Assembly: GCA_037379345.1 (NCBI GenBank)
Contig: CM074524.1
Coordinates: forward strand, 24,920,750 to 24,984,749
Direction: 5' to 3'
Length of the DNA stretch: 64,000 nucleotides
Source of the DNA: Perna viridis
Lineage: Eukaryota
The notes under the pieces are model-generated. The model saw only the letters and a list, made by a program, of their open reading frames with translations. It was not told the DNA's origin and did no database searches. Numbering within the stretch: the stretch's first letter is position 1; each line of letters begins with the position of its first letter. The position numbers and the translations under genes are program-made. This document shows positions 1-64,000 of the stretch, piece after piece.

Positions 1-548
1 TAAAATTCTACTGTATAATTGTGTACAACAGCCAAAACTTTGTCAGGAATTAAGTGAGTTCCTGATGAGGTGAACATAACAGTTCATCTTATCTCACAAA
101 CTCTTAAAACCATTTTTTTAGAGAAATAAACATTTCTAAAATCTATAACTCTCTACTGACACAATACAGACTTACAGACATAAATCATCTGACAAGATAT
201 TGCCCTGTAAATACTCTTTCCCCTGGAGTACACTACTGCTACTAGAAGGTAATTGTATCCTCTTTCTATCTTCATTAGATCTATACAACTAATTCCCTTA
301 ACTGTTCCAAAAATATGGAGACTGATGAAAAATTAGATCGCATAGAAGGTCATAAAGCTTACTTAAACTTAGCCAATCAATCATGGGTTCTACAGAAAAT
401 TACAGAGAAAGCTGTACTGACAAACTTCCATTCAAATTGCAGTGAACTTTTGATCAAATTGCATGTACATGTATGTATGCTTCCATACAAGTAACAAAGG
501 TGGTGACAGTTTGAAATTCTTCCAATTCAACTATGTTTAAACCGCCAG

Positions 549-1430
549 CATCATGGAACTCATTAATATGCCATGAGACAGGTTTGAATATTCTAAATAG
601 GAGGTCAGGGAACCCCATTACATATAGTCAGTCAGGTTTGACTGTTCCATATAAGAGGTCAGGGAACCCCATTACACATAGTCAGTCAGGTTTAGCTGTT
701 CCAAGTAAGATGTCAGGGAACTTTCTTATACATAGTGAGCAAAGTTTGACTGTTCTGAATAAGAGGTCAGGGAACTCCATAATATATTGTGAGCCAGGTT
801 TGACTGTTCTGACTAAGAGGTCAGGGAATTCCCTAATGTATAGTGAGGCAGGTTTTACTGTTCTGAATAAGAGGTCAGGGAACTCCCTAATATATAGTGA
901 GCCAGGTTTGACTGTTTTGAATAAGAGGTCAGGGAACTCCCTAATGTATAGTGAGACGGGTTTTACTGTTCTGAATAAGAGGTCAGGGAACTCCCTAATA
1001 CATAGTGAGCCAAGTTTGACTGTTCTGAATAAGAGGTCAGGGAACTCCCTAATATATAGCAAGCCAAGTTTGACTGTTCTGAATAAGAGGTCAGGGAACT
1101 ACCTAATACATAGTGAGTCAGGTTTGACTGTTCTGAATAAGAGGTCAGGGTACTCCCTAATATATAGAGAGCCAAGTTTGACTGTCCTGAAAAAGAGGTC
1201 AGGGAACTCCCTAATATAGAGTGAGCCATGTTTGACTGTTCTGAATAAGATGTCAGGGAACTCCCTAATATATAGTGAGTCAGGTTTGACTGTTCTGAAT
1301 AAGAGGTCAGGGAACTCCATAATATATAGAGAGCCTGAGGTCAGATAACTCCCTAATATATAAAGAGCCAAGTTTGACTGTTCTAAATTGGAGGTTAGGA
1401 AACTCTCTAATATAGAGTGAGCCTGGTTTT
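549..1430. repeat. 54-bp minisatellite, ~16 copies (GGTTTGACTGTTCTGAATAAGAGGTCAGGGAACTCCCTAATATATAGTGAGCCA)
   Basis: Unit read directly from the sequence; its length is a multiple of 3, which explains the repetitive ORFs on both strands. Confidence 0.95.
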
Positions 1431-4400
1431 ACAATTAAAAATCAGGGGTCAGTACGATTCCTATTACTTCAAACAGATCAATCATGTTCTAATTGAAGTA
1501 CAATAATTAATTTGGCAAAATATTATGAAACAATTTATATAATCTAGTTGGTAATTCTACAACAGATTCAGAAACAGAATCATAAATGGAAATTGGACGT
1601 TTGTCAGTGTCATATAATAAGATTTTTTGATGGATTGATTGATTGGTTGTGTGGAATATTTACTTACGAACACATTAAATTACTTTAGGTAATTCAATAC
1701 GATTGGGTATTTCAATTTGATCCATGCATAAAATATTCATAGGAAAGAGAAATAATGTCACTGATGCATAGCCTTCAACTGCCAATAAATAGTGACTACA
1801 AATATGTCTCTCTATGGGATAGCAAGGAGTAAACTATTCTGATTTCTTCTTAATATGTATTCTATCATCAATAATCCTTTTTATTTACAAATATCAAACA
1901 GGAAGTGATTTTTGCATGTTAAAAATCCAAAAAATTAACTTATTAGTTCTAATATAGTAAAAGTATACAGACCACTTAACTGGTCTTCATCCAGTTGTAG
2001 TTACAAAAATTATACATGAAAATGACAGTTTACAAGAGTTATCCTTCTTGATTTGGTTGATTTAAGAGGGAAATGAATGTATGGTTTTCTCTAAAATACA
2101 TAGCTATATACAGAAAAGATTGAACTTATGCAAAAAAGTGTAGGTTAAGTGAAAAAGCATTGTTTGTTCAGTGGGTTTTCTGCACCCACCAATGAATCAC
2201 ATCTACCATCAGCCTTTTCTAAATTTTATATGGATTGGTACAACAAAAGTCTTACTTGTACATCCATTCCATAAACCTTCTAATGGAATGTCAGCAGACT
2301 GAGAGGTTCAATATTAACTACACTTGGCCATTACTTACACTTAAAAAAGCCTCAGATACAGAAAGGAGTTTGTTTTAGCCTTCTAAAACACACATCTCCC
2401 CCCGGTTCCAAAGTTTAAAGGGGTATAACTCCGACAAAATTCAGTGGATCATGTTCCTGGTAATTTATATATCATGTCCTTATTACAAACAAAGTGTCAT
2501 GAAATTAAGTGCAGTAGTCTCCACAAAAATGTGAAGGACAGACAAACGAACAGTGAGAAAACGATACGTCTCCTCACCAAAGTGGAAGAAAGATCTAATA
2601 AATTCTCTTGGAATTATGTGCCAGTAGACTGTCAAGAGGTTATCACGTCATATAATTTTTTTTATCTTTGGTTATTTGATGTGTAATTACTACGGTACAT
2701 AACATGCCTAACTTCCCATCTGTGACTGCTAAACTCCTCAATCACAGGAAATGTAAACCCATTAATGGCTGACTGTCTTCTGTCAATGGACTGAATTCCC
2801 TTCCTTAGAGATGACTATTAGCTTACAATAACTGCAGACTATTCATGAATGATTCCTTAAAAAGTAGCATAAATATCTCTTCTTCTCAAAATTTTTGCCT
2901 TGAAGACAAGTACTATAGGTCTGTTACACATTCCAAGATTAAGACATGAATTTAGTCTTTGTTAATAAAGTTCATACTGAACAAAGGTCAAAATGGAACA
3001 AAGTTCAGATCATCTCACACTAAAAAAAGCTCAAGGTCATGAGTAAGAGGAAGTCATTATAAAATATATTAATTAAGAATAGTACCTCTTCAGTTTAATT
3101 AAATCAAGGTAATCTCTATCGATAAATTAAGCATGATTTCATGATAAGCATGAATTCTTAGAATCAAAATTCAAAGGCAAAGACAAACAAAGACAACAGG
3201 GGATGGAAACAACAAATAAAACACAACAACCAAAACACACAACTGGAAATGAGCAACTGTGATTTGACAATGAGCAGGTGCACTGGTAAAGTAGGTATCC
3301 TCTATGAGTTACTTGTGTCAGGTCCAATAGAGGAAAGCTGTGACAAATGGATGAAACATAAGATAATTTCATTATATGAAAAGCACAAACCCCCACAAAA
3401 TATGGGATCCACATAGAAATATAAATTTTTGTATTATGGCATATTTTTCGTTGTGAGGTTTTGGTAATTTTTATGTCAAGCAGTTTTTTGTTTGTTTCTT
3501 TGTTTGTTTTTCATTAAATGTTGGGAAAGATACTTAGCTTCTTTCTCCATTTCCAGTTTTAAAAGTGTTTTTCACTGCACAAATATACATATTTCTCATT
3601 TTAAACTTTTAAAGTGCTTTTCCCTGAATAAATTCACTACTGATAAGATTGCAGTCCTGAGGACATATCAGGCTTCATAAAAAATTGTTTGATAGTGTGT
3701 TCTATCTACCAGAATGAAAGCAAACTTTTCAATTTCTTTCAAGGGTGTTCAATGTAATCATGCTTTTAGATGAATGCACAGAGAAATGCTTCCAAAGATT
3801 GTATCAAATTTCATCAGAGCACTGTTCCATGATAAGATGGAAATATTTCAAGTATACGTAATGGCTGCATGGTCTAATAGAAATAATGCATATTTCATTG
3901 CAGTGTGATTGCAGTTAACAAATTTAAATTTTAAATTTGAAGACTGATTTAAGGTTGTGGCAGAGAAAACACTTGAATCATATACAGGGTCTGATATTAT
4001 AAAAATATAAAGAATCAAAATTCCCTGACACTATGTAACACAAAAGAAAAGGCAAAATCGTCAGATTTCACACAATAGAAGTGCTTAAGTCTCCTGCCTT
4101 TAATGACAGTTACCTTGACCTTTTATCTTCTGTCCTCAAAGTCAAGAAATATCTGTGTGCATATGTGCAAGATTCAGTTTCATTTATAAATGAAAAATAT
4201 TCAAAAACAGACAGACAGACAGAAAGTCAAATACATAGTACTGAGGGCTATATTAATTGAGATAGTATATTCAAAATCTGTGGAAAATAAAGTAAAAACT
4301 TTGTTTACTGTATAAGGCAAATCATGCAATACGGACAAACTGTAGAAGTGAATTTAGCTGCTGCAATATATCACTAATATTAATGACATTATAAAGTGGC

Positions 4401-7400
4401 AAGTCTTCTAAAAAGTTTAAACACTTAAACTTCTCAATTTCTCTAAAAACTATATGAAAATTGTAGGGAGGAACAGATGACAATGACATTAACACTTCTT
4501 GTTGCTTCAGGACCAGTATAGTATGGAGAAAGTGTAGATCCCTCTGTAAACTTATATCAGATGAACAGCTATGTGTACAAGGATGGAATGTCAGCAACAT
4601 CTTAAATATGTACATGCTTTGAAGCATAAATGGGTCAAAATCGTTGTCGAAAATATCATATTCTTGGAATGAGGTATGCAGTAAGGAAGTGAATGTTTGA
4701 GCTTTTAAAGTAGTGTGTGTTCATATTCCCATTGGTAGAGATGTAACAAAAAACCGATGCATTATCAACCAAGACAAATGTTATTTGAATACAAATAGCT
4801 CTATCCCTTACAGACAAGGCCTAAAATTATATCAGAACACGGTATGACTTCCCCCTTTTTCCAGTGTTCTAATTAAGTGAAATAAGTAAGCAACATAAAA
4901 ATTAGAAAAAAAATAAATAAAAACAAAAGAAAATATCCTTCAATAGAGACAGACATTATGAATTCATTTTAAAATCCCTCAGAGCATCTTTGAATTATTG
5001 GGGACAATGGTCAGACAGACAGTGGTGTACATTGTCTACCAAATTAGGAGCATATAAAAATGTAGTTAAAATTAAATTTACTACAAATTGATCAATTACC
5101 TTTTTGAATTTTTTGCTGCAAGGTTCAAAACTTGCATAATCCTCAGATGTCCACATAATCCACAAAAAAATACAAAGGATTATAATCCACTGACCTTGAC
5201 CTCTTTTGTCTTTGAAAAATATTTCACATACATTTCACTTTATAAGTTTCTCAAGGATCAAAAAGTATTTCATATTCCTTGTCCCGAAAAAGACTGCCAC
5301 AATCTTAGAACAAAACATGCTGGAAAAGGTCATAAAAATAATTTCATGAAAGGTCACACTGAAAAAAAAATAAGGACACTGCCCTAATCCAAATTAGTCA
5401 CATCAGAATTCTGACAGCATCCAATTACAAGGAAATGGATTATTCTCCTATATTATACATCCGCAGCCAGCCCACGAACATGATTTAAGATTCTCTATTT
5501 TTTTCCATGACAACTCATTTAGAGTAAATGGACACTTCTACGCAAGAATTTCTCCTTTCAAATGCTAATCAGTAGTCAACAACAGTTATAATAAACAAGT
5601 TAATCAATTTGGGAGATTAAATACAATGATAGATGGTTGTAACTATAATGTATAAATTTCAATCCATATTTATTATCAATTTTTGTCCTTTGAAGTCCTT
5701 TTTCTTAAAGAAAACAACGATTAATTTCAGATATCCACAACAAATGTGGTTTTATGTAAAGATTTTGTGTAAAAATTACATTCCTGAATAACTTATACCA
5801 GACAATTAATTTTACCTCTCAGATGCAAATCAACAAATTTTCTGATCAAAACATTCTACTTTTCCCCCCAAGTTGTTCCAGTTTTTAACTGAACTCTACT
5901 CTGGGCAATTTATTTGGAATCATTTAACCACTAATGAAATAAATGGCAGTTTTTGTAGGCTTAAAGCGACTTATTGGATTTCCTTATCTCACCATCAAAC
6001 TAGAAAGTCTCCCTTTAGAAAAAAAAGCAAAACAAAACAATTTAGAGAGTGAATTAATCAACATAGGTAAACAAATGACCCTCAGGCCAAACCATTTTTT
6101 TTCAACAAATGATTTCCTAGCAGGAATCAATCTACGATTAAAATGCATATGTTGTTTTAAGTTCACACTGAAGTGTACATGTGAAGATACATTTTAGATA
6201 TCATATATGGGCATGATTTCAATGAATAAATGAAAAACCAATCAATTTGAATTTTAACAATTCCATTTCAATTACAGTCTTACAGATATAACAAAGATTT
6301 GTTTACAGTAATTATTGATGGAACCCATTGATTTTTAAATAACAACTTGACAGGAACAGCAATTGGCATATTTAAAATGTTATAATTGCCCATGGCAATG
6401 TTGCATTATTGATATATTTTCAGTCAACTGAAGTTTACACTTTATTGAGAAAAAAAAAAGCAAAAAAAGCAACTCCGTATGTCCCCTGCCACCAGAAAAA
6501 AAGTTGTAGGGCAAAAGTCCCATAACTCCTGTAAAATATGTCGACTCAAAATAGTGTTGCAATATGATCAACTACAAATGGTGACTTAGCAATCCTACAA
6601 AATTTAAATAAAATCTGTGATGCAGTTTCCTAGAAATTGCATCCACAAGTGTGACAGGACGGACACCTGTATTTCTAGGTCTCCTTCCGTATAGCGGGCG
6701 GAGACAATGAACATATCAGAAATCGGCATAGAAAAGACTGTAAGTGATGGACAGTCAATCATAAAGTCCAAGAAAAATGTTTTCAGTCATTGATAAATTT
6801 GTGGTCAATAAACAAATATTGTACCAGAGACATGGTAGAGGTCATTGATCAACATAGTGGACATTAATTTCTGTCAAGTCAGTTTCTATTGGAAATATTT
6901 CTTTCTCTACCAGGACCATAAAAATAACAGTAACAATGTGTGAATATATGGGTTTGGAATATGGTCAGGAAGGAGATTGTGAGATTACTTAATATGACAC
7001 AGCTACTGGTTATTAAATACAGAATATAATTCAGCACTCTGTATTCAGAAATTTTAGAGGAGCCAATGAGATTTTTTAGATGGATCTCAAACTTAAAAAA
7101 TAGCCCTTTCGTTTATATGCACATGCTGATAAGGTATATGTCAAGAAATGAAAGCTCCTTAAGCAGAAAAACAAAAGTATCCAAAGTTACACTCTAAATG
7201 GAAAAGTCTTGTACTAAATGAAACTTTCGTCTGTCACAGGGAACGATCATGTTCTTTTTGACTACATTTTCCTCATTTTTTCTGTTTCAACATTATGAAG
7301 ATAATTTACAGTTCATAGACTGTTACATACATGTATCATAACCATAAGAAACTGGCTAAATAACATTATTGGTCAATTGGTCAATTGGTCATTGGTATTG

Positions 7401-9485
7401 GCAATTCATTACCTGTTATGTTAGCACCAAATTAGGTTTACTATGAATGTAAAATTATTTATTGCAGAATCAATACAAGAAATTGGCAAATCGGAATCAA
7501 AAATACAGTCAAATCAAGAATTCAGTTTTAAAGAGCGGAAACCTACTTAACAGCAAAAAATAAATCATCCTTGGTTGTAGGAAATCAATGGTGTCGGCCC
7601 AAAATTGGTCAGTCAATGGAACCCCCCCCCTATTTTTTCCAAATTTCTGGAACCGCCACTGAAAAATCATAACGTGTTAATCTTTTCATCAGGAATTAGA
7701 CCTATTACCTGAAAGTCTCATATTATCTTAAAACTTCACAGCTGATAATGTAATACCCACTTACAGAGGAACGGTCAATTGGTCACTGGTATTGGCAATT
7801 CATTTCCTATTACGCTAATAGTTAACGCAAGACTAGGTCCACTACCAGCGTAACATTATTTATGACAGAATCAATACACAGACAGTATTGTACAGGGAGG
7901 ATTTTACAAGAAAAAACATGACAACATAGTTACACAAAATTTATTTTGGGGCCATTAACAGCTTGCTTTATGGAGCTTGCTATGCTCATCATTGACACAC
8001 AGCGGAGGAAAGAACTAGACATATTCAAGTGATACATGACACCAAAACGATCATGGAAAGTAACGGTGATAATGAACTCTACATATGTTCATGTCCAATA
8101 TTGACAGGTCCATAGCACCATAACTATTTATATATTTCACAACAATTGGATTATTGGAGGCTTAACAAAAATTTTAAAAGTCCTTATTGATATTTGATAT
8201 GTTACCAGGTACATTTTTTTTTTATATCTAAGTTCTAACCACATGGTCTTAATAGTTTTATCTGTGTTTACTTCAGTTCTGTATATAAAATGTACTTTTG
8301 CATAGCTCAATACCACTTCACCTACATTCAATGTAATTTTTCTTCTCATATTTTGAGGGATCATTCTAAATAATGACAACTCCCTGGATTGACCAGAAGA
8401 CAGCCACAGTGAAATCTCAGGCTTTATGTCTATCATGGGATACAAATAAATTTATATTTCCTGACTTCAGCTTTCTCAGTTAGGAAATTAAAGATGCGCA
8501 ATCTGACAACAAAATGACCGTTCATGCACCACTGACCAACTAGTTGACAATTACAGGGCTGTTCTGTCTATAGAAGATTAGCATCCAAGAGAGTGTGCAC
8601 TATTATTCCTTATATAATCGATGGAGGAATAGCACCAAGTCAGCATCAATAAGAGGAAATTTGCTGATACAAATCCTTTGTAGGTCCTTTCAAAATTGAA
8701 GAAAATTTCCAGAAGCTATGTTTAGAAAGAAATCAAGATGACTAGACATTCAGAAGTTTTAGGTTTATGGTCAAGATTCTGTAACTTATCATAAAACCAC
8801 TAATGTGTTCTGAATTCAGCTTCTAATTAGACACTTCACAGCAAGCAATTTGACAACAAATGATCATTTATCAGTACTGGACAATCCCCTTGGGCAATTA
8901 CCTTGGGCAATTACTGACAGTTATGGTCTCAAAACAAGAAGAACAATATTTTGAGGTAGAATCAATATGTACAAGTACCATACTTAAAGAACAAGGGAAT
9001 GGTCAGCTAAATTTAAGTCTCACATTTTAAGAATGAGGGAGCAAGTGTAACTAGACACAATGCAACCGAGTAGAATTTAAACAGAGATTGTATATACCTA
9101 ACTAGTTCAAATGATCCATGCTTCCAATTTAATTACTAAAAATATATAAATAGGAGATGTGATATGATTGTCAATGACATTCTACACAAATAGTTAGAGT
9201 AGGGAAACGCTCATGGACCCATGTGGGGTCTGGGAGTAGGCCAGAGCATCAACACAGCAGCCCAACCACCAGTAGGACATACTCTGACGGAGTTCCTCGG
9301 TCAGGTAACCCGAAGGCTGGGCTCCGCTAACTCCAACTAACAGAAACCCCATAAGGGGCGGTTGTGCAAGATCTGTAAGGGTAGTCAAGACCATCAAAAA
9401 CCCCCCATCATCATCTGATTGCCAATGAGACAGTCATCCACCGTAGCTAAGCAACAAACAATTAGATATGTTTCATTTGTTAACC

Positions 9486-10003
9486 ACAGATTCTGTACCA
9501 CAGGTTCTGTACCAAATGTTTCTGTACCACAGTTTCTGTACCACAGGTTCTGTACCAAATGTTTCTGTACCACAGTTTCTGTACCAAATGTTTCTGTACC
9601 ACAGTTTCTGTACCAAATACTCCTGTACCACAGTTTCTGTACCAAATGTTTCTGTACCACAGGTTCTGTACCAAATGTTTCTGTACCACAGTTTCTGTAC
9701 CAAATGTTTCTGTACCACAGTTTCTGAACCAGTTTCTGTACCACAGTTTCTGCACTACAGGTTCTGTATCAAATGTTTCTGTACCACAGTTTCTGTACCA
9801 AATGTTTCTGTACCACAGTTTCTGTACCACAGGTTCTGTACCAAATGTTTCTGTACCACAGGTTCTGTACCAAATGTTTCTGTACCACAGTTTCTGAACC
9901 AGTTTCTGTACCAAATGTTTCTGTACCACAGTTTCTGCACTACAGGTTCTGTATCAAATGTTTCTGTACCACAGTTTCTGTACCAAATGTTTCTGTACCA
10001 CAG
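9486..10003. repeat. Composite short-period tandem repeat (TTTCTGTACCACAG / TTTCTGTACCAAATG, 14-15 bp), followed by (TCAA)n
   Basis: Read directly; source of the overlapping repetitive ORFs at 9394-10064. Confidence 0.95.
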
Positions 10004-10827
10004 TCAATCAATCAATCAATCATCTAAACAAATTGTGGTTTTAATACATAAAATAACATTTTGACAAATTGCATCCTACAGTAAAACTCATAGTGACCTT
10101 TTTTTCTACTTTTGCGAATCTTTCTATTCAAAATACTACATTCTTAACATGTCTAATTGTCAGACACAACTTGGTCGAATTATTAAAACCCAGCAGAGAA
10201 ACATATTCACATTTCTTCTTGTCTGAATTTTTTTCTTGGGAAATCCTTCCCATCTACAGAGATCCTTTAAGTTGACAATTTGACGGGAACAATTTGATGA
10301 TTCCAACGAAAACTATCATAGTGCTGTCTTTACGTCTCTCTTCAGGAAATTCTTATGTCTTTTTTCACTTCATAAGAAATCCAATTATATATCATTACAA
10401 GGCAATGTTACAAAATGCCACTTAATTGGAAAAGAAATGGGGAAAAATCTATCAAGAACTGCCACCGGCATCGACACCACAGAACTAGATTTTCAATCTT
10501 TAATCAACAGAGATGAGGTTTCTGTTACTAATACAGTAAACATAGGATGAGATTTACCTCTGGCTAAATCAGATTTAAATTGGTGTTTTGAGACAGGAAA
10601 ATTTACTAAGAACTAATATTGTTTATAGCAATAATTTGAATTCCTCACATGTGGTCCTAGATTTGCCCAACTCCTTCATATTTGCACAAACAGGATTCTC
10701 AGAAGAATGAAACAATAACAATACAGAATGGACAATGTCTGCTTTAATAGAATAATCAAAGGAGCCAAGATTCTAGAAGTAAAAAAAAAATATATATACC
10801 ACATGGACAAAGACTAGAGAGGGAAAA

Positions 10828-11185
10828 CAGACACAACAAAGAACATAAAATAACCAAAATAGACACAACAAAGAACATAAAATAACCAAAATAGACACAA
10901 CAAAGAACATAAAATAACCAAAACAGATACAACAAAGAACATAAAATAACCAAAACAGACACACAAAGAACATAAAATAACCAAAACAGACACAACAAAG
11001 AACATAAAATAACCAAAACAGACACAACAAAGAACATAAAATAACCAAAATAGACACACACAACAAAGAACATAAAATAACCAAAACAGACACAACAAAG
11101 AACATAAAATAACCAAAATAGACACAACAAAGAACATAAAATAACCAAAACAGACACAACAAAGAACATAAAATAACCAAAATAA
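10828..11185. repeat. 32-bp tandem repeat, ~11 copies (GACACAACAAAGAACATAAAATAACCAAAA(T/C)A), inside a dispersed element
   Basis: Read directly; the flanks match the dispersed copies at ~42645-42830 and ~58405-58595. Confidence 0.92.
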
Positions 11186-12017
11186 CACACTCGAAGAAAC
11201 AAAAACAAAATGAGAAACCAGAACTCTAGTAAAACTGGGAGAAAATTATTGGACCATGCACAAAAAATATTTGAAGACATGATGGGCTGTTCAGACTCAC
11301 AAATCTACTAAGATATACGAACAGGAACATATTGATGACTCCATTGTTTGCCATCATTGGTGCCCCTGTGTCTCGTCTCATTCAGTATATTTTCACATCT
11401 TCTTTATCCCATTAAATTTTCAATTAATAGCAACTAAAGGGTAATGTTATAACTTCCACTTAACTTTATTAAGAAAAGGGGAGAAATCAATAAATCTTAC
11501 TGCAAGAATAATTAAAGTAGAGATACCTTTTTTAACCCATTATAATTAGTGTAAGAATATTTGTTAAATAAAATATGATTAGTGCAAAAAGAAAACGAAT
11601 TTTACAACAGAATTTCACTTATTGCTTTTTTATGCCAACATTTACTAAAGAGACCTAATGCTAATACAAGAGTTTACAGAGACTGTGCACAGCCAAAAGT
11701 GCCTAACATCACAATCATACAGTTTACATTTATATATGATTATCACATGAATATCATATAAAAATCATATATTTTCATAAACATATGAATATCATATGTT
11801 TCCAAGCCAAAATTAATATATGAGAAACATATGATAATCATATGACTATCGTATTTAAATTATCATCTGATTACAATACGATTATCAATGTTACACATTT
11901 GGATGTGTATATATAATATAATCTAATTTCAGCAATAACACACTTTCATAGACCAAATTCTGTAATGAGACTATGGCTTCAACAACCTTTTTTAATGATT
12001 GAGTCGTTGAATTTTGG

Positions 12018-12414
12018 TAAGTACTTTGTAAGAATCATGCAAAATCTGAAAAATGTGATGCACCCCAAAAAAGGCTACACATTTTTATTTTTGTAATTAA
12101 GTTGTTTTATGGGTCTATATTATGAAATGTGTAATTATTCATTCAAATCTACCTGCTCTTAGGAGATAATCAACATTGAAAATCCAATAGATTCTATTGT
12201 ATTTGAGTGTCATTTACAGAGTTATCTCCCTTAATTTTGAATTTTACAGTGCATTCTATACAATTTTTATCTCCTATGAACACGGTTTATACAAAAAACC
12301 AAATGTTAATTCCTGTTGACTGAAGCATTTTAAACAAAATATCAAAAATAAAAATATGTAGGCTTTTCACCCATGTATCACTTTTTGCATGATTCTTAGC
12401 TGGAATGCTACTTA
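12018..12414. mobile_element. MITE relic
   Basis: Inverted termini TAAGAATCATGCAAAA (12029-12044) and TTTTGCATGATTCTTA (12383-12398), with outer TAAGTA/TACTTA. Confidence 0.6.
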
Positions 12415-12686
12415 AATTAAATTATAAGGAATGACTATTATATTTTTTCAGTCAATTAAGAAATAACCTCAACCACATGTTGCGCACTAAATCACCTGGA
12501 TGGCTGGTTATTTCCAAGTATACACCATGGCATTGATACTAAAATTAAAATTATATGGAATGACTGATATATTTTATTGGTCTATGAAGAAATAGCAGGT
12601 TATTTAGTCACCGAACATATATAAAGGTCATTCCTTAAATACCATATAGTCACTGAAAATATATAAAAGTCATTCCTTAAATAACA

Positions 12687-12855
12687 TACTGTAAACCAAC
12701 CTAGTTTGATGACCAAATGAAAACATGCAAAAATAAAACTCTGCAAATATTTCTCTACTTCTCCTCTTCCTTGCAACAGAGGGAAAGTGGCAAAAATAAA
12801 TATCAAACACGGTTAAACTGATTTGATATCCTGAAAACAAGTCGGTTTTACAGTA
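12687..12855. mobile_element. Short MITE relic
   Basis: Imperfect TIRs TACTGTAAACCAAC...GTCGGTTTTACAGTA. Confidence 0.5.
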
Positions 12856-13539
12856 CTAACAAAAAAAAAATAAGAAACCTGTTGGCACAATTTTCTGTAA
12901 GGTTTTTTTTTTTTTATGACAACTTTATGGGGATACAACAATTATTTTAAGTTGCAGCTAACCATTTGATAAAAAGATTCAATTAAAAGTTTCTAACAAC
13001 CTTCTAGAAGTAATTAAGTACTAAATCTATTTATATAAATGCTGCATGACTGAATCCTTGTAAATGTCATGAAGTGAGGTTAATAAGGAAATGGTTTTCA
13101 TTTTTAAATAGAAGAACCAAACCATAGCCAATAACTTTGAAGACATCCAAAAAATAGGAAAGCGAAATACCAAGTCATTAAAACACATACTTCCTCCTAT
13201 AATTATCTCAGGGCATATTTATACCCTACTAATGTTCACTCTAAGTTCAAAATCCTCGCAGAGTTCTATATCATTTGATGAAGTCTTTTAAAAGGATTGG
13301 AAAAACCTAGTACACAGTCAGCTTTTATGACTATTGGCATATTTTGGATGAGGACGGATGGAAGTTCCAGTATCTTTCAGGCAATTTCTTTTCATTGGTT
13401 TTAAGCCAGTAAACAATTTTAGACAAGTCTACAGAATTCCTGCTTTTATGACTTTTGGCATTTTTTCTCTTAACACTTTTTGTAAGAGTCAAATTGAATG
13501 AATAAGGTGTAAACATACTAATGAAGCGTCATTTATAGA

Positions 13540-13705
13540 CTGACGAAAAATTGTAAAGCAAACATTATCAATTAAATTCAGTATAATTGGTAGACGAAAA
13601 ATTGTACAGCAGTATCGTTTACGATTAAATTTAGTATATTTGGTAGACGAAAAATTGTAAAGCAGTATCATTTATGATTAAATTTAGTATATTTGGTGGA
13701 CGAAT
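13540..13705. repeat. ~52-bp tandem repeat, ~3 copies (GACGAAAAATTGTA.AGCA...ATTAAATT.AGTATA.TTGGTA)
   Basis: Read directly. Confidence 0.75.
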
Positions 13706-15169
13706 AGTTTCTCAAAGTTAAAATCACAAATATTAAACCCTAAGATATAAAGAGTTTTTTGGGTTTGAAAACTATGGCATTCCAAACAAAAGAAAACCAA
13801 AGTTTCTAAAGTATCAGAAAATAAATTCCACTATAAATTATTGGGATATAAAGCAGTTAAATGAAAAGCTAAGTATCAAAGCAGATCTTGAATGAAAATT
13901 TCTAACCTGAATGAAATCTTAATTTACTCTAACTCATTTCCCACTTGAATGCTAAAGTAATTTTTGTTTTCAATATGAATCAGAAATTTGACAAAATATG
14001 AATAGGTTTTTGAACAATAATGTGAAACCTGACAAAAGATAAAATAAAACTGGAGAATTTTGTTATTAAAAAAATGGGGAATCATCACAACTCTATTATA
14101 TTACTTCAAAACAATTTCCTCCCCAAACATTTCATTTCATGGAAAGAGCCACACAAGAGATGATTCTGAAAATTCATGCTTTACCAATATCACCGAAAAA
14201 GTATTTAGATAACAGACATGGAAAACTAATGATATTCTATCTAACAATATTAGAGCTTAGATAGACTTTTTCTGGTAATCTGAGGGTTTATTCCTCGAAT
14301 GCCAACATCCTTTGATCTACTGGCAATTTACCTGTAAAATTTTGTTGGCGTTCAAGGAATAGGTGTCACTGGTTATCACAACAAAAGTGCATGCTTATCA
14401 AAACATTCATACTAATGAACAGATAGGTAAATTACAGATGACTTATTTCAGTTCATATTTCAGATAGTTATTCCAGTTGTTAAAATCTGTTTTTTTTTTG
14501 GCCGTTTCTATTCATGCATTTCTTCATAAAATCATACATGTACATGTATAGCACAATAGACTTTTGAATTATTTTTGTGGTCCAATAACTTGAAGATATT
14601 TCAATAGATCATTGAAGTTCTGTAGTAATACTAGAATAGTTACTAAGTATGGAGGTTTTGTTTTAATAAAATATTTGTAATTGCAACACAACGTAGAAAA
14701 TCCTTTTTTGCAGTAAGTGGTTTAAGGACTATACTCTTATTACTATAAATTGATATCACATGAGGCATAAAAATGTAGAAAATAAATGTATTCATATTAA
14801 TTAGTTCAAATGTTAGAATGATAAAGAATGAAATCAATCATTAATACAAAGTTCAGAGTTTGAAATAATGTTTATTGATGTTAAATTTCTTTAATATCTC
14901 TGTATATAATTTATACATTTCTTAAATAAAAGTAAAAAAAATGTTAAAATTTTATTATGTTTTTACAAATTTTAATAATTCAATTTTATTATATTTTTAC
15001 AAATTTTAATAATTCAATTTTATTACATTGTATATTCTTACATATTTTCAAAAATCTGCTGTTTTCCATAAAAAAAGATATATTAATCTCAACAGTTAAA
15101 TACTTGTAAAACATTTTAATTGTTATAAAAACACCTTTTGTTATGATATAAACATCTATTAAAATATTT

Positions 15170-15290
15170 TTGTTAGCATTCAAGGAATAGGTAACATATA
15201 AAATGTTGGCATTCAAGGAATAGGTAACATATAAAATGTTGGCATTCGAGGAAGACACCAATCTAATTACCAATCTAATTACCAATCTGT
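15170..15290. repeat. Short tandem repeats: 34-bp unit (TGTTGGCATTCAAGGAATAGGTAACATATAAAA) x~2.5, then (ACCAATCTAATT)x~3
   Basis: Read directly; the same motif occurs as an inverted pair at 14290-14362. Confidence 0.7.
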
Positions 15291-18200
15291 TAAAAAAAAC
15301 AGACTTCCAATGGTTATATTGGTAGAGTTGATACTTAACAATGGTTTTTGTTAATTTTTTTTGTTTTTTTTTGCTTTGGTCTTCATATACCATATTTTGA
15401 CATTACTATAGTCCTTTCTATAATTAGATCAGCATTTTCCACTTAAATCACTAAATCAAGAAAGATAACTCTTGCAAAGTACCAATTTCATATACAATCA
15501 AAAATATTTTTATATTTCTATATTTATAAGTTCAACAATTGAAAATAACAAACTTATAAAATTGATTATGTGGTCTGTAACTGTTTCTCAATTTTAAAAA
15601 AAAGTGTGTGAATTTGATATAGTCTTCTGACTTGCATGTATCAACTTCTTCGTGACATTTATAAAGACTGGCGATTCATTACAAAAGTAACAAATTTGAC
15701 TTCATGGCGTTTTGGATTAATATGATGTATCCACCTCCATAGTGAGATTGAAAATATCAGGTTGTGTGAACAGTTGAAAATATTAAAGTTTCCGATTAAC
15801 TTCTCTTCATTATAATTACTTCCTTCTATGAGACAATATGTAGGTGTTTTGGAAAAAGCAAAGGAAGTTTACTTTGTGTCTCTCAATTCCATACTTAACC
15901 ACAATATTCTTAAAACTGTCAAGCGTTTTTTTTTTTCTTTAAAATTCAATTTTCCTGGGAAAGAGAGCCTATCCTAAAAAATAATCATGTTCATGTCTAA
16001 GCTTTGTTTTCTAATCTATATGATATAAACTGTATAATGTAATTATAATACTACTTTATATTCATGCAGTAGTCACATAGTGAAGTCAAATTGAATTTCC
16101 TGTGAAAATGATTGCAAAGTAACTTGTCAATGAAGCATTGTAAATTATTTTTTTCTGTGATAGCAGTTTCACCATGTAGATGTAATGTACATTTAGGTTA
16201 CAGACCACCAATTCAACCAATGAGCATTTGAAACGTATGCAAAAATAGTCCTACGCAGAAATTACCCCTGTTCCTCATAGTGCTGTGAAAAAAGTTCTCA
16301 TCTTATTTAAAAAATTTAAACAGTTTCTGAAAGGAAAAACATTTCTGTACATTTAATAGGTGCATTTTGCTTCTTGTGATGTGAAGCCTAATCTCCATAA
16401 TGATTTTTAAATATACCCCTATCTTGTGAAAACACTGGGATTTCCCATGCTATTTATAGACCCTTCACTTCCGGTGACCAGTACTGCACTGCAAGTCTGC
16501 TAACCCCAAATGCCATTCTGAGGATTGTGAGCTGACATATGTAGAATCATGCTGATATATAGTCCTCTGCAGGTTAAAGTTAAGGTAAAGTCCAGAGAAG
16601 CCATTGAATATTGTGAAATTAGCATAGAAGCCTATGGAAAGTGGAATTAGTGGTTTTTAGCCTTAACACATCTTCATTGATAAGCATGAATAATTTTTTT
16701 TAAGAATACCAGTATGGTATATTTGTAATTTAAAAGTGTGGAAGTAAAAATCTGGCAATATAACATCATTGACACACCAAAGCTGATAAAATACAATCAG
16801 TTTTGCCCACAACACTTTATAAATTCAAAGAATGATAAGAAATTAAAAAAAAAGTGCTCTAAAAAGCAAAATAAAATTCAGATTTGATACCAATGTCCAC
16901 AACAAAATTATACTTGATCGTATTAAAAGACTGTAAGTGAGAGAGATGACTTTGCTTGCTAAGTGGGGAAACAAAGAAGCAGTCTTGTCAGACTCATTAA
17001 TCAGTATAATAAGGTAATGACTACTGGGAATCATCCTCCATAATGGGTTTAGTCTTACTAAAACTATATGATGTGTTTCTTTTAAGTCATTGCCTTCAAA
17101 GAGTCTGACATATTTCTAGATCTAATTAGAAATTAAAGTCTGTTTACTCTACAAAAATGTGTATCTCCCCCGTTCCATAAAATTCTGTGGAACATTATTC
17201 CTAGGTATTGCACAACTACATATCATGTCCCAACTATCTACAAAGTTTCATGAAATTTGGTGCAGTAGCATTTCCAAAGCTTCAATTGAAGTGAAATGTA
17301 CAATTCTTGGATTATCTCTCTTTGTAGTCCTCCAATTATATACCTTCATGTACAACTAAACATGATGCCAAACTTTCTTAATATATAGATTCATCAAAAT
17401 ATCTTGAGCTGTGATGGGGTTGCACTTACAAGAAATGTGAACAGATGGACAGACAAACATGCATACAGATGGTGTGATTACTATATACCCTCCTGTGTTA
17501 AAAACATCAAAGCAAAACAAAACTGAAGTCCACATGGGAAGACAGACAGACAGACAGACAGACAGAGTGTGCAAAAACTGAAAGTAAGTCTGACACCAAC
17601 ATTGTCAGTAGAACAATAGAAATTAACCCTAATATATAATTCCCTCTAAAACCAATATCATTTACCAAATAGAGTAACATCAAATCCTAAGCTAGATTTA
17701 TCAACGTCTTGTGGTCAATGCCATATACTCTTAGGTCTTAATTCTGTCAATAATCTACTATTACTGAAAATTGGATTTGTTGTTAAAGTGTCCATCTAGA
17801 TTATTGTGCCAGTAAAAGCTCTGTTTACTAATCAACGAGTTAATGCATTTTCGCTTTAATGGTAGAACCTAGTGTTTCATTCTTGACAAATTAAAAGCAC
17901 AGTAAATTTATCTTGGTTTCCACACAAGCAGTAAACAATTAAGTGGGAAAAAAATTCAGAAAGACCACTGGTACTAGTAGACGGTTTTTAACTGTTTGAC
18001 ATAAAAAATCTTTGCCAAAAGTGGATTTTGAAATACAGATTGTTCAATTCATTCAAAAAAGCAGTTTAAATCACAATGACAATACGACTATCTGTAAACA
18101 ACAGTAGGTTTTAAAACTATTGCATGCAGCAATAATTGCAATTTGTCATTTCCGACAAAATGTTTCTTATGTTTGTTAAGAATTTTGAGAAAAATGCTAC

Positions 18201-19109
18201 ATCAGATAGATTAGTTTTATAACAGGGACTCGAAATATGTTGCATTTCTCAATGATAAAAAACATTAAGATCTGTATACACAGTACATGTATAGTTCAAA
18301 TTTTCTCTGCAAAAGCCAAAAAAAAATGTTGTCAGAAGACAAGGGCAATAATTACTCTTGGATGAGTCCATAATATAATCTTATTTATAGAGAATTTTGA
18401 ATAACTATTATGAGAAGAAGGGACAAAGAGAAAGACAGAAACCTGCCTTAGTAACCTGCCCAAGTAACCCAAGTGTGAGTTATTACCATACTTGATTCTT
18501 TAGAAACGTCTATTTCAGTGTATTACCTTCCACTTCTGACATCTAATTCATAAATGTGTCAAAATACAGTTTAAAATCCTTAAAATGTGTCAGGTTTCAT
18601 ATCAGCTTCCAGTCAATACACAGTCATCTCATCAGAGACATAATCTCTCAACACTGTAAATTAGATTTGTAGAAAAAAGTCATTTTCTCCCAAGAATTTT
18701 GATTAAGTTGGGAGAGAATGGTATGTTTGCTAATCAACCAGCTAATTCATTTTGTTCCTAATGGCATTCCATAACAATACATCATTGACAGGACAAAATA
18801 TTGGGCTTTTTATCTGTTTAAAGTATCTTTTGTTTTGATTTTCTATTTCCTCTGAGAGACTTGAATTTTGAATATCCAATATTATAAATTAATTCAACTA
18901 TACATTGAAAAGAATAAAAATTCTGGCCATTGCTATGCAAAATAAAAACTTATCTTTGAAGGAGTTTAAATAAATAGAACAAAAACCTTAACTTCTGAAA
19001 GGACACTTTGAATATATGAAGATAGATATTATATGTACATGCAGTGAAGTTCACTAATTATAGATATTCTTAGTTTATTCTGACAGTGGCAGATCCAGGG
19101 GGTTCTGAA

Positions 19110-19149
19110 AACACGCGCGCATGCGCGCACGCACACACACACACACACA
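19110..19149. repeat. (CG)/(CA)n microsatellite
   Basis: ACACGCGCGCATGCGCGCACGCACACACACACACACACA. Confidence 0.85.
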
Positions 19150-20454
19150 ACCTTTTTGTTGAAAAATTTCATAAATAAAAGACTGGACTCCCTCTACAAC
19201 CTTTCAAAATCTCATGATCTGCCTTGCTTTAATGCAAGCAAAATGAATGTTCTTATGTTAAAAAAATTTGGTCTTTCTAAAATATTCTCCTGTGAGTGGA
19301 AAAGATCTCTAAGTTCAATTCTACTTGTCTAACTTCACAAGTTTTTTCATAGAACATAATTTTCCATGTTAATGCTTCCAATCTTGGCTCTGTCAACTGA
19401 TTATAAATTTGACAGCTATTATGCTGACACAGATAAAATTAAAAATTCTAAAGTATGACCTACAGATTTCTCTTATAGTCAAATCTGTCTATACAGAACC
19501 CAGAATAAAACAGTAATTCTTCTTAGTCTGACATCATCTGACGTCTATTCTAATCAAATGAAATCCATTTTGAACCTGTGTTAACCTAAAATCTACCTTA
19601 ACCAAACAAAGTAATCTCTTCCAAAGGGCTTCAGTCACACTATACAAATATAATTTAGAAAATAAGATTTTTCTTTTTGGAATTTACTAACAGTATTTAT
19701 TCTAAAACCTGAAAGTTTTCAGACATTAGGGACAAGTGAAAATATCACTAACTCAGAAAGTGAGGACTACCTTCCATTATATTTTAACCCAATTTAAATA
19801 GTGGTAATAATTAAGAATAAAATCACAGGAAAGTAATTTTCTATTTTTATGACCCCAATTTTTACATCAGACAAAAGTTGATTGATGTTTATGAAACATC
19901 AAATAAGTTTCCAGTGCTACAGTCAGACTTAGATGAAATGTTGTCAAAAATTCAATATTTCTGATAACTTCTGTTGTAAATTACCACTGTTGTGACAAAA
20001 TCAGCCAAATAAAGTAAAAAAAAACAAAAAACAACCCACACTCCACTTATGCTGAACCAGTGAGGTAATAAACTAATATTTTATGGAGATGGACCAGTCA
20101 ACCTGGCCAATGTTTCTAAAATCTATTGGTTAGTTAAATCAATGGTAACCATGGATATGGCAATGTCAAAAACTTGAAGGTCAAGGCACATGGGTGAAGC
20201 AAAAGAAACTGGAATGGAATCAACAAACAACATGCATGAAATCACACTTCAAACAGGTAACCTGGATTCAAGATGAAAACTAGAGGCACATATCCATGAG
20301 GTTAACGGAGACCCAGTAGACAATCCTACTACATGTACCATAAAAAATCAACTGGCCTAGACATTTTTCCAGAATATTTCCACATTGTCATCTTAAGTTT
20401 GTGATATTTTTTAGAGTTTGGCCCCTGCAGGAAAACCTAAGGCTTAATCCTGCT

Positions 20455-20704
20455 ATACAGGAAAAATTCCAACATATGTTTAGGTCTAACACATAATATT
20501 CATGAAAAATAGATAAATAAAAATCAAATGGTAATTATATGACTTCCATTGCGCCTTATGTATGTAAAAGATATGGTTTTCATATAATTTACAAAAATGT
20601 TTCGTTTCCATGTGATTTTATAGGCACAAAAACATAAATTCCCATACAGGTTCTTAACATGTTTTAAAACATATGAAAACATATGTTGCATTTTTTCCTG
20701 TGTA
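20455..20704. mobile_element. MITE relic with ~25-bp TIRs
   Basis: CAGGAAAAATTCCAACATATGTTT...AAACATATGTTGCATTTTTTCCTG. Confidence 0.6.
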
Positions 20705-21227
20705 TCTGAATTGCATCTCCATCCCTATTGAGAATTTGAGCGAGAGTCTTAACATGGACACAGATAAAAGTATTTACAATAAACTTCTCTGGAATGCAAT
20801 GCATTGTTACAGAAATTCACTGATAAAATTGCCAAAAATTGACATGGTTTTGCCATATGGTAGGCCAGGGTTAAGTCAGGCCTAATATCTATACCCTATG
20901 TAAACTCCATGTTTCTTTATAAATTATGACCTGCTCTGCCACAAACCTTTAAACTTGTTACAGGAGACTAATTGACTCTAAGTCTAATGACGAAAGTTAA
21001 GACTGTCCATTACTAAGGTATATTAAATTTCAACAGACAATCATTCCTCAGCTTTGAAGCCAGACATTAATTACGATTATAACAGGGACTCCATAATGTA
21101 TTTTTCTCATATATATTAAAACGTAAGTATATAGCCATTTACAGGAGCATGTTTACCAATCAGATTTTATGTAATTCACAGCTGGAACACATGCTAGCTA
21201 TAAAACCTTAATCAAGGGTAGAAACAA

Positions 21228-21686
21228 GACCTGAACATGTGATGTTCCTAGCTTCCTTATTTTAACATTTAGTAGAAAGAAGACGCGACCTGAACATGTG
21301 ATGTTCCTAGCTTCCTTATTTTAACATTTAGTAGAAAGAAGACGCGACCTGAACATGTGATGTTCCTAGCTTCCTTATTTTAACATTTAGTAGAAAGAAG
21401 ACGCGACCTGAACATGTGATGTTCCTAGCTTCCTTATTTTAACATTTAGTAGAAAGAAGACGCGACCTGAACACCTGATGTTCCTAGCTTCCTTATTTTA
21501 ACATTTAGTAGAAAGAAGACGCGACCTGAACACCTGATGTTCCTAGCTTCCTTATTTTAACATTTAGTAGAAATAAGATGCTATCTGAACACGATGTTCC
21601 TAGCATCCTTATTTTAACATTTAGTAGAAATAAGATGCGACCTGAACACGTGATGTTCCTAGCTTCCTTATTTAAACATTTAGTAG
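21228..21686. repeat. 59-bp minisatellite, ~8 copies (GACCTGAACATGTGATGTTCCTAGCTTCCTTATTTTAACATTTAGTAGAAAGAAGACGC)
   Basis: Read directly; the first four copies are near-identical. Confidence 0.95.
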
Positions 21687-23308
21687 CTCTGTGTTATTTA
21701 CATCTCTAATTAAAATCAATCTTAAGTTTCTGAATTTATAATAGGATTTACTTTTAGTAGAAAAAAGGGTCTTGCTAGATCATTTAAAACTATTTATCTA
21801 AACTCCATCCCTATAAGTTTTTAAATAAATTTATATCACACTCATTTGTTATCACCTATTCACTTACTCCTATAAAATGGTAACATTAAGATAAATCTGT
21901 TAATACTAGCACCAAATATATTCCATAAAAAATGTTAAAAGCCACTTAAAAAAGTGTTTTTTTTTGTTTTGTTTTATTTTTTTTTTTTCAAAATGTATAC
22001 AATCAAGAATTTGAATTCATAGCAGAATTTAGTATCAGATTTGAGTGTTATAATGTTTATGTGTGGAAAATTTGATACTTGATTAAATCTAGTTTGTATT
22101 AATTTAAAAAAAGAAATCTAAAGTGGACCTCAACTTTTATGTGGAGTTTATTTTCAACACATATATAAGACTATTACAACCTGAGACGGTCATTATAAAA
22201 TGATTCAAGCTTAGACTTGTTTGATCACTTGAGGTTTTCTTCATTCTTCCTACTAACAAGGAACTTGGTTAAGGGGAGGTAACTCTAATGCTTCATAATA
22301 ACACCTGTACCTTAAAACAACTACGACTTCTGGGATTCAAAGAATTCAGGACCAGCATAATTATTAATTATAATCAATTATTACCATCATCTTTCCATAG
22401 TATTGTAAATATAAATCTTTGAAGCAAACTTAGTTTAATTGGAGGGTCTGTCCAAATGTTCCTTCATATATGTTTGGAAGTTCCGTAAGATCATTCTATT
22501 GGTTATTACAAAATGAACATCACTAAAATTGAAGTACTGAAACTCTAGTGTACTATTTATCATGAATGGATAAATAATGTCTGATAATAGGTTAGTTTCT
22601 TCTGATATTTAGAAATAAATTAATTTGAGATAAATACTGTAATCTGATTGGTTAAAGTAATTTTGTTATATCTCAATGGATAAAAAAAATATTGACACAC
22701 CCCTATTCAGTTAAATTCAGAGCTACTTTTCTCATGTTTAAAGATAAAAATATGTTTTAAAATTAATTTATAAGAATTGGCCATGATAAAAATTTTGTCG
22801 TGCAATAAACAATAGGGATATGGAAAATGTATGTTATTTTTCAATAGGCAAAATTGTTATCATAGCCTATTCTTAACTGAAATGGGTTGTTTCTTGCTAA
22901 AACTTTTTTATTTTTATTGACATTTTCAGATGACACACAGGGGTAAAAATTAAGAAATAGAAGCTGGTAGCCCACATCATATTTTTGTTCAATTTTTTCT
23001 ATATGTTCAACTAAACTTCCCCAAAAGTTTGGTACCTAGCTCAAAATCTGGTAGCCATGGGATACTGGGCGACTGTTAATTTTCATCCCTGACATATGAT
23101 TAATGGAGCCAGTCACAATCAAATTTCCAATTGCTGAATATACAAGTAACTACATAACTTTTCGTCAGAGTATGCACCATTTTATTTCTCACAACAAAAT
23201 CATTTTCACAACAAATCAACTCTAATTATTTGCTCCATTTTGCACTGCAAATAAACCTGTTATAAAGATAACATCATATGAGACAACATACATCAGAGCA
23301 GATCTTAC

Positions 23309-23443
23309 CTTCAGATAGTACACCAGCAGTTCATTCAATGAAGGATCAGCATTAAGGTTGACTAAGTAATATTTGCCGGTTTCTACTTTAATACCAGATG
23401 TTTCTACTGACACACCCATCTGTTCTAATGCTTCATGTCTTTC
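23309..23443 (-). CDS. KIF13: KIF13 exon ([45 protein letters not shown]), 135 bp
   Basis: Acceptor TTTTAG, donor GTAAGA; pre-FHA motif typical of KIF13. Confidence 0.93.
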
Positions 23444-26400
23444 CTAAAAGAAAATGTAAATGTAGAAAGATATTTTAATTCTCTATGTTCATTTACAATA
23501 TTACATAGTCTATATAAACTTGTACACAACAAACAAAAACTGCCAGTATGATATCACAGTTAACTCCCCTGGATTTTCATAGTACCAATTTTGATGGTGG
23601 AAGTTTGTTCTTATTTTTCTTGCAGTAAATTTGCACATGTTTTGCCACTATTTGGTAGAAAAGGGGTCAAAATTACTTAGGATTTGTTAGTATAAATTCT
23701 TACTACAAATTATGATTTGGTCCTGAGGAGGAAGGTCAAAATTTAAGGTTTTCAAATATGATTATTTGTCATGTGTAACCCATTTTCAGATTATATGCAT
23801 TAATTTTTGAAGATATCAAATCTATCTGAAACTTATAAATATAACTAAACTTGTATGTATCTTACAGTCAGAGATATTGAATATTGAAAAGATCTTAAAC
23901 AGACACAATGATTATCTCCCTTTACCCATGCCAATACTACTTAAACAAATTGATTTTTTTTTTACTCAGATGGAAATCATACAATTCACAGATATTTTTA
24001 TTTCAAAAGAGAATGACAAATCTAAATTTTAATATAATTTGTCATATGAAAAAAAAAATGAAGAAAGTATATAAAAATTTTGCCTATTTTACTGCCTATA
24101 AAACTGACCAATGCCCTCTTATTTTGATTTTTTTCTCTATTATTTTGTATCTATAGACAGATCAGCATATTTCAGTTATTCTTCTTAGCAGTTAAAAATC
24201 TTGATTTCAGTACTATGTTTACTCTCTATATGAGTATAAAAATTTACCTTGTGTATTTTCTCTGTTTCTTTCAGTTTTTCTTCCCATGTTTTTGTCATTT
24301 CTTTCATCAGTTTTTCTGATTCTTCTAATCTCTCTTCAAGAGCTGGGGCCTTCATACTCTGTAATGATATTTAAAAAAAGGATGGTTTATAGTTTCATGG
24401 TTTTCAATTCTGGAAATTCAAGTGTTATTGCATCTGTCTTCAAAATATGATCTTTTCACCTAGTTTCCGTAAAGTGAAATCTATCATGTATGTTTCAATT
24501 ACTGTAATTTAAAACAGTCATAATTTGGAAATAAAAAATTACAACCATTTCTAAATTTGCAGTTTGTTAAATCCCAAGTCCACATGTGTTTCATTTATCC
24601 ACAGTTAAGAGACAATATTTATACTATTCACCAACTGATTATCCTATATATTACAGTCGAACCTCGTTAAGTCGAAGTCGAAGGGACCATGCAAAAATGT
24701 TTGACTTATCCGAGGTTTGAGTAATCTGAGGTCAAGGATAAGCCGGATATACTATTAGTTTGGTCCATGATTGTTTCTGTAGTTACATCATTTGTTGTGC
24801 TTGTACATGTACATGTACTTCACTTTACACGGTACTTCGTAATGTCAAGCGTCTCATATTGGAAGATATTTTTTTGTATGTTGTATATCATGTTTAAAAT
24901 ACTGAACGGCACAGAGTGTTTTAGTGAAATTTCCTTTTTATTTTTTTCTATATCAAAAACATTATAGTTAATAACATGCTGCTTTGTTTGATTCACAATC
25001 AGGAGTATCGTCAAACCATGTGCTCTACAATATTACGATAAAATTTCAAATTCACTAGCAAAACGAATGTAGTCGATGAAATACCCTAACAATTGTCTGT
25101 TTGATGTTTCATTAAATAGTTAGATACCATTACAATTCATCTGTATTTTTATAAAATTTTTCAAAATATCAAAATATCCAATATCACTGTTAGTGTATAT
25201 TCCCATGTGTTTTTAATAAAATTTGTTTCTTTTAACTACACGCGTAATTTTAAATTAATTAAATAAACAAATCAAACCATAAAGAGTGTCAACAAATTAA
25301 TTTTAAAAGCCACGCTAACTGTTGTTAAAACACACTTCCATCGTGGTTTGTAATAAAGCAATCAGTTTTACAACTAATTAGTTGACTTCGAGACATCAGG
25401 GTTAATTAACCTCGAAGTCCTATCGAGGGGACTGATTGATGACCTTGAGTTATCTGAGGTTTCAATTCATCCGAGCTCGAGTCATCCAAGGTAAAATTGT
25501 ATTGGGGTAAGGGGAGTTTTGCTGGGACTTTGTAATTAATTCGAGTTATTCGAGATTTCGACTAATCCGAGTTTGACACATCGAGGTTCAACTGTATGTA
25601 GATTTCCTGCATAATTCATTGTTATTTACAACATAAATTGAAAATTTTGTGAACAGCAGATTGATATTTGTGTTGTGACGTTAGAAAGCGCTAGAGTGAA
25701 ATTACCGAATTTATTATCGAAAAAAATTTCACTGGGAACATTCAGTAAATCACTACTATCTATATAACAAAACATCATCTTCCATTTCTCGTTTCAATGA
25801 ATATAACATAGATGAGAATAAAACGAAACACTAATTCATAATAAACATTATGGTATGTTATGAACACTATCACTATTTGAAATGATATCTTCCAACAATT
25901 ATTTCAACTGGTCAAGGGAAAAACTTGCCTAAGTTGAATTGGCCCTGTAGTAATGTGTACTGTGTCTCAAAAGTCTATTGAGAAAAGACAATACACATAG
26001 TTTTTACTAAAGAAGAGTATGTATGTATATAAGATTCTCCTGTTTCAATTATTTCTCAACTCGTGATGGTAATATAAAGGTTTACAACATGTTAATTTCA
26101 CAATAGAGATCGTGGCAAGTAAATTCAAATACAGACTATGCTAAAGAATCAGTTTCTTCCCATCAAGATATCTCAGAAAATGTAAAATAGCAGCAAACTC
26201 TTACAGATATTATATCTATTTATTATCACTGGTTTAGAATGGAAGAAAATGTTATTTAATTGTAACCTGGGCTTCATTAAGCTGCATCTTCAAACTCTCC
26301 AATTCTGTTCTGAGATCACGTATAATTCTGGCGTTTGGATCCTCATTGATAACAGCATGGTTAACGATACGTTTGGCACGGTCAGCATAGCGTAGGGTAG

Positions 26401-29400
26401 ACAGCGTCTCTTCATAATTGTCAGCAGCAGGGCTCAAGGTGGCTATCATCACAGTTTTGCTGTTGCCTCCAAGATTGTCCTTAATTACACAAAATGCATT
26501 AAAAACACATCATTACTATTAACCTTTGGAACAGTTAATTTGGGAGATTCTCCCCCTACATCTCTGTCTCATGTGGAAAATTTTTACGTGAACAAAAATT
26601 TTGGGAATATGAATTCAGTAACAGTATTTTTCACAGAAAACGAACATGTAGTTATTTCAACCAAAACATCCCACAAACCTTACATTTTTATGTGGAGGAT
26701 TTTAAATTTTCATTCGTTTTGAAGGAGTCTCCCCCTAATGTGGGAGGGTTTATACGTATATGTTATTGTATTTAATTTTTTTTTAGTATTAGACCTTCTA
26801 AATTTGAGAAAGACATTATTTTGATCCAGTTATCATCAATGGGATAGAAAAAATGGGAAGTACAAGAAACTGTGTATATATTTATATGGGTTGTTATCAC
26901 TGACACTTTTCCCCTTTCTTTTTCTAAATCATGGGCTGTTTCTTCTAATAACTGATTTGAATGATGTGCATTTTTCCACTACAAAACCATAACAAATTAG
27001 TTTTGGGCTTGTGCTTATTAATTGGACCTTATAGCAAATTTGAATTGTACAATATATAAGGCCAAACAAAACAAATGCCTATTCCCAGGCCACTTCTAAA
27101 AAAAATTGATGCAGAGGGGAGGCTTTTTTGTTTTGTTTTGTTTTGTTTTTGTTTTTTTATCAGAAGCAGGTTTTCTTCTTTTTTTTCCAAGAAATTTCAT
27201 CAAATTGAACAATTCTGTAAACGTACAGGATGTGGAGAAGTTAAATAAAATACTCTGTGGCATTAAAACTTTACTGGAATATGAGATGTGGCAAGAAATA
27301 AAAGCCATCTAACCGCCATGAGACAAACTTTCATTTTTAATGACAAATGTTAAATAACAGCCTCATTCACATCATACTTTTTACCTTTCTGTCAAATGCT
27401 CAGATGCTTCCGTAACTAATTAAAAGTCGATTCCGGATTGGATATGAAAATTTCCAGAATGGATTTTACCATAATAAAAATTGCACATGCAGGAGGGTTT
27501 ACAGGGATGCGATAGTGCCAGAGAACCTAGCATATTTTTTTAGCCTAACAAATATGTGTATTAGTGTCTTTTTCATATTACATTATTTAACTGTGAGGTT
27601 ATTGTCATTCAGTGATCCTACCTTGAGAAGCCATGTTAGGACTGAGTCTCTGTAAGGTACGAACTTGTCCTTCTTTTTACCAGCAGATGCATCAGCAAGG
27701 GCTGATATCACAAGTCCTAGTGTTGTCAAGGATCTGTAATGTAAAAATATCTTAAGTTAAAAGGCTTTCCTTTGGTCAAAATGTATAAAATTATCTTTCC
27801 AATTATTTTGTAATTGCTCTTAATGTGCAAGAGTTAAAATGCCAAATATCAACATCCATTTCAGTTACTACATTTTTTTTTAAATCATGCTTTTTCTTAT
27901 TGTGCTTCAAACTTTTGTGTATCCAAGGACCATAGTGTTTGTTATGCTGCTTAAATCAAAATTAAACCCTTTTCAAGATTACGCATCAGTTTGCTTTTGG
28001 GTTTTTTCTTTCAGTGATAGATTTAACATGGCAGCTGTTGCTGTCCAATACAAAAATGCTCTAAACCTATCTGAATATCTATAAGAATAAAGTGCAAAAA
28101 AGATGTCATGCTTTTTTTTTATGTTCAAAACTTGCCCTTTTTGTCTTTCAAAATCAGCAAAACAGAACTAGAGATCAGCTTAATATCTGCAAGAATTTAG
28201 AAAAAGTCCAGAAAGCTGTTTGTCTCATAATAAAGGATGCAACTACATCCCTTGTCACTGTGTGGGAGAATGTAATTTTTGACATCTTATTTACTTATTG
28301 ATATTAGATCCTTCTTTCAATCGATCTCCAACAGCACCAGTCTTCTGAGCACGCTCACTACCAGCTAAATCTACCAGACTTATCTTGCTGACCTTTTCAC
28401 CACTGACCTGAAATGAAAAATAAAACAGAGATAGAAAAAAAAATTCTTATTATTTTTAAAATTCTTCCATGAAAACTTCTAAATGATCAGAGTGGGTGGA
28501 TGACAATCAAAAGATACTTCCCACTTATTCACAAGTAAAATGGGAACATTAGCTTCACACAAGAATTCCTAATTGGTACTTCTTGCATATACAATTCATT
28601 TTTAAAACCATCAAAATTCAGTAGATTAAAATAAAGAAAAACTGAATAGTTGAAAATTTGAGAAAATGCCGTTAAAGCTAAACTGTGACATGCAGAAAAA
28701 AAAAAACTGTAAGTCACAAAAAAAAAACAATTATAAAAGACACCTACACAAAATGGAATAATTTTACAATTACTATGACATAACCTGATTACCTACATGA
28801 CCAATAAATGACCTGAACTTAACATAAAAAGTAATTTATGAATGAACTAATTCTTTCAATCAATTTGTGTCTCCTTCCCTGTACTAAATAACTCTATAAT
28901 TGTGTCTCTGATCTGGATAGCGAAAAATCAAAAACATGTCAATCCACCGAGGGAATGATACATGATGATTTTTAATGTATGCAAATTAACACTTTTAGAC
29001 CACAGAATCTATACTTGTACACCCAAGTTAAATTTATCATTTCATATTCATAATTTATAAAAATGTCTATCTTCTAGTGTTATTCAGTGGTGGATGCAAA
29101 AGTGGGATATTAAATCCATCTTTCATTGTTATACATGATAACTGATATTTTAAAAATAGTACTAAAATGTTGATTTTACAGCATCAATTTGATGTGTCAG
29201 GTTTCCGATGAAATTTCCAGTAATTTATTGCTGTAAAGATTTGTATTTACAGTGAAACCTGCCAAAACCAACCCTGGATATACCTAAAACCCGTGAAACC
29301 AGACACATTCAAAATATACGTTTAAATACCCTTTAACCAAACAAATGTTTAACACTGAAAGAAGTTCAGTTCAGAAAAGTTCCACTAAAAATTATATGAG

Positions 29401-32400
29401 AATAATAAATTTGTGAACGATAGCCATGTTTTAAAGGTAAAAAAGGAACTAAATACAAATAAAATAAGAATAAAAAAGTAAAAACAAATTGATAAATTGA
29501 TAGGGCTTATAGTTATCAATTTGTTTTTACATTTTATTCTTATTTTATTTGTATTTAGCTCCATTTTTACATTTTCAAAGTGGCAATCGTTCACAAATTC
29601 ATTATTATTATTTATGTTTAATCTAAGCCACTTCACAAAATAGATTAATTTTAAAATTTATATGCAATGTCCAACACTACTCGTAGTAAAAATACACTAG
29701 AACATCATAGGCTTAAAAAAAATCACATTATTTCAATACAATAATACCCCCCTCTATTTTACATAGAAATGGTAAAACAGTCTAAGATCAAGCCATTTAT
29801 TGTATTTGCATCAAATCTACATCCATCAATCCCAAATTAATATATATACACCAAAATTAATTTTTTCACAAATTTTTCTTAGATATAACAATTTTCTTGT
29901 CATACCTGTCAAAACTGCATGTTCATTTGTGAGATTTAAATTTACAATTTCAATATTAATATGACTTACTGTCTAATTATCAATTGATCAGATGGTTTTT
30001 ATTGTTTAAATTTTGACACTAAAGGAAATTACAACATTCCCTAAAATATGATGATGAACTTTACTTGTAAAAATTAAGTATTGAAATCTCTCAAGTGTTA
30101 TCAACTTCTCAAATAGTTGTTGAATTTTTTTAAATGAAAGTATGGCAGTACAGAAATCCAATATTCAAAAAAGATTCACGATCGTTCAAGAAATATAAAT
30201 TGACAAAGTGTATACAAACTGTGAAATGTTAAGTAATCAATAAACTCAGAAATAATTCATAAAGTTCATATTCAAATAATTTAATCACCAAAATTGTGTC
30301 CTTTTCATAACAGTCTACTCTATACCTAGTCATATCAAGAGTGAGGTATATATCCCATCTTTTTACCTAACGTGAAAAGAGCCAGAAATTTACCTGGCCC
30401 AAAACATCAGGGCTGACTTAGCATCTACATGTATAATGGGCCTCAACAGGACTTCTTGTTTCTTAGGTGTGTATCTATTGTTGTTTCATGGAAACTTCTC
30501 CAGTTCTCTTAAAACATGCTGAGTATTTCTTTTATAGTAATATTTAAGACACATACAGTAAGACATTTATTAATACCCAGAAAATTCTAACATTGTATAA
30601 TCAACACTCCAACTTAAAACATACATTGTACATAATAAACCGATTCATAACATAAACCAAACAATTACTGTTTATTACATAACTTGCTAAATACCTTTGC
30701 TGTATCAAACTTAATTTGGCTTCTTGGGGGCTACTCATACTACACCATGGACTATGACAATTACAGTCCTATTATTGTCATTGAACTATACCTAACTACT
30801 GAACAACAAAACATATTTACTATAGGCTTGTGGATGATCCTGACAAGCTAAAGTGGAAAGTATGAAAGAAAGGATCTGACTTAAAACCCTAATATGGTGT
30901 CTAATTTTTAGGCGGCAGAATGCAGCCTTGCAGGGCAATGGGCAGTAGAAACCAGCCAGATGATAACAAGTTGAAATTGATTGTAGGTGGTAGACTCCAG
31001 CCTAAAGACTGATTTAATTATTTACGACATAATGAACACAGGCGTCAGAATCCAGCCTGAGGCTGAAGATTCCAGCCTATTGAGATAAAGGCAGTCACAG
31101 TTATATATGTTCTGGCTCTTACACCAAAAAAACCCTATATTACTCTCAACTCATATCGTATTCCTAGTTATGCAAAAACATTAATCAATAAACAATGATA
31201 ACGAAATATTAGTATGATGTATACCTGAATTGGGGGAAAATAATTTCCTGAAATTATACAGGCCAAATGAATGAATACATACACAATGTATGAGAGAAGC
31301 CCCCAAGAAGTATACAACATGAAAAGTAATTAAATACCCTTAATTAGAAATGCAAATATTAAAAATGAGATCAACAAAAAAAACCAAAACAAAACAACAT
31401 CAATAAAAAACATACCAGATTATTAATATATTAAAACAACTGGAAAATGTATAAAGTACATAAATTTCCTTTTAAAGATTAACTTTTCACTGTTATTTTT
31501 TTAATCACTGTTATTTCATCTTAGTTAAAAAAAATCATCTTCTTTCAACCTACTTTTATTTAGTTTAAGTTATATAATTTGTTTTCTCCTATAAATTAAT
31601 ACTTTAATATAAATTGAGCACTAGGACAGCTAAAATCTTTTTTTTTTATTTTCAAGTCATCAGAAACATATAGTTAAATTTGATCCACTTATCCAATTCT
31701 CTTAAAGATGTACAGACAAAATTGAAATCAAACTTATATAAAACATAGCAATCCTTAAAAAATCACCACAAAAAATATCCCATTTATTCTATGACACCAC
31801 AAAATCAAATTAAAAAATAAATTACCAATCAAATTTAATGTGAAAATGAGGACATTAAAACCATAAGACATGTCAATAATATAATTTATGTAAATGAACT
31901 GTAAAACTAACCCCATTGTCAAATCCATCACCTCAGGTGCATTATCATACACCTCTGTGCAGAGGACAATGAAAACCATGTCGGGGATATAAATCACTTA
32001 ATCTTTAATTGTACATTATAACTGGACTTTTCAGGTTAGCACCTAAATGTGATAATATCTATATACATGTATTAGAGTAGAACTATTTGAAGTGAGCACA
32101 AACCCGGTGATATGATGTGATTTAATCCCAAAAGAATAAACTCTATATAACCTAATGTGATACAGAAGTGATAATTCAACTTTACAATGTGAAATGTGAT
32201 TTAGATACTTATAAGAAATAGATTTTAAGTATAATGTTGGACTCTAAGACTTACTGGATTTATATAATTGTGACAATATTACAAGTTTACAGTGCTAAAA
32301 GCCAAGGCCACACTGACCAGTGGACTTATAAAAATTACAGAGGAAATGACACCCATTCTCAACAAGGTAAATATCTCATCTTTCTCACCAGTAAAAAAAA

Positions 32401-35400
32401 ATATGTTTATTCAATTTACATTTCTTAAAATTTTTGTTATGTTATAAAATTTATACTTTTTCACAGCTTTCTTTCATCATCAAAGTTGTATCTAACTTTC
32501 AATAATATCTTAATGCATATTAAAATGTGCAAATACATGTTTTAATCTAAATCATTATTTAATTTCAACTTGCAATTACAAAAACATTGTAAAATTGTAA
32601 AAAAAAGAATATTTTCTCACTTAATATTTTTATACTGCAATTCCATGTATTTAATTATCAACAGAGGCCAACCTTTCCCTTTATTTTTTATAACTAGAAG
32701 TAGAAGATAATGTTTTTTTTCCAATTTCAAACAATATTGGCAATTCAAATATTAGTTGAACACTTATCAATGTAATCATTTATAACTAATGTAAAATGGT
32801 CAAAGAACTGATTTATTTACTTACAATGTGATTAAAATGGTAGTTTAATGTCTGCATTTAATTTCATGAACACTGATATCCACTCACATTTACTATTTTG
32901 AAGTTTGATTAAAAAAAAATAAATACAAAAATGGCAATGAAGCAGAACACACATAAAGAAACTATTACAAACTTTGAAAAAAAAGAATATCAATCATCTC
33001 AAACCGATTTATAAAACAGTTATTAAACCCTTTTGCTTTAACACTATTAATCAAACATATAAAGTTTTCTTTGTGGATATTGGTTGAAACCTTCAAAATA
33101 CTTAAAACACTTTCCACTAAAAAAATTTGTATTCCATCAGGTTTGCCACACTCCTACAAAGATGTCTACATATCTGAAGCCCACCAACAACCATCCCAGA
33201 AACATCCTACCTACCAGTACCCGGGTCGGGCTGCTGCATGGAGTCAGAATAATGGCCCAGCTCAACCAGCCAATAATTGGAACCAACAGAGCAAGCCAAC
33301 AATTTCATACAAGGGCAGAAACTCTAATTTGAACTCAGGACCTTCACAACCACACATGAATCAGAAAACCCCTAACTGGATACCACCGAATCATCCTTCA
33401 ACAGGGAACCACCATTCTAACCTAGCTCCATACAGTGTTCCAATGAATCCAGGAATGGTTCCATTTATTGACCCTGACCTCCCTGATGGTCTAGATGACC
33501 TATGGGAAATGCAACAAAAACAATCAGCAATTCAACACATGATGAATAGTAACCCAAGTCTTACCCAACAAATGATGTCTATGCCAAAGAACATGATGCC
33601 AAACAATATACAATCTCAAGGTCAACAGCAAGGTCCAGTAAAAAAGCCCAGTGGTCCTGGCAATGTTAGAATTTATACAAACCCTAATACTGGTCAATCA
33701 AATGGACTTCAGTGGAATCACCATAACACTAACAGCATGCCCCAAGGAGCTAATTATGAACAACATCAAATGGAAAGGATACCAAACCCTGCATACACAA
33801 TACCAGTGAATGGGAATAATGGGACACAGACTGGGGAAACAAGAATCACTCATCTAGACCTGAGAGATAATTCCCAACCAAAAGCTATTGCTTTCAGAAA
33901 TCAGTGGTACAGGAAAAGAGGAAGACAAAACCAAGAAAGCACAACACTCAAACCAACAGCAACTACAACACCAAGTCAAACTCCACAATCTAGATGGAAT
34001 CAACAGCAGCAGCCAATAAACTCAAACCAACAACAGCCACAAAATGCCAACTATCAACAGCGACACAATACAAACTATCAACAGCAACCCAGTTCCAACT
34101 TACAACAACAACAAAACACTTACTACCAACAGAACCCCAGCCAACAATACATGGGACGGTCTCACTTTGCCACAACACCATTTCCTGTTTATAACAAAGA
34201 AAATTTACAAGAATCAAATCCAAATATACAACATGGTATGAATGCCTACAATCTGTACCAACCAAATCACCAGTTTTTTCCATATCAACAACCAAATCCA
34301 AGTCAGGGACAATCTCACTACATGCAACCCAACAATTCTGGAAGCCAGAGAAAAAGTGATGAGGATCAAATGCAGTTCCATCATGGTGGACAACAATATG
34401 CAATGTATCAGAATGTACAACAAGGTAACAATGGAGGCACACCAATGGGCTGGAATCAAAGGAGGCCTGATTTGTCAGAATACAATGAACAAGATGATCA
34501 AAAGTCACCAAATGTTGGACAACCTTCACAACAACCTGAGAATGAAAATGAAGGACAATATAAGACTAGGCCAAATATTGCCCCAGGTCAATATTACAAA
34601 AATCAACAACAGCATGTAGGTCAGAGAATGCCACTAAACAGCTTCTGGCCATCAAATGGACCAGGACAGTTGCAAGGTAACCAGCCTCAACTTGGAAATA
34701 ATGGGCCTTATTCAGGGAGATTCAATGGCAATCAGCCTTATATTCGACCTCCACACCGCAATCAAGGTGGGGAAAGTGAGCAGGAAATTGAAGGACAGAG
34801 ACCCTTTTCTATGACAAATCAAAACACAGGGAATACCAGAATCAGTGACAGAATGCTTCAAGAATTACTTAATGAGAGACTGAAACAGAGAGGAATTGGA
34901 CACCAGTCAACTGGACCCTGGTCCCCAGTTCATGAAGGTGGCTATGGATACCAACCAGGACATATAAATCCCCAACTGCAAAACACAAATAACCCTAAAA
35001 TGGCAAAAGGTCCAAACAATCAAAAACCAAATAATCAGAAAGGTCCAAGCAAGGGAAATTCCCAAAAAGGAGGAAAAATTCCTTCTATAACAGGAAGGGA
35101 AGTCTGGGTAGATCCTAAGAATCAGCAAGAAATAGCTGCTTCAAGAATGAAACCAAATGTTCTTGATGAAATTTTAGACCAGTTTTTATTGGGAGGTGCT
35201 GACGAGATAGATACACCATATGGTAAAATAGAAAGAGAAAATAATGGTGGCTATGAAGTAGAAGGACCTTTACTTAGGATGATTCTAGCAGAAATAAGAA
35301 ATGGGAAAATAAATAAAACCAAGAATGCATCCCCATATGACCTTGAACATCAGAGAAAGTTTGCTGGCTTCAACCCAATGAGTAGAACACCAGCTAAACA

Positions 35401-38400
35401 AAGGGACATAAACCCAATACAACAAGGTGGAAGGAATCTGATGAATCAAAGAAAGAATGCTGATTCTCAGTCCTCACAAGAGGTTTCTCCTTCGATTTCC
35501 ATGGATCCTGACCAGCCCATACTTGATTCAATGAAAAAAGCAATATGGGAATCACTGCCAATAAATAGCAATACAAACGAACAAAGCAAACTACAACAGT
35601 CTGTCAACACAACCAAAGTAGAAACTGCCTCAAATCCTGGAAATATGGAATTGACAACAAGGAAACCAGAAACAACTATAATAGGGACTACAAGGCAGCC
35701 AAATGGCTGGATTCAGCCACAACAAACTCAAAGAAAACCTGACCTCTGGCAGAACCCAAGAATGCAAAATATTAAACTATCTCCCTGGGACCCAATAGGA
35801 CCTGAAGCTCAAGGGAGACAACCATGGAACCCATCTCAGACAGGACAAATGAATAACCAAGGATTCCTACCAGAAGGCAGTGGAGCAGGTGATAACATTC
35901 AGTTCCCACAAAACCAACAAATTGCTACCATGCAAAACATTACCCAGCCAACACCAATTAATGGTTCTTCATCAATTGGATCATTCAATATGACTCAAAT
36001 TATCCATACTCCAAATGAAGATCCATACCAGATCAAGGAACCACCTCCGATGGCTGCAAGAATAGTTCAACTTCCCGATGATTCAAGTACAACACCCAAA
36101 GCAGCAAATACTAGCCAAAGAACACAGGCTGTACCAAAGACAGCTGTAGAGAGAAAGGCTTCTGGATCAGCCTTTGGAGTCATTATAATTACGCTGGTAG
36201 TCATGGGATGTCTGATTGCTCCAGCAGCTTGTATTGTATGGAGGATACGTAAGAAAAAAAATGACCAAAAACGTAAGAATATCAAAGCAGATAGCTGCTG
36301 CAATGTCAAACTTGAAACCGATGCCATGGTCCTACATGATTTTGGGAACTGTGATATTGACTTAGAAAAGTCACAAGGTGCCAGGAGGAAAACTTACTTT
36401 AAGGACTTCTCTGACAAAGGTCACAATGTTCATGAACTTCAGCCATTGAAATCGAGTGACAAGACGCCAGCTAATGTACATAAAGCAATGGTGCACCAAG
36501 TCAATGAAGTTTTCTGATTGTAATAAAATCATGCAAATCATTTTCATTCTTTGTAATACTAAATTAAGAGCAGCACAAAACAAAAACATGTAATTTGATT
36601 GTATACCTTTGTTTGATGGTTGTCATTTTAGTGTTCTTTAGTTTATTACAACAGGGTGTTTGGTCAATACTTTATCTTAGGTCAAAAGCTAAGAGCTTCT
36701 TGTTTCTGGCAGACATCATTCCCAATGCACTAAAGTTTATATGTAATTGCAAATATGCATGGTTTTCTCATAGACAGCCTCTTAAATCACCTCTACGGTA
36801 CAAATGAACAAAAGGACAGATATATAAACAGGGTACACCACAATATGTGTATCCAAAGACTTATGACATGAGAATTATGAATCAAGCAATCTAAACCATA
36901 TCTTGATGACAACCATATAAAAAGTTTTTAAAATCAAAAGCGCAAATCCAAGATTAAAGATGCTAGAAAACTTAGGTCTAAATCAGTTTCACTGTTCAAA
37001 CACAAACCAATTACAAGCCAATATATTCATAGCAGATTCATTCATAAAAAGTAAATGCACACTTCACTTTACAAATAGAATTGATCGAAGTATGGATGAA
37101 AACATTATGCTTCAAAAAGACAACAATAGCTCACTGTTTACTAAGTGCAGCCCCAAAACTTGTACTAAATTACTCTAGTGATTATAGTGAAACTTGGTAG
37201 GCAAATTCACAACCAAAAGGTGACATTTCATCTACAAATAATGGGAGCTGATTTATTTAGAAGTGATTCATTAAATAAGTTAATGGGCCTTCCAGTTTTA
37301 GAAAGTATTGATTAATATGATGAGTTTCAACAAACAATCATTACCATTGCTTCTTCATGTTGTTTAAAGAACATGTCTAGAGCAGAAATAGGTCAATAAT
37401 ACAATTATCATGCATCCAAACTGATCTTACAAGAAATTTTCAAATGGTTTTGCATTATTTGTAACTATACGGAAAAACAGGGCAAAAAAATCAGTGTTGT
37501 TTAATGGAAGGCAAAGGATACTTGAATTTCTGCTGATTTCTGCATGTGTTCAAGACAAACTTAAAGATTATTGGATAAAATAAGAGTATGTCCTTCTTAT
37601 TCGAAATTGGTCTAGAAGCCGTTAACAAAATTATCTGTATCAATTTGATCAATTGGTGGTTTTACTTTGTTGGATATGAAAATATGAATTTCCACATCCC
37701 CATCCAATTTGTTGATAGAATTTAAAAAAAAAGCATTGACACCAAAAGCTCATTCAACTATAAAGTAAAGACATATCAAATCACTTAAAAGTTTAATTTA
37801 GGCATGTTTAGACACTGGTGGTTTGTAAACTTACACAAGAGCAACACTGAGTATGAAGACTCTAATTTCAGTTTCTTCTGTACGCTAAAACATTCAAAAC
37901 CTAGAATTGAGACTAATAGGGTAACTGAGGAGTAACTAAATGAGTTTCTCTACTCAAACACTGAACCAATTAATACCATATAAAGTAACAATACATGCAG
38001 TATAGAGATAAGATTGATTGTATTCTAAAAAGTAATGAGTTTCTTCAAACAAACCCCACAGAGAATCCTGTTGTCGAGAAGCATCAAAGCATGCGTTTGT
38101 TTACCATGTGCATAATCAAATAATGGCTGCAGTAGATACAGTCTATCTAAAACATTAAAAACTGCCTTAATCTAACTCTGTATAACATGACAAATGGGTT
38201 AAACCAGTATAGCACTTAACAATTTAAGGTAACATTTCTTATGAAGCATTGAACTAGTCAAAATTACTAGGTTTTTTAAGAGCTCCTGAAACCGTATAAA
38301 GAAGGTAAAATATTATCTGTTTTCTGTTACTGTACTACCAAACCTTATAGTACTAATGGAGAGTGAACAAAAATCAAATAGGATGACAACTATCTATAAA

Positions 38401-41400
38401 CTATATAAGCACTAAATGAACTAGAAACTAATAACAATCCCTAAGGTCTTCATCTTATACAGGTTTAACTGTAACTTAAAAGCAACATTTGCCATTTAAT
38501 TTCTAATGTTGACTTATTGCACTTGATTAAAAGTAATTTTCTTATATCAGAAAATACAGGAAGCTGTAACCTAGCAACTGATCACTGAGGGGGGTTATCA
38601 AAACAAAACTGTTCAATAGTCCTCTTAAAAATTCAGAAGTCTAAATAAATACAAAATTTTCTGTGAGTGGCATTGTAAAAGAACACTAATCATTTTTTTT
38701 TCTCCCTGTCTATGAATACAGAAAAAACAAAAACAAAAACAAGAACAACAGTGTTAAGCGGCTACAAGAAAGATTATGACATTTTCCCACAATTAGCTAA
38801 TACACGTTCAAGTAGTTACCATGATCTGGACATTCTGATAACTGATCTCTCTAATGGAACCTATGGTACCAACAACAAACATGTCTGCACTTAATACATT
38901 TAATTTTGTTTTAACTCTAAATACAGAATAACTATGCCCCCTTTTTTATATAATTAATTTAGAAACAGGAAAGAAAGAATGGTCTGTACAAACCAATCAA
39001 ACTACCTTCCAAATACCTGGAAATACAGAAAATTACAATTGGTAATAAATAGCCTATGGATCTGTTATATAATACTTTAGGAAAAACACTCGTGTGAATA
39101 TCAAACGTATTTTCCATACATTATTTGGTTTCAATAATGTGTTTTTTTTTAAATTATACTCTATGCCACATATGTCAACATGGCTTCATAGATGAGGATT
39201 ATGTTTTGTTTTATTTTATTAAATTGAAGTCTCATTTCTGTACAATTAAACATTATCTCAAAATATATCTTAAGTCAGCAATGTGATTGGCCAAAATTTG
39301 AGTTAAAATGGATTTCAGGAAACTTGAGGTGCTCTATTCCATCTTGAAGATATTTACGTGAGTTTTAGATAGCAGTATGTATGTCAAATTGACCTGAGTT
39401 TCAGAGAAACATAACTAGTCTGTAAAATCCCCATAGAAGGAGTTTGTCTTCAGTGAAGATTCCTGAAGCATCCATTTATAAATTAACAGGTAGGATTTTA
39501 TTCTTTTTCAATCATTTATTGAACCCTGAACAATTCAAATTACATTAGCCACTATCAGTATGCAGCTGCGTATCTGATCACTGCTGCCACGCAAAACCGA
39601 AACAAAATAATAGATATTTTCAGCATGATTTGTGTCTTGTTAATTGAACACATTTTTCACAAGTTTAGAATCAATAGGATTCATAGGACACTGCACCAAA
39701 CATTGTGATTTAATTAAAATCAGCTTAAAAAATGCAAAAGTAAACAACAAAATTTATTGTATCCATGGCACTTCAGTAGGTTATGGTTCCACCTGCATTG
39801 TTACAAAGGAACTTAATCAGACATTTAACAATTATCACATTATGTCTAAATTGTCATTTTTATCCACATTATTTCATCAAATGTTGAATTAATTTGCCAA
39901 TTTTGAGATTAGGGATAGGAAATTCCAATGAAATCTGGACTATTCTTTCCAGATATACCAGTAATCAAAGGAATTAAAGGCAAAATTTACATGGATTTGA
40001 TTGAATTTCTAAATTTAAAAATATAGAACAGATCAGCATCAATAATAAACACTTTAACTTTTACATGATGCCAGTTATATAAGCTTAATTAAAGGAATTC
40101 CAAATAACTTGAATAATTCAATTTAGATGAGTAGAAAGGAAGTTAGGATGTGTATTAAACATTGACTGACATGGATGGTATATATTTTAAACAATTCTTG
40201 CAAAGTTTATTAAATGGAATTTCACTAGATTTTGTATATTACCGTCAAATTCAGAATAATCAAATTTTAGATGAATACAGAGAGGAAGTAAATGTTATTC
40301 ATGAATTTTTCAAAAGAATTAATTCCAGAAATATTATCAACATAGACCTGATTAACTTCATAAACTTGTTAAATTCAAATTAAAATTGACTTTACATTCA
40401 ATAAACTTTGGTGTATTCAGCCATTAACTCTATGCCAAAGACAGCATGGTATAAAAATGATTGGTGTTAATGAAAATAAAAGTCAATTTATGAATTTCAA
40501 AAGGAATGCAACTGAAAATGATTGTTGATGATAGTAGCTGAAGAGTTTCTGCTATAGGCCAAGATATATAATTTGAAAAAAAAACATACTTTTCTATGCA
40601 GAAGTTTTGATTTTCTGACTTAGTGATAAAAGTTAATCTGTGTTTTGCCACAGATTTTATCCACACTGCTATAGAATTCTTTGAAAGTTTGAAATCATAA
40701 TACATAATAATTGCTGTTTTAATGAAAGGAATTTCTACTGACATCTCTTTATTCCAGCAAGAAAGCTAGTGGTTTTACTAACAGAATAACTCAAAAGACT
40801 CTGTATTGAAGTCTTATGGATTAATGAAAGCCTTTAATTACTGACTGAAAATGCACATACTTTATTTGCATGGGAGTATTTTAATGGAAAATCTTTCCCT
40901 AATTGATTCTTTATAGCTAAAACAGTTTATTGAGTTGGTGATTTGGCAGAAATTGGAAAATGTCTCAAAATGCAAATATGAAGTATATGACTGCATCTAA
41001 GACTGAGATAGTCTCTGCAACTGTTCTTATTACAATTCTTACAACTTTACTTGGATTAAATATCATTTTTTACTTAATTTGTAAATTTATAAAAAGACCG
41101 AGACGGAACTCCATTCCAGTTGATGTTAAGCAAGTAAAAAGAATTAAGGTGAAATCTGCATCACAAATATCGAAAGATTTTGAAAAGGAAGGATTAAAAA
41201 TGCTTATGCAGCAATTACAAAATTCACATTCAAGGAGAAATTCACTAGCTGATACAAAAGACCTTGTACCCTCTGAAGAAACAGAATTTGGATCAACAGT
41301 CCATCTTCCAAATACTGATGTTGTAATAAATGTTGAAAAGGAAAGTGATATACAAATTGAAAATAGTACTGCTGATGCAAAAAAGGAGACTGCTTCAAAT

Positions 41401-44400
41401 TCAAAGGAATTGAAGTGTTCAACTTCCAATAAAGGAAATAACTCTTCCAAAACTAACATATTTGGTAAGTTTGCCAGTTCACTGAAAACAAAAAATAACA
41501 AAGACCCTACAGCAAATAAACAACTCAAAAGAGTAAACAGCAAGAAGGTTATAAAAAATACAACTACTAAGAAGAAATACATGGATGATTTAAATTTAGA
41601 GGATTTTTCCGACAGTGACCATACCAAAAAGAAAAGCTCAAAAAGGCTAGTGAAAAGTCAGGGTGGGAAGAGTAAGAAAAAGACTTCATTAAGTATTCCA
41701 CAGAGAGAACAAAAGAAGACAGAAATAGATGATGGAAAATCTGAAACTATAAAACATGAAAGTTCTATTGAACAAAATAACCAATTAACAGAAATCAACC
41801 TGAACATTCAACCAGAGGAACTTCCTGTTGAACCAAAGGAACTTCCTGTTGAAAACAAAAAGGATGAACTTCTTCTGGTTAACATAGTGGACACTGCACA
41901 AGATAAAACCTCCCATGAAACCAAAATGGATGAGCATAGTAGTTACCATGACAACAAAAAGCAAAAAGAGCTTCCTATTGTCAATATAGAAGACACTACC
42001 CAAGATAGAAGTTTCAAAGGAAATGAACACCAAGACAAAGGTTTCCATGGTAACACACATATCAACAATGTTGTTGCAATAACACTGACCACAGAAGAAG
42101 GATTTCAGTCCAAACTAGAGCTTGGTAGTGAACTGGACTTAAAACACATAAAAGACCAAGTTAAGTCATGATTTTATCAAACTTTATGGTTCCTTTTGAT
42201 TTTTGGAATACTCAAAAGGGAAAAATTGAATGAAGTTAAAACTTGAATTTCCAGCAGGGATTCTCTAAACAGACTATACAGGAAAAAAATGAACTCTACA
42301 TTTGTAGTCACAAGAATTCAAACCAAACTGTTACATAAACCATTGACTGAACTTAAACATTTGCTGTGCTTAAAATTTCTTAATGAACATCAGAGGAACA
42401 ATGAGACAATTGGAAGTGAGACCATTGGACAGTAAGACCATTGGACAGTGAGACCAAGAGAAACATTTCTGTAAGGTTTGATAGACTAACATGAATAATT
42501 CAAGATAAACAGTGGAAACATATGTGTAAACTTGCTTTAAAAAATAAAACTGAAAATTGCATCAAGTGATTAATCAAATGCTGTTAGCAAAAGTTACAAC
42601 TGATGTCTGACTTCTCAAACAAATTTCATCTCAGAGCAATGAAGGGAACCATGATTCTAGCAGAAATCAAAAGAATATATTCCAAGGATAAAAAAACTGG
42701 ACATAATAAACAGACACATACAAAAAAGAACATGAAATAATCAAAATATCATGTTCAAAGAGATCAAAGTTAATGAGCAACACATACTCCAATAAAAACT
42801 GGGATCATGGACCACATGTGCACTGATTATAAAAAGAGTCTAAAAAAAACCCTGCTAAGATGCTCATAAAATGAAAGAAGAAATAAAATGTTTATTTCTT
42901 TCTGAAGAATTTGATAATCTTTGAAACGATGAATTATTTTTTACATTGAACAGGAAAGCCATCAGAGCAAAACATCGCAAAAGTCTGAGTTTTCATGTAC
43001 TTAAACATTTCTATATTATATAGGAAATATGAGCTTACTCATGCCTATACAGAGTCAACGCCTTAAAACAAAGTAAGAATTTGTACATACAGCCACTAGG
43101 CTTATTTCTTTCATTATTTTGATTGATTTCAAATAAACATTTGATTTCTTACACTATAAAAATCACATCATGCCACGAAGATAATTAAATTATCACGTCA
43201 ATACATAACGTAGTAGAAATTTTATTGACAGGTTCCCTGTTAAATTTGTCTTATTTCTAAATCCACGATGTTAAAAACAGTTTCTTTTAAAGTGAATGTT
43301 CTGTGTGATAGAGAAAAGGTTGTGAAGGAAAAAATCAAAGTACCAAAGTACTAAAATAAAGATCAAAATTTCAAGGCATAACATTCCTGCTAAAACTCAT
43401 GTAGAAAGTGATACAATAAAAACAAAGCAACAAATAAAAAGATCAAAATATCAAAGTAGAAAGTCAATACAGATCACATATTTAATACTACATAAACCTC
43501 ACCAAAGCATTTAAAGCAAACATATAGCAAAAGATTACGTTGGTATGGTTTAAATTGACCCTTTAATTGTCTCGTTTTGCTCTTGTGGTGGATTTCTTCA
43601 AAAACTATTACAGCTCTTCACAATTCAAAATCATATTATTCTTGTTACTTATTATAAATCATTCTAAGATTAATTTGACCTTAGAACCTCAACTTGTATT
43701 TGATCCTATTAAAGAGCACCGAATCAAATAAACATTCTAATAATTTTTCTTTAGGTTTTGAAATGTCAGTCCTTAAGTTCTCTATTTATCTCTGTTAAAG
43801 TGGTTTTAGTTCATGAAATCAACCCAATTTCAAATTTCTGAATTTAAATTTCATGTTTTATAAAATGAAAATTGAACCAATATTTTAATGTATTCCTTAG
43901 TAACAAGATACTAAACAGATTGTTGTTAATAATTGTTTTGTAATTTGATAATCAAAGAACTCATAATTTATTCATCAATTGCACAAAGAAAAGGAAAACC
44001 TATTTAAAATCAAATGGCTCAAATGGCCTTCATACATGTAAATTACATCATTAATCAGATACAAATCATTTACAGCAACATTTGTTAGATCATCTCCCTA
44101 GTCGCAATATTTTTCTACACAATGAACCTGTCTTAAGATAATCCTGCATTTACCAGAAACCTGCATAAACAAGACATAGTAAAAAGTCCTCACATATAGT
44201 TATATAAATTTTAATATGTTAAAACCAAACAAATACTTCAGTCCAAGAGGTTCCGTTTACACAGATTTTACTGTATGTAAAAAGTTGTATCTAGGGATGT
44301 GATGGTCTGACAATCTGTAATAACCAAATAGGTGTTTACTTAGAAGTATTTATTGAGCATGGTGATCAAAATGTTTTTTTCATCAATTAAATATTTTCCA

Positions 44401-47400
44401 TTTCCCTTTTCTACAATAAAGAACTTTATATCAGGTTAAATACACATTAGGCTGTGTTTGTAATTTATATATATTTTCTATCTATACAGAAATAACCTTA
44501 GTCATGTGATGAACATCAAAACAACTGTGAATCAGTAAAAGTATTACAAATAGACAGAAAAATTATTATAATCATTCCTTTTTTCCTTTTTGTTTAATTT
44601 CAGTATCAAAATTTTATGAGTAAATCATCCACAAAGGTTGATAAATTACTGTCTCATACCAAAACTATGTTTCTGGGATGACAAGACATTTTTTCATCCA
44701 ATCAGAAAAAATTTTACTTCTGAAATTTAATTGTAGGAAGTTCACTTAGGTCGTGTTCATTTTTCGTTTTTGTTGCCTTGAATCTATTTTTTATACCTAT
44801 AAAATGTTCATATCTAGAAACAGAATCTTAGTAATTAAACAGTTGATTATTACATTTTTACAATGGAGACAAGTACAGTTAAACTGAAGGACTCTCTAAG
44901 TAACTAAGATGACTGGTAAACAGGAAGTTGATCTGCAATCACATAAAAAATTACACACACAGTACAAATCATCTTACTAAACACTTATACAGGAAGTAGA
45001 AGTGCTACAGACCTGAAATTCAAGCCAAGGATATGGGACCCCATATAGAAGTTGCGTACCAAAAATCTAGCGAATGTGATTTATATTTACTGAGAAAAAA
45101 GTTATAAAATATTTCCCTGCCACCAACCCAACTGACATTCATCAATCTATAAGTCTATTTACATGAACACAACCCAGTCAAAGAATATTTCCTTATAGTG
45201 ATTGTAATGACTGACCAAATTTAAATGGACTGAGGTATAAACAGCTGTGTAAAACAGGATTCCTAGGATTTTATAAATTAAATACATAGTATGGTAAACT
45301 CAACAATGTACAAGATTATTGTACCCATGAACATTATTTGGTCTTTTACTAATAAAAAATATTTTATTTCAAATAACTAAAAGACATTCCTAACAGAGAA
45401 ATTTTCTATTCCTTCAAAATATATAACATTATAACACCAGTTTCATTTAGCTTTTTTTTCTGGGTTAACATTACTTTAGCTTCCATCCTCATAAAAAATT
45501 GCTACCTCTAATATGATGCTTTGAGGCTATATTTTAACATTTCACTAGATGCCCATGAAGGTTACAAAATAATATTGACTACATGTATGATGATGTCAAA
45601 CTGTCTACAAAATGTTTAAAATTGTTAATTTAATATCACTCCAGAACATGATTGTAGAGTATCGTGATCAGGAATATGGAACACGCAACACACCAAGTGT
45701 CATATTTTAACAGTGAATCCTGTCCAACCAAACTATCAATATATCCAAAAACCTGTTTAAAGCAGACATCACATGTAGTCCCTTTCTGTAAATAATGATT
45801 CATAGTAAACCTAGGTAAATCTTATACCTGCCTAATATGGACAAGACTGCATGTCTAGAAGGGGTTTTGATTGCACAGGTTTCACTGAACTTGGACACCA
45901 GTTATGTGCAATGGACAAATTTATTTTTTACCTCATATTTAATGATCTGTGGGAGAAAAACATGATCAAATGAGAGAGCATACAAAGGGAAACAACTCTA
46001 TATTCATCACTTACAATATTTTTTTTAATGTTACTAAAGTTAAAGGCCAAATTATTCATCAAAAGAATATTATTATTCTGTCATCAAGAACAAATTGACA
46101 CTCTATAGAAAGATCTAACTGGTAACATTTAATAAAGAAATTAAAAACTAACATAATTAAAATAAAAAAAAGAGAAATATTGTGTACATTCTGCCACCTA
46201 TGTCTTTCAATGTCTCACTGTAAGGGTCCAGACACAGATAGTCTTATACTTCAAAACTTTTAAGGCCTGTTAACTGGGTTAACCACATACAAACCAATGT
46301 CATCACTCCCTTAATTACATATTTATGTATTGAATGATTTCTTTTTCACCATACTGATACTGACGTATTCAAACATTTTCTGATAGTATATTTCAGTGAT
46401 AAGATACCATTCCAATCAGTAAAATTCCAGTTTGGAGGAGCAAGAGTCATGACAAAACTCAATAGACAAAAATGTCTAGTACTACCCAACATAAGACACA
46501 TGCACAGTAAAAGAAAAAGATCTACAAAATATTTACGGATTCCATTAATACTAATCTAAAGAATAATAATGTTAACAATGAATATAACATCAATCCTTTA
46601 AAACCCTTTCACCAGGGATGATTAACAACTGGGTAATGGAAACTTTCAAATTAGAAGTAAACGTACAGTAAAATGGAGAACTGTTAAAGAATGACTAGGA
46701 TTAGAAGCTAGAGGCTCTAAAGAGTCTTAATTGCTCACCTGGAGAATTTGAAAACAAATAATCATAAAATAAAAGAACAGCGTTCCAATGTCCCCCACTT
46801 AAAAAAAATGTGAAAAACTCTAAATTCACTGAAATATTCTAAGTCCAAGGGCTGTAACTTCTGTAAAAACCATTCAACCATATCTAACATCTAACTTAAT
46901 CTGTAACTTCTTATAGTAAGACTACAAACAAAAAATTAAATCAATTGGTAAAAGCATTACAAAAAAAATGAGGAAAACTGTAAATTCAATGAAATTTTCT
47001 AAGTCCAAGGGCCATAATCTCCATAAAATCATTCAACCATAACCAAAGTCGAACTTAATCTGTAACTCTTCATAATAAGGCTACAGACCAAAAACAAAGT
47101 TATTTGGTAAAAGCATTACAAAAAAAAGTGTGGAAAATGTGGATGGATGGACAGATGCCTGGTATTTCCATGTCCCCTCGCGACACATCGCCGGGACAAA
47201 AAGAATTATTATTTAAAGAGGTCTCTATACTTGTATCATACCTGCCACATACTAAGCCACACAATAAGAGGAGAACAATGAGATCATCAACCCTATCAAG
47301 TATCAAAACAGCAAAGATATGTATGTGCTGTCTTCTACCTAATTCTTATTGGGAGTCATCATTAAATTACCCTTCCAAACCTGTCCTGAGACAGTTTAAC

Positions 47401-50400
47401 CTTCCACATTAAATCAGTAATGTCATTGAAAGGTCTAAATATTATCATGAAAATAAAACAGACATATGTGATAAACTTCTGGCACAAATTTAGCCATAGA
47501 ATGTAAGATTACATACATACTGTAATGACTTGTTTTTCTTTTTGTTATGGTATTTAGAAATGGTCCAGATATAACTGTGTGATTTGAATGGTCCTGATGT
47601 ATCTGTGTGATTTGAATGGTCCAGATGTATCTGTGTTATTTGAATGGTCCTGATATATCTGTGTGATTTGACAATATCATATGAAAATACTTTTTATAAC
47701 AGTTTTGTTAACTGCTGCAACTGTGGCAGGACAAGTATTAAGATGACATAGTTTTCGACATTCTTCTTGTGAAAAACATGTGCTCAGAAAAATCAAGAGC
47801 TTAATTTTGAGAGATCTGCATTCTATGGAACTACAAATGTGATCTATTGTGTGTTTTCTATTCAATCAGAAAATGAAGAATTCAGCTTGCATTCTCATTA
47901 TGTAAAACAAATGCTCAGCTGAAAGAAAAACTCAGAATTAAATAAGAAAATTCTTCATTATTTGAAACTACAAATATGATACACAGTGAACAATTCAGAA
48001 ATGATGACTGACTACAACAAGCACAATGTATCATGTTAATAATGAATTCAAAGACATCCCAACATGAAGAATTCTCACTGCATTTTTGGTTCTAAAGGAT
48101 TAATACTCATATTATGGATCTTAATTTCATTCTGTGAATCAAAGTGCCCCGGTTCATGCACTCAATGTGACAAGAACAGTTTTGGTGACATTGTGAACGT
48201 AACATGTCGAAACAGTGGAGACTTTCAATTAATTCCTAGAAATATTCATAACATTGTATTCCAAAATGGCAAACTTCATTTGGGAATCCTTAAGGATTTC
48301 TATTTTCTAGGAATCCATGATCTCGAAAGTGTGAAAATATCGAACTACCAGTTAACAGAATTATGGGGTCCTATATTCTCAAACTGTTCTGAGCTAACAC
48401 GCATAGATTTCACCAACAACAAAATTCATTCAATTTCCAGCGAAAATTTCGAGGGACCCTCTGCTTTAGAAATCTTGCGGCTAGATAAAAATGAAATTAG
48501 CATTCTTCCTGATGATGTATTTAAAGATCTCGGCAGTCTGAAGGAGCTTTACTTAGCAGACAATCAAATCTCAGTATTGACTAAGTTAGCCTTGAATGGG
48601 CTAATAAATCTCCATAAACTTGACATATCTAGGAATGTGATTAATTCTGTTGAAGCAAACACTTTCAGCTCACTGTCAAATATCGAAGAAATTTATCTCA
48701 TAACCAATCAACTTACTTCTATTCATGAACATGTATATAATGGATTAGCAAGGCTAAGAGTACTTAAACTATCCCATAATTCAATAGTAAACATCTTATC
48801 TAATGCGTTAAGGGGTACCAGAATTACTGACTTGGATCTATCATGGAATAAATTGGCAAAAATACCAACTACTTTGCTAAAACAAATATCGGGAAAAGAA
48901 ACAAGTGTTAATTTACAACAGAATAACATTAGAGTTCTAACAGCATATAGTCTGGAAAATGTTACACTCAAATTTCTAAATCTAGCATTAAACAAAATGG
49001 CAAGAGTTGAAGGCAGAGCAACTGTAAACTGTAAGGTGAAGTACATAAATATGGCAGTTAATCTGTTAACATCCCTTCCAGCAACAATGGAGAACTACCT
49101 AAGTTCAAGAATTAATCCCGAGTTAGTTTTGTACAAAAATCCACTAATTTGTGACTGTAGTATAAGATGGTTAGGAGAGTTTCTATTAAGTCATCGCTGG
49201 CATAGGATTCCTGTATGTACTACACCTTTACAGTATGCTGGGAAGACCCTTTCTGACTATTACTTAAGTTCTAATGATAGTTGTGTCACGACAACAAAAT
49301 CAAGCATTACATCTGTATTCCCATATTCACATATCAATCTATCAAAGAAACCTACCTCAAGAAAACCAAACATCATAACACAAATACAAAGTTCAACAAA
49401 TCAAGTAAGGTCTATAACTGCAATATTTCCATCAACATCAGCATTAAAATTAACAAACAATACTCCCCTATCAACAGGCCTCCAAGGAAAGTCTTCAGTT
49501 AAACCTACTGAAAAACTGACAACATCTCTGACATTCAAACAACCAGTATATGTGTCAAAATCAATGAATGCTTCACCCACACTAAGTCCACAACCAAAGG
49601 TGTCAACATCCCATACAACCAGCACACGGTCAACAACAATGTCAACAACAAACAATGGACCAAAGCAAACCACAATGATTTCTGCAAACCAATCAACTAA
49701 AGCCACAATATTTCATTCTAACACCACAAAAAATACAACTAGCAACAAAAAACTGACAACACAGTATGTTAAAAACACTCCAATTCTTAAAACAACAAAA
49801 ACACCAAAAAAGAACAGTGCAACATACCAAACAAAACAATCAATATCAGTTACCATGCCAACTGCTTCATCAACAAATCTATCAACAAAACAACTGAAGA
49901 TAACTTTACCTGGTCATTCATCATATCGATCTCTAAATTCTAGTAGCACATTCACCAACAAAGAAACAAGCATTACAACATTCCTATCAAAAATACAACT
50001 TCTAAGTACATCTACTAGAAGTCAAAATAGCATACACAAAACCATAAAGACTAAAACAAAAGGCCCTCTTACCACTTCAACAAAAGTTAATAATATCACA
50101 TTATCCCCTAATACTGAGCCTCAAGCATTACCTACTGCAGCCCCTCGATCTGATCGACAACTAAATCCCACAGCAGCACCACATACAGACATCTATGGGA
50201 ATATAATACCTCCTACCAGAAACCATTTATCCTCAAAACTAACTGAGAGCACATTGTTGCCTCTGACTGGATCTACTAGTCATGCCAAAACCCTCAAAAC
50301 AACTCATAATTCCAAAAACATCACAATCCCTGCAACCTCCATCATAAATTTCCAGAATTTAACAACAGGCAACATCTCAGATTCAACCCAAACCTCACAG

Positions 50401-53400
50401 ACAACAAAAAACAAACCAATTACTCCAAAGAAGCATAGCACAATAACCATGACAACAACAGTAGAAACTGACCAATCATCAAACAGTTCATTGTTGACAA
50501 TAGGATTACCTATTTTGATAATACTTTTGATCATTATTGCAATACTGTTGTTTTTACTTCTGTTTATGAGATCAAGTAAGGAGGAAGAAAAGGAAGATTT
50601 ATGGCCATACTACAAGTATGATAGAAGGACCTTAGGCCCAGCTAATACTGTGTTCAAGTATAAAAAGTGTAAACAATGATAATTAAAAGTCATTCATAAA
50701 AATGTGGTATTATTTTTCATTTACACAAAATGAATTTTATATAGAGACTATGTCCTGAAATGAGATTGAACTCAAGATTTAACGGTCTATGAATACTGTG
50801 GAAGAATAATTGTACATAAGGTATGAATTCTTATGGTGTTAGTGGTTTGGTCAAACCATAAATTCAAAAGTCCATATGAACTGGCATTTGAGTTGAAAAC
50901 TAACAGGCTCTACTCAAATAAACAATAAAAAGGCTTTACAAACACAAAATTTGATACCCATGAAAATAGACTCCTTTATAGTACATTAGACCAATCTTTA
51001 CATTTACAATTACAATTTTCTCCAAACATTATATACTCTAAAGGAATACAAATGTCCTAGTTCTTAACCTAATCAATTACATATGAAGTTAATTTAAAAA
51101 AAATGTTGCCATTTTATTGATAAAATACTGCACTTTAATCCCCATCAATTGAAACTAACTGACTGTAGGAACAACTGAATACCACCACATATGTGTAAAT
51201 TACAGCTTATCAAAAACAACAAAGATTATTAGGATTTTTAGAAATACCCATATCAACTCCAAATAAAATTCTGATAATTATATTTCTATGTTATCATAAA
51301 TAATTTTCCATTGATGTGGGATAACAGTATTAAATGAAATAATTCCTTTACAAATGATATTTTTTTTTCTATTTGTATACTCCTACAGTAGTTGTGTACA
51401 TATACCTAGAACAGGACTTTCTCCTTTAAACATAAGAAAACTTTACAGATTAAACATATACATAGTTGAAACCTTTTATCAATGCAGTTTATTTCAAGAG
51501 GATATAATATAGAAGTTTCAAACAAGGGGAAATCCACAACCAAACCCACACCATTTTAATATCTTGTGAATTGCAACAAACATTACTTTGAATCCTGCAA
51601 TGTATCATTTTTCCTCTGCTGTTATAATGTACCCGGTCTTTGTTTAGATACACATCTTAGACCTACCCCAGAGGAGATATCTATCAGTTTCTGTGCCAGT
51701 ACAATGTACCCAGTCTTAGTTCAAATACACATCAATACCTTACCCAGAGGTGACATCTGTCAGTATTTCTGTCAGTATAATGTACCCAGTCTTTGTTTAA
51801 GTACATATCAAATACCTACCCCAGAAGAGATATCTGTCAGTTTCTGTGTCAGTACAATGTACCCAGTCTTAGTTCAAATACACATCAATACCTTACCCAG
51901 AGGTGACATCTGTCAGTATTTCTGTCAGTATAATGTACCCAGTCTTTAAGTACATATCAAATACCTACCCCAGAAGAGATATCTGTCAGTTTCTGTGTCA
52001 GTACAATGTACCCAGTCTTAGTTCAAATACACATCAATACCTTACCCAGAGGTGACATCAGTCAGTATTTCTGTCAGTATAATGTACCCAGTCTTTGTTT
52101 AAGTACATATCAAATATCTACCCCAAAAGAGACATTTGTCAGTATTTCTGTCAGTATAATGTACCCAATCTTTGTTTAAGTACATCAAATACCTACCCCA
52201 GAAGAGACATTTGTCAGTATTTCTGTCAATATAATGTACCCAGTCTTTGTTTAAGTACATATCAAATACCTACCCCAGAAGAGACATCTGTCAGTATCTG
52301 TGTCAGTATTATGTTAAACACGGCATGAGATCTGCTACTTTCATTGTTCATGTTAGTGGCAGCGACAGTTCTAGATTTATTTCCTTCACTCATAAGATTG
52401 TCTATGTCCTAAAAATAACAGGAATAAACTGACAAACCAGAAATACTGTGGGCAATCTCACAATGTGAACATCTCCTTCAAATAGGGGCAAATGATCAAT
52501 TCAAAACCCTTTCGTTATAGTATTTTCCTGTGGAGTCCCCTAGTAGTAGATATATTCCTTCATGCACATCTATATTTGAAGTCAAACTTCCCAAAATATT
52601 TTACCAAAATCCCAAATAGTGGTTATGGGGAAGTTGCACCTATAAGAAAAGTGGACAGATGAACCAATGGACAGACAGACAGACAGACAGGTTGATTCCT
52701 ATATACCCCTAAACTTTGTTAGTGGGGATAAAACTAGAAAATAGTTTTGTTCAGTCTTAACTTTTTTTTGTATGTCTTTGTTTTATTGAATGTTTTTACC
52801 AGAATTATTTGTACAAGGAGGGAAAAAAGAGTATTTCAATAATAAAACTTAAATGTATTGTATTAGACTAAATAAAAAAACAAAGTAAATAATTAAAACA
52901 TGTCAACACAGAGTGACAACCTCTCTTAATGTAAAAGTTTTACCTCAAACGATGAAACAGCTAACTGTGACAACCCATCAACATATGGTCCCAGTATATT
53001 ATGTTCCCTAACTTTTAAATTCTGTTTGCTCCTGAAAGAAAAAGGAAAAAAGAATAAAATCACAATTAAGTTTATTTTTGATAAAAATAACCTTGGCCTA
53101 ACCTTTCTGTTGCCAGATAAACCTAAAAATCTGATAGATGCAAAACCTAAACCATGTCTTACAAGTTGTTAACGAATATCAGTGTGAGGCTTCTCTTCAA
53201 ATCAAGAGTTACAAACAGGCAGACGGATAGTGTAAACTTACTTTGTAACCGTCAATAGATTGCCCTCTAGTTAAAGCAGGAACTGATACAAGTACTTTTT
53301 TCCCCTTATTATTGCATTTAAATGTCTGAAAACTTGAAACAGTCCATTTAGTTTTTTTCATGAAACCATTTAAAATACTGAGTTTTTGGTTCTTCTCCTC

Positions 53401-56400
53401 TTCATAAATAAGAAATTCTAACATTCATTTGTTTTAGTTTTGGTTCTCTCAATAAATTGGACCAGTTACAATACATGTCATACATATTTTTCAATACAGT
53501 AGAATAGAGTTATCTCCCCTTCCCCATCTTTACATGCAACTTGCAGGCATTCAATTTTAGAAGGAAAAAAACTCATCTGACATTTCATAAATCAAAGGGT
53601 AAAAAAAAGACAGGTTTTTAATCAATGTGAACACTGCTTTTCATTTTCTCATAAGTCAACACTGTAAGATGTTTCAGAGTGTCAAATTTGAGACAGACTA
53701 AATTTGAGTTCTGACAGCTTCCCATTGGATTTTCTAATAAGATTGATTTCTAAACTGGACTCAAAACCAATAATTTTTTCAGCCAACTATAGGACAATTT
53801 ACCATTGTTAGAGTTTTTCTTTCAATATAATTGTCAATAATTGTTTTTCTTCAGTTTGGTTGTTGACATTTGTGAAGAGAACACTATTTAGTAGTCTCAG
53901 AGTTCAAACCAAGGTCATATTTACATAAAAAATTGTATTGCTTGAGTTGTACTTTGACACTTGTTTCATTTTATAGATCTCAAATCAGGAATGAATCAAG
54001 AACACAAAAAATCTTGAACAACATTTTTTTTTTCTAAGATTTTCATAAAACTTATTTGTGATGCAAGTATAAGCTTTCAATGAGCATTCAGTTCAGAAAT
54101 AAATAAACAGCTTTGTGAACTTAACCACATGGCATACATGTTCCCACACTTTTCAGTATTGATAGTTAAATGATTTTGAAAAACAAACATATCACCTTGT
54201 TTAAAGTTTCTTTGTTTTACCTTTTCTTAATCAAGCCAAAAGCCATTTTTTTCAATTTTGCAGTTCCATTAAGCCATTTGGCTATGAAGCATTATTGAAT
54301 ACAAATCTAACTGGATGTGTTTCAAATGTTTGGGATTGTCTCGATCCCTTGGTATTTGAGACTAGATTACCTATTCTAATCACCCGTGGTTTCACCCGCC
54401 TTCTCCGCCAAAAAACCAGACAAATAAATGAGAAACTTATAAGTTGAATGACCATATTACAGAAATAGTCAATATCATAGAATTGGATGACAATTGGCGA
54501 TAAATGATATCTCTAGACACCGTCAGTCCAAATCAGACCGAACACCAGTTTTTATTTCCTCGACAAGATTAAGTCACAATGAACTATAATAAAGATAGAG
54601 CATTTTATAAACTCATTACGAAACAATGATGGCTATTATATGAGATTAAGTCAATTTTGCGATCTATAGATCTAAGAATTTATATTATTCAACATGTTGT
54701 ATTTCCATGCTGTAAATGATTTTAAACCAGACTGCATGTGTCTCAGATTAACGAATTAATCAAATGAACTATCAGAAATTCACTTTCTTGTGGATGCTAT
54801 ATTCTTGGAGAATCATTCAACTCTACAAAATTAGGTGTATTCATATTTTAAAAGGGAGGTAAATCAGTAAATATCTATCCATGTAATGTAAAGGTTCTTA
54901 TATTTGTGGGTATCGATTTCATCAAAATTGTGTTTCATTTTGGAAATTTACATTCATTGACTCAAGTAGAACCTCTTTGCATTGTACATAAATAATACAT
55001 TACTTAGGTATTTAGAATTCCTGGTCTCACTACCACAAAAATTGGTACCAAACAAAGCATAGTCTTTCTACAATAAATCCACAGAACTGTTTGACATGAT
55101 GAATCTATTTTTCAAGTTTCTTTAACCTGAACTGATCAATCAATACAGTTCACAACATCTTATCTTCAGCTGAGGTGTGGCCAAGAAGGAAAACTTTAAA
55201 AATTAAGAATTTAGAAATTAAAATTGGAAAAAAAACATATTGAATTGAAAACCATTCCCATTAGTTTAAGGGTTTCCAAGTTTTAATTGAAGAAAAATTG
55301 TTGAAACACATACATACCCATCTTCCAATACCCTACAAGCACATATCTATTTGCATATGTACGTAAATTAAATATAAGTATAAGTACACATGTACCATAC
55401 TAAGTAAATCTTATAAGTTAAACGCCTAATAGAGGAGGCATAAGACAGAAACACAGAGTGATTCAGTCCATGACTACAAATCTTCAGTGTTACAGCAACA
55501 TCACGATAACTTTTTTACAAGATTTATTTCTCATTTCAAATATGGAAAAAAGCATTTTAAGACTGCATTTCACAACACAAGGCCAATTTGCAGCTTTTAT
55601 TTTAGCAACAAGATTAAATCTTAATAATATGAAACCAAGAAAGAGTATTAAATAAAGTAATTCTAATACAATTATAGCCCATGGAGGCACATTATTGAAT
55701 TTCTATGAGATTTTAAGGAAAGTTTATAATCCTGAAATCAGACAGAATTTTCTCTAGAAAATATTTGTTAATGCCAATTTAATTATCTCAATGCTATTTC
55801 TATGATGTGATTATGACGTAATAGCAGTAAAATATTCCTAGAAAGGCATTGTTAAAATGTCTATTCAGTACATGTACAGTATCATTTCACAGGGGTGTAC
55901 TAGATCAGTAATGGGCTGACAACAATGTGGGCTTGATAATCATCTTAGAGATCTGCAAATGTTTAAGGCTGCATGTTTTTGGGGCAATTTTGTTCCCATT
56001 TGAATAAAATCTCACCCAACCAAAGCTGCTAAATGAGGCAAAGGTATTATAATTTTGTAAAGTGTATTTCAATTATTTTCTTGTTATAAAATTAAGATTT
56101 AACTTCTAACTGCACAACTTGAAACAATTTGATTCTGAATAATACTTTATTTTTTTTATAAAGGTTCAGAGGCATTAAGACCTATTTTTTGCCCCATCTG
56201 AAAACCACTTGTTTTCAAGTCAAATGATACTGTTTTGCCAGAAAGTCCTGAATTACATATTTTTTTTAAAAAAACATCTCAGTTGTTAAATATATCAGAA
56301 CATATAGTAGGCTAACACTAGTAAAGTCCAATGATATATGGTGAGAACTTAGTGCCAATAGCTTCTGCACAACACAAACACATACAATAAGCCCCAGTGA

Positions 56401-59400
56401 AAATGAAATACTACGAAAGAACTTTAATTCATGGATACTTATTTTTGTGGATTAGGGAAGATACCCAAGTTCATGGATTCTTAATTTTGTGATTTTTAGG
56501 TTTTCACAATACACATCAATGGAAATCTTCTTTTCGTTGGGAACTAAACTTCAAGGTTTGGCCTTTCCATGAAAACCCCCAAAAATGGTACCCCACAAAC
56601 AATAGTACTTTCACACCACTGCAGGACTGACAGATATGTCTGGTAAAAATATCTTTGGTCCTGTAAAAAATATTGGGTTTTTTTTCAGTTGCCCAGATAG
56701 AAGAAAAGTTCAAAATATGAGATTTGACCTGGTCATCTCTAAACCCAACTTCACAGAAACTGTAAGCCCATCCCTTTTTTTCTTGTCAATTATAAGGCAA
56801 AATTTGAGAAAAGGATGAAATTAATTTGAGATTACAAAAATTCAGCCAAAATCCATAATAATCTGTTGAGCATTTATAAAGACTTATTTTCACAACTTGT
56901 GGATGGACAGAAAACATGTTAAATATCAAACTACATCCTTCAAAAGACAACAGTATAAAATTATTTCAGATACCGGTGCTTACAAAATTGATTTTTTTAA
57001 AATAACTAACTGAGTATACAAATTCACTTTTTGAAAATGTAAAATGTGTATGAAGAGAAGATAGATCTAACATAGGATTTATGTTTTTTACAATCCAAAT
57101 CATGTCACTGAGTGAAGATCACTAACAACAGAAAACGGCCAATTGTTGACTTCATAGCTAAAGAGAAAAAGAGTCTCGTCACTGAAGTGAAATTTATACA
57201 ATTCAGTTATCCATGGCTGCAAGCATCTCTAGAGCATTCATTTTAAACTACGTTAATAGCTGTTTTTATTTAATGTGAAGGAACCAAAAATATGTGGACA
57301 TGATCATTGTTGTATGGATATATAACACTAAACCAGAGCTAGTATTGTCCTGATTCTGCTGATAAATAAGGCAAAGCAAGGTGATAATTAGGTTTTCTTT
57401 TAATTCACAATAAAGGCAAGGAATCAGTAATCAATCTTATTGTTCTCTTAATTTCATGACTAAGAACTAAATAAACTAGAATCTTTGAAAGGAATTGAAA
57501 TAGAAGAAAACCATCACTATCTATTATAAAAATTTGGCTGACAAACTTCAATGAACCTAGGTAATATTGTAAACAAAGTGTTCCACACCAGGCAATCTCT
57601 ATAAAGGTGTGGCTTCAGTTAAAAGTGTAGTCTCCACCTTTTTATTTAAACTCATAACAGAATCCATTTTTAATTTAATTATTACTAAAATATATTATGA
57701 ATACATATACCTAAACACAAAATCACTGAATTGTCAATTTAAATTGAGATAACTCACTTTTTTTACCAAAGATTGACTAAATTAAATTAAATTAAATTAA
57801 AGAGGTTATCAGATGTTTTGGGATATCTATTTCTAAAATTACCAACACACTATCAAAACAATTCTAAACTTAAAATTCATTTTTTTTCTGTGACAATGGC
57901 TTCTATAAATATCAATTACAATACAGACTCTATCAGTTTCATTATTTACCATATTTAATAGTATTTATTATTTATTCAACATATTTTAAATTAGTCTGTA
58001 TTCCATATTTCATATATTAGTGCCTATTTCATATTGGCTTATTTTCTTAAAATATTAATTTTTTTCTACTCTGCTGAGTATCCTACTTCTGGCAATACAC
58101 TACCACTTGAAAGTGATATGTTGATGAGGCCAAAAACTGGTGTTAATGCCCACACTCCTTTCCAAACTATTTCTGAATTACAATTATGACCAGATATTTT
58201 TTGGAATGAAAAGACTGCACACAGTAATGCTTTGGAAAAACATTTCAGAGTGGTCAATATACATGTATCATGAGACACAAGAACTAAAATTCTTTCAATA
58301 ATTCTACATACGATGCAGACCAATAAGGCAACATGAATATGTGGTCCCACTTGAACAAACCCCCTAACAGAAACAACCATGTATTTGTGGTACCAGACAG
58401 TAACCAAGGGAACCAGGATTCTAGCAGAAATCAAAAGAATGTAATCCAGACACACACAACAAAAAACATAAAATAACCAAAATAATACACACAAAGTAAC
58501 AAAAGTAAATGAGCAACTAAGACTCCACTAAAAACTGGGAGCATGGACCAGGTGCACTGGTAGGGTAAGCATCATCTGCCTTTCTAGAAACACCAGATTA
58601 GTATTTCATTGATTGTAAAGTTTTTTGCATATAATTGTTGAGCTCTTTTTTGAAACATCTACCTTTATGGGTGCTTTGCAAAAGACACTGATTTTTTAGT
58701 TTTATGTTTCTACCAGGGAGGTGGCTATATTATCCTTTTGGAATGTACAGGCAGTTAGGCTACAATTTATATCTCTATAGATAATTGTTCTATATCCTTT
58801 ATATGCCAAAATGACATTATTTAGTGGAATTTATTCAATAACTACTCATCATTCTTTTCATACAGAAAAGCAGACAATTCTAGCATCCAAAAAATAATTG
58901 TTTCTTTGCTCATACTATGATACAATGACAGCTGATTGAACTATTTATTTAAAAACAGATTCTCAAGAATTATTTTTAGAGATATGGATAATGTACTTGA
59001 TAGAAAAAATGATTGAATCAAATCCCACACAACTGTTCCATATAGACCTACACCAAATCCTTGACCTATATCCATCCACTTCCAGGTCAATACATTCATA
59101 TTAAGTCTTTGTCATATTGATTCCAACATTTTCCATTATTTTATTAAGAAGTAACAACCGTTGCTTTATTTAACATTGATGGTATTAGTCAGAAACAATT
59201 ACTATTCCAAAAAGAGCAGATTTGCTAGCTAATCAAGGAAATGACTATTAAAAGACCAATTCTAATTTTGTCTCTGCTTTTTGTTTTGATTTGTTTGTTT
59301 CCATAATTTTTTAGGTCCTTTTCATGTTTTTTTTTTTATACTACCTACCCTTTAGGGTCAAGGAGATCATGAACTTTCTCATTGTAAATTTCCATATATG

Positions 59401-61116
59401 ATACTTCAACTTTGTAAGCCAAACTCTCATCATCACAGTGGCTGTCAATCTTAGAGAACATGGCGTTACATAAACGTGGAATGATTCCCTGTCCTGTATC
59501 TTGGAATGTTCCCATCATGGTGTAGGATTTCCCTGATCCTAAAAATAGAACAAAATAAAAACGGAGGTTCAATTATTGTAATGTTTAGAGTGAAAATTTC
59601 ACTTGGAGATAACTCTTCTCTTTTTTTTTTGTGGTTTATATCCATTTAAAGAATAGTTCAATCCTGTAAAAAACCTTGGAGGAATCTGAATATCAACATG
59701 CAATAACACAAAAACATATATTTCTAAAGTAATAAATTGATAAATTTAAATATTGGAACAGTATAACTAGTATATTCATCAGCCAATTCTGTGACAAATT
59801 TCATTAAGAATAACTTCAACAAGTGCGATTTTTTTATCAATGGCTGGAGGATGGATGCGCTCAACCCCAGTTATGAGGGAGAACACAACTGGATGCTTCG
59901 ACCCCAGTTTTTTCCTCACGTTTATTAAAGTTACATTGTGTAAATCAGAAGCTTTGACCCTGGTTTTTTCCTTATATTACTAGGTAATTGGTTAATAAAA
60001 TAGGGTTTGCTTAAACATGTAAAAATTAGGATTGACAAGACTTCGTATGGGTAGCCACTTAATCTGGGAAACAGACTCAACTTCATTTTCTTATGAGAAA
60101 TCTTTTCTTGGACAGAAGCCTAAACAATGTGGTAGAATTATAACCAAAAAAATAACAAGAAGTACAGACTCAATATGTCTATTACAAAAAAAAAAAAAAC
60201 ATGTCATAATTTTACATATCAAGTCAGCCTGTCAACAGCTGATCCCTTCCAGACATTTTATATAATTAACTTTTTTCCTGTCACTTTCTATATTTTGCTT
60301 CTGATTCATGATTTTAACGGGATCACTAACTTCCTGTTGACACAGAATGCTGGTAATGCTGACTATTGACCACAAGTTTGGAGTACATTCATTATATCTA
60401 AGCCATAGAAATTTGGAAGCAACCTTCATTTCAGTCTGACAACTTGATTTTTCAATACGAGACAGGTGTTATCTACAACACTCCCTCAGAAACTGTAGTA
60501 TAAGTAATGTAACACTCAGGAACGTTTGGGACTTGTCTGGACTAATATGATCAGTCTGTGGTTTGTCAATTTCTCTACAAGGAAATACTTTGCCAATGCT
60601 GTGTTTAAAATCATTTTTCTATAATTTTTAGTTGTTTAATAATTCCCCAATATCTTTGTAAACCAACTATGATAACAATTTATTCCTAGCATTGTTTTTA
60701 AAACTTTAGATTACTCTGAACGACATCACAGTACTAGTAAGACCAGAGGTTGATGAAGATTAAGGAATACAATTCTTTATAAATGGGAGTATATTAGTTT
60801 CAGTATTTTACTCTATTGAATTATGAATTTTCTGTTTTCAAGCAACTATACATTTATGCAAACTTGAAACTTATAACACTTGCTTCCAGTCCCTTCTAGT
60901 ACATACCCAAGGGAGGCAAAATGTTTACCTAATGCTACCTGTTCTAGTTCTAAAACTTTACAGCACATTTTAAGTAGCCCTTTTTATTAGTATATGGCAA
61001 ATGCATTGTTTGCCTAATGTTACCTGTTTGCCCATATGCAAATATACAGGCATTGTATCCTTCAAAGGCTCTCTCCAGTACGCCACGACCTAAGGCATTA
61101 AATACTGTCTCTTGTC
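23309..61116 (-). CDS. KIF13: Kinesin-3 family motor, KIF13A/B-like (partial, 9 exons: 61024-61116, 59349-59538, 52944-53031, 52274-52408, 28295-28407, 27622-27733, 26267-26479, 24248-24358, 23309-23443)
   Basis: All exons have AG/GT ends with compatible phases and join into one frame. It contains the P-loop [21 protein letters not shown], switch [12 protein letters not shown], switch [16 protein letters not shown] and TLSTLRYA. The pre-FHA motif [19 protein letters not shown] is KIF13-type (KIF1 has LNEDPLMSECLLYYIK). Both ends of the gene lie outside the identified exons. Confidence 0.95.
24248..24358 (-). CDS. KIF13: KIF13 exon, CC1 ([37 protein letters not shown]), 111 bp
   Basis: Translated by hand; acceptor TTACAG, donor GTAAAT; TWEEKL kinesin-3 motif. 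Confidence 0.93.
24654..25594. mobile_element. Non-autonomous DNA transposon (Tc1/mariner-pogo/Tigger-like MITE), ~940 bp
   Basis: TIRs CAGTCGAACCTCG...CGAGGTTCAACTG, flanked by TA on both sides; subterminal (C/T)GA(G/C)TTATCCGAG-like repeats at both ends; no transposase ORF. Confidence 0.85.
26267..26479 (-). CDS. KIF13: KIF13 exon ([71 protein letters not shown]), 213 bp
   Basis: End of motor domain, neck linker and neck coil; acceptor TAATTAAG, donor GTTACA; phase 0/0. Confidence 0.93.
27622..27733 (-). CDS. KIF13: KIF13 exon ([38 protein letters not shown]), 112 bp
   Basis: Translated by hand; acceptor TTACAG, donor GTAGGA; phase 2/0; microtubule-binding alpha4-L12-alpha5. Confidence 0.95.
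28295..28407 (-). CDS. KIF13: KIF13 exon with switch II ([37 protein letters not shown]), 113 bp
   Basis: Translated by hand; acceptor TTTCAG, donor GTAAAT; phase 0/2. Confidence 0.95.
32144..32150 (+). promoter_or_regulatory. Candidate TATA box for nested gene A
   Basis: TATATAA ~85 bp upstream of the ATG; weak evidence in AT-rich DNA. Confidence 0.3.
32234..32366 (+). CDS. Nested gene A, exon 1: signal peptide ([24 protein letters not shown]...HSQQG)
   Basis: ATG followed by a hydrophobic core and a small-residue cleavage region; phase-1 donor CAAG|GTAAAT at 32367 matches the phase-1 acceptor TTCCATCAG at 33140 in the frame of the 1148-codon ORF. Confidence 0.8.
33141..36517 (+). CDS. Nested gene A, exon 2: uncharacterised type I membrane protein with a Gln/Asn/Pro/Gly-rich disordered ectodomain (~1169 aa spliced)
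   Basis: 3.4-kb stop-free ORF in AT-rich DNA; [26 protein letters not shown] (~36170-36242) followed by the RIRKKK stop-transfer; ~90-aa tail; AATAAA just after the stop. The track's start at 33071 is a TTG inside the intron. Confidence 0.88.
40960..42171 (+). CDS. Nested gene B: 403-aa single-exon protein with an N-terminal transmembrane anchor and a Lys/Ser/Glu-rich disordered tail
   Basis: 1.2-kb ORF; in-frame TGA about 30 nt upstream of the ATG; [27 protein letters not shown] followed by KFIKRPRR; a possible 5'UTR splice acceptor TTCTTTATAG ends at 40916. Confidence 0.8.
   Translation: MSQNANMKYMTASKTEIVSATVLITILTTLLGLNIIFYLICKFIKRPRRNSIPVDVKQVKRIKVKSASQISKDFEKEGLKMLMQQLQNSHSRRNSLADTKDLVPSEETEFGSTVHLPNTDVVINVEKESDIQIENSTADAKKETASNSKELKCSTSNKGNNSSKTNIFGKFASSLKTKNNKDPTANKQLKRVNSKKVIKNTTTKKKYMDDLNLEDFSDSDHTKKKSSKRLVKSQGGKSKKKTSLSIPQREQKKTEIDDGKSETIKHESSIEQNNQLTEINLNIQPEELPVEPKELPVENKKDELLLVNIVDTAQDKTSHETKMDEHSSYHDNKKQKELPIVNIEDTTQDRSFKGNEHQDKGFHGNTHINNVVAITLTTEEGFQSKLELGSELDLKHIKDQVKS
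45711..45888. mobile_element. Degenerate short CAGTG-ended MITE (related relics near 19475-19640, 29248-29380 and 44118-44275)
   Basis: CAGTGAATCCTGTCCAACCAAAAC...GTTTTGATTGCACAGGTTTCACTG inverted ends. Confidence 0.5.
46700..47202 (+). mobile_element. HINE/pearl-like non-autonomous element: two ~160-bp core repeats, GGA(T/C) microsatellite and a 3' hairpin
   Basis: TTCTAAGTCCAAGGGC..TAA...CATTCAACCATA is duplicated at ~46837 and ~46997; GGATGGATGGAC; terminal palindrome GTCCC...GGGAC followed by an A-run. Family assignment is by architecture only. Confidence 0.6.
47556..47670. repeat. 28-bp tandem repeat, ~4 copies (GAATGGTCC(A/T)GATGTATCTGTGTGATTT)
   Basis: Read directly; ~400 bp upstream of the LRR gene ATG. 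Confidence 0.85.
48064..50679 (+). CDS. Nested gene C: 871-aa single-exon leucine-rich-repeat type I membrane protein (signal peptide, LRRNT, ~12 LRRs, LRRCT, Thr/Ser mucin-like stalk, TM, short tail)
   Basis: [13 protein letters not shown]; repeats such as [28 protein letters not shown] and [14 protein letters not shown]; [17 protein letters not shown]...CTTP..YAGKTL...C; ~400-aa T/S-rich stalk; TM at ~50491-50568; no TIR domain; AATAAA near 50918. Confidence 0.93.
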   Translation: MKNSHCIFGSKGLILILWILISFCESKCPGSCTQCDKNSFGDIVNVTCRNSGDFQLIPRNIHNIVFQNGKLHLGILKDFYFLGIHDLESVKISNYQLTELWGPIFSNCSELTRIDFTNNKIHSISSENFEGPSALEILRLDKNEISILPDDVFKDLGSLKELYLADNQISVLTKLALNGLINLHKLDISRNVINSVEANTFSSLSNIEEIYLITNQLTSIHEHVYNGLARLRVLKLSHNSIVNILSNALRGTRITDLDLSWNKLAKIPTTLLKQISGKETSVNLQQNNIRVLTAYSLENVTLKFLNLALNKMARVEGRATVNCKVKYINMAVNLLTSLPATMENYLSSRINPELVLYKNPLICDCSIRWLGEFLLSHRWHRIPVCTTPLQYAGKTLSDYYLSSNDSCVTTTKSSITSVFPYSHINLSKKPTSRKPNIITQIQSSTNQVRSITAIFPSTSALKLTNNTPLSTGLQGKSSVKPTEKLTTSLTFKQPVYVSKSMNASPTLSPQPKVSTSHTTSTRSTTMSTTNNGPKQTTMISANQSTKATIFHSNTTKNTTSNKKLTTQYVKNTPILKTTKTPKKNSATYQTKQSISVTMPTASSTNLSTKQLKITLPGHSSYRSLNSSSTFTNKETSITTFLSKIQLLSTSTRSQNSIHKTIKTKTKGPLTTSTKVNNITLSPNTEPQALPTAAPRSDRQLNPTAAPHTDIYGNIIPPTRNHLSSKLTESTLLPLTGSTSHAKTLKTTHNSKNITIPATSIINFQNLTTGNISDSTQTSQTTKNKPITPKKHSTITMTTTVETDQSSNSSLLTIGLPILIILLIIIAILLFLLLFMRSSKEEEKEDLWPYYKYDRRTLGPANTVFKYKKCKQ
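51622..52313. repeat. ~77-bp tandem repeat, 9 units, built from the KIF13 exon 3' end and its splice donor
   Basis: Donor-like GT dinucleotides (minus strand) begin at 52273, 52196, 52121, 52045, 51968, 51896, 51819, 51743 and 51666; the last unit overlaps the coding exon. Confidence 0.93.
52274..52408 (-). CDS. KIF13: KIF13 exon with switch I ([45 protein letters not shown]), 135 bp
   Basis: Translated by hand; acceptor TTTTTAG, donor GTAGGT; phase 0/0. Confidence 0.95.
52944..53031 (-). CDS. KIF13: KIF13 exon ([29 protein letters not shown]), 88 bp
   Basis: Translated by hand (not in the ORF track); acceptor TTTCAG, donor GTAAAA; LKVREH..GPYV.GL kinesin-3 motif; phase 2/0. Confidence 0.95.
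58405..58595 (+). repeat. Dispersed ~190-bp repeat (other copies at ~42645-42830, ~10760-11260, and a more distant one at ~3140-3310)
   Basis: Shared blocks GGAACCA(G/T)GATTCTAGCAGAAATCAAAAGAAT, AACAT(A/G)AAATAA(C/T)CAAAATA and ATGAGCAAC..ACTCCA.TAAAAACTGGGA..ATGGACCA. Confidence 0.7.
59349..59538 (-). CDS. KIF13: KIF13 exon (SGKSYTMMG...[20 protein letters not shown]), 190 bp
   Basis: Acceptor TTTTTAG, donor GTAGGT; completes the P-loop; phase 1/2. Confidence 0.95.
61024..61116 (-). CDS. KIF13: KIF13 exon ([32 protein letters not shown]), 93 bp
   Basis: Acceptor TTACAG at 61117-8, donor GTAA at 61023; phase 1/1; first half of the P-loop. Confidence 0.95.
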
Positions 61117-61259
61117 CTGTAATAGAAAACAAGATAATTGTAATAGTTAGCAGTATATATTAAGATAAAATATTTAAAAGGAGTTCTATTTCTTCATCTG
61201 ATGTGTTAGTAGTAAAAAAATTTACATAATGTACAAGCTCTTTGTTTTTGTTTTATTTT

Positions 61260-62540
61260 TTAAGGGCTTTCCCTACATGGGAAAGACCATATTGTTTTTC
61301 TAATGTTTTTTTTTTTTCTTCTTCTTTCGTTATTTCCAAAATTTTCTTTGACATGGTCTCCCCTTTTCATCTTTCAAGATATCATTACATGATTTGGACA
61401 ATCGACAGAGCTTATTAAGGACTTTTACCAGATGACCATGTAAAGAATTCCATAACCCATTGTAAAAGTTATCTCCCTTTTATTTGCGTTTTTTTTCAAC
61501 ATGGTTCCCAGAACTCATTTTTCAAGATATTATGACCATATTTGGTGAACATGTAGATGTCATCAGGTTCAATTAGGAAATGACCGTGCTAAGGATTTTA
61601 TTACCATCTTTAAGAGTTATGTTCCTTTAAAACAATTTCTTTTAATCACTAATATCTTGAAAAGTATAATAGATAGAATAATTCTGGAAACTGTTTCATG
61701 TGCATACACAGACGGCCTAATTTATAAACATAAATTTGTATGCTGTTATCAAACCATATGGGAGTTATATCCCATGAAATAACATACTAAAATTTTAAAA
61801 ATTTATATTTCGAGAACCACAAGTTGTAGAGACATGGGACCTTCATCAATGATATTTGGTCTATGTGACCTTTCATTTGAACCTAAGGTCAAAGGTCACA
61901 GAGTGCTAGTTTTTTTCCTGTTCAACATTGACTTTTGACACGGCCCTGTTTTGTCATCTTTCAAGATAGCATTACAAAATTTGGACCATTGATAGACCTA
62001 TTTTAGGACTTTTAACGGATATCCTTGTGAAGATTTTCATCATCCATTGTAGAAGTTATCTTCTACTTATCACGGTCTTACCACTATGGTCAACATGGTC
62101 CCCCAAACTCATTAATCAGGATATCATTATCAAACTTGGTGAAAATGTAGATGTTATCATGATCTATTTAAAAATGACCCTGCTAAGGATTTCATTATCA
62201 TCTTTAAGAGTTATGTCCCCTTAAAACAATTTCTTTTAATTGCTCATATCTAGAAAATCATAATAGATAGAATCAATCTAAAAACTGTTTCATGTACACA
62301 AAAAGAAGACCTAATGAATAAACATAAACATGTATTTTATTATCAAACCATACAGGAGTTATATCCCTTGAAATATCATACTTAAGTTTTTCAAATTTAT
62401 ATTTCGAGAACCAAAGTTGTAGAAACATGGGACCTTCATCAATGATCTTTGATCCATGTAACCTTCCATTTGCATCCAAGGTCAAAGGTCATAGAGTGCT
62501 AGAAAGCTTTCTCACTGCAAACTGCAGGCCTTGATATTAA
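61260..62540. mobile_element. Non-autonomous element with a ~590-bp internal tandem duplication (HINE/pearl-like)
   Basis: Two diverged copies (~61367-61909 and ~61955-62502) begin TCATCTTTCAAGATA and end GGTCAAAGGTCA(C/T)AGAGTGCTAG; 5' short inverted repeat CTTTCCC..GGGAAAG and a T/CTT tract. Confidence 0.65.
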
Positions 62541-64000
62541 GAAAACGATAAGAGATAAGTGCATACATACAGCATATGAAATGACCTTCTTGATAATCCA
62601 TTCATTTTGAGACCAAATTTACACCTGTTAGACCGTCTGTTCAAAAGTTAGGAAAATTTTAATGTTTTGCATAATCCGGTTTGTGACCTTGACATCATTG
62701 TATTACCTTGACCTTGTTAGTTTTATCAAGGTCAGGTAATCTTATGACGTATGGTGGTAGTTTCATGTCTCTACGATTTCTGGTTCTGGAGTTTGTTATT
62801 GCATCGTATTTAAATAATCAGTGTGCTCAAAATGAGCTCTGCAATTGCCCAAATTATTTTGTAATTTTGTTGCATATGTTCTGTAGGTTATCATTCTTTT
62901 TTCAGATTTGAGACATCTTGTCTTGTTTTGGATCAGAGCGAGGGTATATATTTTTAAATCCACAATAGACACACAAATGATCAGTACATAGAAAGATCTG
63001 CTCAAGTACAACTGTTTGACACAATACCAAGGACCAATATAGAAAACCAATGATACTACAACAACTTAAAATTTTCATATTTTCCGATGGTTTGATATAT
63101 TTCATCAATACCTATTTACTTATTCTGGGCTGAAGGACTTACTGTAACACTTAGCATCCATCAAAAAAACAAAAGAGAAATGCAAAATATTTTCATACAC
63201 CTTTTTGCCTCAAAATCACCAACTTTTACACAGGCAAAATAAAACAAAGGCTGAAGTCTTCATAGTTGCTAATCATAAAATTTTCTTGGTCACTGATTTT
63301 GGCTTATTTTGAACATCAGAAAAGGCACAAATGCATTATGCTAAAAAATCGGAAACTGGGTAATATTACATAAATTCATTGCTAACCAATCATTTCATCC
63401 TTTAATGTAAACTTCCAAAAAAAACAAAAAAAACACACATAGACATGTGTATGAATATACGCTGTAGCGATATCTTTAGGTCGCTTATGATGTTGACCAG
63501 AGAACCAGATTAAGAACCAGATTAAACAACTGGCAATAATTATTCATAGATATCAGGGCCCTGCTATTGTATATGACTTATATAGTCTTTTAACAAGCCT
63601 CTGCCTGAATCGGAAACTGGGTAATGTTCAATGCCAATCGACCATTTCATGTACGCTTCCCGTTCTCATACAAGCAAGAAACACACTTAGAACACAGTTT
63701 TATATTTAAGAGGTACATTTTTATCTCGTATGAAGCTAGAACTATGACGCTGTGGCAGTAAATACTGCTAAGATCTGCAGCATTATGTGGCATATGGTAA
63801 CTATATATTTATGCAAATCATATGCGAATATTAAGTACTGAAATTACAAGTGCAAGAAGTCGTTAATATTGTTAAAAAACAGTATAAAAGGTGATCACAA
63901 TGTATTTAAAAGGCCAGTAATATTAGAATCTCTTAAGATATACCAATTAGTACAACTATTAAACACTTATCAAACTCAGTAAATTCATGAATTATAGAAG

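Follow-up and report, generated by a model that had tools for sequence, protein, structure and literature searches.

Why does a single intron of a kinesin gene in the mussel Perna viridis hold three membrane-protein genes, all on the opposite strand, and does their long association reflect shared function or shared confinement? The initial annotation of this locus had proposed a co-regulated cassette of cell-surface genes, possibly acting as one module. We considered the question in a 64-kb window, that is, the whole stretch of contig CM074524.1 analyzed here and to which all positions refer, which contains the KIF13 motor region and the exons that follow it.

The host intron (28408..52273, minus strand) spans 23,866 nt in phase 0 with GT..AG ends, and divides the KIF13-type kinesin exon that carries switch I (NNESSRSH; 52274..52408, minus strand) from the one that carries switch II (DLAGSE; 28294..28407, minus strand). 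Both exons are open, and a motif scan placed, on the minus strand, SSRSH at 52339-52325 and DLAGSE at 28371-28354. The donor GTAGGT stands immediately after the end of the switch I exon at 52274, the acceptor TTTCAG ends the intron at 28408, and the junction joins TDVSSG to VSGEKV in phase 0. Splice sites and phase thereby reproduce exactly the intron length reported in the initial annotation; the range that it gave for neighboring introns (0.5-6.3 kb) agrees with the exon segments, whose approximate boundaries yield three upstream introns of about 1.5, 6.3, and 0.5 kb and four downstream ones of 0.6, 1.1, 1.9, and 0.8 kb. The motor motifs SSRSH, DLAGSE, and FAYGQTG were all found, and KIF13 was the nearest relative of the host: a neighboring exon matched KIF13B motor domains best among PDB entries (E 1e-33), with KIF1A/KIF14 at 1e-22. 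The FHA, KIF1B, DUF3694, and CAP_GLY domains occur in the annotated orthologous genes of Mytilus, oysters, and a scallop that share the same exons, where they accompany the Kinesin domain. Searched singly, as were all KIF13 exons and A, the switch II exon was 94-97% identical to exons of M. coruscus and M. californianus. No Rfam family reached its gathering score in the intron.

Within this intron lie three long plus-strand open reading frames, A (33071-36517), B (40960-42171), and C (48064-50679), for which the chance expectations, at a stop-codon probability of 0.076 taken from the base composition of the intron, are 9e-38, 3e-11, and 2e-27, respectively. The whole coding sequence of each is contained in the one splice-verified intron. 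Hydropathy assigns a single transmembrane (TM) segment to each protein, together with a signal peptide in C. No pair among the three gave a BLASTP match better than E 0.35, and the trio therefore did not arise by tandem duplication. C alone matches a Pfam family, while A and B match none even at E 10. Open frames, hydropathy, and splice sites thus agree with the original description of three mutually dissimilar, single-pass membrane-protein genes nested antisense in a KIF13 motor-domain intron, as does composition with the low-complexity regions ascribed to them (Q/N/P-rich in A, a K/S/E-rich tail in B, an S/T-dominated stalk in C). The accompanying claim of zero to one coding introns stood for B and C, each of which is coded in a single exon; the one coding intron of A is a prediction.

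That prediction, based on a splice reading, is a sound one. The putative signal-peptide exon of A (32234..32366, plus strand) begins with an ATG and a hydrophobic, signal-like N-terminus, and splicing from its donor GT (32367-68) to the acceptor AG (33139-40) would preserve the reading frame of the long ORF. The RefSeq models of Mytilus A likewise have their signal sequence on an N-terminal exon of its own, and direct comparison of A exon 1 with the Mytilus N-termini gave no significant match (E 1.9). Some 335 nt upstream of the predicted ATG, blastn against Mytilus revealed a conserved noncoding island of 57 nt (31843..31899, plus strand), with 77% identity to L005 9675-9731 and L001 11802-11858. 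These Mytilus counterparts sit just upstream of annotated A genes, and the island is a candidate promoter or 5'-UTR element of A.

The main exon of A (33141..36517, plus strand), delimited by the ORF, its homologs, and alignments, encodes a disordered ectodomain rich in Q (12.6%), N (10.9%), and P (9.7%) with conserved islands, namely, a DPDLPDGLD motif and a small alpha/beta mini-domain, followed by one TM segment (residues 1013-1031 of the exon-2 protein by hydropathy) and, C-terminally, roughly 95 aa of conserved tail. AlphaFold2 modeling of the C-terminal 488 aa gave a mean pLDDT of 41, with only residues 35-85 and the TM helix ordered; in a fold search, the sole hits were unrelated coiled coils aligned with the long TM helix (Z 5.5-5.8), and no fold was assigned on that basis. 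A syndecan/neurexin-type tail (Atlas score 0.85) was rejected, as PF01034 was not matched. A is single copy in the P. viridis genome and has homologs in four Mytilus species. Further afield, a profile of its C-terminal half recovered Argopecten irradians XP_069106194 (2.9e-17), Saccostrea echinata XP_061171654 (2.2e-08), and Crassostrea virginica LOC111125944. In alignment, the homologs from mussels, oysters, and the scallop have a common pattern of TM and tail, and the exact DPDLPDGLD motif is common to mussel and oyster A. A distant A-like family in ENA assemblies (P0137, P0139, P0140, P0141, and P0144) shares with A an acidic E-x-EGP motif as well as the TM and tail; at the single locus examined for this family, neither a kinesin exon nor B nor C occurs in the 10 kb to either side.

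The product of B (40960..42171, plus strand; 403 aa), a signal-anchor protein as read from the ORF and hydropathy, consists of a short N-terminal stub, a TM at residues 22-40, basic residues after it, and a K/S/E-rich tail (K 14.4%, S 10.2%, T 8.2%, and E 8.2% overall). The basic residues following the TM suggest an N-out/C-in topology. Like A, B is single copy in the P. viridis genome. Its Mytilus homologs, one of them in M. coruscus, are 42-46% identical overall, with the first 100 residues nearly invariant. Oysters and a scallop have B-like ORFs of the same position and architecture, which profile-profile comparison matched to B only over 40 residues (probability 76%, E 2e-5); taken together, position, architecture, and this weak match tentatively suggest homology. 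TMIE, suggested by an Atlas score of 0.89, was rejected, since that score stems from shared architecture alone and PF16038 was not matched.

C (48064..50679, plus strand; 871 aa), supported by its ORF, by Pfam LRR_8, and by orthologs, encodes a signal peptide (residues 6-24), a Cys-capped leucine-rich repeat (LRR) domain, a mucin stalk in which S and T dominate (residues 401-800), a TM (817-835), and a charged tail of 36 aa. LRR_8 matched in five stretches (1.5e-37; 127.5 bits versus a cut-off of 27), and the LxxLxLxxNxL start occurs nine times, roughly every 24 residues. Its nearest solved relatives are generic (IGFALS, LRRC15, LGR4, TLR3, and LRRC32). Relatives returned by word search were also generic LRR proteins only, at 23-37% identity, and were set aside as not being the orthologs, which this search missed because they are unannotated or outside its length filter. 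C instead has its counterparts in intact ORFs that lack annotation in M. coruscus, where the protein exceeds 1,670 aa, and M. trossulus (48% identity), and in oyster genes at the same position (32-35% identity). In the reverse direction, the best match of the oyster protein in the P. viridis genome was C (8.7e-62), with the next at 1.5e-19, 42 orders of magnitude away. The cytoplasmic tail showed no visible conservation between mussel and oyster.

How old, then, is the arrangement? The order and orientation of A, B, and C, and the intron that holds them, are identical in M. trossulus (L009), M. coruscus, and C. virginica. In the oyster locus (L014), the switch II exon (1377-1231, minus strand) is followed on the plus strand by gene A (3773-5917), the B-like ORF (7178-7888), and the LRR gene (9977-13849), and then by the switch I exon (18441-18298, minus strand; 85% identity to that of P. 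viridis). A lies antisense within the annotated kinesin gene in M. californianus, M. trossulus, A. irradians, S. echinata, and C. virginica. M. californianus also has B inside the kinesin gene, in Saccostrea A is joined there by a B-like ORF and by C, and the Argopecten scallop has A and a B-like gene inside the annotated kinesin gene, the locus obtained ending before any C and containing no kinesin exons. Orthologs are thus not scattered across related genomes, and the arrangement is kept in Mytilus, oysters, and, for A and the B-like gene, a scallop. Judged from these arrangements, the trio has been in the intron since before the split of mussels, oysters, and scallops, and the nest is very old. 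That split falls after the divergence of Pteriomorphia and Heteroconchia, which is dated at more than 500 My (PMC10755359).

The three frames are intact in four to nine genomes. Within Mytilus (dS 0.14-0.37), dN/dS was 0.30-0.36 for A, 0.09 for the first 110 codons of B and 0.39 for the remainder, and 0.35 for the LRR domain of C, so that values outside the mucin stalk of C (0.84) range from 0.09 to 0.39. By this measure, A, B, and C have each evidently been kept intact by purifying selection. Independent DNA data also argue against an assembly artifact in the A-B region: of the words sampled from it, runs from at least three studies contain 57-91%, and two Logan contigs match it colinearly at 99.6-99.8%.

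Transcription was assessed in three stranded RNA-seq runs (X21-X23) and one putative transcriptome assembly (X12), with reads mapped to one 6-kb stretch comprising the 3' end of A, the A-B spacer, and B. B was covered at a depth of 1-5x in all three runs, with the first mate on the minus strand in every read pair, and its reads, in a single orientation, were confined to 40850-42249. The X12 contig starts at 40758 after 19 unmatched leading letters, with an AG directly before it at 40756-57. B therefore gives rise to a plus-strand, spliced transcript with an acceptor at 40757/40758 and at least one 5'-UTR intron; its coding exon as transcribed occupies 40758..42249 (plus strand), the 3' end lying beyond the mapped stretch. 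The plus-strand transcription expected of the nested genes, opposite to the host, is hence observed for B. The proposed co-regulation was not supported: in the same runs and assembly, the 3' end of A (36250-36650, comprising the last 270 coding nt and the 3' UTR) had no reads or contigs, and the 4-kb A-B spacer had almost no reads. It follows that B has its own promoter, that it is not obligately coexpressed with A, and that the two share no transcript. Logan contigs L003 and L004, which match A and B at 100% and resemble transcripts in bracketing the ORFs, were treated as DNA rather than as evidence of expression, since both follow the genomic sequence colinearly with the intron retained, and 64-91% of the entire A-B region is present in the runs of their sample.

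The explanation that we consider probable is that these are three independent, old genes in the KIF13 intron, whose order has been kept and which are each under purifying selection, with their linkage being mainly a matter of passive entrapment. The trio would have entered the intron before mussels, oysters, and scallops diverged and retained its order and orientation ever since, with A, B, and C each presumably having its own promoter and expression pattern. Any rearrangement having a single breakpoint within this intron would disrupt the essential KIF13 motor gene, and the trio could thus be held together passively, its linkage persisting mainly through entrapment rather than through any mutual need of the three proteins. 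As to the proteins themselves, which belong to three different families, A is a type I protein whose long ectodomain is mostly disordered apart from one small mini-domain and which continues through a TM helix into a conserved cytoplasmic tail; B is small and presumably N-out, with strong conservation in and next to its TM and a long, charged tail; and C presents an LRR head, presumably ligand-binding, on a mucin stalk that leads to a TM and a short tail. The most likely role of C would be extracellular recognition or adhesion, and that of A and B, signaling or scaffolding through their tails.

Because passive entrapment is possible, linkage alone is no argument for a functional module, and the proposal that C is a ligand-binding receptor with A and B as its co-receptor and adaptor, under shared regulation and with selection keeping them linked, is unlikely in our view. 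In its favor, all three are single-pass surface proteins whose order and orientation are kept from mussels to oysters, the TM and tail of A are conserved across Pteriomorphia, and the TM and juxtamembrane region of B is nearly invariant (dN/dS 0.09), as expected of a helix packing on a partner. However, B is transcribed without detectable A, the spacer between them is silent, the tail of C is not visibly conserved from mussel to oyster, and entrapment in the intron of an essential gene predicts equal conservation with no functional link. A similar architecture is that of platelet glycoprotein Ib alpha, an LRR-mucin-TM receptor that works with small single-pass partners. C resembles it in its capped N-terminal LRR head, its Ser/Thr stalk of the O-glycosylation type, its single TM, and its short tail, whereas the nearest solved relatives of C are generic LRR proteins. 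The more specific proposition, that an LRR-mucin receptor has coevolved with two dedicated single-pass partners and that selection has maintained their linkage since before the mussel/oyster/scallop split, is, if anything, less likely again; were it true, the receptor complex would constitute a metazoan "receptor operon-like" nest, convergent with NF1/OMG-EVI2.

The parallel with NF1, drawn in the initial annotation, is a fair structural analogy, and the layout of that locus is as it was described there: an intron of human NF1 holds OMG, EVI2B, and EVI2A on the opposite strand (PMC4394429). In both nests, three opposite-strand genes unrelated to their host occupy one intron of a large conserved gene; two of them encode single-pass membrane proteins, and the third, lying 3' of the other two on their coding strand, an LRR and Ser/Thr-rich surface protein. 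The NF1 nest is that of vertebrates, while the KIF13 nest is common to mussels, oysters, and a scallop; further, the host is a RasGAP in one case and a kinesin in the other. OMgp is GPI-anchored, whereas C ends in a TM and a charged tail rather than a GPI-type C-terminus. Descent of both trios from an ancient bilaterian cassette, now lodged in different host genes, would account for the shared layout, and the ESM Atlas look-alikes of Mytilus A did include, at rank 21 with a score of 0.79, a cluster with 17% EVI2B members. Yet that score is below the level often reached by shuffled proteins, all look-alikes of the Mytilus homologs of A and B scored below 0.9 and were similar at the level of architecture only, the EVI2A and EVI2B Pfam families were not matched by A, B, or their Mytilus homologs (P0124 and P0129) at E values up to 10, and LRR similarity is generic. 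Given these points and the differing hosts and C-terminal ends, we regard such homology as very improbable.

Equally hard to credit is that the ORFs are nonfunctional (pseudogenes, transposon cargo, or an assembly artifact), for although A and B belong to no Pfam family, large parts are of low complexity, and the 3' end of A drew no RNA reads, the frames are intact, dN/dS is well below 1, synteny is conserved, the B mRNA is spliced, and independent DNA runs contain the A-B region.

Nested genes in general offer a further comparison. According to PMC4394429 (citing Yu 2005 and Lee & Chang 2013), they make up about 10% of the genes of Drosophila and, in human, about 1% (373 genes), two-thirds of them being antisense and most functionally unrelated to their host, with 58% of human nested pairs conserved in mouse. 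A, B, and C are alike in being antisense, in having few or no coding introns and no functional relation to the host, and in the conservation of their nesting; they differ in that three genes per intron are uncommon and in that conservation across bivalve orders is deeper than in most documented cases. We found no published description of the KIF13 three-gene nest in the literature. It provides a well-documented invertebrate example of a multigene antisense nest, conserved across three bivalve orders, and a clean natural test of whether long-term co-nesting stems from function or from entrapment in an essential gene. Two previously unannotated membrane-protein families are also defined, A across the sampled pteriomorph orders and B in mytilids at least, the latter with positional counterparts in oysters and a scallop. 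Current annotations miss such genes: B is uncalled in the M. californianus, M. trossulus, and oyster annotations examined, as is C in M. coruscus.

Our results establish A, B and C as three real and old genes that evolve independently and sit antisense within a single KIF13 intron. The kinesin motifs lie on the minus strand (FAYGQTG at 61042-61025, SSRSH at 52339-52325 and DLAGSE at 28371-28354, by motif scan), and the exon near the host intron best matched KIF13B motor domains (E 1e-33, against about 1e-22 for KIF14/KIF1A). On this strand, a GTAGGT donor follows the end of the switch I exon at 52274, and the switch II exon begins at 28407 after TTTCAG. These splice sites bound a phase 0 intron at 28408-52273 and reproduce exactly the 23,866 nt claimed by the initial annotation; judged from exon segments, the adjacent introns measure roughly 1.5, 6.3 and 0.5 kb on one side and 0.6, 1.1, 1.9 and 0.8 kb on the other.

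Within this intron, an ORF scan of the plus strand returned A (33071-36517), B (40960-42171) and C (48064-50679), and the chance expectation for open frames of such length at 32% G+C is 1e-11 to 1e-37. A predicted first exon of A on the same strand (32234-32366), encoding a putative signal peptide, has GT and AG present and is in frame with the long ORF. Hydropathy agrees with the single TM previously assigned to each protein, C having a signal peptide besides, and their claimed mutual dissimilarity also held (best pairwise E 0.35). C alone matched a Pfam family (LRR_8, 1.5e-37), with none found for A or B.

A and B evolve rapidly outside strongly conserved stretches. For A, word searches recovered homologues from Mytilus trossulus, M. 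californianus, M. coruscus and M. edulis, at 33-54% identity over local alignments; for B, M. coruscus gave a match at 42%. Compared with oyster and scallop sequences, those of Mytilus are closer to the window, with identities of 85-94% for kinesin exons, 37% for A and 45% for B. None of the sequence was marked as resembling human DNA. In Mytilus alignments, the conserved islands of A, set amid fast-evolving sequence, comprise a 14-residue stretch, a block of ~70 residues around ITGREVW...RMIL, and the TM with tail motifs GARRKTY, HELQPLK and VHQVNE, while residues 1-100 of B, TM included, are nearly invariant. Within Mytilus, where synonymous divergence is unsaturated (dS 0.14-0.37), dN/dS was 0.30-0.36 for A, 0.09 over the first 110 codons of B and 0.39 over its remainder, and 0.35 for the LRR domain of C and 0.84 for its mucin stalk. 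A and B are each single-copy in the 723-Mb genome. A 57-nt non-coding island (31843-31899), 77% conserved with Mytilus, sits about 335 nt 5' of the predicted ATG of A, has a counterpart upstream of annotated Mytilus A genes, and is a possible promoter or 5'-UTR element; besides a 159-bp repeat family, it is the sole intronic non-coding island conserved with Mytilus.

The encoded architectures differ. After its predicted signal peptide, A comprises about 1,000 largely disordered residues (AlphaFold2 mean pLDDT 41), in which the conserved block is modeled as a small helix/three-strand/helix unit (pLDDT about 60-75), followed by the TM and then by some 95 tail residues whose motifs are common to mussels through scallops; a fold search with the model returned no meaningful match. 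B consists of about 20 residues, the TM, basic residues and a 360-residue K/S/E-rich tail containing a conserved RRNS site, and the positive-inside rule suggests an N-out/C-in topology. C has a capped LRR head, whose closest solved relatives are generic (IGFALS, LRRC15, LGR4, TLR3 and LRRC32), a Ser/Thr stalk varying greatly in length among species, the TM and a short unconserved tail.

The orthologous intron carries the same trio in M. coruscus and M. trossulus and, with a B-like ORF, in Crassostrea virginica, as a synteny check proposed by the initial annotation revealed. Specifically, M. coruscus repeats the window's succession of switch II exon, A, B and a C homologue, the last with an LRR domain 48% identical, a stalk that is a huge Ser/Thr/Gln/Pro repeat, and an intact, unannotated ORF of >1,670 aa. 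A lies antisense within the RefSeq kinesin gene in M. californianus and M. trossulus, and the M. trossulus locus contains all three genes. Remote relatives in Argopecten irradians, Saccostrea echinata and C. virginica emerged when a profile of A's C-terminal half was run against 1.84 billion representatives, and all three lie antisense inside a kinesin gene of KIF13 architecture (Kinesin, FHA, KIF1B, DUF3694, CAP_GLY). The C. virginica arrangement runs, over about 16.9 kb, from the switch II exon through A, a B-like signal-anchor ORF (237 aa) and an LRR-mucin-TM gene (1,282 aa) to the switch I exon. In Saccostrea, the switch II exon is accompanied by A, a B-like ORF and C, and the scallop has A and an annotated B-like gene of 898 aa, up to where the locus ends. 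The window's C is the top match in this genome for the oyster LRR protein, ahead by 42 orders of magnitude. The B-like ORFs occupy the same position and orientation as mytilid B and share its architecture and IFY-type TM motif; at the profile level they match it weakly (probability 76%, E 2e-5, 40 columns). Given this shared arrangement across Mytilus, oyster and scallop loci, the nest is older than the mussel/oyster/scallop split. Ordinal splits within Pteriomorphia date to the early Palaeozoic. The mussel/oyster/scallop split lies inside Pteriomorphia and is later than the Pteriomorphia-Heteroconchia divergence, which is dated to >500 My ago (PMC10755359).

Several intact orthologues are uncalled in the annotations examined, namely M. 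coruscus C, M. trossulus B and C, M. californianus B and the B-like ORFs of both oysters (fetched loci L002, 15949 to end; L009, 23174 to end; L012, 14385-15098; L011, 15580-16179; L005, 21968-23014). A further locus, from an ENA assembly (L013, 3193-11608), harbors a gene of several exons belonging to a more remote A-like family (proteins P0137, P0139, P0140, P0141 and P0144), with an acidic EI-x-TP-x-G...EG motif and a matching TM and tail. Remnants of mariner-type transposases adjoin it, and within 10 kb of it no kinesin exon was found.

The initial annotation proposed a co-regulated surface-gene cassette, possibly acting as one receptor module. RNA reads were mapped over 36250-42249, spanning the 3' end of A, the A-B spacer and B. 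Three raw stranded RNA-seq runs covered B at 1-5x from about 40850 on, with the first mate on the minus strand in every pair, which by the convention of most stranded libraries denotes plus-strand RNA. In a fourth run, which originates in a different study and is only presumed RNA, a contig starts at 40758, directly after the AG at 40756-57, and its 19 leading letters do not fit, indicating a plus-strand 5'-UTR intron in B. AATAAA lies just downstream of A's stop, and neither the last 270 coding nucleotides of A nor the sequence past the stop drew any read or contig in the three runs and the putative RNA contigs; the spacer was almost empty in the same runs. B is therefore transcribed and spliced as a unit of its own, and A, judged from its 3' end in these libraries, is silent where B is expressed. 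Two read islands, at 36756-36786 (each read aligns over only about 30 nt, both flanks unmatched) and 39050-39480 (both read orientations, and a contig with seven differences), probably represent repeats or reads that belong to other loci, outside A and B.

Some probability remains with a single functional module, in keeping with all three being single-pass surface proteins and with the unusual constraint on B's TM region, but the sole expression data at hand fail to support co-regulation or a module. Nor is such a module required to explain the nest. Nested genes are common, mostly antisense and mostly unrelated to their host gene (PMC4394429). A rearrangement having a single breakpoint within the host intron would interrupt a motor gene that is essential, and that alone favors long-term co-retention of A, B and C. 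The parallel drawn with NF1 and its OMG-EVI2B-EVI2A trio stands as a likeness of layout, genes nested antisense in one intron (PMC4394429); homology was sought by comparing A and B with the EVI2A and EVI2B Pfam models, and none was found.

The host gene also carries tandem repeats. A minisatellite at 51623-52314 (period of 77/153 bp; roughly 9 or 4.5 copies; 82-91% matches) begins in the intron, extends across the genuine donor site and ends 41 nt inside the switch I exon. Long stop-free minus-strand frames at 685-1428 and 9397-11304 are short tandem repeats with repetitive translations and resemble satellite DNA, here within other introns of KIF13, not coding sequence. Finally, the 159-bp repeat arrayed in tandem between B and C (46801-47137) resembles, at 69-73%, positions 2363-2879 of the M. 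coruscus locus (L001), which sit in a different intron of that kinesin gene, and it is probably a repeat family common to mytilids.
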